A stretch of 64,000 nucleotides of DNA from Actinomycetales bacterium. GTDB taxonomy: Bacteria; Actinomycetota; Actinomycetes; Actinomycetales; CAWJMD01. Made by a program: the position numbers and the translations under genes. This document shows positions 1-64,000 of this stretch, piece by piece (positions within the stretch are counted from its first letter, which is position 1; the number at the start of each line of letters is the position of its first letter). The notes under the pieces are model-generated. The model was given only the letters and a program-made list of their open reading frames with translations, was not told the origin of the DNA and did no database searches. The DNA lies in the NCBI GenBank assembly GCA_047974565.1, contig JBKECN010000015.1, forward strand, positions 68,142-132,141. The letters are read 5' to 3'.

Positions 1-177
1 CGCGTCTAGGCCCATCATCGCGGTCCGCACCGCCAGCTCGACCGTCTCCAAGCCGCCACCAGCCCCGGCATCGCCCCCGCTCTCGCCCTCGGCGACGAAC
101 GTGCGGGTGACCACCCGCGCCAGCTGTTCCACCTCGCCGGCCAGCAGGGCACCCAGATCGGTCTGCAACCGGCTCAC
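1..177 (-). CDS. 5' end of an ORF running off the window; possibly the second ORF (transposase) of an insertion sequence
   Basis: GTG at 177-175 overlaps (GTGA) the stop of the upstream small CxxC ORF. The frame VSRLQTDLGALLAGEVEQLARVV... stays open to position 1. No diagnostic transposase motif is visible in the 59 codons present. Confidence 0.3.
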   Translation of the reverse strand, partial: MSRLQTDLGALLAGEVEQLARVVTRTFVAEGESGGDAGAGGGLETVELAVRTAMMGLDA

Positions 178-563
178 GGCCCCCCTTTTTCGGCCTCTGT
201 CGAGGCCGTCGACGCCGGGCGCGCCAACCCCGGCGGCCGGGCCTCACAGATCGCCTCGTTCACCCGCACAATGTGATCCACGATCGCGGCGAACCTGTCA
301 TAGGCGGCCAGCTCGGCGCGGACCCTGTCCACCTCCCCAGCAGCCAGTTGCCGGCCCCGGGTCCGCCCTGCCGGCCCCGCCCGCGTCCACAAGAACCGAG
401 GCCCATGCCCACGCTCACCCTCACGAGCGCACCGACAGTTCGCCTTGCCACACCGGCGGTAGTTCTCACTGACCGACCCGCGACGAAAATCACCGGTCAA
501 GGCAAGCTCAGCGAACAACTCCGCCCGCCGGGCCTCCAACTCGGGCAACGACAGATCAGACAT
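174..563 (-). CDS. Small Cys-rich protein, DUF6788-like (often IS/recombinase-associated)
   Basis: Track ORF 174..620; the likely start is ATG 563 (MSDLSLPELEARRAELF). It contains the RRCGKANCRCA...GHGPRFLW motif that I recognise from DUF6788-type proteins. Confidence 0.5.
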   Translation of the reverse strand: MSDLSLPELEARRAELFAELALTGDFRRGSVSENYRRCGKANCRCAREGERGHGPRFLWTRAGPAGRTRGRQLAAGEVDRVRAELAAYDRFAAIVDHIVRVNEAICEARPPGLARPASTASTEAEKGGP

Positions 564-904
564 GACTACACCCTCCATCTGGCTGTACGACGTACAACCA
601 GACTGCCAGCCTACCTGCACAATCCCGCGTCACCTACATCCGTGTCGTGCACCCCCACCCACCCCGCCGAATAGGACGCGGATCTCGCACCCGATGACCT
701 GGCCCGGCGCCAGACCCCGCCGGTCGGGTCGGGTTCTTGATCGTCGTCACCCGCGTCGGAGTACTCCACACCCATCCCGAGGTGTCCCCGGTCGCCGCGC
801 CACCACCCTGCGCGGCATCGTCAGCGGCCGTTTGGACCGAGACGAGCAGATAGAGTGCGAGTACGCCAGTCCAGGCCGACCCGGGTGGTCATGTCAACCA
901 CCGA

Positions 905-2011
905 TCAGGGAACGACGACGAGTTTGCCCACATGTTGGCGTTCGGCGAGTTCGCGTTGGGCCACCGCGACCTCTTCCAGCCCGAACACCGCGGCGATGAT
1001 CGGGCGTACCGATCCACGCCGGGCCAGGTCGACGAGCAGGTCGAAGATTCGCGGAGTGTGCATGGTGGATCCGATCAGGCTCAGGTTGGCCAGATAGAGC
1101 CGGCGCACATCGAAGGTGAGGTCCCAGCCGTCCAGGCTTCCCGCCACCACCCAGCGGCCCCCAGGCTTCAACAGGTGCAGGCCATGGCTGAGCGCGGGCC
1201 CGGCGACGACGTCGATGACCACGTCATATCCATCTGGTGCGGCCTCGGCGGCATCGGCAACCACCCGGCCCCGGCCACGGTCCACGATGGCCCCCGCCCC
1301 GGCGGCGCGCACCGGATCGGCCTTGGCCAGGCTGCACACGGCTACAACCCGGGCTCCGCGTGCCCTGGCCAACTGCACGCCAGCCAATCCCACGCTGCCC
1401 GAGGCTCCGGTCACCAACACGGTCTGCCCGGCGGCCACCGAGCCTCGTTCCACCATGGACAAGGCGGTGCCATAGGCGATCGGCAGCGCGGCCAGCTCCA
1501 GATCGCTGAGCGGGGAGTCGTCGACCCGATGCGCACGGACCTGCGGCACCACCACATACTCGGCGAACCCGCCGTCGCGCTCGCTCCCCAGGACGTCGAC
1601 CGGCAGTGCGTCCTGCTGTGAGCCGCCGTAGTTGGCCGGGTCGACCAGGACTCGGGAACCAAGGAGGTCTGCGGCGACACCTGCGCCGCAACGCACCACC
1701 CGACCGACCACGTCGCCACCTTGGATCCGGGGAAAGTCCAAGGGCCCCAGCCAACCTCCCGGCTGTCCGGACTCCCCGCGTAGCCCGTACGTACCTTCCC
1801 GGGTCCACAGATCGGTGTTGTTGCACCCGGCCGCACTGACCCGGATCAACACCTCGTCCTCACCTGGCATCGGCAGTGGGACGTCCCGGACTTCGATCAC
1901 CTCCAAGCCCCCGTGCCCGGTGATCACGGCCGCGCGCGTCGTCGCAGGCAGATCGTACGCAGGCGAGGCTTCGCTGGCCGAAGGCATGAACTCAGACTGC
2001 CAGGTGGGCAC
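905..2011 (-). CDS. Zinc-type alcohol dehydrogenase / quinone oxidoreductase (MDR superfamily)
   Basis: 368-aa ORF. N-terminal GroES-like region (EVLIRVSAAGCNNTDLWTREG) and Rossmann motif VLVTGASGSVG. Alternative start ATG 1987. Confidence 0.85.
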   Translation of the reverse strand: MPTWQSEFMPSASEASPAYDLPATTRAAVITGHGGLEVIEVRDVPLPMPGEDEVLIRVSAAGCNNTDLWTREGTYGLRGESGQPGGWLGPLDFPRIQGGDVVGRVVRCGAGVAADLLGSRVLVDPANYGGSQQDALPVDVLGSERDGGFAEYVVVPQVRAHRVDDSPLSDLELAALPIAYGTALSMVERGSVAAGQTVLVTGASGSVGLAGVQLARARGARVVAVCSLAKADPVRAAGAGAIVDRGRGRVVADAAEAAPDGYDVVIDVVAGPALSHGLHLLKPGGRWVVAGSLDGWDLTFDVRRLYLANLSLIGSTMHTPRIFDLLVDLARRGSVRPIIAAVFGLEEVAVAQRELAERQHVGKLVVVP

Positions 2012-2107
2012 CCACTATGCGGGGGGTGAGGAGGTCTCACCTCGGGGTCATCCCTTCGCGGCGGGAGACTCAGTCGAAATAAGCGAAACGGCCGACATCG
2101 GTCGGAA

Positions 2108-2126
2108 GTGTCCCAATGTGGGACAC
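2108..2126. promoter_or_regulatory. 19-bp palindrome in the divergent spacer between the two dehydrogenase genes (candidate operator)
   Basis: GTGTCCCA-atg-TGGGACAC, perfect 8-bp arms, about 86 nt upstream of the 2212 start. Confidence 0.3.
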
Positions 2127-2211
2127 CGCACTGGCCTACGCCAGGCACATCCTGAACGGGTTAACTCGAAGTGTTGGCACAGTCTCGACAAGGGAGTTGG
2201 ACGTGGACGCA

Positions 2212-3264
2212 ATGCGCGCTTTCGTGATGGTCGATGTCGGCAAGACCGCGGTGGTGGAAAAACCCATCCCCGAGCCCGGGCCGGATGAGGTGATCGTGCG
2301 CACCACCCACGCGCTCATCTGCACGTCCGACATCCACACGGTCTCCGGGGCGATCCCGGTTGCCAATGGAGTCACCCTCGGGCATGAAGCGCTCGGGACG
2401 GTCCACGCGATCGGCTCCAATGTCACGGGTTTCACCGAGGGCCAGCGAGTCGCCGTCAACGCGATCACCCCCTGCTTCCGGTGCCGGTACTGCCAAACCG
2501 GATACACCAGCCAGTGCGGAGGCCCGCTCGGCGGCTACCAGTACACCGCCCAGCGCGACGGCAACATGGCCGAGTACTTCATGGTCCCGAATGCGATGGC
2601 GAACCTGGCCCCGATCCCCGACCAGATCACCGAAGAGGCAGCGGTGTATGCCTGCGACATGCTCTCCACGGGGTTCATGGGGGCCGAGCATTGCTATCTG
2701 AGGTTGGGTGACTCGGTGGCGATCTTCGCCCAGGGCGCGGTGGGACTGTCCGCCACGATCGGCGCCACCCTGCTGGGTGCGGCGAGAATCTTTGCGGTCG
2801 AGTCGATCCCGCAGCGGCAGGAACTCTCCCGGATATATGGTGCGACGGACATCATCGACTTCACCGCAGGAGACCCGGTCGAGCAGATCCTGGCTGCCAC
2901 CGCAGGTGAGGGGGTCGACGCCGCGATCGAGGCCTTCGGCTTCCCGCAGACCTGGGAGGCCTGCCTGCGGGTGACCAAGGCCGGCGGACGCGTCTCGAAC
3001 ATCGGCTACCACGGGGAGAACCCGAACCCCCTGCAGGTCCCGTTGGACGCCTTCGGTCTTGGCATGGCTGACAAGGCCATCCACACCGGCCTGTGCCCGG
3101 GAGGCAACGACCGGATGCAGCGACTCTTCGCCCTGATCGGCACCGGCCGGTTCGATCCGACTCGGATGACGACCCACACCTTCGACTTCGGCGAGGTCGA
3201 GCACGCCTTCGACATGATGAAGAACAAGGAGGACGGCATCATCAAGCCGCTCATCACCTTCTGA
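2212..3264 (+). CDS. Zn-dependent NAD(P) alcohol dehydrogenase
   Basis: Track ORF 2116..3264; the family-typical start is MRAFVM at ATG 2212. Catalytic and structural Zn motifs are present (CTSDIH, GHEALG, CFRCRYCQTGYTSQC). Confidence 0.85.
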   Translation: MRAFVMVDVGKTAVVEKPIPEPGPDEVIVRTTHALICTSDIHTVSGAIPVANGVTLGHEALGTVHAIGSNVTGFTEGQRVAVNAITPCFRCRYCQTGYTSQCGGPLGGYQYTAQRDGNMAEYFMVPNAMANLAPIPDQITEEAAVYACDMLSTGFMGAEHCYLRLGDSVAIFAQGAVGLSATIGATLLGAARIFAVESIPQRQELSRIYGATDIIDFTAGDPVEQILAATAGEGVDAAIEAFGFPQTWEACLRVTKAGGRVSNIGYHGENPNPLQVPLDAFGLGMADKAIHTGLCPGGNDRMQRLFALIGTGRFDPTRMTTHTFDFGEVEHAFDMMKNKEDGIIKPLITF

Positions 3265-3311
3265 GCCCGCGGGCACTGCGTCGTCCGCACGGGTTCTCCG
3301 CACCCCTGGGT

Positions 3312-4613
3312 TCAGCCGGTGGGGTCGCTCACCCGTCCGATGAACAGCGGGGTGGCAGTGGCTGGGTCGGTGTTGTCGTGGATGACGTAGATGAAGGGCC
3401 GGTCGACCCGGAGCACGTGATCGTCGGCTGGCGCGCTCACCTCGGCCATGACGACAGCGGTGGCCGCGGCTGCCTCGGTTCCCGCCTCGTCCACGGCGAT
3501 GAAGCCTTGGTGTTGCACGGCGTCGATGGCCAGGTCGGCGTCGACGGTCATCCGGGAAAAGTCTGCGCCGCTAAACGCGGTGGGCATTCCCAGCGCCTTG
3601 AGGCTCTGGCTCAGGTCGAGAGAACTGCGAGTGGTCCATCGCGGCAGACTGAGCGAGACTCGCCCCTGCCGGTCGGTCCCCGCGAGTGCGCCCAGCAGGG
3701 AGGTCAGCCAGGCTGAGTCGACGCTGTTCTCGATCTCGGTGAAGCGGCCAGGGTCGGGGACGATGACCGCCATAGCGAGTCGTCCGTCGGCGTAGGCAAG
3801 GTCGACCGCACTCCAGCCCGCCCCCTGGGCGAAGGTCGCCGGTACGGAGGCCTGCATCAGTGCGACGTCGATGACTGAGCCGTCGAGCCGGGTGAAAGGG
3901 CCGGAGGTGGTGCGCGCCGGGTCGAAGGGCTCGGACCACGGCGCGGCGAAGTAGACGGCATTGACCAGCACCAGGCGGGTCCCTTGGTCGATCACGCCGG
4001 TGGGTACGAGGTCCTCGATTCGATCGTTGGTCCGGTCGGCCACCCAGTCGTTGATGAGGACGCGCGATGCCTCCGGTTCGGCTGCGAAGTCTGTCGACAG
4101 CATCCCGGTGCCGAAGTCGCGGGCGAGCACGTCGAGGAAGGCAGGTTCCCAGGTCAGCCCAGCCTGACCCCACAGACTGTTCGCGATAGCCAAGGCGATC
4201 TCACCCACTGCGGCTGGGTCGGTGAACGTGCCCGCCCGCGAGGCCAACTGAAGATCCACCGTGTTGAGCCCCGCGGCCAGTGCCGCTGCGTCTTGGGCGT
4301 GCAGCACCGAGAGCATCTCGGTTGCCGTCGTCCCGGCGGCGCCCTGCACCGTCATCCCGAGCGCCTTGGCGACGGATAGTGGTGAGCAGACGATATTGCC
4401 TGCGTCCGCCACTGCCACCTGGTGGTAGAGGTCGAGGGTGAAGGCGGTCAGGGCAGGTTCGACTGCGAGACGAGCCTCGGGGTCGGCCTTCGCGCGAGTC
4501 GCGTCCGACCTGGTCACCGTCTGGGCGGCGCGGCGACCGCAGCCCGCCACGGCCAGCCCCAGCGCGGGGGCGAGAGCAAGCGTCATCAGCAACTGGCGTC
4601 GGGTGACCACCAA
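3312..4613 (-). CDS. Serpin-family protease inhibitor with Tat-type lipoprotein signal
   Basis: 433-aa ORF. N-terminus MVVTRRQLLMTLALAPALGLAVAGC has a twin-Arg motif plus a lipobox Cys. C-terminal serpin hinge/RCL is FIAVDEAGTEAAAATAVVMAEVS followed by RPFIYVIHD. Confidence 0.85.
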   Translation of the reverse strand: MVVTRRQLLMTLALAPALGLAVAGCGRRAAQTVTRSDATRAKADPEARLAVEPALTAFTLDLYHQVAVADAGNIVCSPLSVAKALGMTVQGAAGTTATEMLSVLHAQDAAALAAGLNTVDLQLASRAGTFTDPAAVGEIALAIANSLWGQAGLTWEPAFLDVLARDFGTGMLSTDFAAEPEASRVLINDWVADRTNDRIEDLVPTGVIDQGTRLVLVNAVYFAAPWSEPFDPARTTSGPFTRLDGSVIDVALMQASVPATFAQGAGWSAVDLAYADGRLAMAVIVPDPGRFTEIENSVDSAWLTSLLGALAGTDRQGRVSLSLPRWTTRSSLDLSQSLKALGMPTAFSGADFSRMTVDADLAIDAVQHQGFIAVDEAGTEAAAATAVVMAEVSAPADDHVLRVDRPFIYVIHDNTDPATATPLFIGRVSDPTG

Positions 4614-4722
4614 GGATGCGACGGACGGGGCAGCGGCCGGGTTCCCTGCGGGCGCTCCCCACCCCGGCTGACGGACCCGTTCGGGTCGTGAACCCCTCCG
4701 ATGAGGAGATTCTCATCGGGAT

Positions 4723-5142
4723 GTGGTGGTGGGTCGCCCCCGGGGCCTTCAAGATGGAGGAATGCGTGGTGGCCGAGTGCTCGTGATCGCCGGACTCTTG
4801 GCGGTGCTTGCCCTGCTGTCCCCGGTCGTGGCGGGTTCGGTATGGCAGCGGCTGAGTGTGCCGTCCGATCCCGGGGCAGTGGTGGACGGGCCACTGCGCC
4901 TGAGCCCCACGGCAGGGCTCGGCGGCGACACGACTCCCGCCACGGTGTCCGACCCGGCCACCGCTATCGATCCGTCGACCCCAGTCGAGCCATCCACCGA
5001 ACCCGCCGGCACGTCCTCCGCTCGCTCATCTAGCGCCGGATCCGGGCAGGCCCCCGTCGTCGTGCAACCCACCAAGGCCCATGAGGTGGACGACCACCCG
5101 ACCTCGTCATCCGACGACTCGGACGATGAACAGGATGACTGA
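4723..5142 (+). CDS. Hypothetical secreted Pro/Ser/Thr/Asp-rich protein preceding the sensor kinase
   Basis: ORF with good GC3. Hydrophobic signal-like segment RVLVIAGLLAVLALLSPVVAG. Its stop overlaps the kinase start by 8 nt. Exact start is uncertain (GTG 4723 or ATG 4762). Confidence 0.45.
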   Translation: MVVGRPRGLQDGGMRGGRVLVIAGLLAVLALLSPVVAGSVWQRLSVPSDPGAVVDGPLRLSPTAGLGGDTTPATVSDPATAIDPSTPVEPSTEPAGTSSARSSSAGSGQAPVVVQPTKAHEVDDHPTSSSDDSDDEQDD

Positions 5143-6721
5143 CCGCCCCGGTCGAATCGGGCGCCTCCTGGACGACGATCGGCGGACGACCTTCGGGGTG
5201 CGCGGCCGCATCGTGGCCACCGTCGTCATCCTCACCGCCATCGGGATGGGCCTGGCCGGTGGGGCTTTCATGATCTACGAGCGCCGGCAACTGGTCGACC
5301 AGGTCGACGTGGTGCTGCGCGGGGACGCCGAACAGTTCACCACCCACGGCACGGCCGCGCTCACCGACCCCAACGGCCCCACCACCTTCCCCGACCTGCT
5401 GAAATACCAGTTGAACGAGCACGTGGCCAGCAACGGTCAAGTGCTCCTCGCCCTCGAGGACGACACCCCCGTCTACGTCACCGCCGGGCCCTTCGACCTG
5501 CTCGCCGCTCCGGAGGTGCTCGATCAGGTCGCGACCCTGCCCCCGGACGCGCCCACCCAGATCCGCCAGGTCGACTCCACCGCCGCCGGACCCATCCGGT
5601 ACGTGATGATGCGCGTACACGTCGAGGGCTACCCGCAGACGGGCACCCTCATCTCAGCGGTCAGCCTGCAACCGGCGTTGCAGCGCCTGGCCTCCAGCGC
5701 CCGCTTCTACACCGAACTTTCGCTCGTGGCGCTGGCCCTCGTCGGGCTCGGCGCCTGGGTGGTGGCCGGCCGGCTACTCCGCCCGCTTCGGCTGCTACGC
5801 GAGGCCGCCGAGACCATCTCCCACACCGATCTGACCTCTCGGATCCCCGTCTCCGGCAACGACGACGTCACCGAACTCACCCGCACGGTGAACGCGATGT
5901 TCGACCGCCTGGAATCCGCCTTCGAAACCCAACAGCAGTTCCTCGACGACGCCGGACACGAACTACGCACCCCGATCACCATCGTCGGTGGTCACCTCGA
6001 GGTGCTCGACCCGGACGACGCCGGCGAGGTCCGTGCCACCCGCGCGCTCGTCCTGGACGAACTCGACCGGATGGCCGGGCTGGTCAACGACCTCATCGTC
6101 CTGGCCCAGGCGGGCCGGCCCGATTTCGTCAGCTTCGACGAGGTGGATGTCGACCAGTTGCTGCGGGACGTGCTGGACAAGGCCCAGGCCCTGGCCGAAC
6201 GCACCTGGGAGCTGGACTCGACCGTGCACGCCGTGGTGCTGGCCGACGGCCACCGACTCACCCAGGCGATGCTGCAACTCGCCGACAACGCCGTCAGGCA
6301 CACCACCACGACCGACACCATCGGCATCGGAGGCATCCGCGAAGGCACCGACTGCCGGCTCTGGGTTCGAGACACCGGCCCCGGAGTGGCACCCGACGAC
6401 GCGCACCGGATCTTCGAACGATTCGGCCGGGCGGGCGGATCCCGGGGGGACGGTGGCTCCGGGCTCGGCCTCTCGATCGTCGCCGGGATCGCCGCAGCAC
6501 ACGGCGGACGGGTTGACCTGGACCCGTCCTTCGGTGGCGCCGGTGCCAGGTTCAGTCTCGTCCTTCCGCTGGGGGTAGCTCGCTGGGAGGCCCCCTCCGG
6601 GCGCCGTGGACTCGGCGCAGACACCTGCGACGCTGAGCCGGGCTCGCCGCCCGAGGCCACCCGCAGGACACCGTCGGCACCGGTCGAGGTGCACAACCAC
6701 TCACCGCAGGTTCGACAGTGA
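5135..6721 (+). CDS. Sensor histidine kinase (TM-HAMP-HisKA-HATPase_c, OmpR-partner type)
   Basis: Track ORF 5081..6721. Two TM segments, H-box FLDDAGHELRTPIT, N/G boxes (LADNAVRHT, DTGPGV, GSGLGLSIV). Start ATG 5135 or 5126. Confidence 0.85.
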   Translation: MTDRPGRIGRLLDDDRRTTFGVRGRIVATVVILTAIGMGLAGGAFMIYERRQLVDQVDVVLRGDAEQFTTHGTAALTDPNGPTTFPDLLKYQLNEHVASNGQVLLALEDDTPVYVTAGPFDLLAAPEVLDQVATLPPDAPTQIRQVDSTAAGPIRYVMMRVHVEGYPQTGTLISAVSLQPALQRLASSARFYTELSLVALALVGLGAWVVAGRLLRPLRLLREAAETISHTDLTSRIPVSGNDDVTELTRTVNAMFDRLESAFETQQQFLDDAGHELRTPITIVGGHLEVLDPDDAGEVRATRALVLDELDRMAGLVNDLIVLAQAGRPDFVSFDEVDVDQLLRDVLDKAQALAERTWELDSTVHAVVLADGHRLTQAMLQLADNAVRHTTTTDTIGIGGIREGTDCRLWVRDTGPGVAPDDAHRIFERFGRAGGSRGDGGSGLGLSIVAGIAAAHGGRVDLDPSFGGAGARFSLVLPLGVARWEAPSGRRGLGADTCDAEPGSPPEATRRTPSAPVEVHNHSPQVRQ

Positions 6722-7398
6722 CCAGCATCCTCGTCGCCGAGGACGAGCAGCGGATCGCCTCATTCATCGACAAGGGACTGCGAGCCAATGGCTTCGGCGT
6801 CACCGTCGTCGGAGACGGTCAGGCGGCCTACCAGGCCGCCGTCTCCGGCGCCCATGACCTGCTCGTGCTGGACATAGGACTGCCCCTGCTGGACGGCTTC
6901 GCGGTGCTCGGTCGGCTGCGTCGGGCCGGTAGCGCCCTACCCGTCATCATCCTCACCGCCCGTACCGGGGTGGGTGACACGGTCGCCGGGCTGGAAAGCG
7001 GCGCTGACGATTACATGCCCAAACCATTTCGCTTCGAAGAACTTCTGGCCCGGATCCGGCTGAGGTTGCGGAGTCCGGCCTCGCCAGTCGAGCCGACGGT
7101 GCTGCGCTATGGCGACCTCGCCCTGGACACCACCACCCGCCGGGCGATCGCCCGGGCCCGCGAGGTCGACCTGTCGTCGCGGGAGTTCGCGTTGCTGGAG
7201 ATGCTGCTGCGCCATGCCGGCCAGGTGCTGAGCAGAGAGCAGATCCTCAGCCGGGTCTGGGGATACGACTTCGACCCGGGGTCGAACGTGGTGGACGTCT
7301 ACATCCGCTACCTGCGCCGCAAGGTGGGCAGCGATTGGATCGAGACCGTCCGCGGGGTCGGCTACCGGCTTCGTGACCCCGGCCGGCACCCGGCCTGA
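6718..7398 (+). CDS. OmpR/PhoB-family response regulator
   Basis: GTGA overlap with the kinase stop. Receiver domain (ILVAEDE...DLLVLDIGLP...MPKPF) plus winged-helix C-terminus (VDVYIRYLRRKV...TVRGVGYRL). Confidence 0.9.
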   Translation: MTSILVAEDEQRIASFIDKGLRANGFGVTVVGDGQAAYQAAVSGAHDLLVLDIGLPLLDGFAVLGRLRRAGSALPVIILTARTGVGDTVAGLESGADDYMPKPFRFEELLARIRLRLRSPASPVEPTVLRYGDLALDTTTRRAIARAREVDLSSREFALLEMLLRHAGQVLSREQILSRVWGYDFDPGSNVVDVYIRYLRRKVGSDWIETVRGVGYRLRDPGRHPA

Positions 7399-7537
7399 TC
7401 TGCCGCCCCGCAAGTCCCCGTTCCGCGCGCGAGTCCGGCCCGCCAGTCCTGGCCCGGACACTCCCAGCGCCCGGCCGTGGCGCCGCACCCCGATTGCCCG
7501 CCTTTGACCAGCCATCGCCGTTTCTGATCCGCGTCAT

Positions 7538-7555
7538 GATGAGAGGCCTCTCATC
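7538..7555. promoter_or_regulatory. Perfect 18-bp palindrome upstream of the coiled-coil protein genes (candidate operator)
   Basis: GATGAGAGGCCTCTCATC reads identically on both strands, about 80 nt upstream of ATG 7637. Confidence 0.3.
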
Positions 7556-7636
7556 CCGGTCTCACCGTCCCGCTCATCCAACGATTGCACTGTGGGTACT
7601 CAAGGTGCACGTCGACCGATGAGGAGAGCACCACAC

Positions 7637-8119
7637 ATGAAGCGATCTCAGCGCGTGGGCGCGACCGCCGCAACGGCCGTCGTCCTGCTCGGCGGGGCGG
7701 CCGGAGCGCTCGCCGTCACACCTGCAGGCCCGGACCCGGGGCAGGTGCAGGTGGCCGAGGAACCCGAACCCGCCCCGGTCACCTCGCCAGCCGATGAGCA
7801 GCTTGCCGCCTTAGATGCCGAGGTGAAGGCGCTTCGCGCCGAAGCGGACTCACTGCGCGGACAGGTCGCCACCGCCTCGTCCGCCGTGGACGCGGCGAAC
7901 GCTGCCAAGGCCCGGGCCGCCGCACAGGCCGCGGCCGCCCAGCAAGCCTCGACGCAGCAGGCCTCGCAGAGTCAATCCGCCAGCACCCGGCGCGGCGGCA
8001 CCTCGGCTCCCGCCACGCACACCACCACCGGGGCGAGCGGATCCTCCTCGGGGCACTCCGAGGATGACGACGAACACGAGGGCCGCGACCATTCCGAGGG
8101 AGAGGGCGACGATGACTGA
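7637..8119 (+). CDS. Secreted Ala-rich coiled-coil protein with acidic/His-rich tail (hypothetical)
   Basis: GAGGAG SD before ATG 7637. Signal-like MKRSQRVGATAATAVVLLGGAAGALA, then EQLAALDAEVKALRAEADSLRGQV. Confidence 0.5.
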   Translation: MKRSQRVGATAATAVVLLGGAAGALAVTPAGPDPGQVQVAEEPEPAPVTSPADEQLAALDAEVKALRAEADSLRGQVATASSAVDAANAAKARAAAQAAAAQQASTQQASQSQSASTRRGGTSAPATHTTTGASGSSSGHSEDDDEHEGRDHSEGEGDDD

Positions 8120-8576
8120 ACGATCACGCCAGGCGAGATGGACCACGGTCGCCGTGCTGGCGCCGATCACCGCCGCGATGCTCGCCGGGTCGACCGCGTG
8201 GGCCGCCGAGCATGACCCGCTGGCCGAGCAGAAGGCCGAGGCCGCGCGGGTCGAGCAACAGCGTGAACAGGCGCTGGCCGAACAGCAGCGACAGCACGAC
8301 GAGGCAGTGGCCACCCAGATCGCCGCGGAGACAGCCGAAGTGGCGAGGCTGCGGGAGGAGGTGACCACGCTGACGGCCCAGGTCGCCGATGTCCAGGCGC
8401 GGGCGGACAGCCAGCCCGCTGCCGCACCGGCCGCGTCCCGCCCGGCGGCCGGTGCGGTCTCAAGCGGGAGTCAACGATCCTCAGGGTCGGGGAGCCGGTC
8501 GTCCAGCACCAAGAAGTCATCGGCGCCGGCCAAGGCGCCGGCACCGGCCACCCACGCCAAGACGGGGGGATCGTGA
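8112..8576 (+). CDS. Secreted Ala/Gln-rich coiled-coil protein, paralogous in design to the preceding gene (hypothetical)
   Basis: ATG 8112 overlaps the upstream stop by 8 nt. Signal-like WTTVAVLAPITAAMLAGSTAWA, then EQKAEAARVEQQREQALAEQQRQ and a Ser-rich tail. Confidence 0.5.
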   Translation: MTERSRQARWTTVAVLAPITAAMLAGSTAWAAEHDPLAEQKAEAARVEQQREQALAEQQRQHDEAVATQIAAETAEVARLREEVTTLTAQVADVQARADSQPAAAPAASRPAAGAVSSGSQRSSGSGSRSSSTKKSSAPAKAPAPATHAKTGGS

Positions 8577-9676
8577 GTATCACCGACACGACCGGCCTGC
8601 GGCCCGGCACCGAATGGGAGCCCGACCCCGGACCGCCCAACACCATCCGCCCCGGGGGAGTGAGTGACGTTGCCGGTGAACCGGACTCGCGCTGCACCAT
8701 GACCTTCCGGTCGATGAACACCGACGTGCACATCGAGGTGGCCCAACCCACGGTGTCTGCGCCGCGGGCCATGGAACTGGCACGTCACGTGTTCTGCGAC
8801 ATCGAGGCAACCTGCACCCGCTTCGACCCGGACAGTGCGCTGATGCGCGCCAACGACGCCGGCCGGCAGTGGTTCGACGTGCCTGCGGTGTGCTACCTGG
8901 CCATCGCCGAGGCGCACGCCGCGCACCGCGAAACGGACGGCCTCTTCGATCCGCGCATCCTGCAGTCGCTGGTGAGCCTGGGCTACGACCGCACCCTGCC
9001 CTTCGATCGCGGCCCGGTCACCGTGGTGCCGAGCACCTCCCCGTCCCAGCCACCGACCCTGATAGCCGACCAGCACCACGTCGGCGCCGCACCGTGGATC
9101 CCCGGGCTCGACCCGACCCGGTCGGCCGTGCGGATCGGGCCGCAACCCATCGACCTGGGCGGTATCGGCAAGGGCCTGGCCGTTCGCCTGGCCGCGCGCG
9201 AGTTAGCGGGCGCGGGCGCAGCGGCGCTCGTCGAGGCGGGCGGAGACCTCGCCGTGCTGGGAGCCGGCCCGGACGGCACCGGGTGGATCGTCGGAGTGGA
9301 GGATCCGCTCGCCGAGGGGTCTGGCGGCTCCGGCGAGGAGCCCGTCGCGGTACTCAACCTCGTCGATACCTCCTGCGCCACATCGAGTCTGCGAAAGCGC
9401 ACCTGGACCGTGGCGGGCCAGCGCAGGCACCACCTGATCGATCCGCGCACCGGCGCGAGCTCGGACTCCGGCCTACGTTCGGTCACCGTCGTGATGCCCG
9501 ACGCCGCTCGCGCCGAGGTGTGGAGCAAGGCATTGCTCATCGCCGGCGCCGGCCGGATCGCCGCCCTGGCGCAGGAGCGGCAGTTGGCTGCCCTGTGGGT
9601 GGACGACGCGGGCCGCCACGCGATGTCGGCGGCGATGGTGCCGCTGGTCATCTGGAGGCGTACCGATGCGTGCTGA
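8573..9676 (+). CDS. apbE: FAD:protein FMN transferase (ApbE family)
   Basis: Motifs FRSMNTDVHIEV, IDLGGIGKGLAV, VEAGGDLAV, HHLIDPRTG. No obvious signal peptide. Alternative start ATG 8699. Confidence 0.85.
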   Translation: MSITDTTGLRPGTEWEPDPGPPNTIRPGGVSDVAGEPDSRCTMTFRSMNTDVHIEVAQPTVSAPRAMELARHVFCDIEATCTRFDPDSALMRANDAGRQWFDVPAVCYLAIAEAHAAHRETDGLFDPRILQSLVSLGYDRTLPFDRGPVTVVPSTSPSQPPTLIADQHHVGAAPWIPGLDPTRSAVRIGPQPIDLGGIGKGLAVRLAARELAGAGAAALVEAGGDLAVLGAGPDGTGWIVGVEDPLAEGSGGSGEEPVAVLNLVDTSCATSSLRKRTWTVAGQRRHHLIDPRTGASSDSGLRSVTVVMPDAARAEVWSKALLIAGAGRIAALAQERQLAALWVDDAGRHAMSAAMVPLVIWRRTDAC

Positions 9677-10442
9677 TCGTCGAGCTCACCGGCATTCGCC
9701 GGGCACCGCCCGCACGCCGGGCGGCGGAGCGGGCCGACTGGCAACCGTGCTGGTGGTCACTGCCGCCGCCGCGGGAACCGGATGGCTGCTCGGACAGGTT
9801 GTCACGGCGGTCTCGTTGGACCAGAACGCGCCGTGGATCATTGGCCGCGCCAGTGGACTGGCCGCCTACCTGCTCACCGTCGCCTTGGTAGTCCTGGGTC
9901 TGTTGCTATCCCATCCCTGGCGCACGCGGTGGAGCCGGCCCAGCACTGTCACCCGAATCAGGTTGCACATCGGGCTGGCCGTCTTCGCCGGGGCTGTGCT
10001 CGTCCTGCACGTGGTGGTGCTGGCCACCGACCGGTACGCCGACGTGGGCTGGTGGGGCGCCTTGCTCCCGATGGCCTCGGGATACCGCCCGGTTGCGGTG
10101 ACCCTCGGGGTGATCGCCGGCTACGCGGGCCTGGCGGCCGGGCTGACGGCCACCTTCGCCGGCAGCTGGGCCGCCAGACTCTGGTGGCCGGTGCACAAAG
10201 TCGCCGGCCTGGCACTGGTCGCCACCTGGGCGCACGCCGTCCTCGCCGGGTCGGACACCGGGTTTCTGCTGTGGGTGTACGTGGCGACGGCAGCCCTGGT
10301 GCTCGGGCTGGGTGCCTCCAGATACCTGGCCCGCACTCCGGCCGACCAGGCCGCCCGGCTGGGCGAACGGGCCCGAGCGGTGCGCTCGGACCCACCCGAT
10401 TCCGGCTCCTCCCGCACCGATCTCGCGGGACGTGCCCGGTGA
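9666..10442 (+). CDS. Ferric-reductase-like transmembrane domain protein
   Basis: 258-aa polytopic membrane ORF with conserved His in the TM helices (LHIGLAVFAGAVLVLHVVV, WAHAVLAG). Overlaps neighbours at both ends. Confidence 0.7.
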   Translation: MRADRRAHRHSPGTARTPGGGAGRLATVLVVTAAAAGTGWLLGQVVTAVSLDQNAPWIIGRASGLAAYLLTVALVVLGLLLSHPWRTRWSRPSTVTRIRLHIGLAVFAGAVLVLHVVVLATDRYADVGWWGALLPMASGYRPVAVTLGVIAGYAGLAAGLTATFAGSWAARLWWPVHKVAGLALVATWAHAVLAGSDTGFLLWVYVATAALVLGLGASRYLARTPADQAARLGERARAVRSDPPDSGSSRTDLAGRAR

Positions 10443-11914
10443 GCGGGTGGCCGATGGCGACGGCGCCCGGCTGTGTGGGCCGAGTCGGTCAGGGTGTCTT
10501 GCTGGGCGCCGAACTCATCTTCGACGCCGACACTCGCGCTCCCGTGCAGCCGGTTGCCGGTGACGATCTCGCCGATCATGTGGCAGTATTCGGCACTCGC
10601 CCGCCAACGATGGGGCACTCCCAGATCCTGGCCCGGGCCGAGCAGGCGGACCTGCGAGGCCGGGGCGGGGCGTTCTTCCCGATGGCGCGCAAGTGGCGGA
10701 CCGCACTGGCCGCGGCCGAGTCCGGTCGCGAGGTCGTCGTGGTGTGCAATGCCGCCGAGGGGGAACCCGCAAGTGTCAAGGACGTAGCCCTGCTGCTGCG
10801 CCGTCCACACCTGGCTCTCGACGGACTGCACTGTGCGGCAGAGGCTCTCGGGGCATCGACGGCCGTCGTGTGGATTCACCAGGGATCTGCCGCGCTCGCC
10901 GGTCTGCGGCGGGCTGTGGCCGAGCGGCGCGCGGCAGGATGGCTGGAGCCGCCGGTGCGGATCGTCACGGGTCCGCCCGGCTACCTCAGCGGGGAGGGTA
11001 CGGCCGTGGTTGGCGCCCTGAACGGCGGGCCGGCCGTGCCGGTGTTCCTGGGACGGCCGTCCGCTCAGGGTGGGCTGGATGGGCGCCCCACCGTGGTCCA
11101 GAACGTCGAGACGCTGGCCAGGTTGGCCCTGCTGGCCCGGTCCGCGAGTCCGGACGACCAGCCGGGGGTGCTGGTCAGCGTTCTGACCGCCGACCCGGCC
11201 GGGCGTCGACTGCTGGCTGCGCGAGAACTGCCCGGCACGGCAACCATCACTGCCGCGGTGACCGACGAACACTGGTCGCGTCAGCCGCTCCCCAGGGCGA
11301 TTCTGGTCGGCGGATTCGGCGGACGGTGGATGCGCTGGGACGCTGCTTCCGCGTTGACGTTGGGGGAGGTGACGCGCCCGGCGTCCGGCGACGCGGGGAC
11401 GGTGTCGATCGGCGCCGGGATCCTCGCCCCGATCCCGCGGGGACGATGCGGGGTCAGCGAGACGGCGGCGGTCATGTCGTATCTGGCCGAGGAGAGTGCT
11501 GGCCAGTGCGGTCCCTGCGTGTTCGGTACCCGGGCGCTTGCACAGATCTGGGCCCGGCTGGCTCGGGGCAAGGCCCACCGCTCGGATCTGGCGCGGCTGG
11601 CCGAACTCGAACCGGAGATGGCGGGCCGTGGAGCCTGCCGCCTGCCAGATGCCGCGGTGGGGATGAGCCGTTCTGCTCTAGAGGTTTTCGCCTTCGACGT
11701 GGGACGACATGCCACGGGGCTGACGTGTGCGGCCGACCCGGCTGAGGCGGCCCTGCCACTACCCGCAGTCCGGATGGCACACCCCTGGTCAGGGGGTCGG
11801 GTGGCGGCCCGAACGATTGCCGACCGGCCTACCGTGGGCCCGGTCGGGGCAAGCAGTCCTGCCTCATCACCGGCCGCGCGGACGCCGTGGCGCCCGGCCG
11901 TGAGGTGGACCTGA
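10439..11914 (+). CDS. NuoF-like protein (NADH-ubiquinone oxidoreductase-F iron-sulfur binding region domain)
   Basis: Real gene is the 3' part of track ORF 9782..11914. The GTG 10439 start forms a GTGA overlap with the upstream stop. Motifs RGRGGAFFP, NAAEGEPAS, ESAGQCGPC...GACRLP. Confidence 0.8.
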   Translation: MSGWPMATAPGCVGRVGQGVLLGAELIFDADTRAPVQPVAGDDLADHVAVFGTRPPTMGHSQILARAEQADLRGRGGAFFPMARKWRTALAAAESGREVVVVCNAAEGEPASVKDVALLLRRPHLALDGLHCAAEALGASTAVVWIHQGSAALAGLRRAVAERRAAGWLEPPVRIVTGPPGYLSGEGTAVVGALNGGPAVPVFLGRPSAQGGLDGRPTVVQNVETLARLALLARSASPDDQPGVLVSVLTADPAGRRLLAARELPGTATITAAVTDEHWSRQPLPRAILVGGFGGRWMRWDAASALTLGEVTRPASGDAGTVSIGAGILAPIPRGRCGVSETAAVMSYLAEESAGQCGPCVFGTRALAQIWARLARGKAHRSDLARLAELEPEMAGRGACRLPDAAVGMSRSALEVFAFDVGRHATGLTCAADPAEAALPLPAVRMAHPWSGGRVAARTIADRPTVGPVGASSPASSPAARTPWRPAVRWT

Positions 11915-12141
11915 TGGGGATCTTCCGGCGGCGTCCGGCCCGCCCCGACTCGGTCCGGCTGCGGGTCAACCCGATCGCCTGTGAGGGAATCGGCATGTGC
12001 GCGCACCTGGCTCCCGGGCTGGTCCGGGTGGATTCCTGGGGCTACCCCGTGATCCGCCCCGAGCCCCTTTCCGGACGTGACCTGGCTGCCGCCCGCGCGG
12101 GCGTGCGCGGCTGCCCTCGACGTGCCCTGTTCCTGGACTGA
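11914..12141 (+). CDS. Small ferredoxin (single Fe-S cluster type)
   Basis: ATG 11914 overlaps the upstream TGA by 1 nt. 75 aa with CEGIGMC...CP cysteine pattern. Confidence 0.7.
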   Translation: MGIFRRRPARPDSVRLRVNPIACEGIGMCAHLAPGLVRVDSWGYPVIRPEPLSGRDLAAARAGVRGCPRRALFLD

Positions 12142-12171
12142 GGGCTCGCGCGTGTAGACGCGATCACCGTA

Positions 12172-12205
12172 GAGCAAATCGGGCTAGAACGGTGATGCGG
12201 GCAAC
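12172..12205. terminator. Stem-loop between convergent genes (candidate bidirectional terminator)
   Basis: ATCACCGT...(18 nt)...ACGGTGAT, 8-bp arms, between the ferredoxin stop and the DoxX stop. No U-tract. Confidence 0.25.
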
Positions 12206-12294
12206 ACGACCCATTTCCGACGGAATGCGCGTCAGGAGATCGGGCGAGGACCACGGATGCCGAGGACGTTGATCCGCCGAGGCCTGCCCGCAGA

Positions 12295-12732
12295 TCACTC
12301 CAGCGTCGGAGCCGTTGACCCCACATCGCCCCGGTGCGGAGCGGACGGCGCAGCGGCCAGCACCAGCCCACCGAGCATCGCCGCGTTCTTGAGGAACTGG
12401 GTGCGCTGCTGCTTTCGGGCTGCCTCGTCCTGCACCGTCCAGAACGGGTGACCGACGAGGGTCGTCGGCACCAAGGAACCCACCAAGGCCAGTGCGGCCA
12501 AGCGGGGCGCCACGCCGAGGGCCAGTAGGCTGCCGGCCACCGTCTGGGCCCCGGCATTGATCCGCACCAACAGTTCGTCGTTCGGGATGAACGGTGCCTT
12601 CGCGCGCACTTTCGCCGTGGCCGGCGCGAGCAAGGAGGCTGCCGGGGCCGGGTTCTGCAGATTCTGATATCCCAGCACGGCGTAGGGGACCCCGCTGAGC
12701 AGCCGGGCCGTCTTGGTCGCTGCGCTTGTCAT
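12295..12732 (-). CDS. DoxX-family membrane protein
   Basis: 145-aa, four hydrophobic segments, family-like GAQTVAGSLLALGVAPRLAAL and FLKNAAMLGGLVL. Confidence 0.75.
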   Translation of the reverse strand: MTSAATKTARLLSGVPYAVLGYQNLQNPAPAASLLAPATAKVRAKAPFIPNDELLVRINAGAQTVAGSLLALGVAPRLAALALVGSLVPTTLVGHPFWTVQDEAARKQQRTQFLKNAAMLGGLVLAAAPSAPHRGDVGSTAPTLE

Positions 12733-12907
12733 GGCACTCCGTGGGTAAGGGTCTATCTGTCACGATCCACACGACGTCGTGTCCGATGCTGCGAGAGCAT
12801 CGAACTCGGGGTGAGCCGATGACATTTCGACATGGCCGCACCGGGTCGCCGCACGTCGGCGAGCCTACCCGGGTGGCCCGTGCGATGTCGGGTCGGGAAT
12901 CGGTGGA

Positions 12908-14176
12908 TCACCCTTGGATCAGTGTCTCTCGCTCGAAGCGCCGCCCGAGATTGCGCAGCCGGCTTTCGCACTCGGCTCGTGACGGGGCGCACGCCACCGC
13001 AACGGCGAGGAAGTCCGCCGAGCCGCTGGCCATCGGGATCACCTGGTCCGGCTGAGCGAAACACCAGTAGCGCTCCACCCACGGCTCGCCCGGTGCTTCG
13101 GGCAGCGCGTACACCCGGCCCGGCCGTTTCATCATGCTCACCTGCCCGGCCATCCGCCGGGGCTCGCGGCGCTCGTGCGCCAGCAACCGGGTCAGTTCGG
13201 CGGGTGCTTCCAGGCCGGCCTGGAGGCGCAGGGCGCAGTGCGCCAGGTTCACCCCGAACATGGCGTGGAAGACCTCTCGGGTCTTGGCTCCACCTGAGCG
13301 GCAGGCAACCTCGCAGATCACCAGCCGGTCGTCCTCGGTGTGGAAGATCTCCGCGTGGAAGGCATGATTGCGCAGACCGGAGGCCGGCCCACCCGCCTGG
13401 CGCAGCGCGGTGACCGCCTGTTGGGTGAGCGTGCGCAGCCGGGGCGTCAGCGGGTCACCCGGGTCCAGCGTGAGATCCACCCGGGCGCCCGGGTCGGCAC
13501 CGAAAGAGGCCAGGTCGTACTGGTACTGCGAGGGCCAGACCAACTCGACGGCGTCGCCCACGACGAGACCGTCCACGTGGCACATTCGGCCGCCGACGAA
13601 TCCTTCGACGATCAGATCATCGCGCTGGCTCCGCTCGCCGAACGCCTCGGCGAGCGCCGACTCCAGGCCGTCCGAGTCCACCAGGATCCGCAGCCCGATC
13701 GAGTTGAAGCCCGCTCGGTCCTTCAGGACGACGGGCAGGCCATGGTCGCGGGCGAAGTCCCGGACCGTGGTGGCGTCGGCCGCCAAGGCGTGCTCGGCCA
13801 CCTCGAGTCCGGCTTCGGCGAGGGTGCGCTTCATCACGAGCTTGTCCCGGAAGGGCAGCACCGCGCGAGGGCTCGCTCCGGGCAAGCCCAACTCGGCGCG
13901 CAGCTCGGCCGCCCGCTGCAGGTCCGCCTCGTGTTCGGCGATGAGTCGAGTGACACCTTGTTCCTGGACGATCGTTCGGGCGCGCTGGTCGACGGCCGGG
14001 GAGTCGAAGTCGTCGAAGACCTCGATCCTGGCGAAGGGGAGGTCGGGAGCACTTTCCCCGAACGCGCGAAGCTTGTCCGCTGCGGCCAGGATGAAGACGG
14101 GCTCGCGGACGTCCGCCAGCCAGCGCCGGTAGTCGAAGGGCTCGAAGGGGTTTCGATGCAGGATCAACAGGCTCAT
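12908..14176 (-). CDS. ATP-grasp carboxylate-amine (amino-acid) ligase-like enzyme
   Basis: 422 aa. Pre-ATP-grasp region then FRDKLVMKRTLAEAGLEVAEH...GLPVVLKDRAGFNSIG...EGFVGG...FHAEIF. ATGA overlap with the upstream gene. Confidence 0.8.
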   Translation of the reverse strand: MSLLILHRNPFEPFDYRRWLADVREPVFILAAADKLRAFGESAPDLPFARIEVFDDFDSPAVDQRARTIVQEQGVTRLIAEHEADLQRAAELRAELGLPGASPRAVLPFRDKLVMKRTLAEAGLEVAEHALAADATTVRDFARDHGLPVVLKDRAGFNSIGLRILVDSDGLESALAEAFGERSQRDDLIVEGFVGGRMCHVDGLVVGDAVELVWPSQYQYDLASFGADPGARVDLTLDPGDPLTPRLRTLTQQAVTALRQAGGPASGLRNHAFHAEIFHTEDDRLVICEVACRSGGAKTREVFHAMFGVNLAHCALRLQAGLEAPAELTRLLAHERREPRRMAGQVSMMKRPGRVYALPEAPGEPWVERYWCFAQPDQVIPMASGSADFLAVAVACAPSRAECESRLRNLGRRFERETLIQG

Positions 14177-15603
14177 GACACTTGCTCCAGGATTGACCGG
14201 GTGGACTCGGGGTGGGGGGTGAGCGAGACGACCTCTCGGGCGGCCAGGCGCTGGGCGGGTGATGAGTCAGGCCCAGAGTCGCCAAGTGGCCACGACCCGT
14301 CCAGGGCCCGGCCCAGCAGATCGGTGCCGATCGCCGGCTCGGCCAGTCGCGCGTGGCTGAGCCGCCCTTCGCTGGTGACGATCTCCACGCGCAGGTTCCG
14401 GGACAGCACGTCCGCAGCCTGCCGGTAGGCCGCGCTCGCGGTGCCGGCGCGCACGGCAAGCAGTCCGAGCCGGTCCCAGTTGTCCGCGAGCGGACGGACC
14501 GTCGCGCCCTCCTCGGTGGTCAACTGCCAGGTGATCACCCCTGGCTCGGCCCCCAGATCGCCGGAGCCGCAGATCCTGGCGACTCGGCCGGGCTCGCCCA
14601 CCAGGAACCGGGTACAGGCGCCGCCGCGTGGCCGCGGGGACTCGGCCAGGGCCGGTGCCAGCCCGAAGGGCCAGGCCAGGGACAGGCGGATGAGGTCCAC
14701 GTCGTAGGCGGCCCGCACCAGTGACGGGATGGCGTCTCCGGCGGGACGGTTGTGTCCCTCCACCACGCGCACGCCCGACGGCCCGACCTTGACCTCGGTG
14801 TGCGAGACGCCGTCCCGCAGGCCCATCGCGGTGAGGAAGTCCTGCACGGTTGCAGTCACCTCGGCGCGCTGGGCGGCGGCGATCCGGCCCGGGACCAGAT
14901 GCCCGAGCTCGGTGAAACTGCCAGGGGAGCAGAGCTTCTCGGTGACGGAGACGACGACATGCCGCCCAGCGAAGGAGAAGGCCTCGACGCTGTACTCCGG
15001 GCCCGGCAGGTACTCCTCGGCGACGAAGTCGCCGAGCACGAAGAGCGTGGAGACGCGGTCCGTGCGGCTTCCCCGGAGCCGGCGAATGTGCTGCCAGGCG
15101 TCCTCCAGATCATCCGGACTGTGGACGATCCGCACTCCCAGGCTGGCGGTTCCGTCGCTCGGCTTGACGATGAACGGGTACCCCAAGGCGTCTGGGCAGG
15201 CCCACAGGTCGGCCCGAGTGGTCACCGTGCGCGAGCGAACCGCCAGCCGCGGATCGTCGGCCAGGTGAGCCCGCATCGCCTGCTTGTCCCGGAACCGATG
15301 GGCCACCTGATAGCCGGTGCCACCGGTGCGGTACAGATCGTTCAGCCGTCCGGCATTCTCCAGGCCCGGCTCGGTGAGCGACAGGACGGCGTCGAAGCCG
15401 ACCTGACGCCACCAGTTCGCCGCGGCAGGTGCCACGTGCTGCCAGTCGACGAAATCGAGCACCTGGACCTGATGCGCGGCGTCACGTTGAACGTCGGTGA
15501 TCTTGCTCGGGTGTTGTAGAAGTAGTACGCGGATGCCCAGATCCGCTGCTGTGACGAGGGTTTCGTCAGTGCCGCCGACCAGGAGCAGGGTGGGATCAGA
15601 CAT
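14173..15603 (-). CDS. ATP-grasp carboxylate-amine (amino-acid) ligase-like enzyme
   Basis: 476 aa. FRDKQAMRAHL...GYPFIVKPSDGTASLGVRIV...EEYLPGPEYSVE...HTEVKV. Start overlaps the upstream stop by 8 nt. Confidence 0.8.
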   Translation of the reverse strand: MSDPTLLLVGGTDETLVTAADLGIRVLLLQHPSKITDVQRDAAHQVQVLDFVDWQHVAPAAANWWRQVGFDAVLSLTEPGLENAGRLNDLYRTGGTGYQVAHRFRDKQAMRAHLADDPRLAVRSRTVTTRADLWACPDALGYPFIVKPSDGTASLGVRIVHSPDDLEDAWQHIRRLRGSRTDRVSTLFVLGDFVAEEYLPGPEYSVEAFSFAGRHVVVSVTEKLCSPGSFTELGHLVPGRIAAAQRAEVTATVQDFLTAMGLRDGVSHTEVKVGPSGVRVVEGHNRPAGDAIPSLVRAAYDVDLIRLSLAWPFGLAPALAESPRPRGGACTRFLVGEPGRVARICGSGDLGAEPGVITWQLTTEEGATVRPLADNWDRLGLLAVRAGTASAAYRQAADVLSRNLRVEIVTSEGRLSHARLAEPAIGTDLLGRALDGSWPLGDSGPDSSPAQRLAAREVVSLTPHPESTRSILEQVS

Positions 15604-16576
15604 CGGCCTGCTCCTGGGTCCAGAGCGAGAGGTAGCGCTCCCCAGTGTCCGGCAGGATCGTTACCACGGTCTTGCCGATCAGGTGCGCTCGCGCCGCGAC
15701 GGTTCGTGCCGCCGCCATCGCGGCGCCCGAGGACACCCCCACCACCAGTGCGTGCTCCCGAGCGAGCGTGCGGGCGGCCTCTCTGGCCCGCGCGTCGGTC
15801 ACCGTGAGCACCTCGTCGATGAGATCGACGTCCGTGGTCGGGGCGACGAAGCCACCGTTGAGCCCAGCGATGGCATGGGTGCCGCCGACCCCGGTGCTCA
15901 ACACGGGAGACCCGTAGGGCTCCACGGCGACCACGTGCAGGTCGGGATTCTGTCGGCGCAGGTACCGGGCAGTGCCGCTGAGGGTGCCACCGGTGCCCAC
16001 TCCGGCGACCAGGACGTCCACCACGCCCTGGCAGTCCCGCCAGATCTCCGGGCCGGTGGTCTCCTCGTGGGCGCGGGGGTTGTCGGGGTTGAGGTGCTGG
16101 GCACAGAACCAGGAGTCCGGGGTGACCTCGCACAGGTGCAGGGCCGCGTCGATGGCTCCTTGCAAGCGCTGCGCCGCCGGCGTCAGCACCACCCGGGCCC
16201 CCAGCAGCCGGAGCATCGAGACTCGTTCGGGGGTAGCGGTATCCGGCATCACGACGATACAGCGGTAGCCGCGCACGGATGCCAGCGCAGCCAGTGCGAT
16301 GCCGGTGTTCCCGGAGGTGGCCTCCACCACCGTGCTTTTGCCCGGGACGAGCCGACCGGCGCGCTCGGCGCCGTCCAGCATGGCCACCGCCGCCCGGTCT
16401 TTGACGCTGGACAGAGGGTTGGCGGCCTCGACCTTGGCCAGCAGGCGGGCCCCAGGGTGCGAGGTGGCAGTGAGATCGATGAGCGGAGTGTTTCCGATCA
16501 GATCCTCCACGGACAGTGCGATCCGGGGGCGGGCTCGCAGGTCAGCGGGGGTGGCGGCAGCGATGTCGATGGTCAT
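15596..16576 (-). CDS. PLP-dependent cysteine-synthase-fold beta-replacement enzyme (CysK/SbnA-like)
   Basis: Track ORF 15596..16696; start ATG 16576 is preceded by GGAGA. Motifs IGNTPLIDL, PLSSVKDRAA (PLP Lys), TSGNTGIALA, GVGTGGTLSG. Confidence 0.85.
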   Translation of the reverse strand: MTIDIAAATPADLRARPRIALSVEDLIGNTPLIDLTATSHPGARLLAKVEAANPLSSVKDRAAVAMLDGAERAGRLVPGKSTVVEATSGNTGIALAALASVRGYRCIVVMPDTATPERVSMLRLLGARVVLTPAAQRLQGAIDAALHLCEVTPDSWFCAQHLNPDNPRAHEETTGPEIWRDCQGVVDVLVAGVGTGGTLSGTARYLRRQNPDLHVVAVEPYGSPVLSTGVGGTHAIAGLNGGFVAPTTDVDLIDEVLTVTDARAREAARTLAREHALVVGVSSGAAMAAARTVAARAHLIGKTVVTILPDTGERYLSLWTQEQADV

Positions 16577-16607
16577 GGGGTCTCCTGGTGGGATGGTCGG
16601 GGTGGTC

Positions 16608-17291
16608 TCAGGCGGCCACGGGCAGTTCGTCGCCGGAGCGACCGATGATGGTGTCGATCGCGTCGGCGAACGACCGGCCGGGTCCGAGCCCGGCATGGGC
16701 GGTGGGGCCGGCGGCGGGCGGCAGTGAAAGTACGCACCGGGCGCCGAGTCCCCGGGCCAGCGCCACGTCGCCGGCGGACGAACCCAGGACGACGACCTCC
16801 CGGGGTGTCAGGCCCAGCGCCCGCACTGCTCGCCCGCCCAGGTCGTCGACAGCCCGGCCGGGGCTAGTTCCGCGGCGTGCTACGACCACGTCCACTAGCT
16901 GGCTCAGGCGCGCGCGCTCCACGAGAATCTGCGCGACAGAGGCAAGCTCGTCGGCCACCACCGCGATCCGGATGCCTCGGGAGGCGAGCCGGGCCAGGCC
17001 GGCTCGTACCTGCATCGGGCAGGTCGGCGCGGCGCCGTCGACGGTCTGGCGCACCGCGTGTCGGCGATGCTCGGCCAGCACCAGGCGGGCCACGGTGGTC
17101 TGCACGTCGCTGCGCGCGTCGCCGGCAGCGATCTGCGGGACGGCTCCGGACAGGGCGGCGTGCAGGGGGACGGGCCGATGGTGGCCGGGCCCGGAGCCGA
17201 GCCGGACCTGCTGGCCGTGCGCGGTCTTCGCGGCGGTGCCGATCAGGGTCCGGTGTAGGTCAATCACAACGCCACGTACAGGGGTGCTCAT
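16608..17291 (-). CDS. HAD-superfamily hydrolase/phosphatase (IndB/MinC-like position)
   Basis: 3' 227 codons of track ORF 16608..17828. ATG 17291 is preceded by GAAGGAGG and lies 11 nt after the NRPS stop. N-terminal VVIDLHRTL in the HAD motif I position and a C-terminal VVVLGSSAGDV segment; the HAD call rests on these plus position and length, and the motif I Asp pair is not canonical. Confidence 0.7.
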   Translation of the reverse strand: MSTPVRGVVIDLHRTLIGTAAKTAHGQQVRLGSGPGHHRPVPLHAALSGAVPQIAAGDARSDVQTTVARLVLAEHRRHAVRQTVDGAAPTCPMQVRAGLARLASRGIRIAVVADELASVAQILVERARLSQLVDVVVARRGTSPGRAVDDLGGRAVRALGLTPREVVVLGSSAGDVALARGLGARCVLSLPPAAGPTAHAGLGPGRSFADAIDTIIGRSGDELPVAA

Positions 17292-17302
17292 GATGTCCTC
17301 CT

Positions 17303-17533
17303 TCACATCCGGTATTCGGGTTCCTTGCACAACAGATCGCGCTTGCCGGCGATCTCGGGGAGATAGACCTTCGCCCGCCAGTCGCTCTCGGGAACTTCCT
17401 CCAGGGCGATCGACACCGCACCGGGGGCGCAGCCAAGAGCGCTGCTGACCAGGCGGGTCATGTCGTGGGCCAATCGGGCGCGAAGTTCCGGGTCGAGTTG
17501 GACGGGGAAGTGTTTGACGCTGACGTGTGGCAT
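17303..17533 (-). other. PptA-type tautomerase (4-OT superfamily) unit, in frame with the NRPS but with its own SD and ATG-Pro start
   Basis: MPHVSVKHFPVQLDPELRARLAHDMTRLV...SIALEEVPESDWRAKVY...EPEYRM (76 aa). From memory this resembles E. coli PptA (MPHIDIKCFPRELDEQQK...). GAGGAG lies 5 nt upstream of ATG 17533. Confidence 0.75.
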
Positions 17534-20500
17534 GACGTCTCCTCGGGGGTGGGGGGTGCTGAGCAGCTGAGGCTGGGCGGGCTCGGATTCGTGGTGGGTG
17601 AACCCGCGATGGTGGGGTCTGGAAGGGGCCGGACGCCGGCCCGGGCTGGTGGACGGGACGGGCCTGGTAGATGGGCCCGGCCTGGTAGATGGGACCGGGC
17701 GGGTGGATGGGTGATGATCGTGGCCGCTTTCCAGGGCGGCGCCCACGGCCGTGATCAATCTGGCGACCTCCGGTGGGCGCAGCACCGAGTAGTGGTCCGA
17801 GGGCATCTGGACGGTGGTCGGGTCGCACACCGAGAAGCGTTGGCTGCCTTCGAGGAAGGAGTAGTCGTCGCCCTGAGCCTTGACCACCGTGATGGGGGCC
17901 CGCACGGTACGCCCGGTGAGTTCGTGGAAGGTATAGGTCGACTCGTAGGTGTGCTCCACCAGCCTGGTGACCCGAAGGATCAGCTCCTGGTCCAGTCCCG
18001 GCAGATGACGATCGAGGAAGTCGGCGAACGACTCGGCGTCGTGCACGGCGGCCCGGCAGTCGCGCAGGACCTGGCTGGCTGGCAGCTCGGCCAGGAAGAC
18101 CGACAGCAGGATCGTCAGGAAGTCCGGCGATCGGTAGTCGGCCTTGCCCGAAGGAGCACCGGCCCAGGGGCCTTGGGTACTGGGGGCTTTCGGCGCGCCG
18201 AGCAACGGTGAGCCGGGCGCGACCAGCACCAGTGCGCTCACCTGCGCTCCGGCCTGCTCAAGTTGGTACGCCGCCTCGAACGCCACCCGGGCGCCGAAGG
18301 AGTAGCCGAGGAGTGAGTACGGACCATCTGGTTGCCGCCGCCGGATCAGCTCGACGTCGGCGCTGGCCATCGAGGTGATGCCGTCGAGCACGGGTTCGCC
18401 GGGATTGATGCCGCTGGCCTGGATGCCGAGAACATCCCGGTCACTGGCCAGACCGTGAGCCAGCGGCGTCAGGTTCATCGGGAATCCGCCGAGCCCGGGC
18501 CAGCAGAACAGTGCATCGCCCGGCCGCGCACCCTTGCCCGGCGGCAACCCCTTTCCGGGGCTGGCAAGTCGTACCAGGCGGTTGGGCTTCTCGTCTGCCG
18601 GCTCGGAGTTGCCGGCCCGTCCGATTGGCACCGAGGCGGTGCCGGCTGGGTCGGTTGAGCCGCGCCGGTCGCCGTGAGCTGCTTCCTCGGGGTGGGTCGG
18701 TCCGCCTGTGGACGCCGCGGCACCGTCCAGCAGGCCTGCCAGCGCGCGTGGCGTGCTGTGCTCGAAGATCGCCTGCAGCGGCAATCTGGCCCCCAGGCGA
18801 TCGTTGAGCCGGTGGATGAGCTGGACGCTGGTGAGCGAGTCGCCACCGATGGCGAAGAAGTCGTCGACCACCGAGGCGCTGTGTGGCACCAGTTCTTGCC
18901 AGATGGACAACACCTGAGCCTCGCTGGGCGTTGCCGGGGGTACCGACTCCCGGTTCCGGGCAGTGTCGTCGGCGATTCGGCGCAAGGCCACCAGATCCGT
19001 CTTTCCTGTTGCGGTGGTGGGGATCTCGTCCAGGACGTGGATCTGCCGGGGCACCATGTAGCGGGGTAGCGTCCGGGCCAGTTCGTCGCGCAGGATCTCC
19101 GCCGGGCCTCGGCTGTGCACCCGGTCCTGGGCCATGTCACGGGCGGCGATCTGAGCCTGGGTGACGGGGCCCGCCAGCGCGAAGTAGGTCAACTCGTCGT
19201 GGCCGGTGAGTTCGCGGTACCGCGCGGCCGATGGAAGCGGCCTACCGGTCAGCGAGCTGTAGCCCGCCGACATCAGGCCGATTCCACCTCCGGCGGCCTG
19301 CAGGTGGTGCATCGCCCGCCCGAGTTGCACGAGGCCACGCCAGCCGTGTCCGGTCGAGGTGGTGAGCAGCACGCCGAAGGCCGCGTCGTCGTAGCTGGCC
19401 TGGTTGATGGCGATGACATCGCGGCGCCGGATCGTATCCGGTCCGAGGTGCTGCCACCGGGCACCGGCCCTGGTAAGCCCGGGTGCCAGGCCCGGCACCC
19501 GACGGGCGTGACCCTGCAGCAGGATGCCGACCTCGGCGGGCAGTGTGCGCGCCGGCCCCGGATGCACCCGCACCGCGGCCAAGGCCACCGCCTCGTCTCC
19601 GAGCCCCAGCAGATTCGCTGCCAATGCAGGGATCTCGGTGGTGCTCAGGCCGAGACCGGCCAGTGCGCGGTCCAGCGCACCCAACAGGTGTCCGGCCTCC
19701 AGATGCAGTACCTCATCGACGTTGGTCACATAGACGCTGGTGATCGCCGTCCGGATGCCGACCAGGTGCACCTCCAGCAGCGGTTCACCGGCCGGGCAGT
19801 CTGCCGGCGCAGCGAGATCGCCGAACAACGGCGTGGACGCCTCGACGTCGACCCGGTCCAGCCGGTGGGCGTACTGGTCGAAGTAGTAGAGACCATCGGG
19901 CAGCCCGGCGATTCCGGCGCACCGCAGGTAGAGCTGAGTGGCCACCAGGGCACCGGGGGAGGCGTAGGCGAACTTCGGCAGCAGCCGGTCCGGGCTCTCG
20001 AACGGTCCGAGCCAGCGCAGCAGCCGCCCCACCCCGTCCAGATCCGGCAGTCGTCCGGCCTCCGGGACGGGATCGTCAGTGACGCAAGGATTCTCAGGTG
20101 GTTGGCCGGCACGGGCCAGCCACTCGCGGATGGTGTCGGCGTCCACGCCGCTGCCTTCGAAGATCCGGTAGGTCTTGCGGGCGAAGACCTCTCGCACCTG
20201 CTCGAGGCTGGGTTCGGCGCCCGGCAATGGCAGGCCCGGGCCGGTCAGGTCGCGTCGGCGTCCGAGCTGGGCCAACTGAGCGCGGACCTGCACCCGCGAA
20301 CCCTTGGAGCTGTGGTGGCCGCCACCCTCACCCTGATCCATCAACGCGGCCTCCTCGGAGTCCAGCCCGACGAAGGCGACCAGGCCGGTGCATCCGGTGC
20401 TGGGATCCTCATGCGGCACCACCACTGCCTGACGGATCCAGCGGTGTTCCTCGACGGCGTTGCGGACCTCGTCCAGTTCGATCCGGTGGCCGTTGATCTT

Positions 20501-21811
20501 CACCTGGGTGTCGTCCCGGCCTACGAAGCACAACCCGGCCCGCTCATCCCAGCGCACCCGGTCACCGGTGCGGTAGGCGCGCACCTGCCGTCCTTGTGCG
20601 TTCGCCCGGGTGAGGAAGCGCGCCGCAGTCTGCTGCGGGTCTGCGACATATCCGCGGGCCACCTGCGGGCCAGTGATCACCAGTTCACCCACCTCGCCGG
20701 GCGCCACCGGGGCGAGATCGTCGTCCAGGACGGTGAGTTCGTGCCCGTCCACGGGATTGCCGATCGGCACGGTCGGGGTGTCGAGGGCGGCCGCGGAGTC
20801 GGCGGTGAGCACCTGCGCGGTGGCGTTGATGGTGGTCTCGGTCGGGCCGTAGAGGTTCACCAGGCGGGCCGTCGGCAGAGCGGCCAGGAGCCGCCTGGCC
20901 AGCGCGGTGGCCAGCACCTCCCCACCGCTGTACAGGTCGCTCAGGCTGGTGCAGTCGGCCAGTTCCGGGTGCGCGGCCAGCGCCGTCCACAGCGTCGGAA
21001 CGCACTGCACGGCGGTGATCTGCTGCTCCCGCACCAGCCGGAGCAGACGCTCCGGGTCCCGATTCGTGCCCGACTCGGCGACCACCACGGTGGCGCCGCA
21101 GGCACTGGCCAACAGTTCCCACTGGGCGGCGTCGAAGCCGATCGGGGTCTTGAACAGCAGCCGGGCCCGGGGGCGCAGCAGACCGCTGCCTCGCAGCCAC
21201 GCCAACTGATGCCCCAGACCGCCGTGCTCGACCATCACCCCTTTGGGGCGGCCGGTGCTGCCGGAGGTGTACACCACGTATGCCAGGGCATCCGGCGGGG
21301 GAGTGTTCGGGCCAGGCTGCCGGGGGGTATCCGTGCCGGACCGGGCGGCCAGGTCACGCACGGTGCTGAGCACCGCACGTGGTGCCACCTCCTCGGCTCG
21401 TCCGGCCAGGGCGGCGTCGACGACGAGCACCCGGACGCTCGCATCGCCGGCCATCAACTCCACTCGAGCGGTCGGCAACGACACCGGCAGCGGCACATAG
21501 CCTGCCCCCGCGAGCAGGACGCCCCAGGCGGCGACCACGAGGTCCACTCCAGGCTCCATGAACAGCCCGACCCGGTCCTGCGGGCGCACCCCGAGGGTGC
21601 GCAAGCCGGCGGCAACCCGGGTGGCGCCGGCCCACAGGTCGGCGACGGTGAGGATGCAGCCGGTGGCCGGCTCACACACGGCTGGTCGGCCGGGATCGGT
21701 GAGCAGCTCCTGGCGCAGCAGCTGCACGGGTGTGGGGCCGCTACCGTGGGGCGGGTGTGTGGGCGCGCTGGGGTGGGTGGCTGCGGGGGCCACCATCAGG
21801 TCGACGGTCAT
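17303..21811 (-). CDS. Single-module NRPS, A(Ox)-T-TE with in-frame C-terminal tautomerase (indigoidine-synthetase BpsA/IndC/MinA-type architecture)
   Basis: Track ORF 17303..21850; ATG 21811 lies 10 nt after the DsbA-like stop. A3 YTSGSTGRPKG, A5 NLYGPTE, A7 YRTGD, A8 GRDDTQVKINGHRIELDEV. About 460 aa are inserted before A9 LPRYMVP and A10 ATGKTD. T motif is FFAIGGDSL and TE motif is GYSFG. The last 76 aa are PptA-like. Confidence 0.9.
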   Translation of the reverse strand: MTVDLMVAPAATHPSAPTHPPHGSGPTPVQLLRQELLTDPGRPAVCEPATGCILTVADLWAGATRVAAGLRTLGVRPQDRVGLFMEPGVDLVVAAWGVLLAGAGYVPLPVSLPTARVELMAGDASVRVLVVDAALAGRAEEVAPRAVLSTVRDLAARSGTDTPRQPGPNTPPPDALAYVVYTSGSTGRPKGVMVEHGGLGHQLAWLRGSGLLRPRARLLFKTPIGFDAAQWELLASACGATVVVAESGTNRDPERLLRLVREQQITAVQCVPTLWTALAAHPELADCTSLSDLYSGGEVLATALARRLLAALPTARLVNLYGPTETTINATAQVLTADSAAALDTPTVPIGNPVDGHELTVLDDDLAPVAPGEVGELVITGPQVARGYVADPQQTAARFLTRANAQGRQVRAYRTGDRVRWDERAGLCFVGRDDTQVKINGHRIELDEVRNAVEEHRWIRQAVVVPHEDPSTGCTGLVAFVGLDSEEAALMDQGEGGGHHSSKGSRVQVRAQLAQLGRRRDLTGPGLPLPGAEPSLEQVREVFARKTYRIFEGSGVDADTIREWLARAGQPPENPCVTDDPVPEAGRLPDLDGVGRLLRWLGPFESPDRLLPKFAYASPGALVATQLYLRCAGIAGLPDGLYYFDQYAHRLDRVDVEASTPLFGDLAAPADCPAGEPLLEVHLVGIRTAITSVYVTNVDEVLHLEAGHLLGALDRALAGLGLSTTEIPALAANLLGLGDEAVALAAVRVHPGPARTLPAEVGILLQGHARRVPGLAPGLTRAGARWQHLGPDTIRRRDVIAINQASYDDAAFGVLLTTSTGHGWRGLVQLGRAMHHLQAAGGGIGLMSAGYSSLTGRPLPSAARYRELTGHDELTYFALAGPVTQAQIAARDMAQDRVHSRGPAEILRDELARTLPRYMVPRQIHVLDEIPTTATGKTDLVALRRIADDTARNRESVPPATPSEAQVLSIWQELVPHSASVVDDFFAIGGDSLTSVQLIHRLNDRLGARLPLQAIFEHSTPRALAGLLDGAAASTGGPTHPEEAAHGDRRGSTDPAGTASVPIGRAGNSEPADEKPNRLVRLASPGKGLPPGKGARPGDALFCWPGLGGFPMNLTPLAHGLASDRDVLGIQASGINPGEPVLDGITSMASADVELIRRRQPDGPYSLLGYSFGARVAFEAAYQLEQAGAQVSALVLVAPGSPLLGAPKAPSTQGPWAGAPSGKADYRSPDFLTILLSVFLAELPASQVLRDCRAAVHDAESFADFLDRHLPGLDQELILRVTRLVEHTYESTYTFHELTGRTVRAPITVVKAQGDDYSFLEGSQRFSVCDPTTVQMPSDHYSVLRPPEVARLITAVGAALESGHDHHPSTRPVPSTRPGPSTRPVPSTSPGRRPAPSRPHHRGFTHHESEPAQPQLLSTPHPRGDVMPHVSVKHFPVQLDPELRARLAHDMTRLVSSALGCAPGAVSIALEEVPESDWRAKVYLPEIAGKRDLLCKEPEYRM
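17726..18928 (-). other. Thiolation (PCP) and thioesterase domains of the NRPS
   Basis: GGDSLTSVQLIHRL (Ser attachment site). TE with LFCWPGLGG, GYSFGARVA and a C-terminal DH pair. Boundaries are approximate. Confidence 0.75.
19136..20233 (-). other. Ox (nitroreductase/SagB-like FMN oxidase) domain embedded between A8 and A9 of the NRPS
   Basis: Roughly residues 540-905 of the track ORF interrupt the adenylation domain (RKTYRIFEG...LPKFAYASPGALVATQLYL...AINQASYDDAAFGVLL...GLMSAGYSS). Boundaries are approximate. Confidence 0.7.
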
Positions 21812-21821
21812 GGTGCCCGCC

Positions 21822-22436
21822 TCAGCTGGTCTCGAGGTCGCCGCGGCCACGCTTGTACTCGACGAACTGCCGGTGCCTGGATAGGCGCACGACCGCGTCG
21901 AAGATGTCCACCGCGTCCTGACCGCGGGGGATGCCGGTGAGCACCGGCCCGAAGAAGGCCTCGCCCTCGACGTGGATGATCGGTGTGCCCACGTCCTCGC
22001 CCACCGGCTCCAGTGCCAACCTGGTCCTGGCCCGCAGTACCGCGTCCCAGGAGGGATCGTCGGCGGCGGCGTCCAAGCCTGCGTCCAGGCCGGCGACCCG
22101 CAGGGCGTCGGTAACCATCGCCCGGGTGTCCCGCCGGCCCTCGACGTGCCGCATCCGGCCGTAGGCGTCGTAGAAGGAATCGAACGAGCCGGTACGTGAC
22201 TGCAGGGCGGCGGCGACCCGGGCCGGGCCCCACGCCTGGTCGTTGAACTCGCGGTACCAGTCGTCCAACTCGCGTCCTTCGTTGATCACCGAGAGGCTGA
22301 CCAACTCCATCCGCACGGTCGCGGCTCCCTTGGCCATCACCTCCAGCAACCATCTCGAGGTGATCCAGGCGAACGGGCAGGACGGATCCACGAAGAGGGT
22401 CACGTCCGGGGTCGGGGTGTTATTCGGTTCTTTCAT
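21822..22436 (-). CDS. DsbA-like thioredoxin-fold protein
   Basis: 204 aa. VTLFVDPSCPFAW (CxxW-type thioredoxin motif position) and C-terminal GTPIIHVEGEAFFGPVL. First gene of the minus operon. Confidence 0.7.
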   Translation of the reverse strand: MKEPNNTPTPDVTLFVDPSCPFAWITSRWLLEVMAKGAATVRMELVSLSVINEGRELDDWYREFNDQAWGPARVAAALQSRTGSFDSFYDAYGRMRHVEGRRDTRAMVTDALRVAGLDAGLDAAADDPSWDAVLRARTRLALEPVGEDVGTPIIHVEGEAFFGPVLTGIPRGQDAVDIFDAVVRLSRHRQFVEYKRGRGDLETS

Positions 22437-22547
22437 GGGGACGACGCTATGGGCGTGAAATAGCCGGTTTCAATAGCCCGGAGAATAGTCGGGGATAGTG
22501 CATGGCGAGGGTGTGCGGGCCGCACCTGGCCACCGTGACATCCTCAC

Positions 22548-22655
22548 GGTTGAGCACGGCACGACCCCTGGTGAGCCGGTACGACCCCCTGCTGAGCACG
22601 GTGCGAACCGCTGGTGAGCAGGCAACCATGAATTTCTCATGGGTGGCGGGTGAGC
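22548..22655. repeat. Phased ~21-bp degenerate direct repeats (TGGTGAGCnCGGnACGACCCC) in the divergent promoter spacer
   Basis: TGAGC cores start at 22551, 22572, 22593, 22615 and 22651 (spacing 21, 21, 22, 36). Confidence 0.85.
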
Positions 22656-22760
22656 CAGGTGGATTGACCCTGCCGAGGGTCGGGCCTAGCGTTGTGGATA
22701 TCGAATTCACCTGAGGAGCGGCACCCGGATGAAGCGCATTCGGGATTCGGCCTCACTCAT

Positions 22761-22777
22761 TTCATAAAGAATATGAA
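22761..22777. promoter_or_regulatory. AT-rich inverted repeat in the divergent spacer (candidate operator or promoter element)
   Basis: TTCATA-aagaa-TATGAA, the most AT-rich spot of the spacer, about 70 nt upstream of GTG 22848. Confidence 0.3.
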
Positions 22778-22847
22778 TACCGCGGCCACAGCGATGACTT
22801 TTCAGCCTTGGCCCCTACCGATCCGATGTCGAGCCCTTGGAGGCGTC

Positions 22848-23975
22848 GTGCTCTTGTCCACCCGGTCCCAGCGAGATCACCCGGGCCGCTGCCTGCCCGG
22901 TGGGCCGTCGGGGAAGGTGTCCAGCAACGAAAGCCCGTACCCGCCCCTGGCCGCGGTGTCCGAGGCGATGACCGCCTGGAACCCGGCGCTCAACAGGTAC
23001 CCGGAGCGACACCCAGAGCGCCTGACTCTCGCCCTGGCGGCCCACCACCGGGTCAGCCCCCAGGAGATCACCGTGGGCACCGGCTCGGTGGCCGCCCTGC
23101 AGTACCTCGTCCAGGCGAGTGTGCCGGCCGGGGCCGAACTCGTCTACGGCTGGCGCAGCTATGAGACCTACCCGCGGCTGGCCCGGATCAACGCCGCCCA
23201 CGCGGTCCAGGTGCCATTGCGCCAGGAGTACCTGGATCTGGGCGCGATGGCCCGCGCGGTGACCTCACGCACGGCCGCGATCATCGTGTGCAACCCCAAC
23301 AACCCGTCCGGCACCCTGCACTCCACGGCCAGCCTGGACGACTTCCTGCGACAGGTGCCCCGGAACGTCCTGGTCATCCTCGACGAGGCGTATTGGGAGT
23401 TCACCGGAGTCCCCGAAGACGCCAGTGGGACGCGGCTGTACCGGAACCATCCCAACGTCGCCGTCGTGCGCACCTTCTCCAAGGCCTTCGGCCTGGCCGG
23501 CCTGCGGGTCGGCTATGTGATCGCCCGACCCGAACTCACCGCCTTGGCCCGGTTGTGCGCGGTCCCCTTCGGCGTCAGCGCCGGTGCCGAGGACGCCGCG
23601 CTCCGTGCACTCGAGCACCGCAGCGCGCTGCGGGAGCGGGTGGCGGGCATCGTCTCCGAACGCGAGCGGATGTGGAAGCACCTGACCGGCAACGGTTTCC
23701 ACGTCCCGCCGAGCAGATCGAACTTCCTGTGGCTGACCGGCCTCGCCGATCAACCCGGCCTCGTCAGTGCCTGCGCCGATGCCGGAATCACCGTGCGCGA
23801 CTTCCCGGGCGAAGGAGTCCGGGTCACCGTCGCCACCCCCGGTGTCAACGACCTCGTGTGCGCCATCGCCAGCCGGTTCGCTCCGGCTGACCCCGACCAC
23901 CGATCAGCGGCCGGCACCACCTGCAGAACCCGACCACGCGCCACGGCGCCCCTGCGGAGAGGACACCCGACATGA
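22848..23975 (+). CDS. Class-II (HisC-like) aromatic/histidinol-phosphate aminotransferase
   Basis: Track ORF 22692..23975. GC3 rises only after about 22845. GTG 22848 has GGAGG 4 nt upstream. Motifs SSNESPYPP, NPNNPSG, RTFSKAFGLAGLRVGY (PLP Lys). Confidence 0.85.
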   Translation: MLLSTRSQRDHPGRCLPGGPSGKVSSNESPYPPLAAVSEAMTAWNPALNRYPERHPERLTLALAAHHRVSPQEITVGTGSVAALQYLVQASVPAGAELVYGWRSYETYPRLARINAAHAVQVPLRQEYLDLGAMARAVTSRTAAIIVCNPNNPSGTLHSTASLDDFLRQVPRNVLVILDEAYWEFTGVPEDASGTRLYRNHPNVAVVRTFSKAFGLAGLRVGYVIARPELTALARLCAVPFGVSAGAEDAALRALEHRSALRERVAGIVSERERMWKHLTGNGFHVPPSRSNFLWLTGLADQPGLVSACADAGITVRDFPGEGVRVTVATPGVNDLVCAIASRFAPADPDHRSAAGTTCRTRPRATAPLRRGHPT

Positions 23976-26584
23976 CACACCTGGCAATCCTGGAGTCCAA
24001 CACCTCCGGGTCCGGCTTCGACACGATTCGCGCGGCCAAGCGGCTCGGCTGCCGGGTCACCTTCTTCACCTCCGGGCTGGACCGGTACCACGCCGCCCCC
24101 GGCGGACGCGCCTGCCTGGACGAGTGCGTTGACGAGATCGTGCTCTGCCCCACCCACGACCGGGTTGCCCTGACCCAGGCAGTCCGGGACGCGCATCGCA
24201 CCGATCCGTTCGACGGCTTCTGCTCGGTCGCCGAGTACGAGGTGGTGGACGCGGCCGCGATCGCCGAAGAACTCGGGCTGGCCTCCCCCGGCTCGACCGC
24301 AGTGGCCACGGCCCGCAACAAGATCCGGATGCGCCGCGTCTGCTCGGCCGCCGGCGTACCCACACCCCGCTTCGCTGCCGTGGCAGGTGTCGACCAGGTG
24401 GCCGAGGCAGTGGCGCACACCGGTCTGCCGTGCGTGGTCAAGCCCGCCGACGAGACCGCCAGCGCGCAGGTACGCCGCTGTGACACCGTCGACCAGGTCC
24501 ACGAGCATGTCGCCCGGGTGCTGAGCCAACCCCGCAACATCCGGGGACAGCGCCGCCACCCGGAGGTCCTCATCGAGGAGTTCCTGCCCGGCTTCGAGGT
24601 GAGCGTCGAGGTGCTGGTCACCGCCGACGGCGCCCGGGTGCTGGGTGTCACCGACAAGTGGGTGAGCGGCCACGGCAGCTTCGTCGAGCTCGGCCACACC
24701 TTCCCCAGCCAACTGCCGCCGGACGAGACCGCAGCTTGCGCCGCAGTCGCTGTCGACGCCGTGCAGGCGATCGGCCTGCAACTGGGACTGCATCACGTCG
24801 AGGTCCGCCAAAGCCGTTCCGGCCCCTGCCTTGTCGAGGTCAACCCGCGTCCGGCGGGCGACCGGATCCACGACCTGGTGGATCTCGCCCTTGGTGGCTT
24901 CTGCCTGGAGTTCGTGGTGCGGCAGAGCCTGGGGGAACCGGTCGAGCTCGACACCCCCGTGGTGGCGCGGCGCGCAGCCGCCATCCGGTACCTGATCAGC
25001 GCACCGGGAACCGTGACCGGGGTGCACGGCCTGGAGACCGCCGCGACCCTGCCCGGTGTGCAGGCCGCCGTTGCCGGGGTTCGCCCGGGCGACCAGGTGC
25101 AGCCGCTGAGCCGCAACGAGGACCGCACCGGCTACGTGCTGGCCACCGGAGCCGACGCCTTCACCGCCTCCCGGTGGGCCGAAGCCGCCGCGCTGCAGAT
25201 CGACATCCGCACCCAGGATGCCTCCGCAGAGCCGTCCGAACCACGTCAGGCGCATCACCAGTGCGGAGGTCCCGGCACCGCCTCAGTGCCCGCCACCAGG
25301 CAGTCGACCGGCCAGGCACCGGACTCGGCAGGCGTGCTCGTCATGGTGATGCCCTACCGGGCGTTCGTCGACAAGGCCACCGCCGCCGGTTATCGGGTGC
25401 ACGCCCTCTGGGACACCGCCGTCGCCGAACGGCTCTATCACCAGGACGCCGGGCGGTACCTCGACGAACTCGGCCAGGTCGCCGAGAGCCTGCAGTTCAC
25501 CGACTTCGACGACGAGGACGCCTACCAGGGCGCCCTGGACGAACTGGTGCTTCGCCACCGCCCAGACCGCCTCCTGCACTTCGGGTCCGAGGAGTCGATG
25601 CCGGTCGCCTACCGGGTGGCCCACCGTCATGGCCTGGAGTCCAACCCTCCCGAGGCGATCGCCTGCCTGAACGACAAGGCGGTCATGCGGCGGGCGCTCG
25701 CCGAGGCCGGGGTATCCCCGGTGCGAGCGGTGCTCGTCGACTCACCAGCGGACCTGGCCCACGTGCTCGCCGACACGACGTTGCCGGTCGTGGTCAAGCC
25801 GACCGGACTCTCCGGAAGCCGAGCAGTGCAGCGCATCGACGACCGGAGTCAGCTCCCCGGCTACCTCGACTCGCTGGCGCACTATGACTACACCGGGCCG
25901 TTGCTGGTGGAGGAGTACCTCGACGGGCCCGAGTTCAGCGTGGAGACGGTGAGCATCAACGGCCTGGCACATGTGGTCGGTGTGACCCGAAAGTCGGTCG
26001 GGCCGGCACCACTGTTCGTCGAGACCGGCCACGTGCACCCGGCCCCCGAGTCCGAGGCGGCGTTGGTTGCGGCCGAAGCGGTTCGGCTGCTCGAGGTGGC
26101 CGGCTACCAGTGGGGTCCCGCCCATACCGAGGTCCGGCTCACCCGCCACGGTCCGCGGATCATCGAGTCGCAGGCCCGCCTCGGCGGCGATCGGATCCCC
26201 CGGCTGGTGCACCTGGCCACCGGCATCGACCTCGAACGTGAGGTGACCTGCACCCTGTCCGGCAGCTGCGTCGGCCTTGTCCCGCAGCACCGGCGGGTCG
26301 CCGCCATCGACTATCTGGAACTACCGGTCGGAGTGGTTCTGGCGATCGACGGCCTCGCCGCGGTCCGCGAACTGGCCTACGTGGACGAACTGAAGGTGCC
26401 CTGGTCCGTCGGCGACCGGATCACCCCAGTGCTGGACACCTGGTCCCGGCACGGTCACGTGATCGTCAGCGCCGACGACCACGACACGCTGCAGGTGCGC
26501 CGCGATCAGGTCCGCGAGGCGATCCTCACCTGCTTCACCATCGACACCCAGGGCCAGGACGACGACTGGCGGGCCGCCTCATGA
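23972..26584 (+). CDS. Fused double ATP-grasp ligase (two complete ATP-grasp modules in one 870-aa protein)
   Basis: Module 1: ARNKIRMRRVCSAAGVPTPRF...LPCVVKPADETAS...EEFLPGFEVSVE...HHVEVR. Module 2: LNDKAVMRRALAEAGVSPV...LPVVVKPTGLSGS...EEYLDGPEFSVE...AHTEVRL. ATGA overlaps at both ends. Confidence 0.85.
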   Translation: MTHLAILESNTSGSGFDTIRAAKRLGCRVTFFTSGLDRYHAAPGGRACLDECVDEIVLCPTHDRVALTQAVRDAHRTDPFDGFCSVAEYEVVDAAAIAEELGLASPGSTAVATARNKIRMRRVCSAAGVPTPRFAAVAGVDQVAEAVAHTGLPCVVKPADETASAQVRRCDTVDQVHEHVARVLSQPRNIRGQRRHPEVLIEEFLPGFEVSVEVLVTADGARVLGVTDKWVSGHGSFVELGHTFPSQLPPDETAACAAVAVDAVQAIGLQLGLHHVEVRQSRSGPCLVEVNPRPAGDRIHDLVDLALGGFCLEFVVRQSLGEPVELDTPVVARRAAAIRYLISAPGTVTGVHGLETAATLPGVQAAVAGVRPGDQVQPLSRNEDRTGYVLATGADAFTASRWAEAAALQIDIRTQDASAEPSEPRQAHHQCGGPGTASVPATRQSTGQAPDSAGVLVMVMPYRAFVDKATAAGYRVHALWDTAVAERLYHQDAGRYLDELGQVAESLQFTDFDDEDAYQGALDELVLRHRPDRLLHFGSEESMPVAYRVAHRHGLESNPPEAIACLNDKAVMRRALAEAGVSPVRAVLVDSPADLAHVLADTTLPVVVKPTGLSGSRAVQRIDDRSQLPGYLDSLAHYDYTGPLLVEEYLDGPEFSVETVSINGLAHVVGVTRKSVGPAPLFVETGHVHPAPESEAALVAAEAVRLLEVAGYQWGPAHTEVRLTRHGPRIIESQARLGGDRIPRLVHLATGIDLEREVTCTLSGSCVGLVPQHRRVAAIDYLELPVGVVLAIDGLAAVRELAYVDELKVPWSVGDRITPVLDTWSRHGHVIVSADDHDTLQVRRDQVREAILTCFTIDTQGQDDDWRAAS

Positions 26585-28482
26585 GTACCACCCGCGCCGT
26601 GGAATCCGTTGTGACACCGGCCGAACCCTTACCCGGCCCGATCCGGCTCCGAATCGGGGTCAACTTCGTCCAGCGTCTGGTCGACTCGATGACCTTGGCG
26701 TTCATGGCCATTCACCTGGCCGGCCTATTCGGCGTCGCGGTGGCCGGGTTGATCACCACCGCTGTCATGGTGGTGGCCACCGTCGGCACCGTGGTCGGCG
26801 GCTCCGCAGCCCAGCGCTGGGGTAGGCGTCGCCCGTTGCTGGCCGCCGAAGCCCTGGTGGCCGTGTCCTTCCTGGCCATGTCCTTCGCCGACGCCAGCCG
26901 GCACGGGGCCCTGGTGCTGGCAGTCGGCTATGCCGCGAGCAAGTTCGGCGCCGGCTTGGCGGTCCCGGCCAACGAGGCGATGCTGGTCGACCTCAGCACC
27001 CCGCAGAATCGCACCCGGATGTACACGATCAACTACTGGGCGATCAACCTGGCGATCGCGATCGGGGCACTGGCCGGTGCCTACCTGTTCGGCCTGCACT
27101 TCCAGTGGGTGCTGGCCGGCGCGGCCCTGCTGATGGGCCTGGTCTTGTGCACCACCCTGATCTTCATCCCCGAGACCGCGCCGACCGGTACGTCAGCCGA
27201 CACCCCCGGGCGACCCCGCGCGTCCTACCGACGGGCGCTGGCGAACCGGCCCTTCATCTACCTCGCGCTCGCCGCGACCCTGCTGATGACGGTGGAGTTC
27301 CAACTCGTCAACTGGATCGCGGTGCACCTGGCCCAAGACTTCGGCCCGCAGAACCTCATCGCACTCGGCTCCCGGACGGTGACCGTGGACGGGGTGGAAC
27401 TGCTCGGCGTGCTGCGCGCGGAGAACACCGTCCTCGTCGTGGTGGGAGCCTTCGTGGTGGGCAGGCTGCTCGCCCGAGTGCCGCTGGGGGTGCGGATGAT
27501 CACCGGTGCAACCCTCTTCGTGGCCGGCTATGTGGGCTTGGCCCTGGGCGGCTCGATCTGGTTCCTGATCGGGGCCGTCGTCGTCTTCACGATCGGCGAA
27601 CTGACCGAGGCGCCCAGCCGCCAGGTACTGCTGGCCGAGCTCGTGCCCGAAGACGACCGGCCGCGTCACCTCGCGGTGTACGCGCTGCACATCCGGATCG
27701 CCCTGGTCCTTGCCGGGCTGAGCCTGACCGCCGGCGCCTTCGTGGGGCCACGGGTGATGGCCGCGGGGTTCGCCCTGCTCGGGGCGGCCGTGCTGCTGCT
27801 CTACCGGGCCGTGCTGTCCGGTAGAAACCGCCGCAGCCCGGGCCGGCCCCGGCACCGGGCACACCGTCGGACGCGGGTGTCCGGTTCTGTCGACGCGACG
27901 CGACGCGGTAGCACCGAACCCGCCGATCGCGTCGATCCCGCACCCAACGGCTCACGCCCGGAGGACGCCCACCGAGCCGGCGACCGCGTGAGCACCGCGG
28001 GAGGACAGCAGCAAGACGGTGTGGAACGCGCCGGTGCCGGCGAGCACGCCGCGTCGCCGGAGCACCGTTCAGGGAGTCCGGCTCCCAGCGCGCCGGCAGC
28101 GAATACTGCTCCCGCGCAGACCGTCTCGATCGAGATTCATCGACCGGGCGACAATGAGCTGGCCGAACTGCGCAGCATCCTGGACGGCATCGACGACTCG
28201 CTGATGCTGACGCTGGACGCGCGAATCCGCTGTTGTGTGCAGATCGCCTCGGTGAAATCCAGGTACGGCATCGCCATGATGCAGCCACACCGAATCGGTT
28301 TCGTCCACCGCCGAGCGGACGACTTCGCCGGCAACCATGACGTGGATGCTCGCTTCCTGCATCGCCTCTACGACCTCCTCATCGCCGAGACCTGCCGGGT
28401 GGAGGACGAGTTGATGTCCACCACCAACCCGGTCACACCCCCTCGCGTCCCCTCGTCCAGAGAACCGGTGAGCACCCCATGA
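26581..28482 (+). CDS. MFS transporter fused, via a ~110-aa Arg/Pro/Ala-rich linker, to a C-terminal AroQ-type chorismate-mutase-like domain
   Basis: Residues 1-412 hold about 12 hydrophobic helices. Residues ~525-612 read ELAELRSILDGIDDSLMLTLDARIRCCVQIASVKSRYGIAMMQPHRIGFVHRR...FLHRLYDLLIAETCRVE. There is no stop between the two parts. Confidence 0.8.
   Translation: MSTTRAVESVVTPAEPLPGPIRLRIGVNFVQRLVDSMTLAFMAIHLAGLFGVAVAGLITTAVMVVATVGTVVGGSAAQRWGRRRPLLAAEALVAVSFLAMSFADASRHGALVLAVGYAASKFGAGLAVPANEAMLVDLSTPQNRTRMYTINYWAINLAIAIGALAGAYLFGLHFQWVLAGAALLMGLVLCTTLIFIPETAPTGTSADTPGRPRASYRRALANRPFIYLALAATLLMTVEFQLVNWIAVHLAQDFGPQNLIALGSRTVTVDGVELLGVLRAENTVLVVVGAFVVGRLLARVPLGVRMITGATLFVAGYVGLALGGSIWFLIGAVVVFTIGELTEAPSRQVLLAELVPEDDRPRHLAVYALHIRIALVLAGLSLTAGAFVGPRVMAAGFALLGAAVLLLYRAVLSGRNRRSPGRPRHRAHRRTRVSGSVDATRRGSTEPADRVDPAPNGSRPEDAHRAGDRVSTAGGQQQDGVERAGAGEHAASPEHRSGSPAPSAPAANTAPAQTVSIEIHRPGDNELAELRSILDGIDDSLMLTLDARIRCCVQIASVKSRYGIAMMQPHRIGFVHRRADDFAGNHDVDARFLHRLYDLLIAETCRVEDELMSTTNPVTPPRVPSSREPVSTP
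28153..28416 (+). other. AroQ chorismate-mutase-like domain (PapB-like candidate: 4-amino-4-deoxychorismate mutase)
   Basis: Helical CM_2 pattern L..LR..LD.ID..L..LL..R......I...K. The only in-frame alternative start nearby is GTG 28021. Confidence 0.65.
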
Positions 28483-30605
28483 ACATCCTGCTGATCGACA
28501 ACTTCGACTCCTTCACCTACAACCTCAGCCAGTACCTCGCCGAGGTGAGCGGACAGGTCCCGACCGTGGTCACCAACACCACCCCGTTCGGCGACCTGGA
28601 CTGGCAACGGTTCGACGCCGTCGTCATCTCACCTGGACCTGGAAGGCCGGACCGGGCAGTCGATTTCGGGATCAGTGCCAGGGTTCTTCGGGAGACCGAG
28701 CTACCGGTGCTGGGAGTGTGCCTGGGGCACCAGGGCCTGGGCCACGTCTTCGGGGCGACGGTTCGGCATGCTCCCGAGCCGGTGCACGGGCGCAGTTGGG
28801 ACGTGCGTCACGACGGTCGAGAACTCTTCGCCGGCCTGCCCGACCCGCTGCAGGTCATCCGATACCACTCCCTGGCACTGACCGACCTGCCACCGGAGTT
28901 GGAGGTCACCGCCTGGACCCCGGAGGGAGTGGTGATGGGCATCCGGCACACCGAGCGGCCGATGTGGGGTGTGCAGTTCCATCCCGAGTCGATCGGCAGC
29001 GACGGTGGCCACCGGTTGCTGGGGAACTTCCTCGACCTCGCCACTGCTGCGGCTCACACAGATCGACCGCCCCGCGGGCGGGCGATCGACCTGGACCGTC
29101 GCTACCAGGCCCGGGTGCGAATCCTGCACCGCGACCTGGATTCGGAGACCGTCTTCAGCACGCTCTTCGCCGATCACGATCGCTCGTTCTGGCTGGACAG
29201 CAGCGCCGTCGAGCCGGGGGTGTCCCGGTTCTCGTTCATGGGCGCCCCGGACGGTCCGCTCGCCGAGACCGTCGAGTACGACGTGACCAACCGGCAGGTG
29301 AGCCTGACCCGAGCAGGCGCACCCGAGAGCGGCCCCGATTCGAGCGAGATCTTCGAGGTCGAGTCGGTCTTCGACTATCTCGACCGGCAACTGCGCTCCC
29401 GGGTGATCAGCGGCACCGACCGGGAACTGCCCTTCGAGTTCTGCGGCGGCTACGTGGGCTATCTCGGCTATGAGCTCAAGGCCGAGACCACCGGGCGCGC
29501 CGCCCACCGCAGCCCCACCCCTGACGCCTGCCTGATGTTCGTCGACAGATTCCTCGCCTTCGACCACGAAGAGCGGCTCGTCTACCTGGTGGCCTTGGAA
29601 CAAGCCGGTCACGCCGACGAGGTGGAACGCTGGTTCGAGAACACCATGCACCGGTTGCAACGGCTCCCCGGCCGCGCCGAGCCGTCTGGGCAACCAGGTC
29701 ACGACGTGCGCCTGCACGGAATGGACACCCCGGATCTGGCACTGGCCCCGCGCCACGACGAGGACGCCTACCTGGACCGGGTGGACGAATGCCTCGAGGA
29801 GATCGCCGATGGGGAGTCCTACGAGATCTGCCTCACCAACAGCGTTCAGGCACCCCCGGTGGAGTCGCCCTACCGCACCTACCAACAGCTCCGGACGATC
29901 GCTCCGGTGCCCTATGCGGCGTACCTGGCGACCCCCCACGTCCAGGTGCTCAGTGCCTCGCCCGAACGATTTCTGCGGGTCGACTCCACCGGTATCGTGG
30001 AGTCCAAGCCGATCAAGGGCACCCGGCCCCGGGGTGAGACGCCCCGAGAGGATCTCGACCTTCGGGTCGACCTGGCAGCCAACCCCAAGGACCGGGCCGA
30101 GAACCTGATGATCGTCGACCTGCTACGCAACGACCTCAACGTCGTCTGCGAACCGGGCTCGGTACACGTGCCCACACTCTTCGACGTGGAGACCTACGCC
30201 ACTGTGCACCAACTGGTCTCGACGATTCGCGGACGGCTGCGGCCGGAGGAGTCCGCTGTGTCCTGCGTGCGGGCCGCCTTCCCCGGCGGATCGATGACCG
30301 GAGCACCGAAGGTGCGTTCCATGGAGATCATCGATCGCCTGGAAGGCGGGCCTCGCGGGGTGTACTCCGGCGCCCTGGGCTGGTTCTCGCTCACCGGGGC
30401 CGCCGACCTCAACATCGTCATCCGGACCCTGGTGGTCACGCCTACCGAAACCACCTTCGGGGTCGGCGGAGCCATCATCGCCCTGTCCGACCCGCGCGAC
30501 GAACTGCAGGAGACAGTGGTGAAATCGCGTTCGGTGGTCAGCGCCATGGCCGCCACCGACGATGCCGGCATCTACACCGGCACCGGCCTGAGGTTGGCGT
30601 CATGA
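28479..30605 (+). CDS. pabAB: Fused PabA-PabB aminodeoxychorismate synthase (PapA/CmlB-like)
   Basis: N-terminal GATase1 (ILLIDNFDSFTYNL, GVCLGHQ, FHPES). C-terminal chorismate-binding domain (PIKGTRPRG, FPGGSMTGAPK, GVYSGALGW). Confidence 0.9.
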   Translation: MNILLIDNFDSFTYNLSQYLAEVSGQVPTVVTNTTPFGDLDWQRFDAVVISPGPGRPDRAVDFGISARVLRETELPVLGVCLGHQGLGHVFGATVRHAPEPVHGRSWDVRHDGRELFAGLPDPLQVIRYHSLALTDLPPELEVTAWTPEGVVMGIRHTERPMWGVQFHPESIGSDGGHRLLGNFLDLATAAAHTDRPPRGRAIDLDRRYQARVRILHRDLDSETVFSTLFADHDRSFWLDSSAVEPGVSRFSFMGAPDGPLAETVEYDVTNRQVSLTRAGAPESGPDSSEIFEVESVFDYLDRQLRSRVISGTDRELPFEFCGGYVGYLGYELKAETTGRAAHRSPTPDACLMFVDRFLAFDHEERLVYLVALEQAGHADEVERWFENTMHRLQRLPGRAEPSGQPGHDVRLHGMDTPDLALAPRHDEDAYLDRVDECLEEIADGESYEICLTNSVQAPPVESPYRTYQQLRTIAPVPYAAYLATPHVQVLSASPERFLRVDSTGIVESKPIKGTRPRGETPREDLDLRVDLAANPKDRAENLMIVDLLRNDLNVVCEPGSVHVPTLFDVETYATVHQLVSTIRGRLRPEESAVSCVRAAFPGGSMTGAPKVRSMEIIDRLEGGPRGVYSGALGWFSLTGAADLNIVIRTLVVTPTETTFGVGGAIIALSDPRDELQETVVKSRSVVSAMAATDDAGIYTGTGLRLAS

Positions 30606-31531
30606 GTGACTGGGCGGCAAGCGCCCGGCACGCCGTGGTGGTCGGCGCCGGAGCCGTCGGCGCTCTGTTCGCCCACGCGCTGGCCGGTGATGGTGTGCAG
30701 GTGACGATGCTCGATCGCACTGCCCATCCGTCGGGTCCCTTCCCGGTGATCGAATGCGATGCGACCTCGTTGACGGTTCGCGCGATCGCCCACCTGGATC
30801 GGGCAGACATCGTGGTGATGTCACTGCCGGAGAAGGTTTCGATCGCAGCCGTGAGCATCATCGCCTCCGCGGTCCGTCCCGATGCGCTCATCGTGGATAC
30901 CTCGTCCGTCAAGACGGGATTCGCCGACGAGGCCCGTCGGCTCCCGCCGGGGAGCGCCGAGATTGTCGGGGTGAACCCGATGTTCGCCCCGTCCCTGGGC
31001 TTCCAGGGTCGCCCGGTCGCTGTCGTGAGCATCCGGCCAGGCCCGCGGGGTACCGGTTTCACCGACCGGCTGCGCAGCTGGGGGAGTCAGGTCGTCGAGC
31101 TCACCGCCCAGGAACACGACGCTCTGACCGCCCAGACCCAGGCCCTGACGCATCTGAGCGTGCTCGCCTATGCGCTCACCCTGGCCCGGGCCGGCACGTC
31201 CGTCGGCGACCTGGTGGAAAGCGCCCCGCCGCCCTGCCGGAGCCTGCTCGCGCTGGCGGCACGCATCCTGGGCGGCAGCCCGGAGGTGTACTGGGACATC
31301 CAGATCCAGAATCCGGGTGCGGACGAACTCCGCCAAGGCCTCGCCGATTCGCTCGCCGAACTCTCGAAAATCATCGCCAACGATGACTTCTCGGCATTCG
31401 CTGACCTGCGAGCCGAGCTCATCGGCTACTTGGAACCGGAACTGGACACCCTCTCCGACGACTGTGCCCAGATGTTCACCGCCCAGATGTCCTCTGCCCA
31501 GCCGGTGCCCGGAGTCGCGGATCCTCACTGA
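30602..31531 (+). CDS. Prephenate/arogenate-dehydrogenase-family enzyme (PapC-like candidate)
   Basis: Rossmann VVVGAGAVGALFA, then VDTSSVK...GVNPMFAP...QEHDALTAQTQALTH typical of the TyrA family. ATGA overlap with pabAB. Confidence 0.8.
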   Translation: MSDWAASARHAVVVGAGAVGALFAHALAGDGVQVTMLDRTAHPSGPFPVIECDATSLTVRAIAHLDRADIVVMSLPEKVSIAAVSIIASAVRPDALIVDTSSVKTGFADEARRLPPGSAEIVGVNPMFAPSLGFQGRPVAVVSIRPGPRGTGFTDRLRSWGSQVVELTAQEHDALTAQTQALTHLSVLAYALTLARAGTSVGDLVESAPPPCRSLLALAARILGGSPEVYWDIQIQNPGADELRQGLADSLAELSKIIANDDFSAFADLRAELIGYLEPELDTLSDDCAQMFTAQMSSAQPVPGVADPH

Positions 31532-31657
31532 ACAGGCACCGCCAACGGCCAGCTCCCAGCAAAAAATGTCCATGCAACCGAAAGACTCGACCAGGCCGAG
31601 ACCTGACCTCCGTCATACCCAAGAAGCAAATCCGTCAGACCCACGAAAGGCATTGCC

Positions 31658-33340
31658 ATGCAGACCTTCACCACCACTGCCAGCAGTAGCGTCCTGGACG
31701 TCGAGTCCCGGAACCTGCTTGCCCTGGACGACAGTGTCGGCGGCGGAAGCATCGTCGCCTCCGCCCTCGCCTACAGCACCGACCCGACCACGCATTTCCT
31801 GCACAGTGCAACCCCCGTCGACCTGCCGGACGGGCGACGCTGCAGCGATCTGAGCCTGCATGATCTGGACCAGGCCACTCAGAGCTGGTCGGCCTGGTAC
31901 CTCGACCGGGGCGTGCGACCCCGAGACCGGGTGGCGGTCTTCATCGCCGACTCGTTCGCCTACTCCATCCACTTCTACGCGCTGGCCCAGATCGGGGCGA
32001 TCGCGGTGCTGATCAACAGCAACGCCTCCGCGCAGGTGGCTGGCTCGCTGCTCGAGCAGACCGAACCGGTGGGCCTGTACGCCGACCCCGAGCACCTGGC
32101 CCGGCTCGCCGAGGTGCCTGGTTCGCTGTGGGTGGTCACGTCCGAGCAGGTTCGCGCGCCCGCGCCGGCCACCCTGGCGGACGAGCACCGGTACAAGCAC
32201 GTGGGCGAGGACCCCGTCGTCATCCTGCATTCCTCCGGTACCACCGGACGACCCAAGCCGACGATCCACACCCATGCCTCGATCGTGGCCGGGCCCAAGT
32301 TCCGGCTGGTGGATCACCGCGAGGATCCCCACGCCACAACGATGACCGCACTACCGCAGTCACATCTGGGGTGCATTGCCTTCACCACCTACAGCGTCCT
32401 GGCCGGGGCGCCCCTGGTGGCCCTTCGGGACTGCCCCGGCCCCGTGCTGGCCGAATCGATCGACCGGTACCGTCCGACCGCGGTGATGTCCTTCGCCCAC
32501 GCGTACAGCGAACTCGCCGCCACCACCATCGAGCCTGGCACCCTCGACTCGGTGGGCACCTGGATCTCCATCGGCGACGCGGTGCACGAGGCGCACATCC
32601 GCCGGGTCCTGGACATGCGCAGCCCGTCGCTGCCGGCGGCGACCTTCCTGGACCGGCTGGGTACCACCGAGCTCGGCTGGGGCGTGCTGTTGCAGACGCA
32701 CACCACCGGTGCCGGGGTGGCCGCCCGCAGCGCCGGCCGTCCGGTCGGGGTGGCCGAGGTGCAGGTGCTGCGCGCCGACGGCACGCCGGCCGCACCCCAT
32801 GAGCCGGGCTTCCTCGGTGCGCGCGGCCCGGCGATCACGCCCGGCTACTGGGCCAACTCAGCGGTCACCTACTCCTCGCGGCTGGCCGGCTACTGGCTGA
32901 CCGGCGACGTGGCGGTGTGCGACGAGGGCGGCAACTACTACCTGATCGACCGCGTGGTGGATGCCATCGACACCCGCGACGCAGTGGGCTACTCCGTGGC
33001 GATGGAGGAGGCCTTGCTCGGCGGACTACCCGAGATCGAGGAGGTTGCCGTGGTGGCCGGCCGATACGACTCGCGGACCGTGGCAGTGGCCATGATCAAG
33101 CCGAGCCCCGGCGAGCACGACCCCGACCTGCTGGTGCGTCGGGTGAACGAGGTGCTCGTGCGCAACGCTCACCCGCCGATCGCCTTCGTCGAACTCATCG
33201 ACGCGCACGACGATCTGCCCACCGGGGTTACCGGCAAGGTGCTGAAAAGGCAACTGCGTGAGCGGTATGCGACGCTGCCGGTGCTGCCCGACGCCCGGCT
33301 GATCGCGGCCGATCCGCTCCTGGTCCCGATGGCCGGGTGA
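31658..33340 (+). CDS. Adenylate-forming enzyme (acyl/aryl-CoA ligase-like, ANL superfamily)
   Basis: 560 aa. ILHSSGTTGRPKP, GTTELG, WLTGDVAVCDEGGNYYLIDRVVD, TGKVLKRQLRE. Preceded by a 126-bp lower-GC spacer. Confidence 0.85.
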   Translation: MQTFTTTASSSVLDVESRNLLALDDSVGGGSIVASALAYSTDPTTHFLHSATPVDLPDGRRCSDLSLHDLDQATQSWSAWYLDRGVRPRDRVAVFIADSFAYSIHFYALAQIGAIAVLINSNASAQVAGSLLEQTEPVGLYADPEHLARLAEVPGSLWVVTSEQVRAPAPATLADEHRYKHVGEDPVVILHSSGTTGRPKPTIHTHASIVAGPKFRLVDHREDPHATTMTALPQSHLGCIAFTTYSVLAGAPLVALRDCPGPVLAESIDRYRPTAVMSFAHAYSELAATTIEPGTLDSVGTWISIGDAVHEAHIRRVLDMRSPSLPAATFLDRLGTTELGWGVLLQTHTTGAGVAARSAGRPVGVAEVQVLRADGTPAAPHEPGFLGARGPAITPGYWANSAVTYSSRLAGYWLTGDVAVCDEGGNYYLIDRVVDAIDTRDAVGYSVAMEEALLGGLPEIEEVAVVAGRYDSRTVAVAMIKPSPGEHDPDLLVRRVNEVLVRNAHPPIAFVELIDAHDDLPTGVTGKVLKRQLRERYATLPVLPDARLIAADPLLVPMAG

Positions 33341-33465
33341 GCTGGGCCGCCGGTCGAGCCGAGACGCGGGAAACCCGGCGCTGCTGCCCACGAAACGCGC
33401 CCGGTACGGGATGCACACTCACGAGTGTCCATTTCCCCGGTCTTGTCCGGAGATGCCTGGGCTGA
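33337..33465 (+). CDS. Candidate 42-aa Cys-containing small ORF (speculative RiPP-type precursor)
   Basis: Not in the track (<60 aa). GTG 33337 forms a GTGA overlap with the ligase stop. Translation is VSWAAGRAETRETRRCCPRNAPGTGCTLTSVHFPGLVRRCLG. GC3 is only about 29/42 with several rare codons, so coding status is doubtful. Confidence 0.15.
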   Translation: MSWAAGRAETRETRRCCPRNAPGTGCTLTSVHFPGLVRRCLG

Positions 33466-33500
33466 CAGACTCCCCGGGTCAGCGTCGGGGAGTCTGTCAG
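33462..33500 (+). promoter_or_regulatory. Perfect 15-bp-stem hairpin directly upstream of the YcaO gene
   Basis: CTGACAGACTCCCCG-ggtcagcgt-CGGGGAGTCTGTCAG. The 3' arm ends 10 nt before ATG 33511 and overlaps the first bases of the AGGAG SD (33499-33503). Confidence 0.6.
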
Positions 33501-33510
33501 GAGCCATCGC

Positions 33511-36012
33511 ATGCCGGTCAGGGACGCCGATCCACCCGTGGGGCTTCGCCCCGGGGTGACCTTCTCCACCCTGGCGGACGGGCGACGCGCGTTGCACGCA
33601 GAGGGCCTGATGCTCAACCTGCCCGACCAGGCGGCGAGCCTCGCCCTGCCACTGCTGGCCGGTCATCTCAGCCCCACGCAGATCGCCCAGCGGTTGGACG
33701 GTCTGGTCGGCGGTGCCGAGGCGGCTGCCCTCATCGCCGACCTCTGGCAACGAGGACTCCTCGTCCAGGGCGTGCCGCAGCCACCGGGGCGAGTCTTCGT
33801 GGACGACTCCGCCCTGCCGTCACCGCCAGCCCCCGCACGGGCCCGGTACAAGGAGCAGGTTGGCAACAGTCAGGAGGCTGTAAAACGTTCCGGCAGAACC
33901 GTCCTCGACGGCGTCCCGCTCGAGGGCAGCGCCGGTACCGGCGAGACCGAGCAAGCCGGCGAGAGTGGGGGAGAGCCCGCGGCGTGGGTGGCCCGGCTAA
34001 TCGCCGACTGCGGGCTACACCCCAGCGGGCCCGCCGAGGCCGACGCGGCGATCGTGCTGTGTGCGGACTACCTGCAGACCGCGCTGATCGAGGCCGCCGA
34101 GCGACTCCGCAGCCAGGCAACCGCCTGGCTCCCGGTGCGGGTGAGCGCCACCGCGGTCTGGCTCGGGCCGTGGGTCGAGGAGAACCTGTGTTGGGACTGC
34201 GTCCGGGCCCGGCTGCGCGCGCACGATCCACGCCCCGACAGCGTCGTCGACGCCTCCGCCGAGAACGGACACCACGTCGGCACCCATGACCAGCGGACCT
34301 CGCTCGACCACGGCGGCGCATGGCAGCTCACCGACCAAGCCGGGGATGAGCGGACCGTCGATCTTCGTCACGTCGATGAACAAGGGGGCCACGACCTCGC
34401 GTCGCCCGACCTGACGCTGGTCGGGATGGGTGCCGCCGCGCGCCTGACTCGCGACCGCCTGACTCGCGATCGACTGGCCCAGCACACCACGACGGCATCC
34501 GGGCGAGCCGCGCCACCAGCCGGGGACCTCGATCCGGGGCAGCGCCCGGAGCCGGGACGGGGTCGGCTGCTCTGCATCGACGCCGACACGATGAGCCAGA
34601 GCGAGCATGTCGTGCTGGCCAGGCCCGAGTGCCCACGATGCGGCACGGGCGAAGCGATGGCCGCCAGGATGGACACTCGTCCCGCCCTGGCCCCGCAGGA
34701 GACCGCAGAACGTGGCGCCACCGGCCACCGGGCCCGCAACGCCGAGGACACCTGGCGGCGGTACCGCCACCTCGTCTCGCCGGTGAGCGGGCCGGTGGCC
34801 CGGGTGGACCCCGACCGGCGCCTACCGCCGGGCCTGCACGCCTACCTGGCCGGCAGCAACCTCGCCGGCGGACTGGTGCCGGGCCGGCGCAGCGTCCTGC
34901 GCTGGGATTGCGGAGGCAAGGGGGCGACCGCTGCGGCAGCCCGAACCAGTGCTCTGTGCGAGGCGCTGGAGCGGACCAGCAGCAGCTGGCACGGCGACGA
35001 GCGCCGCATTCTCGCCCGGTACGCCGATCTGGAGGAGGCTATCCCGGCCCGGGACCTGCAGCTCTTCGGCGACGAACAGTTCGCCGGGCGCACCGGGTGG
35101 AACAGCCGTCACTCGGCCTTTCAGCGTGTCCCCGAACCTGTCTCGGACGACGACGAACTCGAGTGGACCCCCGCGTGGCCGCTGGACGGCGGACCCAGGA
35201 CCCTCATCCCGACCGGCCTGTGCCTGCTCGGCGGCCCGGACGCCCACCGGCTCGCGGGAGACTCCAACGGATGCGCCGCCGGTAGTACCCTCACCGACGC
35301 CGTGCTGCAGGGGCTACTCGAGGTCATCGAACGCGACGCCGTGGGCATCTGGTGGTACAACCGGTTGCCGCAGCCCGACATTGACCTGGACGGCCTGAGG
35401 GAGCCCTATCTGGACGACGTCCGTCAGGTCTACCACGATCTCGGGCGCGACCTGTGGGCGCTGGAGGTGACCAGTGACCTCGGAATCCCCGTCGTCGCAG
35501 CGGTTTCCCGGCTGCGGGACGCAGCGCGGGAGAGCATCATCTTCGGCTTCGGCGCCCATCTCGACCCGCGGGTCGCCGTCCTACGCGCGGTCCTGGAGAT
35601 GAACCAGTTCCTGGCCACCGCGCTAACCGTCGACCCCGAGCAGTGGTGGGATCAGGATCCGGACTTCGCCCGCTGGATGACTACCGCGACCCTGGACGCC
35701 CATCCCTACCTGGCCCCACACCCGCAGGTGCCCCGGGTGCCCGACCAGATCCCCGAGCCGAGGCAGCTGGGCTTGCTGCCCGCGGTGGACGCCGTCCGGG
35801 ACCGGCTCGAGATCGCCGGATTACGCGCCTATCTCGTCGATCTGACCCGGGCAGACCTTGGCTTGCCGGTGGTCAAGGTGCTCGTTCCCGGAGCGCGACA
35901 CTGCTGGCTGCGCACTGCGCCCGGCCGGCTGTTCGAGGTGCCGGTGCGTCTGGGTCGGCTGAAGCACCAACACGGCGTGGCCGACCTCAACCCCGATCCG
36001 ATCTTCCTGTGA
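33511..36012 (+). CDS. Fused E1-like (C-protein, with N-terminal RRE-like winged helix) / YcaO (D-protein) azoline-forming cyclodehydratase
   Basis: 833 aa. E1-like half has the CWDC (227-230) and CPRC (374-377) zinc pair and WLPVRVSATAVWLGPW. YcaO half has RYRHLVSPVSGPV, SNGCAAGSTLTDAVLQGLLEVIERDAVGIWWYN and a Pro-containing C-terminus NPDPIFL. Confidence 0.9.
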   Translation: MPVRDADPPVGLRPGVTFSTLADGRRALHAEGLMLNLPDQAASLALPLLAGHLSPTQIAQRLDGLVGGAEAAALIADLWQRGLLVQGVPQPPGRVFVDDSALPSPPAPARARYKEQVGNSQEAVKRSGRTVLDGVPLEGSAGTGETEQAGESGGEPAAWVARLIADCGLHPSGPAEADAAIVLCADYLQTALIEAAERLRSQATAWLPVRVSATAVWLGPWVEENLCWDCVRARLRAHDPRPDSVVDASAENGHHVGTHDQRTSLDHGGAWQLTDQAGDERTVDLRHVDEQGGHDLASPDLTLVGMGAAARLTRDRLTRDRLAQHTTTASGRAAPPAGDLDPGQRPEPGRGRLLCIDADTMSQSEHVVLARPECPRCGTGEAMAARMDTRPALAPQETAERGATGHRARNAEDTWRRYRHLVSPVSGPVARVDPDRRLPPGLHAYLAGSNLAGGLVPGRRSVLRWDCGGKGATAAAARTSALCEALERTSSSWHGDERRILARYADLEEAIPARDLQLFGDEQFAGRTGWNSRHSAFQRVPEPVSDDDELEWTPAWPLDGGPRTLIPTGLCLLGGPDAHRLAGDSNGCAAGSTLTDAVLQGLLEVIERDAVGIWWYNRLPQPDIDLDGLREPYLDDVRQVYHDLGRDLWALEVTSDLGIPVVAAVSRLRDAARESIIFGFGAHLDPRVAVLRAVLEMNQFLATALTVDPEQWWDQDPDFARWMTTATLDAHPYLAPHPQVPRVPDQIPEPRQLGLLPAVDAVRDRLEIAGLRAYLVDLTRADLGLPVVKVLVPGARHCWLRTAPGRLFEVPVRLGRLKHQHGVADLNPDPIFL

Positions 36013-38015
36013 CCGCGACCTCTGGTAGCTCGGGCATCTCGGGGACCGCGGGTATCTCGGAGACGAGTCCTTCGGGCGCGGCCCCGGACGCCCGGCGACG
36101 GGAGTGGTTGCGGCGTCGGACGTTGCAGGGCTGGGCCCTTCAGGTGGCAGCCGCCGCCTACCTGCTCGTCGACCTGCTGCGCATCGTCGACCGGCACCTC
36201 GGCTGGGTCCCGACTCTGGTCGCCGCCGCCCTGCTGAGCCTGATGTGGTGGCTCTTCGCGGTCCGCCAGACCCGCCATGCGTTCCGGCCGATGACCCCGG
36301 TGGCCTGGGCGACCCTGCTGGCACAGGCTCTCGTCACGCTGGCCCCGACGGCCGTCTTCGGCCTCGACTGGCTGGGCGTCTGGGCACTGCTCGGCGGTGC
36401 GCTGCTGACCCTTACCCCGTTCGCGGTCGGGCTGACCGGCGCGCTCGCGGTGGCCGGCGGAGCGGGTGCGCTGATCTGGCAGGAAGTGGGTAGCCCGGCG
36501 GCCGCCGTCCTGGGTGGGGTGGGGGTACTCGCGGCGTCCGCGGCCTTCTTCGGCCTCGTGCTGCTCGCCTCGGCCAGCGACGAATTGGCCCGTGCGCAGG
36601 GCGAACTCGTCCAGGCGGCAGTGCTTCGCGAGCGCGCGCGCTTCCACGAGCGGATCGCCAGCACGCTCAAGGCCAATCTGCGCCAGATCCGCGAACTGGC
36701 CCACCGCCCGCTTGGGAGTCAGCTCCCGGCTGCGGCCGGGACCCAGGGGCAAGACGACGCCGGAGAAGGGCTCGCCCAGGCCAGCCGGGCCATCTCGGCC
36801 ATCGCCCGGTCGTCCCTGCTGGACAGCCGGAAGCTGGCCCATGCGCTGCCATCACAAGATCTCGACCCGGCTCTCTCGCCGACCCTGACCGGTGCGCGTT
36901 TCGCCGCGGTGCCCGGGTGGGCACTGCGCGGGCATCTGGCCGGCGCCATCCTGTCGGTGGTGCTGGTGCTGCGGGGCCTGGACGTGCTGCTGGCGGCCGC
37001 GGCACCGCTGCGAACATCGCCGATGACGCCCGGGTTCCTCCTCGGTGCAGCGCTGCTGGCGGCCTGCATCGGCCTGCAACTGGTGGTGCTTGCCCAAGCC
37101 GCTCGGGAGGTGAGCCAGCGGATGGCGGCCTCGCTCTGGGGCGCTCAGCTGCTGGTGACCGTGGGGCTGACGGTGTGTCTACCGCCCAACGGCGCGGCCA
37201 TGCTGGGCCTGCCCGCCGCCTCGGCGGTGTTGCTCTTCGGGATCGTCCCCGGGGGGTGGATGGCGTTGGCTCTCCTGCTGGTGGCGGGGGCGCTGCTCGC
37301 CGATCCGACCTCCCTGACGGGGCTCGGCTACGGCTTCCTCACCAGCTTGAACACCTTCGTCTTCGCCTACGCCCTCACCGAACTGAGCGTCCAGCTATCC
37401 CGCGTGCTGGCGGCGCAGGCCGAGATGGTCACCCTCGCGGTGATCGGCGAGAAGGGCCGGCAGGGCCGGGACCTGCACGACATCCTCGGGCCGACCATGT
37501 CTGCGCTGGCGTTGAAGTCGTCCCTGGCCGCCAAGCTGGTCGACCGCGATCCCGACCGCGCCCGAGCTGAGCTCGGGGAGATCGACGAGGTGGCCCGGCG
37601 TGCCATCGCCGAACTCGACCAGGTCCGCGACGCAGCCTTCGCCACCTCGGTGGATCGTGAAGTGGAAGCCTGCCGGTCGCTGCTCGCCGTCGCCGGGATC
37701 TCGGTGTCGCTGACCAGGAGCGGACCGGCCCCGCCTCAGGAGCACGTGGTCCCGCTCGCCGGATGCCTGCGCGAAGGGGCGAACAACGTCCTGCGGCACT
37801 CCGACGCCACCCGATGCACCATTCGGCTCACCTGCACCCCGGCCGTCTCGACTCTGCGGATAGCCAATGACGGGCTGCGCAATGGGCAGGCGGACTCACC
37901 GGGACGGGGACTGTCGAACCTGGCGGAACGGGCCGGTGACCTGGGTGGGCAGGCGCGGGCCTGGACAGCCGACGGCTGGCACTTCCTGGAGTTGACCCTG
38001 CCCGTGCACAGGTGA
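36009..38015 (+). CDS. Polytopic HisKA_3-type sensor histidine kinase with duplicated TM-DHp module
   Basis: 3' part of track ORF 35643..38015. GTG 36009 forms a GTGA overlap with the YcaO stop. First H-box-like is RERARFHERIASTL, second is GRDLHDILGPTMSAL. A single HATPase_c (NNVLRHS...GRGLSNLAERA). Confidence 0.85.
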   Translation: MTATSGSSGISGTAGISETSPSGAAPDARRREWLRRRTLQGWALQVAAAAYLLVDLLRIVDRHLGWVPTLVAAALLSLMWWLFAVRQTRHAFRPMTPVAWATLLAQALVTLAPTAVFGLDWLGVWALLGGALLTLTPFAVGLTGALAVAGGAGALIWQEVGSPAAAVLGGVGVLAASAAFFGLVLLASASDELARAQGELVQAAVLRERARFHERIASTLKANLRQIRELAHRPLGSQLPAAAGTQGQDDAGEGLAQASRAISAIARSSLLDSRKLAHALPSQDLDPALSPTLTGARFAAVPGWALRGHLAGAILSVVLVLRGLDVLLAAAAPLRTSPMTPGFLLGAALLAACIGLQLVVLAQAAREVSQRMAASLWGAQLLVTVGLTVCLPPNGAAMLGLPAASAVLLFGIVPGGWMALALLLVAGALLADPTSLTGLGYGFLTSLNTFVFAYALTELSVQLSRVLAAQAEMVTLAVIGEKGRQGRDLHDILGPTMSALALKSSLAAKLVDRDPDRARAELGEIDEVARRAIAELDQVRDAAFATSVDREVEACRSLLAVAGISVSLTRSGPAPPQEHVVPLAGCLREGANNVLRHSDATRCTIRLTCTPAVSTLRIANDGLRNGQADSPGRGLSNLAERAGDLGGQARAWTADGWHFLELTLPVHR

Positions 38016-38695
38016 CCCGCGGGCTCGCGGGCTCGTGGCAGGCAGAGTCATCCCGAGCGGACAATTCCGTCGGACGCTACGATTCCAACGTGATTCGGGT
38101 GCTGCTGGCGGAGGACGTGCACATGGTCCGCGGGGCCCTTGTCGCGTTGCTGGACCTCGAGGACGACATCGAGGTTGTCGCCACCTCCTCCGACGGCACC
38201 GATGTGCTCGAGTTGGTGCAGGCGCACACCCCGGACGTGGCCGTCCTCGACATCGACCTCGCCGGGGCTGATGGCATCGATCTGGCCCGCGCCATCCAAG
38301 AGGATCATCCGGGCGTGCGAGTGCTGTTGCTCACCAGCATGTCCACCCCCGCCACCGTCCAGCGGGCACTCTCGGCCCAGGTCGACGGCTTCCTCCTCAA
38401 GGACGAACAGCCCGAACAACTCGCCCAGGCCGTGCGGGACATCGCTCGCGGCCGCAAGGTCGTCGATGGGGACCTGGTGTTGAACGCGATGAGTGTGGGC
38501 CCCTGCCCGCTCAGCCCCCGCGAGTTGGAGGTGCTGCGGGCGGCTGCGGATGGTCAGGAGCCAGGCGAGATCGCGAAGAAACTCTTCCTGTCGATCGGCA
38601 CCGTCCGCAACCATCTCACCGCGGCGATGGCCAAACTGTCGGCGCGAAACCGGGTGGACGCGGTGCGCAAGGCCACTGATTCAGGCTGGATCTGA
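38012..38695 (+). CDS. NarL/LuxR-family response regulator
   Basis: GTGA overlap with the kinase stop (alternative start GTG 38090, VIRVLLAEDV). Receiver domain plus HTH LSPRELEVLRAAADGQEPGEIAKKLFLSIGTVRNH. Confidence 0.9.
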   Translation: MTRGLAGSWQAESSRADNSVGRYDSNVIRVLLAEDVHMVRGALVALLDLEDDIEVVATSSDGTDVLELVQAHTPDVAVLDIDLAGADGIDLARAIQEDHPGVRVLLLTSMSTPATVQRALSAQVDGFLLKDEQPEQLAQAVRDIARGRKVVDGDLVLNAMSVGPCPLSPRELEVLRAAADGQEPGEIAKKLFLSIGTVRNHLTAAMAKLSARNRVDAVRKATDSGWI

Positions 38696-38760
38696 CGGGC
38701 TCAGGCTGGATCTAACTGGCTGAGGCTGGATCTGACGGACTGAGGCTGGAGCTGAGGGCT
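38681..38760. repeat. 4 tandem copies of a 20-bp unit (TCAGGCTGGATCTGACGGGC) starting inside the last codons of the response regulator
   Basis: Units at 38681, 38701, 38721 and 38741 with 1-4 substitutions each. Confidence 0.9.
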
Positions 38761-38859
38761 CCTACCCGTCCGCAGCCAACCGGGGTGGTCGGCGGCTGAG
38801 CCACGCCGAGCGGACGAACGGCTGGTCGACGGTGAGGCCGCGCCGCGCTGTTCAACGGT

Positions 38860-39018
38860 TCAGATCAGTCCGGGCTCGACGGCGACCCGGGTGAAGCACC
38901 AGGGAATGACGACCTCGTCCTGGTCGGCGTCGTCGAACCGAGACCAGATGACACTCGGCTTCTCCGCAGCCTTCTCGGCGAGAGCGGCCAGGGTGGCGAA
39001 GGGGTTCTTGATGTCCAT
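38860..39018 (-). CDS. 52-aa small protein of unknown function
   Basis: Not in the track (<60 aa). ATG 39018 is preceded by GGAGAAAAGAC. GC3 is about 46/52. Translation is MDIKNPFATLAALAEKAAEKPSVIWSRFDDADQDEVVIPWCFTRVAVEPGLI. Confidence 0.5.
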   Translation of the reverse strand: MDIKNPFATLAALAEKAAEKPSVIWSRFDDADQDEVVIPWCFTRVAVEPGLI

Positions 39019-39706
39019 GTCTTTTCTCCAGACGTGAGGTTCTCGGTGGTCTTTACGTCATGAAGTCTTGCCGGTTTCGGGGGCGTGGCGCCAGAGTTCA
39101 GACCCATGAAGAATTCCTGATTCCGGTGTGCCCTAGCCACGGGACGCGGTGGTCGACGTCGTGACCATCGGGAACCGGCTTGAGCCCCACCGGGTGCCAT
39201 CGCCGCTGGCGGCACCGTGGGATTCGGCTGTAAATCATTAACGCACAATGAGTTTCGACTATGTGAGGAGATGCATAGTCATCGATGTCCGGTCCCTGGG
39301 GCATCGCCCCTCGCACATCGCGGTGGCCACCGGCCCGCAGGACGCCCGGTGTCTGCGCGGACCGCTGTCCAGCTGCGTGAGCGGTTGGTCGGGGATTGTG
39401 GATTGGCTCAGGAGACAGCCGTGCCGAAACGTGGCGAGCAACAGGCCGGTGTCGCGTGGGTATTGCTTCCTGCGCATTGAGAACTCGGTGCAGGACGAGG
39501 ACCACGAATCTGGACGCCACAATCCAGACCCGCGGATCGGAATCCAATGGCGTGGGGGCGGGAGGCGACCGGGTATTGAGCGACGCTCTGGCCGATCCTG
39601 CATCCTGGGGCCGCCACGACCATGACCCGGCACGTCAACGCCGTCCAGCAGGGGTGGCCGATGGCCGCGAAGGATTCCGGCGTGCCGGTCGACTCCCTGC
39701 GAGCTT

Positions 39707-39752
39707 GAGGCTCAGAAGTGACGGGTGAGGCTCAGAAGTGACGGGTGAGGCG
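39707..39752. repeat. 2.3 tandem copies of a 20-bp unit (TGAGGCTCAGAAGTGACGGG) spanning the stop codon of the DUF1992 gene
   Basis: Identical units at 39707-39726 and 39727-39746, partial third copy to 39752. The gene's stop (39732-39734) sits in copy 2. Confidence 0.9.
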
Positions 39753-40313
39753 ACGCCACCAGGACTCGGGTTGCGCCGCGTCGCTGGCGGGCGCCGACCG
39801 GTCGGTGGGGGCGGGGGTCGGCTCCGGGGGTGGGGCGCCCCGTCGCCCGTCGGCTTCGTCTGGGGCGGCGATGTCCTGCCGGATCTCGACCTCGGTGACC
39901 TGCGCCGGCTCGGGCTCCGGCTGCGGCCTGTACTCGGCGCTCCATCGCGCGGTGAGTTCATCCACGTCCACCACGTGGGCGATCACGGGGTGGCCTGCGC
40001 CGGTAGCGGGTCGGGCGATCTCCCGGCGGACCGCGGCGTTGTACGCCTCGAGCACCTCACGTACCGCGGTCTCGTCCGGCAGCCCGGCCAGCGAGTCGGG
40101 AAAACCGTCCGCTTGCTTGCGCAGGGCCAGCATTGGGGGCAGGGCCTCGGCCAGACTCAATCTCTCGCGTTCGGCGAACCGTCGGATCCACCAGTTGGGA
40201 TCATCGGCATCGGACAGGTCGAGCGGCTTTCCGGCACCTGGCAGATTGTCGAACTCACCCCGCGCCTGGGCATCGGAGATCTCCCGCTCCACATTGGGCC
40301 AACTCATGTGCAC
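39732..40313 (-). CDS. DUF1992 (DnaJC28-like) domain protein
   Basis: N-terminus ISDAQARGEFDNLPGAGKPLDL...NWWIRRF is typical of DUF1992. Pro/Glu-rich tail. Confidence 0.7.
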   Translation of the reverse strand: MHMSWPNVEREISDAQARGEFDNLPGAGKPLDLSDADDPNWWIRRFAERERLSLAEALPPMLALRKQADGFPDSLAGLPDETAVREVLEAYNAAVRREIARPATGAGHPVIAHVVDVDELTARWSAEYRPQPEPEPAQVTEVEIRQDIAAPDEADGRRGAPPPEPTPAPTDRSAPASDAAQPESWWRRLTRHF

Positions 40314-40918
40314 ACCTCAGATCGGCATCGGCGCGGCCTCGCGTCCGCCGGTGACCCCCGTCCCGGCCGCCGGAAGGCGCCGGCTCGGCGAGGCGCTACC
40401 ACTCCACGGTAGCCCGTGCCTGCGGGCCAGACACCCCGTAGGAGGCAACCGACTCGCAGGAGAGGGATCGGCTGGCGTTCCCGGGACGGCTTCTCGCGGC
40501 CACCGCCTAGGCCGAGGGCTCATCTCGTGGACCAGGTGGTGCCGTGTCCATGGCCATGCCGTCGGCCAGATCGGGACAGCCTCTCGTCGTGGCGCTGGCA
40601 GGGCATTCGGTCGTCAGCTCGCGCCCTCAGAGCCCGGTCTACAGCGCGGCAGTGCACGCCCGCACCCGGCCCGACCCGCCGTGACCAGGTGGTCGGCCGA
40701 ACGGTGGCATCGCCGGTATGGACTGAAAAACCTGAAACGGGCTACTCGGTCTCGACAATGCTACGTAAGGTCACGGGCTTGTGACGCTCGCAACATCCTC
40801 GTGCTCACGGCCACGTTACGAGTTGGACACGATCGCGTGTCCTTGGGCAGGCTGACGTTGAAGTTGTGCTGCGCGCGGGGGCTCGTGGCAATCGTCGACC
40901 GGAAAGGCACTGCCACTC

Positions 40919-41542
40919 GTGAAGTCCCTGTCGTCCCGACGCTCGGGCATGCTCGCCCGCCGGGCTGCCCCCTTTGCCCTGGCTGTCGCCGCGGTAGGCG
41001 TGATCGGTGCCACCGCCGCTCAGTCTGCCGCCGAGCCGGTGTGGGCCCAGACCCTGCCCGCGCCGGTCCCGGCCGCCGCCAAGGCGGCTGCGGATGCGCA
41101 GACTCAGGCTGACCAGGCGGACCGCGCCGCCATCGACGGCATCGTCTGGCGGGCCCAGGAGTTGGATCGCCAGCGCGCCGCCGAGGCGGCCGCCGCAGCG
41201 GCGGCTGAGGCCGCCCGCGCTCAGGAGCAGGCCGAGGCTCTCGCCGACCCCCGCGCGGTCGCGGCGCGCCTGGCCGCCGAGCGGGGTTGGGGCGCGGAGC
41301 AGTTCTCCTGCCTCAACAAGTTGTGGACACGCGAGTCCCAGTGGCAGTACACGGCGGACAACCCCACGTCCTCGGCCTATGGCATCCCGCAGGCGCTGCC
41401 CGGTAAGAAGATGGCCAGCGCAGGCGCGGACTGGGAGACCAACCCGGCCACCCAGATCCGCTGGGGGCTGAACTACATCGGCGACGTCTACGGCACCCCA
41501 TGCGGAGCCTGGGCGCACAGCGAGTCCCACAACTGGTACTGA
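40919..41542 (+). CDS. Secreted lytic-transglycosylase-like cell-wall protein
   Basis: GTG start, signal peptide RRAAPFALAVAAVGVIGATAAQSAA, Ala-rich coiled coil. C-terminal domain is FSCLNKLWTRESQWQYTADNPTSSAYGIPQALPGKKM...GTPCGAWAHSESHNWY. Confidence 0.7.
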   Translation: MKSLSSRRSGMLARRAAPFALAVAAVGVIGATAAQSAAEPVWAQTLPAPVPAAAKAAADAQTQADQADRAAIDGIVWRAQELDRQRAAEAAAAAAAEAARAQEQAEALADPRAVAARLAAERGWGAEQFSCLNKLWTRESQWQYTADNPTSSAYGIPQALPGKKMASAGADWETNPATQIRWGLNYIGDVYGTPCGAWAHSESHNWY

Positions 41543-41560
41543 GCCGTTGACGGCCGGTTC

Positions 41561-41720
41561 GGGCCGCTGGCCAGTGCTGGGCCGTTGGCAGCGCTGAGCC
41601 GCTCGGCATACCGGGCCGATGAGCGTCTGGGCCGATGAGCGTCTGGGCCGATGAGCACCCGGGCCGATGAGCACCTGGGCCGATGAGCAGCAGGGCCGTT
41701 GGCAGCAGGGCCGGTGGGCG
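41561..41720. repeat. About 10 tandem 15-18-nt units (GGGCCGATGAGCnnnn and variants) in the intergenic spacer
   Basis: Five exact-core copies at 41613, 41629, 41645, 41661 and 41677, with degenerate flanking copies. Confidence 0.9.
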
Positions 41721-41907
41721 GTGCCGGGCGGCTGACTGTCGGCAGAACCGGCTCCCGGCCAATCCTGATCCTCCTCGACGCGCCGATGGAACCGTCCGGG
41801 GTCCGTCCGGTGCGTCGAGGTTGGGCACCCGCCGCGAAGGTGAGGTAGCGTCGCGGCGCGTGACCTCGGCACCGCGACCGGCCCCCCAGTGCACCGACGG
41901 CTGACCA

Positions 41908-42477
41908 GTGGTGCCTGACTCTGGCTCACCTGACTCAGGCCCACCCGATTCTGGCCCACCTGACTCTGGCCCACCCGACTCAGGCCCACCCGACTCAGGC
42001 CTACCGGAGTCTGGCCCACCCGACTCGACCCCATCCGGCCCTGCCCGGGTTGACCCGGCATCTGGGCCGTCCTGCTCGGTGGTGGTTGTGGTCGACGCGG
42101 CGAATGTCGTCGGGTCGGTGCCCGACGGGTGGTGGCGCGATCGCCTCGGCGCGGCGAACAGGCTCGTGCGTCGAGTGGGCAGCCTCGCCACGGCCGGGGT
42201 GAGCGATGAACGTCTGGGCACCGGCATCCGCCACCCTGAGTGGATCGTCGTCGTCGAGGGCAAGGCCGCGCGGGCCCAGCCCGTCGACGGGGTCCGGGTG
42301 GTCTCCGCCTCCGGCTCCGGGGACGACGCCATCGTCGAGGTAGCCACCGGTGAGCGTTCCCGGGACGCTCAGGTGTGGGTGGTCACCAGTGACCGCGGGT
42401 TGCGCGCTCGGCTGGCGGACGTCGACGTCGCCGCAGTCGGTACCCGGTGGCTGACCAGCAGGCTCCCGGTGGCTTGA
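41908..42477 (+). CDS. NYN/PIN-like (YacP-like) domain protein with N-terminal PDSGP pentapeptide repeats
   Basis: C-terminal part VVVVVDAANVVGSVPDGWWRDR...WIVVVEGKA...VVTSDRGLRARL. The N-terminal 40 aa derive from a 15-nt repeat, so the start is uncertain. Confidence 0.5.
   Translation: MVPDSGSPDSGPPDSGPPDSGPPDSGPPDSGLPESGPPDSTPSGPARVDPASGPSCSVVVVVDAANVVGSVPDGWWRDRLGAANRLVRRVGSLATAGVSDERLGTGIRHPEWIVVVEGKAARAQPVDGVRVVSASGSGDDAIVEVATGERSRDAQVWVVTSDRGLRARLADVDVAAVGTRWLTSRLPVA
41914..42033 (+). repeat. 8 tandem 15-nt units (CCCGACTCAGGCCCA) encoding (PDSGP)n
   Basis: Units every 15 nt from 41914, in frame with the 41908 ORF. Confidence 0.9.
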
Positions 42478-42552
42478 CCTTCCCCGCCGCGGGTTGCTCC
42501 GGCTGGTCGGCCGAGCAGCATCGCCTGATCCAGGATTCGTCGGTCGCGGGTG

Positions 42553-43437
42553 TTACCCAGCGTCTGAGGCGATACCGCGCCGCAACACGGCCGGAGGACG
42601 GTCCCCGGCGATGCTGCGCACCATGTCCAGGGTGCGCCGGGTAGCGAGCGGGTCGTGGGTGCGGAACACGGTGCAGCCCATCCAACTCGCCAGCGCGGTG
42701 GCCGCCAGCGTCCCCTCGAGCCGGTCCTGCACCGGCAGGTCCAGGGTCTCCCCGACGAAGTCCTTGCGGGAGATCGCCTGTAGCACCGGATATCCCAGCG
42801 AGACGATCTCCGGCGTGTGGCGCAGCAGGGTGAGCGAATGCAACGTGTTCTTCCCGAAGTCCAAGGTCGGGTCGACCAGGATGCGCTCGGGCCGCACGCC
42901 CGCCGCAGTGGCCCGCTCGGCCCCGGCAGCCAAGTCGGCCAGCACCGCGCGCACCACGCCGTCCGGCTCCGGGTCGTATCGAGGCGCCACCGGGTCAGTA
43001 CGAGGAGGAAGCCCACCGGTGTGCGAGACCACATATCCGGCATCGAGATCGGCAGCCACCCCCACCAACTCGGGGTCCGCACCGGCCCACGTGTCGTTGA
43101 TCAGCTCAGGATGACCCCAGGCCAGGCGTCGGGCTACCTCACTGCGCCAGGTGTCGATGCTCAAGACCACCCCGTCCAGGCGTTCACGCAGGCCCGAGAC
43201 GAAGGGAGCCAGGGCGTCATACTCCTGGGTCGCCGACACCGGCGGACCTTCCTGTCCGGCCCGTACCGCCCCGACGTCCACGATGTCCGCGCCCTGGGCG
43301 ACCGCCTCCTCGGCAGCGGCCAGCGCTTGGCTGAGCTCCGGGTGGCGTCCGGCCGCGTAGAACGAGTTCCTGGTCCGGTTGACGATGCACATCACCGCGG
43401 GCCGGCGTGGGCCGAAGACCTGACCGCCGAGGTGCAA
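42553..43437 (-). CDS. folP: Dihydropteroate synthase
   Basis: 3' part of track ORF 42553..43917. Family alignment begins near PAVMCIVNRTRNSFY, with a candidate TTG start at 43437. Motifs DIVDVGA, SIDTW, INDTWAG, LDPTLDFGK, SRKDF. Confidence 0.8.
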   Translation of the reverse strand: MHLGGQVFGPRRPAVMCIVNRTRNSFYAAGRHPELSQALAAAEEAVAQGADIVDVGAVRAGQEGPPVSATQEYDALAPFVSGLRERLDGVVLSIDTWRSEVARRLAWGHPELINDTWAGADPELVGVAADLDAGYVVSHTGGLPPRTDPVAPRYDPEPDGVVRAVLADLAAGAERATAAGVRPERILVDPTLDFGKNTLHSLTLLRHTPEIVSLGYPVLQAISRKDFVGETLDLPVQDRLEGTLAATALASWMGCTVFRTHDPLATRRTLDMVRSIAGDRPPAVLRRGIASDAG

Positions 43438-43858
43438 CTCGTGGGGCCGAGTGTCAGTTCCCCCCGAGCACGTCGACTCGGCGTGGTCCGGATCCTGCCC
43501 GCTGCGCCTCAACGTGCCCTCCCGTGCGTTCGTGGGTGCCTCTGGCCCATTGTCTCCCGAGCAGGCGAACCACGCCCGACAGACCGGGCGCCTACTCGGA
43601 ACACTGTCCGCAATGAAGTGTTCGTTTAACGTGACCCACGATGGTCCCGCGAGCGGGGCATCGTTCACCGAGTGGCAATCCGCGACCTTCGACAACTCGC
43701 CGGGGTGAGCGTCGTCAAGTCCCGCGGGCGGCACCCGGGTACCGCAACTTCCGCCCCGCGCGAGGACTCGCCTGGCAGGCACTGGTCGCCAGGTCGACCG
43801 AGGCATCGTGCGCTCGCGCTCGCTCCGACGGGACGCCTCGTCCAGGCGGGTGGTGAGC

Positions 43859-44623
43859 TCAACCACGCAGCCTGATCGACAGGCACGTGACACACCCCTC
43901 CAACTTCTCGAACTCACTGATGTCCACCGACACGATGCGATAACCCTCGCCTTCCAACAGTTCTCGCGTCCGCGGTGCGGACGCGGCGAGCAATACCGTC
44001 GTCGCGTCGAGGAGCACCACGTGGGCCCCCGGCTCCTCGGGGACGGCCCGGAAGCCGGGCCACCAGCCGGGATCGTCCACGACGGGAGGCCAGCCCACGA
44101 TGGTGCCGTCCGGCAATGCCGTCACCGCCGACTTCAGGTGCAGGGCCTTGGTGACCGGGACGCCGATCACCTCGGCACCCCTGGTGGACAGCACCTCGCG
44201 CAACTGGGCGACGCCGGCCGCGTTGGTCCTGCCGCCCAGCCCCACCCAGACCGTTCCGCCGTGTTTGAGGACGTCGCCACCATCCAGCGTGCCCGGTGCC
44301 TCGATCCGGGCGATCCGGTATCCGGCCTCGCGCAGGGCCACCTCCACCGCCTCGGTCTCCGGACGACGTTGCTGGGCTCCCGATCGCGCGATCACGGCCA
44401 CGTCCGCGTAGACGACCGCGGTGTCCTCGATGAAGACGCTGTCCGGGCAGTCGGACGGTGCGGGCGGCACCTCGATCGTCCGCCAACCGTGGGTGGCCAG
44501 GGCCTCGACATAGGCGTGCCACTGACGATCCGCAGCGTCCAGATCCACCTCACTGCGGCAGATGTGGGTGATCAGACCCTCGGCCAGCCGGGGACCCGGA
44601 CGGCGCACCAGCACGGCAGTCAT
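43859..44623 (-). CDS. Dimethylarginine dimethylaminohydrolase-like amidinotransferase-fold enzyme
   Basis: 254 aa. PDSVFIEDTAVV, GTLDGGDVL, ALHLKSAVTAL, and C-terminal catalytic Cys context LEGCVTCLSIRL. Confidence 0.8.
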   Translation of the reverse strand: MTAVLVRRPGPRLAEGLITHICRSEVDLDAADRQWHAYVEALATHGWRTIEVPPAPSDCPDSVFIEDTAVVYADVAVIARSGAQQRRPETEAVEVALREAGYRIARIEAPGTLDGGDVLKHGGTVWVGLGGRTNAAGVAQLREVLSTRGAEVIGVPVTKALHLKSAVTALPDGTIVGWPPVVDDPGWWPGFRAVPEEPGAHVVLLDATTVLLAASAPRTRELLEGEGYRIVSVDISEFEKLEGCVTCLSIRLRG

Positions 44624-44659
44624 GGCGTGATCATGCCAGCACGCAGACCCTCAGGCACC

Positions 44660-44760
44660 GCACCCGACATGACCCGCACCCGACATGACCCGCACCCGAC
44701 ATGACCCGCACGACGACATGACCCGAACCCGACATGACCCGCACCCGACATGACCCGCAC
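44660..44760. repeat. About 6.5 tandem 16-nt units (GCACCCGACATGACCC) in the intergenic spacer
   Basis: Copies at 44660, 44676, 44692, 44708 (17 nt), 44725 and 44741, then a partial copy. Confidence 0.9.
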
Positions 44761-44888
44761 GAGCAGACGGCGGAGGTCGGCGTGGCGTCGTGCCGTCACC
44801 ATGGGTGCTGATTCAGCCGCGCGGCGACCCCGTCCGGTCATGGCCGGGGAAGGCCAACCGTGCCTGGTCAGGGTCGCCGCGACATCGG

Positions 44889-46268
44889 TCAGGCCCCGGG
44901 GATCGCCGGCAGTCGGGTCAGTGCCTCGTCCACCGCGGCGCGCAGGTCGTCGTCGGCGATGGTGTGATCGACCACCTGACCGGTGAGGTAGGCGTGATAC
45001 GCGGGCAGATCGAGATGGCCGTGGCCGCACAGGGCGGTGAGGATCACCTTGCTCTCACCGGACTCCTTGCACCGCAAGGCCTCGGCGACGGTCTCGGCCA
45101 GCGCGTGGGTGGGCTCGGGGGCCGGGACGATGCCCTCGGTCCGGGCGAACTGCACTCCGGCGGCGAAGCACTCGGTCTGTGGGATCGCGGCCGCTTCGAT
45201 CAGGCCCTGGTCGTAGACGTGCGAGATGAGCGGGGCCATGCCGTGGTACCGCAGACCGCCGGCGTGGATCGGGTCCGGGATGAAGTCGTGCCCGAGGGTG
45301 TGCATCTTCATCAGCGGAGTCATCCCCGCGGTGTCGCCGAAGTCGTAGGCGTAGGTGCCCTGCGTCAGGGTCGGGCAGGCCGCCGGTTCGACCGCGCGGA
45401 TCACCGGATTCATTCTGCCGTGCAGCTTCTCGCGCAGGAAGGGGAAGGCCAGGCCGCCGAAGTTCGAACCACCGCCGGTACAGCCGACGATGAGGTCGGG
45501 CTGTTCGTGGATCGAGGACAGTTGCTTGAGGGCCTCCTCGCCGATGATCGTCTGGTGCAAGAGCACGTGGTTGAGGACGCTGCCGAGGGCGTATTTGACC
45601 CCCTCGTCCTGAGCGGCCATCTCGACCGCTTCACTGATCGCGATCCCGAGCGAGCCGGGCGAGTCCGGGTGCTCGGCGAGGATCGCGCGGCCGGCGTTGG
45701 TCAGCTCCGAGGGGCTGGGGTGAACCGTGCCCCCGAAGGTCTCGATCATCAGTCGCCGATAGGGCTTGGAGTCGTAGGAAGCTCGGACCTGCCATACCTG
45801 GCATTCCAACCCGAACTGGGCGCAGGCGAAGGCCAACGCGGTGCCCCACTGACCCGCGCCGGTTTCGGTGGTGAGCCGGGTGATTCCATTGATCTTGTTG
45901 TAATAAGCCTGCGGCACAGCGGTGTTCGGCTTGTGAGAGCCGGCTGGCGAGACGCCCTCGTACTTGTAGTAGATGCGTGCTGGGGTGTCGAGAGCCTGCT
46001 CGAGCCGGTGTGCCCGATACAGCGGCGACGGACGCCAGAGTCGGTAGACGTCCAGCACCTCACCCGGAATGTCGATGTATCGCTCGGTGCTCATCTCCTG
46101 CGCGATGAGTTCCGGGGGGAAGAGAGCGGCCAGATCGTCGGCCACCACCGGCAAGCCGGTGCCCGGATGCAGCGGGGGCGGGGGAGGCGTCGGCAGGTCC
46201 GCGAGGATGTTGTACCAAGCGGTCGGCATCTCGGTCTCGTCGAGCAGGATCTTGTGATGGTTGGGCAA
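44889..46268 (-). CDS. TrpB2-type tryptophan synthase beta-like PLP enzyme
   Basis: 459 aa. [52 protein letters not shown]. Confidence 0.9.
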
Positions 46269-46427
46269 CCCGGCGTCCTTTCCGCGTCGGCCCGCACCGG
46301 CGCGGGCACCCGGTCACCCTACGCCGCCGCGCCCACGTGGATGCGCAGTTTCACCACGACTCCGCCGGTCACGGTCGGCCCGGGGTTCGCGGCCGGCGGG
46401 ATTGCCGCAGGAGAGCGTCGCCGATGG

Positions 46428-46910
46428 CTACTGTCGCAGGTCCTGTCGAAGGTCGGCCGATGCGAGTCCGGCTGGGCTGGAACCGTTTCGAGGCCAGGTC
46501 CAGGCGGTACGCAGGATGAAGGCCAGGATCAGCACCTCGAGCCCGATCGAGAGGGCATAGAAGTAGGTCCAGGATTCGCCCACCGCGTTGAACATCGCGT
46601 AGGGGATGCTCAGCGACGCCACGGCGAGATTGAGAGTGCGGTTCGCACGGGCCGGCAGCGTCATCGACAGCAGGATCATGAAACTCGTCACCGCCACTGA
46701 CGCGAGGAATCCCGTCAGCAACGCTTGGCTGATGTCGAACTCGAAAACCCTTCCGGCGCGGATGTTGTCGAGGACGCCGGGCTTGTGTAGTTGCAGATAA
46801 TCCACATAGATGTACAGGAACATGAAACTCGTCCAGGCGGCGGCGAGCTTGCCCTGCACGGGAATCGGCGGAGTGACGAACTGCTTCGTGGTCTGGCTTG
46901 CGATGGTCAT
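46428..46910 (-). CDS. Small integral membrane protein (hypothetical)
   Basis: 160 aa, four hydrophobic helices, visibly lower GC than its neighbours. Confidence 0.55.
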   Translation of the reverse strand: MTIASQTTKQFVTPPIPVQGKLAAAWTSFMFLYIYVDYLQLHKPGVLDNIRAGRVFEFDISQALLTGFLASVAVTSFMILLSMTLPARANRTLNLAVASLSIPYAMFNAVGESWTYFYALSIGLEVLILAFILRTAWTWPRNGSSPAGLASADLRQDLRQ

Positions 46911-46995
46911 CGGTTTCCTTCGACAGGAGTGGTCCGTCCGCCGGGCCGGCGGTGGTCTGGGTGTGGGGCGCGGGTGGGTGGTGTCGTCGGTGCGC

Positions 46996-48036
46996 TCAGG
47001 TGGTGACGACGACCTTGCCTCGGGTGTGCCCGGTCGCCACGTGGTGGAACGCCTCGGCCGCTTGGTCGAGGGGATAGATGCGGTCGATGACGGGCACGAC
47101 CTGCCCGGTGGCGAGCAGGTCGGCCAGGGCGAGCAGATCCTGGCGCCGGGCGAGCGAGGTGAAGGGCCTCAGGTGCGCAGGGGTGAATCCGGACAGCATG
47201 CGGGCTCTGGCGATCCGAGGGAGGGGCCCCAGCCAGCGGCCACCGTGTCCGCTGTTGGGGATGAGGGTGCCGGAGGGCGTCAGCGCTCGGCGGACTGCCG
47301 TCAGGGGCTGGGCCTCCACGTTGTCGAGGATGACGTCGTAGCGCGCGCGGGTACTGGTGAAGTCGGTCGTGGTGTAGTCCACGACGTGGTCGGCGCCCAG
47401 GGATCGCACCAGTTCGACGTTGCCGGTGCTGCACACCCCCGTCACCTCGGCACCGAAGGCCTTGGCGATCTGAACGGCGAAGGAGCCGACGCCCCCCGAC
47501 GCGCCCGTGACCAGTACCGTCTGGCCGGGTCGGACGTGCGCGATATCTCGTAGGGCCTGCAAGGCCGTCATGGCTGAGGTGGGCACTGCTGCGGCCTGCG
47601 CCACCGACAGGGCGTCCGGCACCGGCACGAGGTTGTCCGCCGGGACACAGGCGTACTCCGCGAGCGCCCCTGCGGTGCCCCAGCCGAACACCTGATCGCC
47701 AGGGCGCACAGCGGTGACATCCTTCCCGACCCTGGCCACCACCCCGGCGAGGTCCTGGCCGGGGATGGCGTGGCGGGGCCGACGGAGCCCAAACACCAGG
47801 CGCACCACATACGGCGTCCCGGTCAGGATGAAGTAGTCACCCGGGTGCACCGAGGCCGCGCCCACCTGGACGAGCACCTCGTCACGGCCAGGTTTCGGTA
47901 GTGCGAGTTCGCCAGACTCGAGCACCGAGGGTGGACCGTAGCGGTGTCGGACGACGGCCCGCATCGTCGCCGACCCGGGCGCAATCACCTCCGGCACCGG
48001 ACCTACTCCGCCAGCTGACCGCTGTTCGATTCCCAT
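46996..48036 (-). CDS. NADPH:quinone-reductase-like MDR oxidoreductase
   Basis: 3' part of track ORF 46996..48327. ATG 48036 is preceded by GGGGAGG. VLVTGASGGVGSFAVQIAK, C-terminal GHTRGKVVV. Confidence 0.85.
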   Translation of the reverse strand: MGIEQRSAGGVGPVPEVIAPGSATMRAVVRHRYGPPSVLESGELALPKPGRDEVLVQVGAASVHPGDYFILTGTPYVVRLVFGLRRPRHAIPGQDLAGVVARVGKDVTAVRPGDQVFGWGTAGALAEYACVPADNLVPVPDALSVAQAAAVPTSAMTALQALRDIAHVRPGQTVLVTGASGGVGSFAVQIAKAFGAEVTGVCSTGNVELVRSLGADHVVDYTTTDFTSTRARYDVILDNVEAQPLTAVRRALTPSGTLIPNSGHGGRWLGPLPRIARARMLSGFTPAHLRPFTSLARRQDLLALADLLATGQVVPVIDRIYPLDQAAEAFHHVATGHTRGKVVVTT

Positions 48037-48116
48037 CTGAGCCTCCCCACCTGCCAGCCGCGACCCTCGCGGCCTCGTCCATCGCGCCTCGTACATCTGG
48101 TCTCGAACGCCCGGCC

Positions 48117-48161
48117 TCGTACGTCGTACGTCGTACGCTGTACGACAATCGTACGCTGTAC
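48117..48161. promoter_or_regulatory. GTACG-rich repeat/palindrome cluster between the divergent TetR and quinone-reductase genes (candidate TetR operator)
   Basis: TCGTACG x3 in tandem from 48117. Inverted repeat GTACGA-caa-TCGTAC at 48140-48154. Direct repeat CGTACGCTGTA at 48132 and 48150. Confidence 0.45.
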
Positions 48162-48214
48162 TATGAGCGCGCGCTGAGTGAATGTCAAGCGGTGTCGAGT
48201 GAGCGAGGAGAGTT

Positions 48215-48877
48215 GTGCCTGCGAGAGGAAGACGCCAGGTCGGCTCGGACGCGGGACTGAGCAAGGAACGTGTGGTGAGCGAGGCGATCCGGCTCGCCGA
48301 CCGGGAGGGCATCGAGGCGCTGAGCATGCGCCGGCTGGGCGGCGCGCTCGATGCGGGTGCGATGTCGCTCTATCACTACGTGTCGGGCAAGGAGGAGGTC
48401 CTGGACGCCATGATCGACAGCGTGTTCGAGGAGATCGAGCTCCCGGCCGACGGGACCGACTGGCAGTCGGCGATGCGCCGGCGGGCGATTTCCGCCCGGC
48501 AGGCCCTGGCGCGCCACCCGTGGGCGATCGGTCTGATGGAGTCGCGGACATCGCCGGGACCGGCGAACCTGCGCCACCATGAAGCGGTCACCGCCTGCCT
48601 GCGCAGGGCCGGTTTCCCTGTCCTGATGGCCACGCACGCCAACTGGTTGCTCGACAGCTATGTCTACGGCTTCGCCCTGCAGGAAGCGGGCCTGCCGTTC
48701 GACACCGCCGATGAGCTCGGGGACGTCTACCTTCCCCACCTGCCTGCCGACGAGTTCCCCTATCTCCATGAATCCGCTGCGGAGCTGGTCGCTTCCGGCT
48801 ACGACCCAGCGCAGGAGTTCAGCTTCGGCCTCGACCTCGTCCTGGCTGCGCTCGAGCCCTTGAGAGCCTCGGGGTAG
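48215..48877 (+). CDS. TetR/AcrR-family transcriptional regulator
   Basis: HTH LSMRRLGGALDAGAMSLYHYVSGKEEVL and a long TetR-type C-terminal domain. Confidence 0.85.
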   Translation: MPARGRRQVGSDAGLSKERVVSEAIRLADREGIEALSMRRLGGALDAGAMSLYHYVSGKEEVLDAMIDSVFEEIELPADGTDWQSAMRRRAISARQALARHPWAIGLMESRTSPGPANLRHHEAVTACLRRAGFPVLMATHANWLLDSYVYGFALQEAGLPFDTADELGDVYLPHLPADEFPYLHESAAELVASGYDPAQEFSFGLDLVLAALEPLRASG

Positions 48878-50004
48878 GAGCGTTCAGGGCCGGTGTCGCC
48901 TTCCCAGCCGTGCCTTCTGGTGAGTTGCCGGGGCCGTGCGCTGGGCTGGGGAGGCGCAATGTCGTCCATCGCCGCGCCGATGAGGGGGCCACGCCTGCGG
49001 CGTAGCGACTCCCCTCGCCGATCACTCGGTCACAGCACCTGCCATCGGGTCTGACGACTCGACGTGCGAATGTGTTGATTGGAACCCCGCAGACCGACCG
49101 GACGTTGGCCGATACCGTGACGTTCTTCTCGCGGGCAGGACGCCCGGGGGCAGGCCTGGGCCGATGACCCGGTGGCTGGGCTGTCCGAGTCCGATCCTGT
49201 CCATCGCTCTGCCGTCGCGGCCGCCGCCCGTGCCGCTCGGGCGGGGATGGCCCGCACCCCGCTCGGCCGTCGAGGAGCACCCGCTTCTGGGATTCGCCCT
49301 CGCCCGGTTCGTGCTCCACTGATGGGCACCGGATCCGGCGGCGGCCTCGGAATCGGTGGCGTCGTCGCGCGGACCAGGCCCTCCAGTACCGGGCCGACCG
49401 TCACTTTCTCCCTGGCGCGCCGGTCTCGGCTCCGGTCCGCACGCGCCAAGTCGGTGCGCCTGGCACCTGCGAGAGCAGCTGTGACTCGCTCACGATTGAA
49501 GCGCCGGCGGACACTGCACGCGTCGGCCACCCGGCACGGGTCTGGTGTGCTCGACGCGATTGCTCCAGGGAACCTCAGCAGCTCCGCCGCGCTGCAGGGG
49601 GCGGCTTCCTCTGGCCGGCCCGAGCGCGGCCAGCGAATGCGCACGGTCCGGGTCGGGGTCCTGCGGAAATCACGGGCTGCCTCTCGCGTGCCGATTGCAC
49701 CGGCATCCTCCTCGTCCTGCCTGTCATCGACGCGCACGCCGGCTTCGAGGGTCTGGCTACGGCGAACGGGTGTGACTGCCGGGGAACGGCTTGGGTCAGG
49801 CCCGGCGAAAGCCGATGCCTTTGCCATGGTCGACTTCGCACTGCGCCACGCCACGGACTTCATCAGCATCGTCGCCGAACTGCGCTACGGCGGCCCGCGC
49901 AAGTCTCGTCGGCAGATCTGAGGAACCTGCTGCGCGGGCGAGACCGGGTGTAGGTTCGTGCGCGATCAGTCAGTCGCGTACCGCTCTGACTTGCAGGTTC
50001 TCGC

Positions 50005-50220
50005 TTAGGAAGCCGTTGACCCCTTGAAGCGCACTGGGGGCTCGAGATCCCATCCGGGCCAGGTAGCCCAGGTCTCGGGAGAGTCAGTTGCTGCATCCAC
50101 AGCTTCTCGGACGGCTTCTGCGACATGACGGCCCAGTCCAGGCTCTCGGTCCTCATACCAACCGACGTCGGCGTCAGCCTCAGCGTTAGCGTCCGGGTGG
50201 AACTCGAAAGCCAGGCTCAT
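50005..50220 (-). pseudogene. Short RelE/ParE-family toxin gene, probably C-terminally truncated
   Basis: MSLAFEFHPDANAEADADVGWYEDREPGLGRHVAEAVREAVDAATDSPETWATWPG matches the family N-terminal two-thirds. The frame stops where the conserved RFPY-type strand is expected. Confidence 0.4.
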
Positions 50221-50420
50221 GCGTTGCGTGCGGCCTCGCGGGCGGCAAGGCGTGCCTCGATGTCGGCAAACACCTTCTCGCCTGGGACGGTCTCCACACG
50301 GCCGTTCAGGATGTCGCCCACCGTGACGAGATCTCCCGGGTCCAGGCCTCGTCAACCTGCTGCTGGTCGACGACCTCCACGGAATCAAGTAGATGCAGGG
50401 CGACCCAACCTGCGAACCGT
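50217..50420 (-). pseudogene. Remnant of a ParD-like antitoxin (frame-disrupted)
   Basis: C-terminal frame ...VGDILNGRVETVPGEKVFADIEARLAAREAARNA ends in an ATGA overlap with the toxin start but is closed by an upstream TGA at about 50352. Possible N-terminal fragments lie in another frame. Confidence 0.3.
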
Positions 50421-50707
50421 TGGTCGCCGACCAGAACATCTCCGCGCAACTGCGCCCGCCCTGGTGATGCCGCACCCGGCGCACCGGCCGCCCAGCGGCC
50501 ACATGACGGGCGTCCACTCCCGCCATCGTCGTCGCCGCCTCGCCACCAACTTCGTCGAGGTAGCGCACCTTGACCGAGTTCAAGGCCACGGTTCGAGGTG
50601 AACCGAGCGACACGCAGAACGCGACAACTGACACGCCACCGACAGGTGAACGCGAAACCGACGACATCCGTAACGCGAACCACAGCGCTGGGACTAGGAT
50701 TAGCGGG

Positions 50708-51673
50708 ATGACCAACTCCCGGCCCGCCGACCGGCTCAGTCCCGTCAATCGGCTCAGTGAGGTCCTGGCGGGTCGTCCGGCCCTATTCGATGGTGGCTAC
50801 GGATGGCTGCTCCAGGAACGCGGGTTGCCCCCGGGTGAGGTGGCCGAGGTATGGAACGTCGACAATCCGGAGGCCGTGGAGGCCTTGCATGAGGAGTACG
50901 CGGCGGCCGGTGCCAGCATCCTGACCACGAACACCTTCGGCGGTACCCGGCCACGCCTGGATATGAACGGGCTGGGGGCTCGCTGCGCCGAACTGAACAC
51001 GGCCGGTGCCCAACGCGCTCGGGCAGTGGCCGACCGGCACAACGCCCTGGTGGCTGGGGACGTGGGTCCCACAGGTGAACTCCTGGAGCCTCTCGGCACC
51101 CTGAGCACCGACGGCGCCCTGGCGCTGTTCGCTGAGCAGATTCACGCACTCGTCGCCGGTGGCATCGACCTCATCCTGATCGAGACGATGAGCGACCTGA
51201 CCGAGGTGCAGGCAGCGATCGCGGCGGCCGAGACGGTTGCACCCGACCTGCCCATCGTCGCCACCCTGAGCTTCGACACGAATCTGCGCACGATGATGGG
51301 AGTGGACCCGGCCGCCGCCGTGCAGGCACTCGCCCGCGCCGGCGTGGACGCGGTCGGCGCCAACTGCGGCAGGGGTCCTGCCGAGATGACTCAGATCGCG
51401 GCTCAATTGCACGCTGCGCGTGGGGATCTCGGCCCGGATCACGACCACCTGCTGATCGTGGCGCAATCCAATGCGGGCCTGCCGCAACTGTCCGGCGACC
51501 AGTTTGAGTACACCGTCGACCCGCGCGAGATGGCCGAGCACGCCATCGAACTGCGTGATCTCGGTGTCGACGTCATCGGCGCCTGTTGCGGATCCTCACC
51601 CGAGCACATCCGTGCCATCGCGCAAGCCTGGTCGGGCCTTCCTGACCCGCGTGCTCGGCCATTCACCGGGTGA
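50708..51673 (+). CDS. Homocysteine S-methyltransferase domain protein
   Basis: 3' part of track ORF 50570..51673, ATG 50708. LFDGGYGWLLQERG, ILTTNTFGG, IETMSDL, GANCG, GACCGSSPEHI (Zn-binding Cys). Confidence 0.85.
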   Translation: MTNSRPADRLSPVNRLSEVLAGRPALFDGGYGWLLQERGLPPGEVAEVWNVDNPEAVEALHEEYAAAGASILTTNTFGGTRPRLDMNGLGARCAELNTAGAQRARAVADRHNALVAGDVGPTGELLEPLGTLSTDGALALFAEQIHALVAGGIDLILIETMSDLTEVQAAIAAAETVAPDLPIVATLSFDTNLRTMMGVDPAAAVQALARAGVDAVGANCGRGPAEMTQIAAQLHAARGDLGPDHDHLLIVAQSNAGLPQLSGDQFEYTVDPREMAEHAIELRDLGVDVIGACCGSSPEHIRAIAQAWSGLPDPRARPFTG

Positions 51674-51769
51674 GACCGGGGTCTGGTCATGGGTGGCGAC
51701 GCCGGGACGTGGCTCACCTCGCCAACCGCTGCGCGGTGCTCCCACCGACCAGGTCGGCGCACGGGCACC

Positions 51770-52285
51770 TCATTCCCCGGTCTGACCGTCCACGGCCTCA
51801 CGCAGTAGGTCGGCATGGCCCAGGTGGCGGGCATACTCCTGGATCAGGTGCAGCAGGATCCACCGCAGGCTGACCGGTCGGCCGTCCAGTTGCCGGACGG
51901 CCAGGTCGTCGGGGGAACGGCCTTGGCAGAGTCGGCGTGAGGCGTCGACCGAGGTGTTCCACAAGCTGCGCAGTTCCTCGGGTGAGTCCTGGGCCGCGGA
52001 GTGCCACTCCCAGTCATCGTCGTCGTCCCAGGGAGCCGTTCGCCAGGGCTCGGCCGGTTCGTGTCCGGCCAGCACGTATCCGAACCAGTAGTCCTCGACG
52101 AAGGCCAGGTGCTTGAGCAGCCCGGCCAAGGTCATCGTGGTGGGATGGAGTGCGGCGCGCAGGCCCTGCTCGTCGAGACCGTCGGTCCGCCATTGCACAG
52201 TGGCCCGCAGCCAGTCCAGAAAGCCTGTCGCGGTTGCCAGTTCGTCGGCGACCTGCGGCGGGTCCGGACGCTCGGGGCCGGTCAA
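51770..52285 (-). CDS. DinB/DUF664-family (mycothiol-transferase-like) protein
   Basis: 3' part of track ORF 51770..52408. TTG 52285 forms a TTGA overlap with the fumarase stop. [12 protein letters not shown] and [16 protein letters not shown]. Confidence 0.7.
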
Positions 52286-53976
52286 CTGTCGATGTCCGGT
52301 CGAGTGGAGATGGTCATCACCGTGGGCTTGGAGGTCTCGGCGAAGAAGTCGTGGCCCTTGTCGTCCACGACGATGAAGGCCGGGAAATCCTTCACCTCGA
52401 TCCGCCACACCGCTTCCATCCCGAGTTCGGGGTACTCCAGTACCTCGACCTTGGTGATGCAGTCCTTGGCCAATCGGGCCGCCGGCCCACCGATCGAGCC
52501 GAGGTAGAAACCGCCGTGCGCCTGACAGGCATCGGTGACCTGATTGGAGCGATTCCCCTTGGCAAGCATCACCATCGAGCCGCCGGCGCTCTGGAACTGC
52601 TCGACGTAGGAGTCCATCCGCCCTGCGGTGGTGGGTCCGAACGAGCCCGAGGCGTAACCCTGCGGGGTCTTGGCCGGGCCTGCGTAGTAGACGGCGTGAT
52701 CCTTCAGGTAGTCCGGCATCGGCTTGCCGGCGTCCAGTCGCTCCTTGATCTTGGCATGCGCGATATCGCGGGCCACTACCAGCGGCCCGGTCAGCGAAAG
52801 CCGGGTTTTGACAGGGTGTTTGGTCAACTCGGCGAGTACCTGAGGCATCGGCAGATTGAGGTCGATGGCCACCGCGTCCTGCTCAGTGCCGACGTGGTCG
52901 TCGGTGGTGTCGGGCAGGAAGCGAGCCGGGTCGGTCTCCAGTTGCTCCAGGAAGACGCCCTCGGCGGTGATCTTGGCCTTGGCCTGCCGGTCTGCCGAGC
53001 AGGAGACCGCGATCGCCACCGGGCATGAGGCGCCATGCCTCGGCAGGCGCACCACCCGTACGTCGTGGCAGAAGTACTTCCCACCGAACTGGGCGCCGAT
53101 GCCGAACTCGCGGGTGAGCTGGTGCACCTTCTCCTCCAGTTCGACATCGCGGAAGGCGTGGCCGCTGGGCGAACCGGTGGTGGGCAACTCGTCGAGGTAC
53201 TTGGCCGAGGCGTACTTCGCTGTGCGTAGGGCGAACTCGGCGCTGGTACCGCCCACGACGATGGCCAGGTGATAGGGCGGGCAGGCCGAGGTGCCCAGCG
53301 AGCGCAATTTCTCGTCCAGGAAGCGCATCATCGACTCGGGATTCAGCACGGCCTTGGTCTCCTGGTACAGGAAGGACTTGTTCGCCGAGCCTCCGCCCTT
53401 GGCCATGAAGAGGAACTCGTACTGATTCTCGTGGCCCGCCTTGGTGTCGGCGTACAACTCGATCTGCGCCGGCAGGTTGGATCCGGTGTTCTTCTCCTCC
53501 CACATGGTCAGCGGCGCCATCTGCGAGTAGCGAAGATTGAGCCGGTGATAGGCGTCGAAGATGCCCCGGGACAGGGCCTCGTCGTCGGTGCCGTACGGGT
53601 CTTCGAGTGGACGCAGCACCTGCCCGCCCCGCTTGGCCGAGACGATCGCGGTGCCGGTGTCCTGGCACATCGGCAGTACCCCGGCGGCGGCGATGTTGGC
53701 GTTCTTCAGCAGGTCGAGGGCGACGAAGGCGTCGTTGTTCGAGGCGTCTGGATCGTCGATGATGCGGCGCAACTGGGCCAGGTGGGCGGGACGCAGGTAA
53801 TGCGAGATGTCGTGGATGGCCGTCTCGGCGAGCACCCGCAGGGCCTCGCCGCTGACTTCGAGGAAAGTGCGTCCGTCCGGGCCGGTCACGGTGCGCACAC
53901 CCTCGGTGGTCAGCAGCCGGTAGGGAGTCTCGTCCGGTCCGGTGGGCAGCAGCGGGGTGTAGTCGAAGTCAGCCAC
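52282..53976 (-). CDS. Class I (Fe-S dependent) fumarate hydratase
   Basis: 564 aa. [43 protein letters not shown]-terminal GPTTAGRMD...MLAKGNRS. Confidence 0.92.
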
Positions 53977-54079
53977 GGGGTCAGGCTACTCGTCGCCCGA
54001 GTTGCCCCGTGGGCTGGCATCGGTTCGCCGACGGGCGATGGAGACGGGCGATGGAGACGACGCGACCGACCCCGCGACT

Positions 54080-54463
54080 CGGTGTACGGAAAATGGGTGC
54101 CAGGGACGTGGAATTGTTCACTGGGTTGGTCGCGCGGGTGCGCGGGCCACTCGGTGTACGGAAATGGGTGCCACAGACGCGGAAGTGTTCACTGGGTTGG
54201 CCGCGCGGGTGCTGCGCCGGGTGCCGAGGTGGTGCGGTGTACGGAAATGGGTGCCACGGACGTGGAAGTGTTCACTGGGTTGGTCTCGCTGGCGCGCGGG
54301 CGGTGCGGTGTACGGAAATGGGTGCCACAGACGCGGAAGTGTTCACTGGGTTGGTCTCGCTGGTGCGCGGGTGGTGCGGTGTACGGAAATGGGTGCCACG
54401 GACGCGGAAGTGTTCACTGGGTTGGTCTCGCGGGTGCCGGGGTGGTGCGGTAGGTGGAGATGG
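54080..54463. repeat. 5.2 tandem copies of a 71-83-bp unit in the fumarase / sugar-kinase spacer
   Basis: Conserved ~51-nt core CGGTGTACGGAAATGGGTGCCACnGACGnGGAAGTGTTCACTGGGTTGGTC starts at 54080, 54152, 54235, 54306 and 54377, with a partial copy at 54448. It is separated by related GC-rich 20-32-nt segments. Confidence 0.9.
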
Positions 54464-54473
54464 CCGACTGGAC

Positions 54474-55454
54474 TCAGTCGCGAGCCCCCTGGGCCTGCCG
54501 CGGGTAGACCTCGTGACGCCAGGGGGTATCGGCACCGGCGCGGCTGACGGTCACGGCGGCGAGTCGTGCTGCGTGCTCCATGATCGCCTTCGCCGCCCCC
54601 AGGCTCACCCCGTGCAGCGCCTCGCGGTTGGCGGCTCCGAGTAGGCCCGCATAGGCCAATCCGTCGATGAGCCCGGCGCTGAAGGTGTCGCCCGCCCCGA
54701 CGGTGTCAACCACCGAGATGGGTTTCGAGGCGATCTCCACCCGCCCTTCGCCGGTGAAGCCCACCGCGCCCTCGCCGCCACGGGTCACGATGACCAGAGC
54801 CGGGCCTCGGGACTGCCAGCGCGTGGCGATCTCCTCGGGATCGACTCCCGGCTCGTACCAGGCGGCGTCCTCGTCCGACATCTTCACCACGTCGGCCAGG
54901 GCCACCAGGGCCTCCACCCGGTCACGTACCGCCTCGGGACTGCCCATGATCGCCGGACGCAGGTTCGGGTCATACGAGATCGTCACCGCATCCCGATGGG
55001 TACGCACCAGGCCCTCCACCTGGTCGCCCCCCGGGGACAGGGTGGTGGCGATCGACCCGGTGTGCAGGCAACTGGTGCCTTCCGGCAGCGACGGCAACGG
55101 GTCGGGCAGCCGCCAGTTGAGGTCGAACTCGTACCTGGCGGTTCCCGCGGCATCGAGGTGCGCGGCCGCTGTCGACGTGGTCGCCTGGGGATCGATCGAG
55201 CCCTCCACCAGGTGCACGTGGGACCCGGCCAAGTGCTCCGCGATCCGTCGGCCACGAGCGTCCTGGCCGAGGTGGGCCAGCAGATGCGAATGGTGCCCGA
55301 GTCTGCCCAAGGTCAGGGCCACGTTGGCCGGGGATCCGCCGACATGCTCCTGGGTGGCGGACGAGCCCTCCCGGTCGATGATGTCGACCAGTGCCTCGCC
55401 CACGACGAGGACGGTGTGTTCGGTGCTGGCGCGCTCGCTGGCGGTCTCACTCAT
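54474..55454 (-). CDS. PfkB-family sugar kinase (fructokinase-like)
   Basis: 326 aa. VGEALVDII, GGSPANVA, C-terminal VDTVGAGDTFSAG. Confidence 0.85.
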   Translation of the reverse strand: MSETASERASTEHTVLVVGEALVDIIDREGSSATQEHVGGSPANVALTLGRLGHHSHLLAHLGQDARGRRIAEHLAGSHVHLVEGSIDPQATTSTAAAHLDAAGTARYEFDLNWRLPDPLPSLPEGTSCLHTGSIATTLSPGGDQVEGLVRTHRDAVTISYDPNLRPAIMGSPEAVRDRVEALVALADVVKMSDEDAAWYEPGVDPEEIATRWQSRGPALVIVTRGGEGAVGFTGEGRVEIASKPISVVDTVGAGDTFSAGLIDGLAYAGLLGAANREALHGVSLGAAKAIMEHAARLAAVTVSRAGADTPWRHEVYPRQAQGARD

Positions 55455-55713
55455 GTGCTGGGCCCCTCTCCGGCTTGGCCAACACCCTATTGGCCCGCGG
55501 GGCGGAATGGCCGACTGTGCTCACGCGGCATCCTCGATCGATCCGCACGGCTGACTGTTCAGCGTCTTCGGGGGGATTCCCCTCACTCGAAGTTGTTCAA
55601 GCCTGTCGCGAGCGGCCGCTGGCCGAGCGGGCGGCACGGCGGACGAGCGAGCGTGTGGTGGGAGCCAGGTCGAGCCGAGGACAACCTAGTCTCGTGCCGT
55701 TTCCTCAAACGCG

Positions 55714-56290
55714 ACGTTTCCCGAGTGGCACATGAATGTGAGGATCGAGCGGCCGAGCAGCACGGGTACATCATCACTCGCGATGTCCGGGATCTCGGCA
55801 TCGACCGCAGTTGCGGATCATGTCCTCCCGCGGCCGGCTGGAACGAGTCGGCCGCGGCATCTTCCGCGTGCCTCTGTTGCCCTTCACTCAGCACGACGGG
55901 TTGGCCGAAGCCGTCGCCTGGACGTTGGGACGTGGCGTGGTCTCAGATGAATTCGCCCTGGTCTTGTGTGGCCTGTCGGACGTGAGCCCTTCGCGTATCC
56001 ACCTCACGGCGCCTCGCGACAACCATCCTCGGGCTGCAGGTGGCGAGCTTTACCGCCTGCACCGTCGCAACCTCGGGGCAACCGATGTGACCGAGGTCGA
56101 TGGCATCCCGGTCACCGTTGTCGGCCGGACCGTCCGTGACTGTTTGCACGGTGGCGCCGATCCCCTACCATCTCGGGATCGCGGTCGATCAAGGCGAGGC
56201 GCGGGGACTACTGCGACGGACCCAGGCCGAGGAACTGCGGACTCTGATCGACGCAAGTGGGCCGTTCGCCCCTCGCCGAGCAGTCTGCGT
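55714..56290 (+). pseudogene. AbiEi-type antitoxin-like gene broken by two frameshifts; no AbiEii partner
   Basis: Fragments sit in three successive frames. These are AAEQHGYIITRDVRDLGIDRS, then LRIMSSRGRLERVGRGIFRV...VDGIPVTVVGRTVRDCL, then YHLGIAVDQGEARGLLRRTQAEELRTLI. Confidence 0.45.
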
Positions 56291-56410
56291 GCCCTGCGTG
56301 ATCGGTTTTGAGGAAGGTACGCGCGAGCATCCCGTCCCTGGCGTCAATTGACCACCTTCGCTTTCGGTGTCACAAGGCTTCATCGCCCTTGCCGATGACC
56401 TGACGTGTCA

Positions 56411-57676
56411 CTACAAGTGCTCGTCAGCGCCGAGGATGTGGTCGGGCAGGGCCACGATCCGGCGAGCCTTGAGTGCGAGGTGAAGCAATAGGCGGTCACT
56501 GCCGTGCTGCAGATGGAGGCCGGTGAGCTTCTCGATGCGGGACAGCCGGTAGTAGAACGTGGAACGGTGGATGCGGAGGCGTTCGGCGGCACGGCCGCTG
56601 TCGCCGGCGCAGTCGAGGTAGGTCTCGGCGGTGTCGAGCAGGTCGGCGTGCCCCGCAAGCCGTCGGACGGCGGGTGTCCAGAGATTCTGGGAGAGCTGCT
56701 CGGCCGGTAGCTGCATGAGTAGGGCGTAGACGCCGAGGTCCTGCCAGCGGGCGACGCCGCCGAGGTCGGGGAGCAGTTCGGCGGCGCGGAGCGCGACACC
56801 GGCTTCCTCGGCGGCGCGGGACGCGTTCTCGAGTCCGGAGTAGGGGCTGCTGATCCCGACCGCGGTCATCTTGAGGGCGCCGAGTCTGCCGGCGGTGCGG
56901 TCGATGGTCGAGGCGTCTGCGAGCACGACGAGGCGGCGGCCGGCGAACATGGCCATGAGGGTGCCCGGCTTGTCGGTCCGCAGCAGAGGTTCCGTGGTGG
57001 TGCGGAACGCGAGCAGGTCGGCTTCGTCGACCGGTGGGGGAGCAAGTGCCTGGAGCAGAGCCAGCGGTTGCGCGGTGCTCAGCAGTGACTCCTCGTCGAT
57101 CTCGCGGGCGGCGCTTGCGCGGGCGACCGGGTCGCTGGAGATGAGGTCGCGCAGCAGTGACTCCTCGCGGCGGGACTCCCACTCCCGAAGCACGAGTTTC
57201 CGGTAGAGCGTCACGCCTGCGACGTCGGCGGCTTGCGCGGCGCGTTCGATCGCTGGGGCCGGCAGTGTGTCCGCTTCGCCGATGAGGCACAGGTAGCCGA
57301 GCGCGAGATCGTTGCACAGAATTGGGATGAACAGGCGGGTCGCGAGCTCGAGATCCGTACGCCCTTGCACCCAGAACGGCTCCCCGTCGTGCGCCGCCCT
57401 GTGGGCGGAGCAGGCCTGGAGGAGGTAGTCGACGGTCTCTTGGTCGAGGCCGCGGGCGACGAGTGCTCGCAGGCGGGCGGGGTCCTCGTCGCCGTAGTGG
57501 GCGCTGACGGCGAGCAGCCGCATATTCACGTCGTCGATGGCCACCGACCGCCCGACGTCCGCGGCGCAGGCGTCCACAAGCTGCTGCAGTTCCCCGCTCA
57601 GCGCGTTGACCGTCGGTGCCCGCGCCCGCCGTCCGTGTCCGACGTCCGCCACGAGGCCCTCCGTCCATGGCGGCAT
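56411..57676 (-). CDS. PucR/CdaR-family transcriptional regulator
   Basis: C-terminal HTH LLDTAETYLDCAGDSGRAAERLRIHRSTFYYRLSRIEKLTG. Confidence 0.8.
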   Translation of the reverse strand: MPPWTEGLVADVGHGRRARAPTVNALSGELQQLVDACAADVGRSVAIDDVNMRLLAVSAHYGDEDPARLRALVARGLDQETVDYLLQACSAHRAAHDGEPFWVQGRTDLELATRLFIPILCNDLALGYLCLIGEADTLPAPAIERAAQAADVAGVTLYRKLVLREWESRREESLLRDLISSDPVARASAAREIDEESLLSTAQPLALLQALAPPPVDEADLLAFRTTTEPLLRTDKPGTLMAMFAGRRLVVLADASTIDRTAGRLGALKMTAVGISSPYSGLENASRAAEEAGVALRAAELLPDLGGVARWQDLGVYALLMQLPAEQLSQNLWTPAVRRLAGHADLLDTAETYLDCAGDSGRAAERLRIHRSTFYYRLSRIEKLTGLHLQHGSDRLLLHLALKARRIVALPDHILGADEHL

Positions 57677-57801
57677 CCAGCCTCGTCGCTCATTGCGATC
57701 TTCGTACGACGTGAGGAACTGGAGCCACCAATATCGTACGGCTTGACGATGCCTCTCCTATGCGTTGTCGTCGACACTTCACCCGAAGCGCGCTGTGAGC
57801 G

Positions 57802-58749
57802 GTGAGCGCGACCGGCGTGAGGTTGGAGGCTGTGGTGACGTATCGTCCGTCGATCGGGTTCGTCGGTCTGGGGAACATGGGCGGCCCGATGTGCCTGCGG
57901 CTGGTCGCCGCAGGCTATGCGGTGACTGCCTTCGACCGGGACCCGCGGGCGCTCGCTGTGGCGGTCGCGGCCGGTGCCAAGCCCGGGGCCTCTGTCGTGG
58001 ACTGTGCCGCGGCGGACCTGCTGCTGACGTCGCTGCCGCGCCCGGACCACGTGCGTGCGGTGATGGTCGAGGCGGGTGCCCTGGCGGCGATGCAACCGGG
58101 CTCGGTGTGGGTGGACCTGACGACCAACCGCCGCGATTTCGTCCTGGAGTTGGCGGCCGCCGCGCCAGGCGGAGTGACCGTTGTCGACTCCCCGGTCACC
58201 GGCGCGGTCGACGGGGCCCGCAGCGGTCGGCTCACCCTGTTCGTCGGCGGGGCTCCGGCGGACGTTGAGCGGGTCACGCCGGTACTGAGCCACCTCGGCG
58301 AGGTGGTCGCGTGTGGGGCGCTTGGGACCGGGAACGTCGTCAAGCTCGTGACGAACCAGCTGTGGTTCATCGGCGCGGCCGCGCTCGGCGAGGGCTTCGC
58401 CGTGGGGGTCGTGAACGGGGTCGAGCTCGGCACGCTCTGGCACGCGATCAAGAACAGTGTTGGGGACAGTTTCGTCGTCCGGCACGACGCGCCGTCCATC
58501 TTCGCCGGGCACTACGACCCGTCGTTCACGCTCGACCTATGCCGAAAGGACCTGGGCCTCATCGGCGAGCTCGCGGAACCGATCGGCGCGGAACTGCCGA
58601 TGACCCAGGCCGCCACCGCCGCGTTTGCCGCGGCCGCAGAACGCTACGGCGACGCGGCGGCCGAGCTGCATGTCGTCCGTCGGATCGAGGATGACGCCGG
58701 GCTCAGCTTCCGCCTCGACGGCGACTGGACCCCGCCATGGCAGCAGTAA
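57802..58749 (+). CDS. Beta-hydroxyacid (3-hydroxyisobutyrate-type) NAD(P) dehydrogenase
   Basis: IGFVGLGNMGGPM Rossmann motif, DSPVTG, VKLVTNQL. The likely true start is GTG 57832/57835 after GGAGG. Confidence 0.85.
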   Translation: MSATGVRLEAVVTYRPSIGFVGLGNMGGPMCLRLVAAGYAVTAFDRDPRALAVAVAAGAKPGASVVDCAAADLLLTSLPRPDHVRAVMVEAGALAAMQPGSVWVDLTTNRRDFVLELAAAAPGGVTVVDSPVTGAVDGARSGRLTLFVGGAPADVERVTPVLSHLGEVVACGALGTGNVVKLVTNQLWFIGAAALGEGFAVGVVNGVELGTLWHAIKNSVGDSFVVRHDAPSIFAGHYDPSFTLDLCRKDLGLIGELAEPIGAELPMTQAATAAFAAAAERYGDAAAELHVVRRIEDDAGLSFRLDGDWTPPWQQ

Positions 58750-59065
58750 CCAACTCGGAGGCCGGTCGGCGGCACCGGCGGACCGGGTGCCGAGCCCCGC
58801 AGCACGTCCACGTCGACAAGGCTGGACCTGTGGCCCGCCCTCAGCTCGCTGACCGCGCGGACGTTCGAGCTCCCGGTCGAGCCGGTGGCCTGGATTTCAG
58901 CGGAGGCCGCGCCTGACCCCACTCCTGACACCCAAACCCGGCTTGGCCGGATGCTTCTTGCGCGCCCGTGGCTCAAGTTCATTCTCGGACTGGGTGTTCG
59001 ACGGACCCGGGTGTTCGACGGACTGGCAGATCGCGGGGCCGGCGCCGGGCTGAGACAATGCCCGG

Positions 59066-59623
59066 GTGACACAGGTCGACCAGGCGCGCTCCAGCAGAGA
59101 CATCGCCCGAAAGAACGCGCTCGACATGGTGCGCTCGCTGGCGGTGATCGGCGCGGTCGTCGTGGTGATCTACCTCCTGGTGCCCCGCCCGTCAGCGACC
59201 TTCGTGCCCAGCGCCGACGTCACCGCGGCGGCCGCCGCGGCGGAGTCGATTGGCGGGGTGCAGGTGATCGTCCCGGAGGTTCCCGACGACTGGCAGGTGA
59301 CGAGTGCGCGCCGGGAGGGGGCCGTCGACGGGATGCCGGTGAGCTGGCACATCGGGTACCTCACCGGGTCGGGCGAGTACGCCGGGATGAAGATCACCGA
59401 CGAGGCCAACGACCTCTGGGTCGCGGACGCGACCCTCGATGGCAGCGACGTGCGTAGCCCCCTCGATATCGAGGGCCGGCAGTGGCAGACCTGGGTGGCC
59501 GAGCAGGACGGCCGGATCAGCCTGGTGCAGGGTTCGCTCGGTGGGCCGATGGTCGTGGTCAGCGGTACCGCCGATCATGGCGAACTCGTCGAACTCGCGA
59601 CGGCGATCGACTCGGCGCAGTGA
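59066..59623 (+). CDS. DUF4245-like membrane-anchored protein
   Basis: 185 aa, single N-terminal TM (MVRSLAVIGAVVVVIYLLV). Position next to xseB is as in many actinobacteria. Confidence 0.65.
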   Translation: MTQVDQARSSRDIARKNALDMVRSLAVIGAVVVVIYLLVPRPSATFVPSADVTAAAAAAESIGGVQVIVPEVPDDWQVTSARREGAVDGMPVSWHIGYLTGSGEYAGMKITDEANDLWVADATLDGSDVRSPLDIEGRQWQTWVAEQDGRISLVQGSLGGPMVVVSGTADHGELVELATAIDSAQ

Positions 59624-59696
59624 CCTCACGCTCCCGAGTGAACCTGGGGGCGACTCCAAGGGTCTCGGGAAGGGCGATCCAGGGATGGGTCGAACG

Positions 59697-59942
59697 CTAC
59701 GAGGACGTGGCCGACCCGGCCGCACCCTCGGGCGTGGACGCGCCGGCCAGTCGCGCGCGGGCCTGGTCCAGCCACACCTGACAGCGCTGGGCCAGGGCTT
59801 CGCCGCGTTCCCACAGCGCCAATGACTCTTCCAAAGTCGCCCCACCGGACTCGAGTCGGTTGACCACCGCAATCATCTCGTCTCGGGCTTGCTCGTAGCC
59901 CAGCTCCGAGGGATCGGTGTGGCTGGGGTCGGCAGCAGACAT
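59697..59942 (-). CDS. xseB: Exodeoxyribonuclease VII small subunit
   Basis: 81 aa. [46 protein letters not shown]. Confidence 0.85.
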
Positions 59943-60395
59943 GACGGCACCTTATCGGCCGGTTCCGGCAGCCGCTCGGATGCCAACCACCCCACGGCGC
60001 ACCTGGGTGATCCGGGCGCTGGGGCCGGCATCCGCGGGTGGACCGGCACGATCGGATGGGCGTAACACGTGCAGACGGACATGCATACCCACCGACACGG
60101 CCTCGTCGCCGAGCACAGAGCTCGCCGCCAGGCAGTCCGATGGCATGTCCGTGTGCAGCAGATTCCCTGTCCACCAACAGCAACAGGGCTCGAGCATCCC
60201 TACGCCGCAAGCGCGCCGGACGTCACAAGGCCCGGGCCGGGGTCACACTGCCCGAATCGGCCCGGGCCTTCTGGTGATGCGCTGGTGATGGACCTCGCAG
60301 CCGCGATGTCCGGCGAATCCGCGCCGGCCGGGCCCGGGACCGCCGTGGGCGATCCCGGGCCCGCGATGGGGGCCGGATTCGATGGTGGAGGCTGG

Positions 60396-61727
60396 TCAGC
60401 CGCGAGCCGACGAGCGAACCCGGGCGAGCCGGGCCAGCAGCAGGGCCGGGTTGAAGCCGACCGCCGAGGACTCGAACGACTTGGCCGAGTCCATGAGCGA
60501 TTCCAGCTGAACGGTGCCGTCTTCGAGGGCCGAGTCCAGCAGCGGAAGGTACTCGTCGAAGTGGCTCTCGACCTTGTTGCGCTCGATCAGCGCACGCCAG
60601 GCGGTGGCCAGACGCTGAATGCGCTCGAAGGCCATCCGAGCGTCTTCAAGATCGCCGGCCATCTGCTTGGTGGTGGCGATGTTCGCGTCGAGCCGCTCGG
60701 CGAGGTCCTGCAGCTGGGTGGTCAGGGTGCCGGTGAGCGCGGCGCTGGTCGGCTCGGCGTCCACCCGGTCCTCCTTGCCGTCCATCACACCCGCGATGTA
60801 GCGGCCGAGGGTCTCGGACTGCAGGGCGCACAGCGCGACGGTGAAGCGCAGCTCGGCGCGGTTGGACAGTACGCCGTCGACCTGGCGGTGCAGACTCTGC
60901 AGCGCATCCTTGACCTTGGTGCACTGCACGTGCATCGGGCCGGCGCTGCTGGCCAGCACCGGAGCCCGGTCGGCGAGCCGCTCGGCGGTGAGCCGGGCCT
61001 CGTTGATCGCGGTGTCCAGCGACTCCACGACGCCGTGTGAGGAGAGCACCCGGTCATCAAGGGTCGACGCCAGTTCCTGGAAGGACGCCAGATCCCCGAA
61101 GAGGGCGCGGATCTGTGAGTCGATCTGCCGGACACCGGCGTACATCTCACCGTACTGGCCGTCCGATCGGCGGGCGGGCAGCTCCGAGGCGAGCTTGGCG
61201 CGGGCCTCGACCTCGGCCGGCAGCGCGTGCAACTGGAAGGTCTCGTAGGAGTCGAAGCCGGCCTCGGCGAGCGACTTGGCCAGAGAGTCGGCCCCGTTGG
61301 CTGCCGCCGCGGCTGCGGAGACGCCACCGCGCTCCAGTTCGGAGTCTCGTGCCGTGTGGTACATCCGCTCGACCTGGTCGAGCACGTCCTGACGGCAGGG
61401 CAGGCTGCGTACCGACAGGTAGCCGCCGTCGACCGGGGTGATGGTGGCGAACGCCCAGTAGGCGCTGCCGTCCGCACCGAGGTTCTTCACGTAGGCGCAG
61501 GTGGGCTTCTGGTCACCGATCCGGTCCCAGATGATCTTGAAGGCGCCGCCGGGCATGTCCGGGTGGCGGATGACGTTGTGCGGTGCGCCGATGAGCTTGT
61601 TGAGCGGGTAGCGCGACATGTCGACGAAGACGCTGTTTGCCAGCTGGATGCGACCCTTGAGGTCCGTCGTCGAGAAGAAGAGCTCGTTGACGTGCACCTC
61701 GTGCATGGCGCCGGTCGGCTGTGGCAT
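60396..61727 (-). CDS. PAS-domain protein with long C-terminal coiled coil
   Basis: N-terminal Aer-type PAS (FFSTTDLKGRIQLANSVFVDMSRY...GAPHNVIRHPDMPGGAFKIIWD...YVKNLGADGSAYWAF). The remainder is helical. AGGAGG upstream of ATG 61727. Confidence 0.7.
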   Translation of the reverse strand: MPQPTGAMHEVHVNELFFSTTDLKGRIQLANSVFVDMSRYPLNKLIGAPHNVIRHPDMPGGAFKIIWDRIGDQKPTCAYVKNLGADGSAYWAFATITPVDGGYLSVRSLPCRQDVLDQVERMYHTARDSELERGGVSAAAAAANGADSLAKSLAEAGFDSYETFQLHALPAEVEARAKLASELPARRSDGQYGEMYAGVRQIDSQIRALFGDLASFQELASTLDDRVLSSHGVVESLDTAINEARLTAERLADRAPVLASSAGPMHVQCTKVKDALQSLHRQVDGVLSNRAELRFTVALCALQSETLGRYIAGVMDGKEDRVDAEPTSAALTGTLTTQLQDLAERLDANIATTKQMAGDLEDARMAFERIQRLATAWRALIERNKVESHFDEYLPLLDSALEDGTVQLESLMDSAKSFESSAVGFNPALLLARLARVRSSARG

Positions 61728-61826
61728 GTTGGGGAGACCTCCTTGGTCGGTGCATCCCTCAGGGCCCGGGATGCTTCTTCATCAGCACTTGTCGGTTGCC
61801 GGATCGCCCATCTGTAGACATCCTTT

Positions 61827-61844
61827 CTTGCGAATTCTCGCAAG
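61827..61844. promoter_or_regulatory. Inverted repeat upstream of the PAS gene (candidate operator or 5'-UTR hairpin)
   Basis: CTTGCGA-attc-TCGCAAG, 7-bp arms, about 100 nt upstream of the 61727 start in a lower-GC spacer. Confidence 0.3.
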
Positions 61845-62191
61845 TGTGCAGAAGCGTTATGACGCATGCAGGCTGAATCGCGCCAGCCGCGAAACTATCC
61901 GGAACGCGTCGAACTCATTGCCGGACAGTGGTTTACGGCTACAGATGCGACATCGCCGGGGGAGCGTGGCGCGGACGCTGCGAGTCTTGCGGGACCACCG
62001 AGTTCAGTGAGTCAGGAGGGATCTCGGATGCATTCCGGGACGTGTGCTTTACCAAGAACGGAAATGACGGGATATCTCCGGAAGCGGGTGACTGACCGGT
62101 TTATCGGGGACGCCGACGAAGGGCGGCCGGCGGCGCAGGCACTGCCCGGTCGATGCCAGATCCGCCCAGCGCGGGGATGTGCGCCGAGAGT

Positions 62192-62929
62192 TCAGTCGCG
62201 GGCGTAACGGCGGCAGAAGGCCCGCAGAATCACCTGGGCGTACTCGACGTCGGCCGCCGCCGCCATCGCCTTGAGCGCAGCCGCCTCGCTCGGGTGGAAG
62301 TACCCGTGGTGGGCGTAGGCGTCCACCCGGGTGGCCAGGCCTTCGGCGTCCAACTCGGGGTGGTACTGGGTTGCGTACACATTGCGGCCCACCCGGAATG
62401 CCTGGACCGGGCACGCAGCCGACCCGGCCAGCCGGACGGCGCTGGGTGGCAGGACGCTGATCGCCTCCTTGTGGCCGACGAAGGCGCGAAAGCTCGCCGG
62501 CGCCTCGGCGAAGAGGGCGTCCTGGCGTCCGGCATCGGTCAGGGTGATGGTCACCGCGGACACCGGCTCGCCGTAGCGCCTGTCTACCGTCCCGCCCTGG
62601 TGCGTGCCCACCGATCCGACGCCGTAACACGCTCCCAGCAAAGGGAAGTCGCGCGCGATCACCACGTCCAGCAGGCGGGCCATGTCGCTTTCGACCCGCA
62701 ACTGGACAGCGGACTTGGTCGTCTGCGGGTCGGAGTTGTTGAAAGGGCTCCCGCCCAGGATCACCCCGGAGTAGCGGTCGAGATCCAGGTCCGCGGGCAG
62801 GGGCACCGCCTCGAGCCGATGCCGGACCAACTCCTCGCCCTGGAGCCCCCCATAGCGCAGCATGGCCGCATACTCGCTGTCCGCCGGGGCATCCTCGGCG
62901 CGGGTCGCCAGCAGCAGGAACGGTCGCAC
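62192..62929 (-). CDS. Class-I glutamine amidotransferase-like protein
   Basis: 245 aa. PLLGACYGVG (nucleophile Cys) and ATQYHPE (His/Glu). Confidence 0.8.
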   Translation of the reverse strand: MRPFLLLATRAEDAPADSEYAAMLRYGGLQGEELVRHRLEAVPLPADLDLDRYSGVILGGSPFNNSDPQTTKSAVQLRVESDMARLLDVVIARDFPLLGACYGVGSVGTHQGGTVDRRYGEPVSAVTITLTDAGRQDALFAEAPASFRAFVGHKEAISVLPPSAVRLAGSAACPVQAFRVGRNVYATQYHPELDAEGLATRVDAYAHHGYFHPSEAAALKAMAAAADVEYAQVILRAFCRRYARD

Positions 62930-63265
62930 GGCAGGACAACGTAGCGGACGCGCGGGGGTTCACACTTCTGCGCGGGGCGGGCTGGGGTCGGATCCCGGTG
63001 CGGCGGTAGCGAGGTTGCCCCCTACGCGAGGCGTGCTGCGGGGGTCGGATCCCTGTGAGGCGGCGACTGCCACGTTCCCGCGCGGGCGAACCCGCAGCTC
63101 ATCGACCGGAGCCAGCCGTCCACCGGGACGCCGCCCGCGAGCGGGGGTCCCGTCCGACTCGTGCGAACCGGCTCGGATATCGCCCAGAAGGAGGACATGA
63201 CACCATCTCACCGCCCGAGCCAGTCGATTCGGCTCATCTCGGACCGGTAACCGCAGTACCTTCCG

Positions 63266-64000
63266 ATGATGGACCGCGCCACGCGCAGGCCGGACCCGCT
63301 CTGGCAGCGGCTGTTACCGGGGCTGGCGGTGCTGCGTGACTATCGACGGTCCTGGTTGCGGGGCGACCTGCTTGCCGGGCTCACCGTCGCGGCCTACCTC
63401 ATCCCGCAGGTGATGGCTTACGCCGAGGTCGCCGGCCTGCCTGCCGTCACCGGGCTCTGGGCGTGTCTGGCCCCGCTGCTGGTGTACGCACTCGCCGGCT
63501 CCTCGCGGAGGCTGTCGATCGGGCCCGAGTCCACCACTGCACTGATGACGGCGGTGGCGGTGGCTGCCTTGGTGGACGCCGCTGGCCCTGGCCGGTACGC
63601 AGAGGTGGCCGCCGTCCTGGCCATCGCGGTCGGGGTGGTCTGCGTCCTCGGACGCCTGGCTCGGCTCGGCTTCCTGGCCGACCTGCTCTCTCGTCCGGTG
63701 CTCATCGGGTACATGGCAGGCATCGCTGTGTTGATGATCGCCTCGCAGATCGGCAAGGTCACCGGTCGCCCGGTGCTCAGCAAGGAGCCACTGCCGCAGA
63801 TCTGGGAGGGGCTCACCCACCTCAGCCAGGCACACCTGCCCACGCTGTTGCTCGCCCTGGCAGTGCTGACCGCGCTCTTCGGGCTGGCCCGGTTCGCACC
63901 GTCCTGGCCGGGACCCCTTCTGGCCATGCTGGCGGCGGCCGCGGTAGTAGCCGGCCTGCACCTGCAGGAGCGGGGGATCGCTGTGGTGGGTGCGGTGCCC
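63266..64000 (+). CDS. SulP-family anion permease (5' part, runs off the window)
   Basis: Not in the track because there is no stop in the window. The frame is open from ATG 63266. DLLAGLTVAAYLIPQVMAYAEVAGLPAVTGLWACLAPLLVYALAGSSRRLSIGPEST. Confidence 0.85.
   Translation, partial: MMDRATRRPDPLWQRLLPGLAVLRDYRRSWLRGDLLAGLTVAAYLIPQVMAYAEVAGLPAVTGLWACLAPLLVYALAGSSRRLSIGPESTTALMTAVAVAALVDAAGPGRYAEVAAVLAIAVGVVCVLGRLARLGFLADLLSRPVLIGYMAGIAVLMIASQIGKVTGRPVLSKEPLPQIWEGLTHLSQAHLPTLLLALAVLTALFGLARFAPSWPGPLLAMLAAAAVVAGLHLQERGIAVVGAVP

Follow-up and report, generated by a model that had tools for sequence, protein, structure and literature searches.

The characterised ATP-dependent diazotases named in two papers act mostly on arylamines of the aminohydroxybenzoate or aminocinnamate type (PMC11705231, PMC12836137). 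AvaA6/AvaA7 and CmaA6/CmaA7 are the precedent for diazotisation-dependent removal of an amino group (PMC11705231). The functions of CmaA6 and of Tri17, the latter identified there by its PDB codes, are described in a review and in the CmaA6 paper, where variants of CmaA6 at His224, Phe267 and Lys533 lose activity (PMC12207350). A diazotase combined with a reductase, NybO/NybC, gives an aryl hydrazine (PMC12836137), and with FuzC there is an example of a hydrazine nucleophile being usable by an ATP-grasp ligase (PMC13149037).

Here we describe a locus within a 64-kb stretch of actinobacterial DNA, the window, which an earlier note had treated as one composite biosynthetic cluster of 26 kb. We read it instead as two units, with a probability of about 0.6. 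Unit 1 (12908-33340, about 20.4 kb) is an orphan cluster for a peptide made without the ribosome, probably a small N–N-modified one. Unit 2 (33462-39018) comprises a YcaO/leader-binding protein together with a kinase and a regulator of its own; it is independent of unit 1 and probably a small RiPP-type system.

Gene layout

All 15 genes named in the earlier note were recovered from the ORF list, Pfam and NCBIfam where it had placed them or within a few codons (Table 1). Its start/stop overlaps of 4 or 8 nt at 14173, 15596, 23972, 26581, 28479, 30602, 36009 and 38012 all hold, with ligase B overlapping ligase A by 4 nt and the CysK gene by 8 nt. So do the 126-bp gap between the prephenate-dehydrogenase-like and ANL genes (31532-31657) and the divergent spacer (22437-22847), a 411-bp promoter region common to both operons. 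From 22848 to 38695 all genes lie on one strand, with short gaps of 126 and 170 bp around the ANL gene. The gene call in L001 (L numbers denote the loci compared) makes 21811 the more likely NRPS start. The HAD gene starts at ATG 17291, with an AAGGAGG ribosome-binding site upstream, and the CysK gene at ATG 16576, with AGGAG upstream.

Table 1. Features of the locus, in window coordinates
Feature	Position	Strand	Basis or remark
ATP-grasp ligase A, 422 aa	12908-14176	-	divergent L-amino-acid-ligase type
ATP-grasp ligase B, 476 aa	14173-15603	-	L-amino-acid-ligase type
CysK-type PLP enzyme, about 326 aa, O-acetylserine sulfhydrylase family	15596-16576	-	Pfam PALP
Small HAD-family hydrolase, 227 aa	16608-17291	-	Pfam HAD_2
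Single-module NRPS, A(Gln)-Ox-T-TE-tautomerase, indigoidine/MinA type	17303-21811	-	Pfam and insert profile
Rv2466c-like DsbA-fold protein, one active-site cysteine	21822-22436	-	Pfam Rv2466c-like
HisC-family aminotransferase	22848-23975	+	NCBIfam NF002878
Fused double ATP-grasp ligase, 870 aa	23972-26584	+	two ATP-grasp_4 + LAL_C2 units
MFS transporter with C-terminal CM_2 chorismate-mutase domain	26581-28482	+	Pfam
Fused PabA-PabB aminodeoxychorismate synthase (GATase + Chorismate_bind)	28479-30605	+	Pfam, NCBIfam
Prephenate-dehydrogenase-like enzyme, putatively PapC-type	30602-31531	+	Pfam PDH_N, PDH_C
ANL-superfamily enzyme, ATP-dependent diazotase/N-nitrosylase family	31658-33340	+	solved relatives, NCBIfam
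Perfect 15-bp inverted repeat (hairpin), ANL/YcaO gap	33462-33500	+	repeat search, RNA fold
Fused leader-peptide-binding/YcaO cyclodehydratase-type protein	33511-36012	+	Pfam, NCBIfam; separate unit
HisKA_3 histidine kinase	36009-38015	+	Pfam; separate unit with YcaO
NarL/GerE response regulator	38012-38695	+	Pfam; separate unit with YcaO
Small ORF, 52 aa, GGAG ribosome-binding site	38860-39018	-	weak precursor-peptide candidate for YcaO

The ANL enzyme and its cassette

The label "ANL ligase" given earlier is too generic for an enzyme whose closest characterised relatives are ATP-dependent diazotases and N-nitrosylases. Its top match among solved structures is 9xb8 (650 bits, E=2.6e-194), a protein 93% identical to the ANL enzyme of locus L094. 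The next are 8ztz (283 bits, E=3e-83), which we infer to be CmaA6 because of its molecule size, its entry type and a numbering that is consistently offset by 16 residues, and Tri17 (8tf7/9bq0; 259 bits, E=6e-76). Matches to ordinary acyl-CoA ligases reach 100 bits at most (E=1e-27 or worse). The window enzyme has H, F and K at the positions of CmaA6 His224, Phe267 and Lys533. Of the NCBIfam models, the AvaA6 diazotase fits best (344 bits; next family 160), but because this is far below the equivalog cut-off of 975 the score does not fix the substrate or the exact reaction, diazotisation or N-nitrosation. The protein thus looks like a diazotase-family enzyme and not an ordinary acyl ligase, which makes N–N bond formation on an arylamine, absent from the earlier note, its likely chemistry.

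Genes for chorismate mutase, PabAB, prephenate dehydrogenase and the ANL enzyme follow one another in the same order in six genera (the window, L004, L006, L092, L093 and L094). In four loci this cassette has a source of nitrite or NO as its neighbour: CreD/CreE-like genes in L093, a nitrate-reductase-like pair in L004 and L094, and an NO synthase in L092. The 64-kb window contains neither CreE/CreD genes nor a gene for an NO synthase or a nitrate reductase. The chorismate-mutase domain (CM_2, residues 530-608, 40 bits) is fused in the window to the transporter (MFS_1, residues 27-258), whereas the five other cassette loci encode it separately, in a gene of 100-126 aa immediately ahead of PabAB. 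PabAB itself has GATase, Anth_synt_I_N and Chorismate_bind domains, scores 358 bits against the pabB model TIGR00553 (cut-off 328) and is 57-62% identical to its cassette-locus counterparts. The prephenate-dehydrogenase-like enzyme (PDH_N 37 bits, PDH_C 33 bits) shares 40-47% identity with the genes that occupy its place in the five others. The aminotransferase (NF002878, 387 bits; cut-off 374), predicted to convert p-aminophenylpyruvate to p-aminophenylalanine, has homologues of 45-47% identity adjoining the same cassette in L006, L008/L092 and L093.

These contexts move a boundary that had been drawn at the 126-bp gap, with the ANL gene grouped with the YcaO gene and its two-component system, one gene downstream. 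The ANL gene always stands after the chorismate mutase, PabAB and prephenate dehydrogenase genes, and the YcaO, kinase and regulator genes are found alone elsewhere. Because the cassette is fixed, and in four loci adjoins such a source, we assign the ANL gene to the aminophenylalanine block.

The NRPS/CysK module and its relation to the cassette

The NRPS has the order AMP-binding, insert of about 420 aa, AMP-binding_C, PP-binding, Thioesterase and Tautomerase (the last at 23.9-26.9 bits; cut-off 22). Pfam gives no support for an oxidase domain in the insert; a profile built on this insert picks up the NRPS oxidase BmdC (E=1e-7), and the "Ox" label of the earlier note is upheld. The specificity code, DAWQYGLINK, is close to DAWQFGLIDK, the glutamine code of the Stachelhaus table. 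The NRPS shares 39-42% identity with those of 11 loci in which CysK and ATP-grasp genes are present as well, and the module of indigoidine-type NRPS, CysK-type enzyme and ATP-grasp ligase is present in 11 other genomes.

The description "CysK/SbnA-like" stands for CysK (cysKM 351 bits; cut-off 344) and falls for SbnA (225 bits; cut-off 350). In this enzyme (PALP 247 bits) both the TSGNTG loop and the lysine of SVKDR are present, and among solved structures its best matches are genuine cysteine synthases (E=1e-86). In 11 loci an ATP-grasp-CysK fusion has a CysK part with which it shares 57-62% identity. It comes close to a genuine cysteine synthase itself, so its product may be plain cysteine.

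Ligase A is divergent (ATP-grasp_4 26.7 bits, cut-off 27; LAL_C2 weak), with L-amino acid ligases as its best solved relatives (4wd3, E=2.5e-9). Ligase B scores 84 bits for ATP-grasp_4 and 52.7 bits for LAL_C2. Both have homologues in a Streptomyces cirratus locus, L027, at 55% (A) and 47% (B) identity. The N half of the double ligase is 50-55% identical to ATP-grasp domains that are fused to CysK, or follow an ANL gene, in other loci, and its C half shares 41-47% identity with the ATP-grasp gene next to these. Full-length relatives (48-53% identity) sit with ANL, Rv2466c-like and MFS genes.

Do the two divergent operons make one product? Or is unit 1 a pair of independent back-to-back clusters? 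In the latter case the minus product would come from the NRPS, HAD, CysK and two ATP-grasp genes, and the plus product from the aminotransferase, double ATP-grasp, MFS-chorismate mutase, PabAB, prephenate dehydrogenase and ANL genes, perhaps joined by the Rv2466c-like gene. Either module is found by itself in other genomes, so two products are possible: an NRPS with CysE-like, ATP-grasp-CysK, ATP-grasp and MFS genes is found at loci free of pap and ANL genes in Streptomyces canus and about nine other genomes, and the cassette with ATP-grasp ligases is found without NRPS or CysK in L006, L093 and L094. The minus-operon ATP-grasps and CysK are also closest to the Streptomyces cirratus locus, which has no pap genes. 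Both modules occur together in three lineages only. However, the whole combination recurs in Geodermatophilus, where the modules are again adjacent (L008 and L092 overlap at 99.8% identity), and in Streptacidiphilus (L011) a PabAB gene adjoins the NRPS/CysK module. The double ATP-grasp of the "pap" operon corresponds to the pair of ATP-grasps that belong to the NRPS/CysK module elsewhere, so the modules are interleaved and not merely adjacent, and a single divergent promoter region serves both operons. Separate clusters are unlikely on this evidence; because the combination recurs in Geodermatophilus, and probably also in Streptacidiphilus, the operons probably work together.

Proposed pathway and the YcaO unit

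The route proposed for unit 1, including the ANL substrate, the roles of the Rv2466c-like and CysK-type proteins, the order of ligation and the product, is read from observed domain content, family assignments, synteny and co-occurrence. PabAB, the MFS-fused chorismate-mutase domain, the prephenate-dehydrogenase-like enzyme and the aminotransferase would lead from chorismate through p-aminophenylpyruvate to p-aminophenylalanine. The ANL enzyme most likely uses ATP to activate nitrite in the form of AMP-nitrite, and would convert the para-amino group of this block, or of a peptide containing it, to a diazonium; the nitrite would have to derive from elsewhere in the genome. The NRPS would cyclise and oxidise glutamine to an aminopyridinedione, the indigoidine monomer, and the CysK-type enzyme would probably make a beta-substituted alanine or supply cysteine. 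The four ATP-grasp ligase domains would join these building blocks into a short peptide, exported by the MFS protein.

The Rv2466c-like protein (Pfam 195 bits; solved Rv2466c E=4.7e-44) has a monothiol C-P-F-A active site. Homologues of 46-49% identity, all with C-P-F/W-A, occur in six other ANL loci (L002, L003, L006, L009, L020 and L093), and this co-occurrence suggests that it handles the diazonium, probably by processing such as thiol-dependent reduction towards a diazene or hydrazine. The HAD protein (HAD_2 24.6 bits; cut-off 23.8) reads DLHRT, not DxD, at motif I, and no homologue was found in any related locus compared.

Could the diazotisation instead serve to remove or replace the amino group, as happens on the way to avenalumic acid and p-coumaric acid, with the Rv2466c-like protein as a denitrifying reductase and no N–N bond in the final peptide? 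AvaA6/AvaA7 and CmaA6/CmaA7 offer the precedent (PMC11705231), an Rv2466c-like protein is consistently found beside these ANL enzymes, and a para-diazonium is unstable. Yet p-aminophenylalanine simply deaminated is phenylalanine, which needs no dedicated pathway, and the domains identified in the window include no AvaA7-type reductase. Since hydrazine nucleophiles are known to be usable by ATP-grasp ligases (PMC13149037), retention of the N–N bond is plausible. We consider removal or replacement of the amino group improbable.

Unit 2 stands apart. The earlier label "E1-like/YcaO" is borne out by the YcaO domain (302 bits), a leader-peptide-binding domain (TIGR03882, 79 bits; cut-off 37) and SagD (TIGR03604, 224 bits; cut-off 219). 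That the YcaO protein modifies a non-ribosomal peptide finds no support; it carries a RiPP leader-binding domain. Its homologues (44-47% identity) lie behind a small ORF in unrelated gene surroundings; in Streptomyces locus L091 small ORF, YcaO, kinase and regulator keep the same order without the other cluster genes (44%, 31% and 54% identity for the three proteins). None of 89 related ligase- or ANL-anchored loci has a YcaO gene within 10 kb of the anchor. The hairpin upstream folds at -47.2 kcal/mol (z = -5.0; 0 of 200 shuffles as stable), with its 3' edge 10 nt before the YcaO ATG. The ORF at 38860-39018 has a coding-like codon-position GC pattern and aligns loosely with small ORFs upstream of YcaO homologues, although BLAST similarity is not significant; it is a weak candidate for the precursor peptide.

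A single 26-kb cluster, in which the ANL enzyme is an ordinary carboxylate-activating ligase (acyl-AMP/CoA or amide-forming), YcaO modifies the peptide and the adjacent two-component system controls it, would fit the co-orientation and short gaps from 22848 onwards and the amide-forming ANL enzymes of ATP-grasp peptide pathways, such as DdaG (dapdiamide), but is already disfavoured by the ANL family and cassette synteny, the leader-binding domain, the YcaO contexts and the strong hairpin, and is very improbable.

The earlier idea of a ribosome-independent small-peptide cluster is supported for unit 1 by its p-aminophenylalanine supply, indigoidine-type NRPS, CysK-type enzyme and four ATP-grasp ligase domains. 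No published, characterised cluster with this gene set was found in the searchable literature, in line with the earlier note. The para-diazonium proposed here, lacking an ortho hydroxyl, would be unstable.

Gene content and the neighbouring YcaO unit

Every gene listed in the earlier note was confirmed by ORF listing, codon-position GC, and Pfam and NCBIfam scans. The gene overlaps that it described, eight of 4 or 8 nt, are all present, and so are the gap of 126 bp ahead of the ANL-superfamily gene and the 411-bp divergent spacer. Three starts are refined here: that of the NRPS gene to 21811, from the gene call on an independent contig (L001), and those of the HAD and CysK genes to the ATG codons at 17291 and 16576, with AAGGAGG and AGGAG upstream, respectively. 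The G+C content of the window is about 70%, and base composition was rejected as a sign of an inserted island, GC being flat (0.67-0.72) throughout the region. Rfam and tRNA scans of the window gave no matches. A protein identical to the YcaO is present at NCBI from a metagenome-assembled 'Actinomycetales bacterium'. The closest other relatives in a search of 5.8 billion protein sequences were at 61% for the ANL protein, 49% for the di-ATP-grasp protein and 47% for the YcaO.

Positions of the features discussed, in the window or in the comparison locus named
Feature	Locus	Position	Strand
Serpin gene	window	3312-4712	minus
ApbE, Nuo51-like and ferredoxin genes	window	8267-12141	
Unit 1 (ligase, NRPS and aminophenylalanine genes, to ANL)	window	12908-33340	both
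ATP-grasp ligase A	window	12908-14176	minus
ATP-grasp ligase B	window	14173-15603	minus
HAD protein	window	16608-17291	minus
Rv2466c-like protein	window	21822-22436	minus
Di-ATP-grasp protein	window	23972-26584	plus
MFS-chorismate mutase fusion	window	26581-28482	plus
ANL enzyme	window	31658-33340	plus
YcaO unit (YcaO, kinase, regulator)	window	33511-38695	plus
20-bp repeat array	window	38681-38761	
52-aa ORF	window	38860-39018	minus
Pterin_bind gene	window	42553-43461	minus
Molybdopterin oxidoreductase and partner	L004	6586-10478	
Molybdopterin oxidoreductase and partner	L094	12981-16576	
AurF-type N-oxygenase and methyltransferase	L093	633-2251	
ApbE/ferric-reductase-like/Nuo51-like trio	L089	20143-22184	
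Relatives of minus-strand ATP-grasps and CysK	L027	98-15117	

The earlier interpretation is partly supported. It had placed a ligase, the YcaO and a two-component system in one block of the same locus as the amino-acid genes. Its E1-like/YcaO cyclodehydratase label stands, as the protein has a YcaO domain and a leader-peptide-binding domain, scoring 224 against a cut-off of 219 with TIGR03604 (SagD) and 79 against 37 with TIGR03882. The grouping of this gene with the ligase is not borne out by the comparative contexts of the ANL and YcaO homologues. A Streptomyces locus (L091) has YcaO (44%), HisKA_3 kinase (31%) and GerE regulator (54%) genes in the order of the window, behind a 54-aa ORF, and the YcaO gene of Amycolatopsis (L089) follows a 56-aa ORF. 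The surroundings of the YcaO homologues are unrelated, and YcaO is absent from all 89 of the loci anchored on the ligases or on ANL. The contexts of the best ANL homologues instead assign the ANL gene to the aminophenylalanine block. With that one correction, the outcome is the one which the earlier note had itself named as pointing to two adjacent, unrelated loci. In annotation, the neighbouring YcaO should not be merged into the peptide cluster.

Unlike L089 and L091, the window has no suitable precursor ORF in the 170-bp spacer between ANL and YcaO. A perfect 15-bp hairpin lies 10 nt before the YcaO start (-47.2 kcal/mol, z = -5.0). Within the window, the 52-aa ORF with its GGAG site is the sole candidate for a precursor; no significant BLAST match was found between it and any of the loci, or between the small ORFs of L089 and L091 and the window. 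A convincing Cys/Ser/Thr-rich precursor for the YcaO was not found in the window. The repeat array has a 20-bp unit (consensus TCAGGCTGGATCTGACGGGC) in 4.1 head-to-tail copies, begins within the final codons of the gene for the NarL-type regulator and extends into the spacer that precedes the small ORF. The repeats could serve as binding sites for a regulator.

Several flanking genes deserve mention. The dihydropteroate-synthase-type (Pterin_bind) gene, 4 kb past the regulator, has as neighbours an amidinotransferase/ADI-like gene and a second PALP gene, with no folate operon context. Since the cluster is predicted to make p-amino-aromatic compounds, this gene could be an additional copy that is resistant. 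The genes immediately upstream of the cluster encode ApbE, a Nuo51-like FMN/4Fe-4S protein of 710 aa and a ferredoxin; the similar Amycolatopsis trio is 8 kb from the YcaO homologue of L089. These genes may be what remains of an older synteny that was interrupted by the insertion of unit 1. The serpin is a full-length bacterial one (Pfam Serpin, 304 bits), and its gene adjoins a HAMP/HisKA kinase and an OmpR-type regulator.

The ANL enzyme and its cassette

The product of the ANL gene had been labelled a ligase. It is closest to nitrite-activating enzymes, and not to acyl-CoA ligases. Among solved structures its nearest relatives are 9xb8 (E=2.6e-194), 8ztz/9ijf (E=3e-83; 283 bits for 8ztz) and Tri17 (8tf7/9bq0; E=6e-76, 259 bits), followed by ordinary fatty-acyl or aryl-CoA ligases at E=1e-27 or worse, with FadD13-type enzymes at 100 bits or less. 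The best NCBIfam model is that of the diazotase AvaA6 (NF058622), which reaches 344 bits where the second-ranked family reaches 160 and the equivalog cut-off stands at 975 bits. This places the protein within the family, but as an orthologue of none of the characterised enzymes. Tri17 is a nitrite-using N-nitrosylase of triacsin biosynthesis (PMC11705231), and CmaA6 is an ATP-dependent diazotase in which variants at His224, Phe267 and Lys533 lose activity (PMC12207350). Aligned via 8ztz, these residues correspond to the H of PQSH, the F of VMSF and the K of TGK in the ANL protein. Here 8ztz is taken to be CmaA6, because one offset of 16 residues sets all three positions onto H, F and K of the chain. 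By sequence, the ANL enzyme belongs to the ATP-dependent diazotase/N-nitrosylase family that includes CreM, AvaA6, CmaA6 and Tri17.

The genes before it are consistent with a supply of p-aminophenylalanine. PabAB scores 358 bits with TIGR00553 (cut-off 328) and has a GATase domain fused N-terminally. A CM_2 chorismate mutase domain, a PDH_N/PDH_C prephenate-dehydrogenase-like (PDH) protein and a HisC-family aminotransferase are also found in the window by Pfam and NCBIfam, and no Aminotran_4 domain, as expected of a PabC-type lyase, is among the results for the cluster. We infer that the mutase domain and PDH act as PapB and PapC.

The order CM_2, fused PabAB, PDH, ANL is common to the window and to loci from an Actinobacteria MAG (L004), Salinactinospora qingdaonensis (L006), Geodermatophilus sp. 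(L092), Streptomyces triticagri (L093) and Microbispora sp. (L094), at 57-62% identity to the window for PabAB, 40-47% for PDH and 54-61% for ANL. The sole difference is that CM_2 is fused to the preceding MFS transporter in the window and is free-standing, at 100-126 aa, in the five other loci. The fused mutase is joined to the MFS C terminus by a low-complexity linker of about 100 aa, and the fusion point is the exact junction of a ligase-MFS module and the CM-PabAB-PDH-ANL module.

A source of nitrite or NO adjoins the cassette in four of these five loci (L093, L004, L094 and L092). In S. triticagri it is a Lyase_1 and NAD_binding_9 pair, which we take to be the Pfam families expected for CreD and CreE. 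The CreE/CreD pair has been named as a nitrite route (PMC11705231, PMC12836137). In the Actinobacteria MAG and Microbispora it is a molybdopterin oxidoreductase paired with a Pyr_redox_2/Fer2_BFD protein, read here as assimilatory-nitrate-reductase-like. In both of these loci the pair lies within the biosynthetic cluster and directly after ANL, which suggests nitrate reduction as a dedicated nitrite supply besides CreE/CreD and NO synthase; the last of these is found near the Geodermatophilus cassette. The S. triticagri cassette also has beside it an AurF-type N-oxygenase and a methyltransferase, and the arylamine of this variant may be both N-oxygenated and diazotised.

It is mainly because arylamine supply, a diazotase-family ANL and nitrite supply are found together that nitrite-dependent N-N chemistry is assigned to this enzyme. 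In the 64-kb window itself, Pfam scans of the remaining ORFs revealed neither CreE/CreD nor an NO synthase or a nitrate reductase. For another nitrite-using N-N enzyme family, clusters that lack nitrite genes of their own have been reported (bioRxiv 10.1101/2025.05.27.656397). The missing gene is nevertheless a real gap for the N-N assignment. The chain in PDB 9xb8 is 93% identical to the Microbispora ANL, so the structure of one cassette member exists. No publication behind this entry was found in the literature searched; the entry is a sign that a homologue of the cassette is already under study.

Ligases, NRPS and proposed chemistry

The indigoidine-type NRPS of the earlier note is upheld as a single A-T-TE module with an insert in the A domain, a glutamine-like code and a tautomerase. 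The insert, of about 420 aa, lies between AMP-binding (to about residue 500) and AMP-binding_C (917-950). It has no Pfam match, and a single-sequence PDB search gave at best E=0.49; a profile from 12 sequences matched the BmdC oxidase (E=1e-7) and a nitroreductase (3e-5), by which it is an oxidase (Ox) domain. The specificity residues, read by hand from motif positions, are DAWQYGLINK, and eight of the ten match the Gln code of the Stachelhaus table, DAWQFGLIDK, which predicts glutamine specificity. T, TE and tautomerase domains follow (Pfam Tautomerase 23.9-26.9 bits, cut-off 22), so that the protein is built as A-Ox-T-TE-Tau, like MinA and the IndC of S. chromofuscus (PMC6908994). A minimycin-type cluster was ruled out, as no C-glycosynthase (IndA/MinB), DUF4243 or uracil phosphoribosyltransferase is among the Pfam results for the window.

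The NRPS recurs with CysK and several ATP-grasp ligases in eleven genomes (L007, L008, L011-L018 and L021), at 39-42% identity to the window for the NRPS and 57-62% for the CysK part. The two annotated ones, L007 and L008, also have a hexapeptide-repeat (CysE-like) acyltransferase and an MFS transporter. The PALP gene of this module had been called SbnA-like, a label that fails: it scores 225 bits with TIGR03945 (cut-off 350) and is recognised by the cysKM model, and SbnA-type diaminopropionate synthesis is rejected on the same grounds. By analogy with the logic of D-cycloserine, where an acetyltransferase, a CysK-like enzyme with an unusual nucleophile and an ATP-grasp are combined, CysK may join an alanyl unit to some nucleophile, which could be the heterocycle made by the NRPS. 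It is also possible that it simply supplies cysteine.

Ligase B and both halves of the di-ATP-grasp protein clear the cut-offs for ATP-grasp and the LAL C-terminal domain; ligase A is borderline in Pfam, and its best solved relatives are LALs. The N half of the di-ATP-grasp protein has its counterpart (50-55%) in an ATP-grasp fused to CysK, or following ANL, elsewhere, and the C half (41-47%) in the next ATP-grasp gene. Full-length relatives (48-53%) are in loci with ANL, Rv2466c-like, MFS, split PabB/PabA and Aminotran_4 genes, and these loci seem to apply the same logic to p-aminobenzoate. One of them (L002) has the Lyase_1 and NAD_binding_9 pair too; in another (L003) the gene calls at the pair's site are NAD_binding_9 and a 30-aa ORF alone. 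Streptomyces cirratus (L027) has the closest relatives of the minus-strand ATP-grasps and CysK. Alongside them it encodes a GHMP kinase, a second PALP-ATP-grasp fusion, a D-Ala-D-Ala carboxypeptidase and a PLD-like protein, which hints at a cell-wall-directed product with self-resistance.

The Rv2466c-like protein is recognised by Pfam at 195 bits and matches the structure of Rv2466c at E=4.7e-44. Where the window protein has CPFA, Rv2466c has CPWC. Its homologues in six other ANL loci (46-49%) all have C-P-F/W-A. The HAD protein has DLHRT in place of the catalytic DxD motif. These motifs suggest altered chemistry in both proteins.

Is unit 1 a single cluster, or two that happen to be adjacent? 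Each module is also found alone, and for this reason the second reading is retained. It is unlikely in view of Geodermatophilus, in which loci L008 and L092 overlap by 7.6 kb at 99.8% identity. The joined locus of about 31 kb runs IndC-like NRPS, CysE-like, ATP-grasp-CysK, two ATP-grasps, MFS and NO synthase; then isochorismatase, aminotransferase, DAHP synthase, CM, PabAB, PDH and ANL; and last ATP-grasp, FemAB-like, MFS and ATP-grasp. This is the combination of the window in another lineage, without the YcaO. In Streptacidiphilus (L011), PabAB is beside the NRPS/CysK module, which also argues against two clusters. The families, architecture, synteny and co-occurrence are shown directly by the sequences. 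The earlier note knew of no cluster with such a gene set, and none was found in the literature searched for aminophenylalanine with a diazotase, or for an indigoidine-type NRPS with CysK and ATP-grasp. As far as searched, unit 1 is an undescribed orphan cluster of a recurrent kind, built from known enzyme families.

For the chemistry of the single cluster, we infer that the ANL substrate would be p-aminophenylalanine or its keto acid, that the diazonium would then be reduced, captured or coupled, and that the four ligase domains would link about three to five units into a peptide. There are precedents for such steps: NybO/NybC reduce a diazonium to an aryl hydrazine (PMC12836137), a biosynthetic diazonium undergoes non-enzymatic Japp-Klingemann coupling in the tasikamides (PMC11705231), and the ATP-grasp FuzC uses a hydrazine nucleophile in acylation (PMC13149037). 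Our tentative proposal, with a probability of roughly 15%, is that the cluster makes an aryl-diazonium on a p-aminophenylalanine residue, used as an electrophile or precursor inside the ligase-built peptide by azo/hydrazone coupling or thiol reduction. In the first route, the diazonium would undergo azo or hydrazone coupling to the electron-rich aminopyridinedione from the NRPS, giving a natural arylazo-pyridone chromophore by the chemistry of industrial pyridone azo dyes. In the second, thiol-dependent reduction by the monothiol Rv2466c-like protein would give 4-hydrazinophenylalanine and, after ATP-grasp acylation, a hydrazide.

Enzymatic diazotisation is rare. If the proposal is true, either route would be a new N-N natural product family in at least six actinobacterial genera. 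The conserved mutase-PabAB-dehydrogenase-diazotase-like ANL cassette of these genera would set a diazonium on an amino-acid side chain. ATP-grasp peptide ligases recur beside this cassette, as do nitrite/NO sources of three different kinds. The cassette offers a route, open to direct testing, towards new peptides with N-N groups (hydrazine, azo or diazo) and towards enzymes useful for making reactive phenylalanine analogues, and links the widespread indigoidine-type NRPS, CysK and ATP-grasp module to diazotase chemistry.

Comparison with known pathways

The YcaO protein resembles the SagC/SagD-like fused cyclodehydratases of TOMM pathways in matching both models and in having homologues with a small ORF directly upstream. 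It differs in its pairing with a two-component system, in having no SagB-type dehydrogenase nearby and in not co-occurring with the peptide cluster elsewhere.

Within unit 1, the NRPS has the A(Gln)-Ox-T-TE layout of BpsA, IndC and MinA; a HAD gene follows it, as in those systems, and its tautomerase is a feature shared with MinA and the IndC of S. chromofuscus. Unlike the indigoidine and minimycin systems, it is coupled to a CysK-type enzyme and ATP-grasps. The LAL-type domains are like those of bacilysin BacD, rhizocticin RizA and fuscazine FuzC/FuzH, and the coupling of a CysK-family enzyme to an ATP-grasp is that of D-cycloserine (DcsE/DcsD/DcsG), DcsD being among the solved CysK relatives. 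In contrast with known ATP-grasp pathways, the ligase domains number four, with two fused to each other, and no known products are linked to close homologues.

The fused PabAB, mutase-type domain, PDH-type protein and aminotransferase, with no PabC-type lyase, resemble PapA/PapB/PapC of pristinamycin and of chloramphenicol and obafluorin. What sets the cassette apart from the Pap pathways is that a diazotase-family ANL follows it in every case, in six genera, and that the mutase domain in the window is fused to a transporter.

The pathways of cremeomycin (CreM), avenalumic acid (AvaA6), p-coumaric acid (CmaA6), the tasikamides (Aha11), nybomycin (NybO/NybC) and triacsin (Tri17) share with the window the same ANL family by sequence, a dedicated arylamine supply adjoining the ANL gene and, in loci homologous to the window, CreE/CreD-like nitrite genes. 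Identity to CmaA6-type enzymes is only about 35-40%. Unlike the cremeomycin pathway, with CreM and CreE/CreD, the window has no nitrite source, and a monothiol Rv2466c-like partner takes the place of the NADPH reductases AvaA7 and NybC. The scaffold would be built by ATP-grasp ligases, whereas known diazotase pathways use a PKS or multimodular NRPS. Characterised diazotases in the sources consulted act on aminohydroxybenzoate- or aminocinnamate-type substrates, and Tri17 on a hydrazone (PMC12207350, PMC11705231, PMC12836137); the predicted arylamine of the window is of the p-aminophenylalanine type, made by a PapABC-like route.

Follow-up and report, generated by a model that had tools for sequence, protein, structure and literature searches.

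The window (the whole 64 kb stretch analyzed, from an Actinomycetales bacterium) contained 48 called genes, among them a minus-strand operon with a BpsA/IndC-type NRPS gene and a divergent operon with putative p-aminophenylalanine (PAPA) genes, an ATP-grasp ligase gene and a diazotase homologue (Table 1).

Table 1. Features of the NRPS locus, with positions in the window; NRPS domain limits are approximate.
Feature	Position	Strand	Remarks
DoxX-family membrane protein	12295-12732	minus	possibly operon end; not conserved in related loci
ATP-grasp ligase, 422 aa	12908-14176	minus	Pfam; 4-nt overlap with preceding gene (14173-15603)
ATP-grasp L-amino-acid ligase, 476 aa	14173-15603	minus	ATP-grasp_4 + LAL_C2; overlaps PALP stop by 8 nt
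CysK-like PLP β-replacement enzyme, 326 aa	15596-16576	minus	PALP 247 bits
Orphan degenerate HAD-fold protein, 227 aa	16608-17291	minus	11 nt downstream of NRPS
BpsA/IndC-type single-module NRPS, A(Ox)-T-TE-Tau	17303-21811	minus	1502 aa from ATG; Pfam, PDB alignments, motifs
NRPS Tau unit	17306-17533	minus	
NRPS P/S/T-rich repeat linker	17534-17776	minus	
NRPS TE domain	17777-18511	minus	
NRPS T domain	18728-18916	minus	
NRPS A9-A10	18992-19099	minus	
NRPS Ox insert	19100-20371	minus	
NRPS A core	20372-21733	minus	
Rv2466c-like (mycothiol-dependent reductase/DsbA-fold) protein	21822-22436	minus	PF22234 195 bits; first operon gene, 10 nt upstream of NRPS
HisC-like class I/II aminotransferase	22692-23975	plus	putative last step to p-aminophenylalanine
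Double ATP-grasp L-amino-acid ligase, 870 aa, two LAL units	23972-26584	plus	profile matches
MFS transporter fused to type II chorismate mutase (PapB-like aminodeoxychorismate mutase)	26581-28482	plus	MFS_1 17-248, CM_2 520-598
Fused GATase + chorismate-binding aminodeoxychorismate synthase (ADCS; PapA/PabAB type)	28479-30605	plus	TIGR00553 pabB 357.7 bits, cut-off 328.4
Prephenate-dehydrogenase-like enzyme (PDH; PapC-like)	30602-31531	plus	PDH_N + PDH_C
Type I ATP-dependent diazotase/N-nitrosylase homologue, 560 aa	31658-33340	plus	NCBIfam AvaA6, PDB matches
Fused E1-like + YcaO cyclodehydratase, 833 aa	33511-36012	plus	adjacent, same strand; cluster membership uncertain
HisKA_3 histidine kinase + LuxR-type response regulator	36123-38695	plus	possible cluster regulators

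The NRPS matched AMP-binding (residues 38-388), AMP-binding_C (904-937), PP-binding (966-1028), Thioesterase (1101-1210) and Tautomerase (1428-1478; 23.9 bits, or 29.9 bits if scanned alone) in Pfam. Motif A8 (GRDDTQVKINGHRIELDEV) ended at residue 449 and motif A9 (LPRYMVP) began at residue 915, a spacing of 465 residues, while alignments to NRPS structures in the PDB stopped at about residue 480 and restarted at 905. An earlier note on this DNA had described an A domain split between A8 and A9 by an oxidase insert of about 460 aa and followed by T, TE (GYSFG) and tautomerase units, and the measured spacing, the Pfam matches and the motif positions (GGDSL 989-993, GYSFG 1169-1173) agree with it. 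The Ox signature motifs KFAYASPG, GLYYF and AITSVY were all present.

The pocket motif FDAAQWE was located at residues 226-232, as previously read, and alignment to verified GrsA/1AMU numbering completed the specificity code as DAWQYGLINK. The family consensus is DAWQFGLIN (109 of 120 homologues), from which the window NRPS differs only by F299Y, a variant found in 8 homologues; therefore, the code reads as a glutamine code and not as a non-Gln one. The best 120 matches were all A(Ox)-T-TE proteins of 39-48% identity, in line with the earlier assignment to the BpsA/IndC/MinA family, and no database protein was closer than 50% identity. Judging from code and domains, the NRPS is apparently a functional, glutamine-activating enzyme of BpsA/IndC type.

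Of 286 columns with at least 95% conservation in the family, 267 were kept. Seven of the 19 deviations lie inside the Ox insert, including Y614F, P646Q, Y780T and E895Q; Y827L is another deviation and falls with Y780T in the second Ox half, so that a modified Ox outcome is possible. The enzyme might then form a non-oxidized or differently oxidized product, e.g., 3-aminopiperidine-2,6-dione (glutarimide), or activate a Gln analogue, to which the Tyr instead of Phe at code position 299 would also point. We consider such altered chemistry improbable, because Y299 also occurs in seven other homologues, all three Ox signature motifs as well as Y694 (the Tyr of the AIxxVY motif) are intact, and Y780 is replaced too in the CysK-linked relatives P0004 and P0005. 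In addition, a retained Tau makes sense only with an oxidized, tautomerizable ring.

The genes from the Rv2466c-like protein through NRPS, HAD-fold protein and PALP to the two ligases are spaced by 10, 11 and 31 nt and then by -8 and -4 nt, and by this arrangement the NRPS is co-transcribed with the CysK-like enzyme and both ATP-grasp ligases, which the earlier note had correctly placed downstream. The CysK-like enzyme scored 350.8 bits against TIGR01136 cysKM (cut-off 344) and just under the cut-off of TIGR01139 cysK. In an unbootstrapped NJ tree with outgroups from E. coli only, it clustered with PALPs linked to NRPSs and not with E. coli CysK/CysM, and it shares with them several clade-specific alterations close to the active site, namely QF to QH, M96A, GIGA to GLNG and the loss of a 6-residue loop. 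Orthologues of the 476-aa ligase (51-54% identity) and of the 422-aa ligase (53-57%) were found in the Streptomyces loci L020, L029, L032, L045, L047 and L052. The cluster holds four to five ATP-grasp ligase domains, one gene carrying two.

The diazotase homologue scored 343.9 bits against NCBIfam AvaA6, below the model cut-off of 975, versus at most 160 bits for acyl-CoA ligases. Its PDB matches were 9xb8 (2.6e-194), 8ztz (3e-83) and Tri17 (6e-76), with true acyl-CoA synthetases at 1e-27. Residues H236, F279 and K527 align to His224, Phe267 and Lys533 of CmaA6 and are invariant in the diazotase alignment A1; the nitrite-site residues of CmaA6 are retained. PDB entries 9xb8/9xbs are about 60% identical to the homologue, and the work behind them might already define its chemistry.

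A total of 81 loci were collected through the diazotase and their neighbors counted within ±10 kb. ADCS (orthologues of 57-63% identity) was found at 69 loci, PDH at 68, ATP-grasp at 65, CM at 64 (CM_2 being a separate gene of about 100 aa in relatives) and the aminotransferase at 37-38. A BpsA-like NRPS was present in only 22, so the core cluster does not depend on it. Several genes co-varied with the NRPS: PALP (14/22 loci with NRPS versus 1/59 without), stand-alone Tau (15/22 versus 0/59), Hexapep (CysE-like; 9/22 versus 0/59), DsbA-like (Rv2466c-like; 22/22 versus 20/59) and the 422-aa ligase family, which was restricted to NRPS-bearing loci (6/22 versus 0/59). Nitrite-supply genes in related loci were CreE-like (24), CreD-like (19), Mo nitrate reductase (11) and NirB-like (11), and ANS genes were rare within ±10 kb in NRPS-bearing loci (3/22). 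The window itself contained no CysE-like, nitrite-supply or PPTase gene, and no homologue of the YcaO fusion was detected in the 81 loci. The PAPA-linked NRPSs were scattered over several places of an unbootstrapped NJ tree, which suggests repeated recruitment of the NRPS into PAPA-type clusters.

In Kitasatospora sp. NPDC051914 (L010), Tau-NRPS is divergent from CM-ADCS-PDH-diazotase-DsbA-2xATPgrasp-MFS-ATPgrasp-PALP-MFS-Hexapep-2xATPgrasp, and Streptomyces fuscigenes (L009) has a similar arrangement; double ATP-grasp genes are present in both. Both are cultured strains in which the gene set recurs. No published description of this cluster family was found; the cluster is conserved in actinobacteria and apparently undescribed.

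The earlier statement that no IndA-like gene lies in the window held: none of the 48 called genes matched PF04227 in Pfam scans, and tblastn with PsuG of E. coli as query found nothing better than E=1.9 in the six-frame translation of the 64 kb. IndA, UPRTase and DUF4243/questin-oxidase genes were absent from the sequence flanking the NRPS (17 kb on one side, 42 kb on the other) and from the ±10 kb neighborhoods of the 22 related loci, save for a UPRTase (PF14681) adjoining the NRPS of L009. Therefore, the locus is no standard ind/min set, and in this respect the proposed different genomic context was right; what had been missed was the large conserved cluster of PAPA, diazotase, DsbA-like, CysK-like and ligase genes.

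The HAD-fold gene starts with an ATG at 17291, 11 nt past the NRPS stop codon as noted before, and its HAD assignment is marginal (HAD_2 24.7 bits, cut-off 23.8, C-terminal half only). Asp+2 is missing from motif I (DLHRT), Thr from motif II (VVADE) and the first Asp from motif IV (GSSAGD), leaving three of the four catalytic motifs degenerate. A search of 5.8 billion proteins returned only the protein itself, and an exhaustive search of 1.84 billion representatives gave 30 weak matches (best E=8e-6) and no orthologue. Identity to a genuine min-cluster HAD was 25% over 130 aa, and none of the 22 related NRPS-bearing loci contained a HAD gene. An IndB/MinC-type phosphatase, as which the earlier note had taken it, was rejected on these grounds; it is a lineage-specific accessory protein, probably not a phosphatase. 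A minimycin/oxazinomycin-type C-nucleoside pathway, with an IndA/MinB glycosynthase outside the window and a MinC-like HAD phosphatase, would fit the order of A-Ox-T-TE-Tau and HAD-fold gene, which resembles minA...minC (PMC6908994; canonical locus L092). The orphan, degenerate HAD and the missing partner genes here and in the related loci make it very improbable.

MinA or IndC alone is enough for indigoidine production in E. coli (PMC6908994), and in A-domain code and domain set the window NRPS matches characterized indigoidine synthetases. The NRPS could then simply make blue pigment, e.g., as an antioxidant, and its PAPA, diazotase and ligase neighborhood would be functionally meaningless. 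This seems unlikely to us, since the gene is translationally coupled in an operon with PALP and ligases and at least 22 genomes, whose NRPSs belong to different branches, repeat the association, which co-varies with PALP, Hexapep and Tau. In a cluster with PAPA genes, diazotase, CysK-like enzyme and ligases, the NRPS probably supplies a pyridine unit, not blue pigment or a C-nucleoside; the conserved context redefines its purpose.

On balance we favor, with some reserve, that the NRPS-made heterocycle is a building block for a new N-N-bonded peptide formed via the CysK-like enzyme, ligases and diazotase. We infer the enzyme products, the CysK-like nucleophile, the step order and the final structure as follows. 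The NRPS would load L-Gln, the FMN Ox insert would cyclize and dehydrogenate it, and 3-aminopyridine-2,6-dione/3-amino-2,6-dihydroxypyridine would be released, its tautomer set by the Tau unit. This heterocycle would be neither the end product, as in indigoidine, nor C-ribosylated, as in minimycin. Mimosine and other β-heteroaryl-alanines are made by CysK-type enzymes; likewise, the CysK-like enzyme may use the heterocycle as nucleophile in a β-replacement on O-acetyl- or O-phospho-serine, giving a β-heteroaryl-alanine, an α-amino acid in contrast to the free heterocycle. PapA/B/C and the aminotransferase of the divergent operon would make p-aminophenylalanine, to which ATP-grasp L-amino-acid ligases could couple the β-heteroaryl-alanine. 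The diazotase homologue, with nitrite and ATP, would diazotize the aryl amine to yield an N-N-containing peptide, perhaps with an azo/hydrazone link to the electron-rich pyridine ring or in a reduced form via the Rv2466c-like protein. Alternatively, the CysK-like enzyme may do no more than provide cysteine or some other amino acid.

In dye chemistry, 2,6-dihydroxypyridines are well-established partners for azo coupling. The free heterocycle might accordingly serve only as the electron-rich carbon nucleophile that attacks a diazonium group formed on p-aminophenylalanine or on its peptide, giving an arylazo-pyridone or hydrazone, with an unrelated CysK-like enzyme making cysteine/thiol or diaminopropionate-type residues for the ligases. 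Aryl diazo compounds from biosynthesis couple non-enzymatically to active-methylene carbons (PMC11727004), close linkage of diazotase and PAPA genes holds for about 70 of the 81 loci with the NRPS added in 22, and PALP was not seen within the flank in 8 of the 22 NRPS-bearing loci. The co-variation of PALP and Hexapep with the NRPS speaks against this. Furthermore, an NRPS-EamA-CysE-CysK-cupin-LLM arrangement lacking the rest of the cluster occurs on metagenome contigs (L001-L005) and on the Agrobacterium K84 plasmid pAtK84c; this NRPS-CysK-CysE trio without PAPA or diazotase genes argues for a direct NRPS-CysK link. We hold coupling alone to be a possible but doubtful account; it is compatible with the building-block route, as both steps could occur.

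Type I diazotases/N-nitrosylases (CreM, AvaA6, CmaA6, Aha11, Tri17) share the ANL fold and His/Phe/Lys nitrite site with the window homologue, which resembles CmaA6 and Tri17 much more than it does acyl-CoA ligases and whose relatives likewise adjoin ANS or nitrate-reductase genes. However, the homologues form their own subfamily (50-61% identity among members), for which no published substrate was found, and are tied to PapABC and ATP-grasp ligases instead of polyene or aminohydroxybenzoate pathways. The PapA/PapB/PapC systems of chloramphenicol and pristinamycin I have the same fused ADC synthase, CM_2 mutase, prephenate-dehydrogenase-like enzyme and aminotransferase, but in the window the mutase forms one protein with an MFS transporter and p-aminophenylalanine apparently goes to ATP-grasp ligases and diazotase, not to an NRPS. 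Like the CysK-family β-substituted-alanine synthases (mimosine synthase, pyrazolylalanine synthase, DcsD, SbnA), the window PALP keeps the PLP Lys (SVKDR) and the TSGNTG loop, and its relatives are paired with a CysE-like acetyltransferase that the window lacks; the clade-specific active-site changes set it apart. The ligases share ATP-grasp_4 and LAL_C2 with BacD, DdaF and PGM1 (weak NCBIfam matches to BacD and DdaF), while four ligase units in one cluster, two of them in one gene, are a difference.

BpsA (Streptomyces lavendulae) and IndC (Dickeya, S. chromofuscus) are, like the window NRPS, single modules without a C domain, with a pseudodimeric FMN oxidase inserted into the A domain between A8 and A9, then T and TE, and the Gln code DAWQ(F/Y)GLINK. 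Identity to the S. lavendulae plasmid copy is about 40%. The window NRPS differs by its long P/S/T repeat linker before Tau and by CysK-like and ATP-grasp neighbors in place of IndA, UPRT, PRPP synthase and alkene reductase. The MinA/MinB/MinC/MinD cluster of S. hygroscopicus (PMC6908994) has the same A-Ox-T-TE-Tau and downstream HAD-fold gene, whereas the window lacks IndA/MinB, the DUF4243 oxidase and UPRTase, and its HAD is not orthologous. In both, a Gln-derived monomer would be diverted from dimerization by a partner enzyme, the capturing enzyme being a C-glycosynthase in minimycin and, as proposed here, a PLP β-replacement enzyme in the window.

The window has about 70% G+C; genes were called heuristically by a third-position G+C score and scanned against Pfam and NCBIfam. 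In the NRPS, the order of Pfam domains was AMP-binding, PP-binding and Thioesterase with no match to Condensation, corresponding to a single A-T-TE module. The T domain, TE with GYSFG motif and tautomerase unit (Tau) described after the A domain in the earlier note were recovered by Pfam, the first two also by motif positions. Its oxidase insert (Ox) of about 460 residues between motifs A8 and A9 was also confirmed, as 465 residues separate these motifs and contain the Ox signatures KFAYASPG, GLPDGLYYF and AITSVY, which line up with the BpsA/IndC family. Alignments of solved NRPS structures (PDB) to the protein end near residue 480 and restart at 905. A pseudodimeric Ox domain has been described for IndC, and the size of the insert is compatible with it (PMC8795117). 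A phmmer search of the insert against PDB gave only a marginal nitroreductase match and no direct match to BmdC. Ox was therefore judged by motif conservation rather than by mapping its catalytic Tyr onto BmdC. We tentatively take Y694 to be the equivalent of the IndC active-site Tyr, which was reportedly defined in a JACS paper of 2020.

The specificity code, of which the earlier note gave only the beginning, was completed by aligning a GrsA fragment (identical to residues 234-526 of 1AMU) with the window NRPS and 119 homologues. In 1AMU numbering the code is D235 A236 W239 Q278 Y299 G301 L322 I330 N331, and the A10 lysine is present as K937 of the window protein. DAWQFGLIN was present in 109 of the 120 homologues and DAWQYGLIN in eight, so that the window NRPS matches the family code DAWQFGLI(N/D)K apart from the conservative change F299Y. 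This is the code for glutamine in BpsA/IndC enzymes, an assignment that rests on established knowledge and on the biochemistry of MinA and BpsA (PMC6908994, PMC5282505). The window NRPS is an outlier of this family, with at most 50% identity to any database protein, and retains 267 of the 286 columns conserved at 95% or more. It belongs to the BpsA/IndC family by every criterion that can be tested on the sequence.

Positions of the features discussed, in window coordinates or in residues of the NRPS
Feature	Position	Strand	Remarks
Bacterial serpin	3312-4613	-	PF00079, 304 bits; beside a two-component system; unrelated to the cluster
ATP-grasp ligase	12908-14176	-	
ATP-grasp ligase	14173-15603	-	
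CysK-like PALP	15596-16576	-	
HAD gene	16608-17291	-	
NRPS	17303-21811	-	1502 aa
Start of Tau unit	17504-17545	-	MPHVSVKHFP; internal ATG 17533
TE-Tau linker	17534-17776	-	
Rv2466c-like DsbA-fold gene	21822-22436	-	
Divergent genes, aminotransferase to diazotase homologue	22692-33340	+	
MFS-type II chorismate mutase fusion	26581-28482	+	
Diazotase homologue	31658-33340	+	AMP-binding
Fused E1-like/YcaO cyclodehydratase	33511-36012		
Pterin-binding (DHPS-like), arginine-deiminase-fold and second PALP genes	42553-46268	-	second PALP 459 aa
NRPS AMP-binding	residues 38-388		Pfam
NRPS motif A8	residues 431-449		
NRPS AMP-binding_C	residues 904-937		Pfam
NRPS motif A9	residues 915-921		
NRPS motif A10	residues 931-939		PTTATGKTD
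NRPS PP-binding	residues 966-1028		Pfam
NRPS GGDSL	residues 989-993		phosphopantetheine Ser
NRPS Thioesterase	residues 1101-1210		Pfam
NRPS GYSFG	residues 1169-1173		TE nucleophile
NRPS C-terminal DH motif	residues 1339-1340		
NRPS Tautomerase	residues 1428-1478		Pfam; PF01361, 29.9 bits on 1427-1502

The tautomerase unit at the C-terminus of the NRPS is homologous to stand-alone genes of its relatives, which encode 74 aa and begin MPHV.IKHFP. In the window, the unit opens with Met-Pro at an internal ATG, and a Shine-Dalgarno-like GAGGAG ends about 5 nt upstream of it. Met or Val was kept immediately before the Pro in every fused homologue inspected. Catalysis in the tautomerase superfamily requires a free N-terminal Pro, and for this reason the unit may also be translated separately. 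The linker between TE and Tau is of low complexity, rich in P, S and T, with three PSTRP(V/G) repeats. Because the relatives have a short intergenic gap at this position, the fusion looks like read-through of a former spacer.

The NRPS operon comprises, in order, the Rv2466c-like DsbA-fold gene, NRPS, HAD, CysK-like PALP, two ATP-grasp ligases and perhaps DoxX. The first four genes lie 10, 11 and 31 nt apart, and the next two junctions overlap by 8 and 4 nt. The earlier note was correct in placing a HAD-like ORF 11 nt after the NRPS stop codon, and Pfam supported the CysK-like and two ATP-grasp genes further downstream. A reading of the HAD protein as an IndB/MinC-type partner was not supported. 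The HAD from a genuine min-type locus, L092 (FadR-MFS-NRPS-IndA-HAD-questin oxidase-UPRTase), was used as reference; the window HAD shared 25% identity with it over 130 aa and scored 24.7 bits against HAD_2, compared with 135.3 for the reference. A search of 5.8 billion proteins returned no homologue of the window HAD except itself, and HMMER, run exhaustively on 1.84 billion representatives, gave 30 matches at E ≤0.001, the best at 8e-6. An 18-kb Logan contig from the same organism was also recovered via this gene. No HAD gene was present in any of the related loci, which were read to 10 kb on either side of the diazotase gene.

In alignment with the weak relatives, motif I of the HAD reads DLHRT instead of DxDGT, motif II VVADE instead of the Thr/Asn-Lys motif, and motif IV GSSAGD instead of GDxxxD, while R replaces Lys in motif III. 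Only the nucleophile Asp, the basic residue of motif III and the last Asp survive among the catalytic positions, and the motif set of HAD-superfamily phosphatases (DxDx(T/V), S/T, K/R, (G/S)DxxxD) is not found complete. The low identity, orphan status and degenerate motifs I, II and IV rule out an IndB/MinC orthologue. The gene is probably expressed, considering the tightly spaced operon and its coding-like composition, and its product is unlikely to be a conventional phosphatase.

The divergent genes encode a HisC-like aminotransferase, an 870-aa double ATP-grasp ligase, the MFS-mutase fusion, a fused aminodeoxychorismate (ADC) synthase, a prephenate-dehydrogenase-like enzyme, the AMP-binding diazotase homologue, the fused E1-like/YcaO cyclodehydratase and a two-component regulatory system. 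A synthase, mutase, dehydrogenase and aminotransferase together make up the PapA/B/C-type p-aminophenylalanine (PAPA) route of the chloramphenicol and pristinamycin pathways. This set was complete in the window, with ADC synthase (pabB model, 357.7 bits; cut-off 328.4), ADC mutase (CM_2), aminodeoxyprephenate dehydrogenase and aminotransferase, and is predicted to form such a route.

Some genes in this region differ from those of the relatives. One ORF joins the MFS transporter to the mutase, which is a separate gene of about 100 aa in the relatives; such fusion of a transporter to a cytoplasmic mutase is unusual. The azoline-forming cyclodehydratase directly after the diazotase gene (SagD family, 224 bits) carries a leader-peptide-binding domain. 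The small ORFs listed for 38650-39780 included no convincing precursor peptide, and no homologue of the cyclodehydratase was found in the 81 related loci. Since it is unique to the window among the loci compared, its membership in the pathway is uncertain. The DHPS-like, arginine-deiminase-fold and second PALP genes are grouped together and may constitute a separate small pathway.

The best NCBIfam model for the AMP-binding protein was the AvaA6 diazotase (344 bits), and acyl-CoA ligases scored at most 160 bits. In PDB, it matched 9xb8/9xbs (2.6e-194), 8ztz (3e-83) and 8tf7/9bq0 (6e-76), the last identified as Tri17 (PMC11705231); true acyl-CoA synthetases matched at 1e-27 only. By these scores, acyl-CoA ligases are more distant from the encoded ANL-fold protein than CmaA6, AvaA6 and Tri17 are. 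His224, Phe267 and Lys533 are needed for the handling of nitrous acid in CmaA6 (PMC12207350). They correspond to H240, F283 and K549 of the 8ztz chain with a constant offset of +16. The window protein has H236, F279 and K527 at the aligned positions, and these three residues were invariant in 20 members of the subfamily. The structure 9xb8/9xbs, about 60% identical over the full length, is labelled only 'Fatty-acid-CoA ligase FadD', and we found no paper describing or citing it. A solved structure shows that the subfamily is already under study, and it may have been described outside the literature searched.

The double ATP-grasp protein alone, used as query, retrieved no related loci. A genome scan with the diazotase alignment gave at least 538 confirmed matches, of which 80 loci were kept. 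Companions were counted over 81 loci within 10 kb on either side of the diazotase gene by tblastn and all-against-all clustering of called genes. The matches were distributed in Streptomyces, Kitasatospora, Microbispora, Amycolatopsis, Lentzea, mycobacteria and MAGs, and the core of the cluster family consists of PapABC, diazotase and ATP-grasp ligases. Among the 81 loci, ADCS was present in 69, PDH in 68, ATP-grasp ligases in 65 and CM in 64. A CreE-like flavoprotein (24 loci), CreD-like lyase (19), DAHP synthase (23), and molybdopterin nitrate reductase and NirB-like protein (11 each) were identified by Pfam. The recurrence of nitrite-supply genes supports nitrite chemistry of the AMP-binding enzyme. 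Depending on the lineage, nitrite appears to come either from CreE/CreD-like genes or from an assimilatory-type nitrate reductase with NirB-like protein. No CreE/CreD-type, nitrate-reductase, DAHP-synthase or CysE-like (Hexapep) genes were found in the window.

A BpsA-like NRPS with Ox insert occurred in 22 of the 81 loci. The NRPS homologues P0101 and P0120 share their contigs with the diazotase homologues P0144 and P0189. In Kitasatospora sp. NPDC051914, Tau-NRPS is divergent from CM-ADCS-PDH-diazotase-DsbA-like-double ATP-grasp-MFS-ATP-grasp-PALP-MFS-Hexapep-double ATP-grasp, and the gene order in Streptomyces fuscigenes is similar. PALP was present in 14 of the 22 loci with the NRPS and in one of the 59 without it. 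The same comparison gave 15 against none for stand-alone tautomerase, nine against none for CysE-like Hexapep, six against none for orthologues of the second window ligase, and 22 against 20 for the DsbA-like gene.

The three closest NRPS homologues (43-45% identity) are encoded in a smaller cluster, NRPS-EamA-Hexapep-PALP-cupin-luciferase-like monooxygenase, with or without PPTase. An 'indigoidine synthase' on the Agrobacterium K84 plasmid pAtK84c is likewise followed by cysteine synthase, PPTase and cysE. Five metagenome contigs (L001-L005) and A. radiobacter K84 pAtK84c (L007, 341-359 kb) carry a stand-alone BpsA-like NRPS-EamA-CysE-CysK-cupin-luciferase-like monooxygenase-PPTase; the plasmid cluster also includes a nickel permease. 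The window PALP is 49-59% identical to the NRPS-linked PALPs, and in an unbootstrapped NJ tree with only E. coli outgroups it clustered with them and not with CysK or CysM of E. coli. The PLP lysine and TSGNTG loop are retained, and the whole clade has changed QF to QH, M96 to A and GIGA to GLNG and has lost a six-residue loop, at positions conserved in CysK and CysM. In the NRPS tree, also unbootstrapped NJ, the window protein joined the CysK-linked group, and other PAPA-linked NRPSs fell in at least three other places. The NRPS, Tau and CysK-like genes, with or without the CysE-like gene, thus behave as a portable sub-cluster that exists alone and joined to the PAPA/diazotase/ligase core, possibly joined more than once. 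No paper found in a literature search connected CysK/CysE, diazotases or p-aminophenylalanine to NRPSs of the indigoidine type, and the cluster family is apparently uncharacterised.

The window NRPS is probably a functional Gln-type BpsA homologue that supplies a building block in this cluster family, and not part of an ind/min set. Like MinA and BpsA, it would produce the monomer 3-aminopyridine-2,6-dione (PMC6908994). Not being an alpha-amino acid, this monomer would be no substrate for L-amino-acid ligases. A CysK-type enzyme would turn it into one by beta-replacement on activated serine, which would account for the co-occurrence of PALP and CysE with the NRPS; plant mimosine synthase carries out the same reaction with 3-hydroxy-4-pyridone. 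We regard this specific capture step as tentative, at somewhat less than an even chance. The stand-alone NRPS-CysE-CysK cluster may make pyridinedione-alanine by itself.

In the cluster, the four ATP-grasp ligase units would then build a short peptide with p-aminophenylalanine, whose aryl amine would be converted to a diazonium by the diazotase homologue. The aminopyridinedione itself has an o-aminophenol-like arrangement as in cremeomycin and might be diazotised instead, but this is less likely because the diazotase is accompanied by PAPA genes in about 70 of the 81 loci and by the NRPS in just 22. Coupling to electron-rich carbons has been shown for a biosynthetic aryl diazo compound (PMC11727004). 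For a diazotised p-aminophenylalanine, the 2,6-dihydroxypyridine ring would be the obvious partner, within or between molecules; alternatively, the Rv2466c-like protein might act as a thiol-dependent reductase of the diazonium. The complete route, with CysK-like alkylation by activated serine to a mimosine-like pyridinedione-alanine and ribosome-independent ATP-grasp ligation to enzymatically diazotised p-aminophenylalanine giving an azo- or hydrazone-bridged (arylazo-pyridone) peptide, would be a third fate of a BpsA-type heterocycle and is the more doubtful proposal.

Indigoidine synthetases have found wide use as reporters and in pigment production. To our knowledge, only two outcomes are known for them, dimerisation to indigoidine and C-ribosylation to minimycin. 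A third use, with the heterocycle as building block in a diazotase-containing peptide pathway, is suggested by the window locus and its relatives, which comprise 22 of the 81 sampled loci and, in metagenomes and on Rhizobiales plasmids, stand-alone NRPS-CysK-CysE clusters. Aryl diazotisation by enzymes is rare and was discovered only recently; a family of at least 538 genomes that links it with p-aminophenylalanine and ATP-grasp ligases would extend it considerably. If true, azo- or hydrazone-bridged peptides would be a new class of natural products in dozens of actinomycete genomes. The hypothesis is directly testable in cultured strains with the same gene set, candidates being Streptomyces sp. 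APSN-46.1 (L045), S. pratensis TRM74023 (L047), Kitasatospora cheerisanensis KCTC 2395 (L017) and Kitasatospora sp. NPDC051914 (L010), and might lead to novel N-N-bonded peptides, biocatalysts and a beta-heteroaryl-alanine synthase not known before.

The locus was finally compared with the ind/min gene set. In agreement with the earlier note, no IndA-like gene was detected: PF04227 (IndA/MinB) had no match among the 48 window genes, and tblastn of E. coli PsuG against the 64 kb gave a best E of 1.9, by which a nearby IndA was rejected for the window. The related loci, over the same 10-kb flanks, yielded no IndA/MinB-type gene either, whereas the canonical loci L008 and L092 carry one. DUF4243/questin oxidase (MinC-C) and UPRTase (MinD) also had no Pfam match in the window. 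In S. fuscigenes (L009/L063), the NRPS beside the PAPA/diazotase genes has EamA, UPRTase and PRAI as its neighbours, an arrangement also seen at the canonical BpsA locus of S. lavendulae. These canonical-type flanks indicate that ind-type and PAPA-type clusters abut, and an IndA may lie further along the contig, past the part read. Of the four features that define the ind/min gene set, the window locus lacks three and has the tautomerase, fused or adjacent. 'NRPS + HAD' is here no ind/min set, although it is easily mis-annotated as one.

Follow-up and report, generated by a model that had tools for sequence, protein, structure and literature searches.

A putative p-amino-L-phenylalanine supply operon beside a diazotase-like gene in an uncultured actinomycete

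Gene cassettes for p-amino-L-phenylalanine (PAPA) are known from the clusters of chloramphenicol, pristinamycin and obafluorin. Therefore, the enzymology of the operon described here is not new. The chloramphenicol (CmlB/C/D) and pristinamycin I (PapA/B/C) systems employ the same three families and the same chemistry as this operon, namely a fused PabA-PabB, an AroQ-type 4-amino-4-deoxychorismate (ADC) mutase and a TyrA-like dehydrogenase. The likeness to PapA, PapB and PapC was drawn through CmlB/C/D. The obafluorin system of Pseudomonas fluorescens follows the same 4-aminophenylpyruvate pathway with the same signature residues, and the fate of its arylamine is N-oxygenation through an AurF-like enzyme and not diazotisation. 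The type I ATP-dependent diazotases form a second group of relatives. They comprise CmaA6 and AvaA6, which work with the CreE/CreD (ANS) pathway, and Tri17, and their substrate is an o-aminophenol.

The DNA analysed is a stretch of 64 kb (hereafter the window). Against the chloramphenicol-type locus L007, the identities are 56–61% for PabA-PabB (CmlB), 48% for the chorismate mutase (CM) domain (CmlD) and 39% for the prephenate dehydrogenase (PDH) homologue. CmlD and CmlC have in common with the window both the mutase signature (Glu52 to Ile/Val and Gln88 to Glu) and the dehydrogenase signature (His197 to Asn). However, the window differs from the chloramphenicol and pristinamycin systems in its gene order, in an added dedicated aminotransferase and in a mutase fused to an MFS transporter. 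It is devoid of the CmlA, CmlI and CmlP tailoring and of the PapM methylation, and its partner genes encode a diazotase-like ANL-superfamily enzyme and L-amino-acid ligases. The obafluorin proteins are 32–52% identical to those of the window, but that system is proteobacterial, has separate PabA and PabB genes and carries a PDH-CM fusion (labelled ObaD here) instead of an MFS-CM fusion.

Five ORFs on the plus strand (22848–31531) are coupled via four ATGA junctions, in which the stop codon overlaps the next start. They encode a HisC/Pat-like aminotransferase (22848–23975), a double L-amino-acid ligase (23972–26584), the MFS-mutase fusion (26581–28482), the fused PabA-PabB (28479–30605) and a PapC/CmlC-type dehydrogenase (30602–31531). 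Between 21.8 and 38.8 kb, a scan for promoters and terminators found no signal in excess of shuffled sequence, and thus the operon limits are set by spacing alone. A sequence-only reading had described a complete PapA/B/C set with an aminotransferase in one coupled operon, and the Pfam and NCBIfam domain content together with the four overlaps bears this out for the fused PabA-PabB, the PapB-like AroQ domain, the TyrA-family PapC-like dehydrogenase and the HisC-like aminotransferase. Its route from chorismate to PAPA is also supported by families and signatures, but was incomplete because the 870-aa double L-amino-acid ligase, the MFS-mutase fusion and the adjacent diazotase-like ANL gene (31658–33340) had been overlooked. 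These three taken together suggest that PAPA is an intermediate and not the end product. From its sequence, the operon is probably the arm that supplies PAPA within a peptide-type biosynthetic gene cluster of an uncultured actinomycete, in which diazotisation would be carried out by the ANL enzyme, assembly by the L-amino-acid ligases and export by the MFS transporter.

Judged from family membership and signature residues, the supply arm would run in four steps. At first, chorismate would be converted to ADC by PabA-PabB. This protein of 708 aa combines GATase, Anth_synt_I_N and Chorismate_bind domains in one ORF. Its score with the NCBIfam pabB model TIGR00553 is 357.7 bits, over the cutoff of 328.4, and the TrpE models stay under their cutoffs (TIGR00564, 319.7 vs 517.7). 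Lys274 (E. coli numbering) is the nucleophile of PabB and is replaced by alanine in anthranilate synthase. When aligned with CmlB, obafluorin PabB and the E. coli proteins PabB and TrpE, the PabB part of the window protein reads SKPIKGTRPRG with the Lys274-type PIKGT, where TrpE has alanine. The fold-type IV ADC lyase of the PabC type, which marks the folate PABA route, was not found within the 64-kb window, as the sequence-only reading had stated: Aminotran_4 was absent from the Pfam results for the subset of window ORFs that was scanned, and E. coli PabC as a phmmer query gave zero matches (E≤10) to the full set of window ORFs with a length of 60 aa or more.

Second, ADC would be rearranged to 4-amino-4-deoxyprephenate by the AroQ domain, which forms the predicted cytoplasmic C-terminus of the MFS transporter. 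The 633-aa fusion (MFS_1, E 1.2e-34; CM_2, E 3.8e-10) consists of an MFS part (about aa 1–415), a linker of low complexity that spans about 100 aa and the PapB/CmlD-type mutase at aa 527–608 (nt 28159–28404), and the Pfam CM_2 match spans aa 530–608. A crude hydropathy scan predicted twelve TM segments in the MFS part, whose homologues among MFS proteins end 15–30 aa past TM12. The GC3 of the linker is 0.70 vs 0.85–0.95 in its flanks. In the NCBI annotation, this ORF is an MFS transporter of 627 aa. The best 150 matches in a set of 1.84 billion representative proteins included no second MFS-CM fusion, and the fusion is known from one metagenome assembly. The possibility that the CM domain has a start of its own was considered; the lone in-frame GTG (aa 481) has poor Shine-Dalgarno spacing, and the fusion reading was kept.

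The CM domain groups with CmlD and about 70 Pap-associated mutases, and its match to the E. coli chorismate mutase (EcCM) is 19 bits (E 0.012). Relative to EcCM, Asp48 is replaced by Gln, Glu52 by Ile or Val (Ile in the window) and Gln88 by Glu. This signature, derived within the present analysis, occurs in 69 of 69 Pap-associated mutases, CmlD and ObaD included. Arg11, Arg28, Lys39 and Arg51 are retained, and their equivalents are invariant in the alignment to 1ECM and the 69 family members. The best NCBIfam model is TIGR01803, whose 57.8 bits lie under the cutoff of 73.35. The assignment of the domain as a putative PapB/CmlD-type ADC mutase is supported.

Third, 4-amino-4-deoxyprephenate would undergo oxidative decarboxylation to 4-aminophenylpyruvate. 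The 309-aa dehydrogenase contains PDH_N and PDH_C and is 39–42% identical to NCBI-named CmlC (180–189 bits), compared with 65 bits for the best solved TyrA. The housekeeping PDH and CM models of NCBIfam all score far under their cutoffs. In the NJ tree, the window protein takes a basal position in the actinobacterial clade to which CmlC belongs. The catalytic His197 of TyrA is replaced by Asn ('NPMFA') in the window dehydrogenase, CmlC, ObaD and 106 of 115 homologues, while the housekeeping-like P0115 retains His ('HPLFG'); this signature was likewise derived here. Arg294, His245, His257 and Phe200 are invariant in all 58 dehydrogenase sequences compared, and Arg294 (E. coli) is the prephenate-carboxylate arginine. 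A PapC/CmlC-type enzyme with 4-amino-4-deoxyprephenate as its predicted substrate is thus the supported assignment. Clustering of the CM and TyrA homologues with housekeeping enzymes would have spoken against the PAPA route; instead they group with CmlD and CmlC/PapC, in a comparison with few housekeeping outgroups (E. coli TyrA, E. coli PheA and one T-protein-like match). The substitutions Glu52 to Ile/Val and Gln88 to Glu in the mutase and His197 to Asn in TyrA provide simple sequence tests that separate the enzymes of the PAPA pathway from the housekeeping forms of chorismate mutase and TyrA.

Fourth, 4-aminophenylpyruvate would be transaminated to PAPA by the HisC/Pat-like PLP enzyme. This 375-aa aminotransferase matches PF00155 (Aminotran_1_2) at E 1.5e-44 and NF002878 with 386.8 bits, over the cutoff of 374. 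A dedicated aminotransferase is found in about 59 related loci, and the one of about 35 loci is 40–49% identical to that of the window.

The next gene of the operon, 870 aa, encodes two L-amino-acid ligase (LAL) modules with ATP-grasp_4 and LAL_C2 twice each. Among solved structures, the LAL BL00235 (E 9e-28) and BacD come nearest to it, and its fused counterparts of 886 and 904 aa occur in the Streptomyces loci L002 and L089. On the minus strand, a 476-aa L-amino-acid ligase (14173–15603; ATP-grasp_4, E 1.1e-23; LAL_C2, E 5.3e-14) is accompanied by a divergent 422-aa ATP-grasp/LAL-like protein (12908–14176) with weak ATP-grasp_4 and LAL_C2 matches, which also matches the ATP-grasp part of PRK02186 (E 4.5e-21). 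An ATP-grasp core followed by a LAL C-terminal domain is found twice in the 870-aa and once in the 476-aa protein. In total, the window encodes four LAL modules together with an MFS transporter, and LAL-MFS pairs recur in related loci. The bacilysin cluster (BacA–G, with the LAL BacD and the MFS BacE) has the same logic only: a non-proteinogenic amino acid from the prephenate branch, HisC-like transamination, LAL ligation and MFS export. However, the amino acid of the window would be PAPA made via ADC and not anticapsin, four LAL modules are present instead of one, and an NRPS, a YcaO protein and a diazotase-like enzyme are added. On the basis of comparative genomics and homology, the PAPA-derived amino acid would be joined into a small peptide by the L-amino-acid ligases and possibly also by the NRPS, and the peptide would be exported by the MFS transporter.

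The ANL enzyme (31658–33340, plus strand, 560 aa) is encoded 126 nt downstream of the five-gene operon and is a proposed ATP/nitrite-dependent aryl-amine diazotase. By HMM, sequence and fold, its closest relatives are the type I diazotases. The best NCBIfam model is the AvaA6 diazotase with 343.9 bits, followed by the next family with 159.8; phmmer placed CmaA6 (283 bits) and Tri17 (259) ahead of acyl-CoA ligases and others at about 100 or less; and Foldseek returned CmaA6 first (TM 0.81) and then Tri17. The identity to CmaA6 is about 31%. The AvaA6 score lies under the equivalog cutoff of 975, and for this reason the enzyme was classed from its sequence as a distinct subfamily and not filed as an AvaA6 orthologue. 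In the alignment with 8ztz, His224, Phe267 and Lys533 of the CmaA6 nitrite pocket correspond to His236, Phe279 and Lys527 with a consistent 16-residue offset, and the equivalents are invariant in 40 family members, although the His and Lys are also common in ordinary ANL enzymes and thus not diazotase-specific. The carboxylate-binding Arg204 (CmaA6 numbering) is conserved and also invariant in the family. The unpublished PDB entry 9xb8 (with 9xbs) matches with 650 bits and about 60% identity by eye; it is named only 'Fatty-acid-CoA ligase FadD'. From homology and comparative genomics, the ANL enzyme would activate nitrite with ATP and diazotise the para-amino group, and the reactive aryl-diazonium would be processed further. 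In contrast to the o-aminophenol of type I diazotases, a para-arylamine amino acid without a phenolic group is presumed as the substrate here. High reactivity would be expected of a non-phenolic aryl-diazonium, and we know of no natural product that fits it.

The comparison with 78 related loci, in which the bona fide chloramphenicol and obafluorin clusters were included as references and the domains of high-GC loci were extracted by HSPs, places the ANL gene within a recurring unit. In 60 of them, CM, PabAB, PDH and ANL form one collinear module within 6 kb, in hosts such as Streptomyces, Microbispora, Amycolatopsis, Mycobacterium and Rhodococcus. Therefore, the gene set is not a chance assembly. 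Nitrite-forming genes are present in 47 of the 78 loci. A CreE-like gene occurs in 33 loci and a CreD-like gene in 27, the latter scoring 546 bits with the nitrosuccinate lyase model NF052556, short of the 650 bits set as cutoff. In fourteen further loci, NasC/NasB-like genes for a nitrate reductase are found instead, in contrast to the ANS-pathway diazotase systems, and the two kinds of nitrite source never co-occur. The collinear module and the nitrite genes together indicate that PAPA is probably an intermediate. The sequence comparison also suggests that a nitrite-using enzyme would then modify PAPA, which would enter a small exported peptide. The window itself contains neither CreE/CreD nor nitrate-reductase genes, so that nitrite would need a source elsewhere. 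About half of the ava-type clusters are also devoid of ANS genes (PMC10777205). The window is an atypical member of the family, since the 440-aa ATP-grasp protein common to 65 related loci is not found in it.

An alternative is that PAPA itself is the final building block, that the ligases and the NRPS make a di- or tripeptide with PAPA in it, which would be a bacilysin-like 'Trojan-horse' antimetabolite, and that the ANL protein is not a diazotase but an ordinary ligase for carboxylate activation or an amide synthetase. The lack of nitrite-generating genes in the window would agree with this, as would the AvaA6 score under the cutoff, the presence of McbA-type amide-bond synthetases among the structural neighbours of the ANL enzyme, though more distant ones, and the aromatic-like code of the NRPS A domain. 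However, the enzyme is clearly nearest to CmaA6, Tri17 and AvaA6 and far from the acyl-CoA ligases, and its company of CreE/CreD-like or NasC/NasB-like genes in the 47 loci is hard to explain without nitrite chemistry. This alternative is therefore considered rather unlikely.

Diazotisation of PAPA is preferred here, and its generality can be stated tentatively: the papB-papA-papC-ANL module may represent a widespread actinobacterial family (found in 60 or more GTDB species representatives that range from Streptomyces to Mycobacterium), in which a new ATP/nitrite-dependent diazotase subfamily acts on PAPA and ATP-grasp ligases bring a diazonium, hydrazine or azo amino acid into peptides. No description of this family was found in the literature searched, and full-text searches for a link between PAPA and a diazotase gave no paper that makes it, only diazotase work of a general kind and reviews on genetic-code expansion. 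What is new is the joining of a PAPA module to a CmaA6/Tri17-like nitrite-activating enzyme with alternative nitrite sources across dozens of genera. The predicted products are N-N-containing PAPA-derived peptides, a class for which no published structure was found. If the proposal is true, the ANL enzyme would be the first ATP/nitrite-dependent diazotase acting on a non-phenolic arylamine amino acid. With its confirmation, a simple aryl-amine amino acid would join the substrates of enzymatic diazotisation, with use in biocatalytic aryl-diazonium, azo and hydrazine chemistry and for reactive non-canonical amino acids in vivo.

The fate of the diazonium is touched by a minus-strand gene (21822–22436) for an Rv2466c-like DsbA-fold thiol reductase of 204 aa (PF22234, E 1.5e-57; E 5e-44 against Rv2466c in the PDB). 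Its monothiol CPFA motif recurs in each of the 22 Pap-associated copies that could be read at this site. The reductase may take part in aryl-diazonium processing. It could also deliver a thiol or reducing equivalents if the amino group were cryptic, i.e. if diazotisation were followed by replacement of N2 by hydride, hydroxyl or thiol to give a product without aryl nitrogen. A precedent exists in the diazotisation-dependent deamination of avenalumic and p-coumaric acid biosynthesis by CmaA6/AvaA6 and AvaA7 (PMC10777205), and the single-Cys reductase gene is coupled to the ANL gene, directly downstream of it, in 15 of 24 loci. On the other hand, the DsbA-like gene occurs in only about a third of the related loci, the making of Phe or Tyr analogues via PAPA would be metabolically roundabout, and no NAD(P)-dependent epimerase/dehydratase-type match was seen among the Pfam-scanned window ORFs, AvaA7 being compared by description only. 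A cryptic amino group is thus quite improbable. The DsbA-like gene was rejected as an AvaA7 analogue, AvaA7 being an NAD(P)-dependent, epimerase-like enzyme (PMC10777205).

A role in primary metabolism, with PabAB supplying PABA to a PabC encoded elsewhere and with CM and PDH as additional copies of the housekeeping Tyr/Phe enzymes to boost precursor supply, is hardly credible: fused PabAB also serves folate synthesis in actinomycetes and a DHPS gene (42553–43917) lies 11 kb downstream of the operon, but that gene is on the other strand amid housekeeping genes past a two-component system, no PabC-like ORF is present in the window, the housekeeping models fall far short, and the mutase and dehydrogenase are devoid of the Glu52 and catalytic His197 equivalents as in CmlD/CmlC and ObaD.

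Several other genes surround the PAPA module. A fused leader-binding (E1-like) and YcaO cyclodehydratase protein of 833 aa (33511–36012, plus strand; PF02624, E 5.9e-90) scores above the cutoff of TIGR03604 and matches TIGR03882. It has no counterpart in any related locus, and the sole small ORF called nearby as a possible RiPP precursor (38860–39018, 52 aa) has one Cys and no azole-type core. The two-component system consists of a HisKA_3 sensor kinase (36009–38015) and a LuxR-type response regulator (38012–38695), both on the plus strand according to gene calls and Pfam matches. A CysK/SbnA-like PLP enzyme of 366 aa is encoded on the minus strand (15596–16696; PALP, E 3.5e-73), with 350.8 bits against the cutoff of 344 for TIGR01136 (cysKM).

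The single-module NRPS (17303–21850, minus strand; AMP-binding, PP-binding, Thioesterase and Tautomerase matches) contains an A domain with an embedded SagB/Ox-like insert, followed by T and TE. BpsA and IndC have the same A(Ox)-T-TE order, with the A domain interrupted by a SagB/McbC-like oxidase. The insert matches the SagB model TIGR03605 (E 7e-9), and about 10 related loci keep the A-Ox-T-TE part. By eye, the code of the A domain reads D-A-W-T... and resembles that for an aromatic amino acid and not that for Gln as in BpsA/IndC. Another difference is that the ORF continues into a 4-OT tautomerase of the PptA-like kind (17303–17533; full-length PptA match, 76 bits). An arylpyruvate tautomerase of this type in the cluster counts towards the PAPA arm. 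The ORF has an internal ATG-CCA (Met-Pro) with GAGGAG 5 nt upstream.

The window has a G+C content of about 70% and belongs to a 134-kb contig of a metagenome-assembled genome named 'Actinomycetales bacterium', with protein accessions of the MFV04576xx series. The identical DNA was recovered as a 23-kb Logan contig from SRR30067260. Five ORFs with a GC3 of coding type lie at 22848-31531 on the forward strand, and ATGA is present at every junction, so that each stop overlaps the following start. Pfam and NCBIfam searches assigned all of them. The first product is a class I/II aminotransferase above the cutoff of NF002878, the model of the HisC2/Pat-like subfamily. The second has two complete ATP-grasp/LAL_C2 modules (LAL, L-amino-acid ligase) in 870 aa, and the third, of 633 aa, combines an MFS transporter (aa 1 to ~415) with a type II chorismate-mutase domain (CM, aa 527-608). 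The fourth is a 708-aa GATase and chorismate-binding fusion that passed the TIGR00553 PabB cutoff and failed the TrpE cutoffs. The last is a 309-aa PDH_N/PDH_C protein (PDH), far under all housekeeping prephenate-dehydrogenase cutoffs. The sequence-only reading had placed a fused PabA-PabB, an AroQ-type mutase, a TyrA-family dehydrogenase and a HisC-like aminotransferase in one ATGA-coupled operon. The domains and junction sequences bear this out, but its gene list contained no LAL and did not show the mutase as part of the transporter protein.

The same reading had proposed that the operon makes p-aminophenylalanine (PAPA), a view that would fall if the mutase and dehydrogenase grouped with housekeeping AroQ and TyrA enzymes or if a PabC-type lyase were encoded. 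A search of 5.8 billion proteins gave 115 homologues of the PDH, nearly all from actinomycetes, with lengths of 285-340 aa and identities of 37-48%. They include proteins named '4-amino-4-deoxyprephenate dehydrogenase CmlC' by NCBI and PDH-CM fusions of Pseudomonas. Their gene neighbourhoods are the obafluorin cluster and a bona fide cluster of the chloramphenicol type (AurF-like, CmlA_N, NRPS-reductase, PabAB, PDH, CM and DAHP synthase). Against the best solved TyrA, the PDH of the window reached only 65 bits. His197 of E. coli TyrA, the catalytic residue, aligns with Asn in the window PDH, CmlC, ObaD (the PDH-CM fusion of the obafluorin branch) and 57 of 58 Pap-associated sequences. Arg294, His245, His257 and Phe200 are invariant in the same alignment with E. 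coli TyrA. The motif NPMFA is found in 106 of the 115 homologues, and HPLFG in P0115, the single housekeeping-like match among them.

The homologues of the mutase are all stand-alone proteins (94-147 aa, 44-67% identity), several with the JGI label 4-amino-4-deoxychorismate mutase. Sixty-nine Pap-associated mutases, including CmlD, ObaD and the window domain, were aligned with the mutase domains of E. coli PheA and TyrA. Arg11, Arg28, Lys39 and Arg51 are kept in all 69. In every one of them Gln88 is replaced by Glu, and Glu52, which contacts the 4-hydroxyl of chorismate, by Ile or Val. Asp48 is replaced by Gln in 67 and by Ala in the remaining two. By these signature residues, both enzymes side with CmlD, CmlC and ObaD rather than with the few housekeeping outgroups. 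In addition, the lysine of the PIKGT motif is shared by the window PabB, E. coli PabB and CmlB; the TrpE residue there is Ala. Pfam on the scanned ORFs and phmmer on every ORF of 60 aa or more detected nothing PabC-like in the window. Therefore, the PAPA assignment of the operon is well supported at the sequence level, with thin outgroup sampling.

The in-frame fusion of the transporter and the mutase (26581-28482, forward strand) is known from a single metagenome assembly. The transporter portion is complete, and a crude hydropathy window predicts 12 hydrophobic segments in it. The nearest MFS relatives terminate 15-30 residues past TM12. Here a low-complexity linker of about 100 residues, rich in Arg, Pro, Ala and Ser, runs in frame into the mutase domain; its GC3 is 0.70 versus 0.85-0.95 in the flanks. 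As a separate mutase start, there is one in-frame GTG only (aa 481), at an unfavourable distance from its Shine-Dalgarno sequence. The mutase-domain search of 1.84 billion representative proteins gave 395 matches, and the best 150 of these contained no protein above 600 aa with a terminal mutase domain except the window protein itself. In related loci, CM and MFS are separate genes. The likeliest origin of the fusion is the loss of a stop codon after a LAL-MFS unit had landed directly upstream of papB. Because the number of TM segments is even, the fused mutase is predicted to be cytoplasmic and the fusion could work; dimerisation is a requirement of AroQ domains.

The ANL-superfamily gene starts 126 nt downstream of the operon (31658-33340) and encodes 560 aa. 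Its best NCBIfam model is 3-aminoavenalumate diazotase AvaA6 with 344 bits, against a cutoff of 975 and 160 bits for the next family. The nearest solved structure is 9xb8 (650 bits, ~60% identity by eye), deposited with the name 'Fatty-acid-CoA ligase FadD' only. The known diazotase-type enzymes CmaA6 and Tri17 follow with 283 and 259 bits, and ordinary acyl-CoA ligases reach no more than about 100 bits. An AlphaFold model of the ANL enzyme (pLDDT 84) matched CmaA6 best (TM 0.81) and Tri17 second. In CmaA6, His224, Phe267 and Lys533 form the nitrite pocket and Arg204 anchors the substrate carboxylate (PMC12207350). Once the tag offset, consistently 16 residues, is taken into account, these four residues correspond to H236, F279, K527 and R216 of the window enzyme, and their equivalents are all invariant in 40 family members. 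Apparently, a close homologue has been studied recently by others; priority may be lost, since PDB entries 9xb8 and 9xbs exist. The structure library, which covers releases up to 2026-04-08, does not contain 9xb8.

From three family members an alignment was made, and 185,579 species-representative genomes were scanned with it. The scan gave 78 loci, 77 of them with a clear relative (49-61% identity); these 77 and one metagenome locus made up the 78 loci surveyed by tblastn. In 60 of the 78 loci, CM, PabA, PabB, PDH and ANL form one collinear set on a single strand, spanning no more than 6 kb, and 10 further loci have a partial set, some interrupted by contig ends. Among the genera represented are Streptomyces, Kitasatospora, Microbispora, Amycolatopsis, Actinoplanes, Geodermatophilus, Rhodococcus, Mycobacterium and Mycolicibacterium, together with MAGs of Solirubrobacterales. 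Compact relatives are L088 of Microbispora and the Mycobacterium-type locus L073, which has Pap genes, an aminotransferase, ANL, CreE/CreD, ATP-grasp and MFS genes. A Ddl-like ATP-grasp protein of about 440 aa is encoded in 65 related loci, with identities of 32-74%, mostly at least 55% (e.g. L004:3250-4578 and L088:4936-6255). It is absent from the window, where four other LAL modules are found instead. LAL-MFS pairs are recurrent among the related loci, about 59 have an aminotransferase of one or the other of two types, and about 10 an A(Ox)-T-TE NRPS. Two loci from uncultured Actinomycetes MAGs (L051 and L055) carry PabAB, ANL and an orthologue of the N-terminal LAL module of the window (55-59% identity) but lack both CM and PDH within 10 kb. 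These two may represent a PABA-type or ADC-type pathway variant (ADC, 4-amino-4-deoxychorismate).

All ORFs of the related loci were clustered and the recurrent families annotated, and two nitrite sources appeared. One consists of CreE/CreD-like genes of the aspartate-nitrosuccinate (ANS) pathway, with a CreE-like FAD-NAD(P)-binding protein in 33 loci and an adjoining lyase in 27 (e.g. L073:16604-19965). The lyase scored 546 bits with its best NCBIfam model, nitrosuccinate lyase, whose cutoff is 650. The other source, found in 14 scanned loci, mostly of Microbispora (e.g. L088:12981-18097), is a gene pair for a NasC/NasB-like assimilatory nitrate reductase; an MFS transporter accompanies this reductase in related clusters. 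Either source is present in 47 of the 78 loci, and both together in none. The CreE/CreD-like and NasC/NasB-like genes appear to be interchangeable nitrite-supply modules. Their company in those 47 loci argues more strongly than anything else for nitrite use by the ANL enzyme. Neither kind of gene was found in the window. Among the ava-type diazotase clusters, about half likewise have no ANS genes (PMC10777205).

By homology and signature residues, PabAB would convert chorismate to ADC, the CM domain ADC to 4-amino-4-deoxyprephenate, the PapC-type dehydrogenase this compound to 4-aminophenylpyruvate, and the aminotransferase the latter to PAPA. The ANL enzyme may then form AMP-nitrite and diazotise the para-amine, with Arg216 holding the substrate carboxylate like Arg204 in CmaA6. 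The diazonium could be reduced, trapped or coupled, possibly with the help of a monothiol Rv2466c-like protein. ATP-grasp ligases, and perhaps an NRPS, would assemble a small peptide for export by the MFS transporter. We are not aware of a natural product that would match this proposal. The PAPA cassette itself is a known kind of system, and what is new is that it comes together with nitrite-supply genes and an enzyme similar to CmaA6 and Tri17. No description of this fixed combination was found in the literature searched, and no PAPA-linked diazotase in a late-2024 review of N-N-forming enzymes or a January 2026 list of known diazotases.

The Rv2466c-like DsbA-fold gene (21822-22436) is divergent from the operon and matches PDB Rv2466c with an E value of 5e-44. 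All such proteins of the cluster family (the window and 22 related loci) have CPFA. Rv2466c itself has CPWC, and the CPFA copies would thus be single-cysteine variants. In 15 of 24 loci the gene is directly downstream of the ANL gene, often translationally coupled.

Downstream of the ANL gene in the window, a fusion of a leader-binding (E1-like) domain and a YcaO cyclodehydratase (33511-36012) is followed by a two-component system. The fusion was found in none of the 78 related loci, and no convincing precursor peptide candidate was seen nearby. From about 39.7 kb on, the genes look like housekeeping ones, including DDAH, a TrpB-like enzyme, fumarase and DUF4245. The dihydropteroate synthase there (42553-43917, reverse strand, above the TIGR01496 cutoff) adjoins DDAH and the TrpB-like gene, 11 kb from PabAB, and is probably unrelated to the cluster; as a PABA-using enzyme near an ADC synthase, it could also be a resistance copy. 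Immediately beyond what looks like the left border of the cluster, the gene for an ApbE flavin transferase precedes that for a 710-aa NuoF-like FMN/4Fe-4S protein (8573-11914 for both), whose N-terminal ~270 aa have no assignment.

Divergent from the operon, a 1515-aa NRPS ORF (17303-21850, reverse strand) encodes adenylation, carrier and thioesterase domains. The adenylation domain is split by an oxidase insert of the SagB type (TIGR03605, E 7e-9), and the resulting A(Ox)-T-TE order is the BpsA/IndC-type layout. The insert could be a partner of the YcaO protein. The specificity residues, read by eye as D-A-W-T-...-K, resemble aromatic-amino-acid codes. Farther along the reverse strand are a CysK/SbnA-like PLP enzyme, two more ATP-grasp ligases and a HAD-like ORF identified by eye, which had no NCBIfam match at E<=1e-05. 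The NRPS ORF ends in 76 codons (17303-17533, reverse strand) that make up a full-length PptA-like tautomerase of the 4-oxalocrotonate family. It begins with Met-Pro behind a GAGGAG at 5-nt spacing and is probably a nested gene translated on its own. PptA/YdcE acts on arylpyruvates, and the tautomerase fits 4-aminophenylpyruvate as a pathway intermediate. Beside MFS-CM, this NRPS-tautomerase ORF is the second read-through 'fusion' in the cluster.
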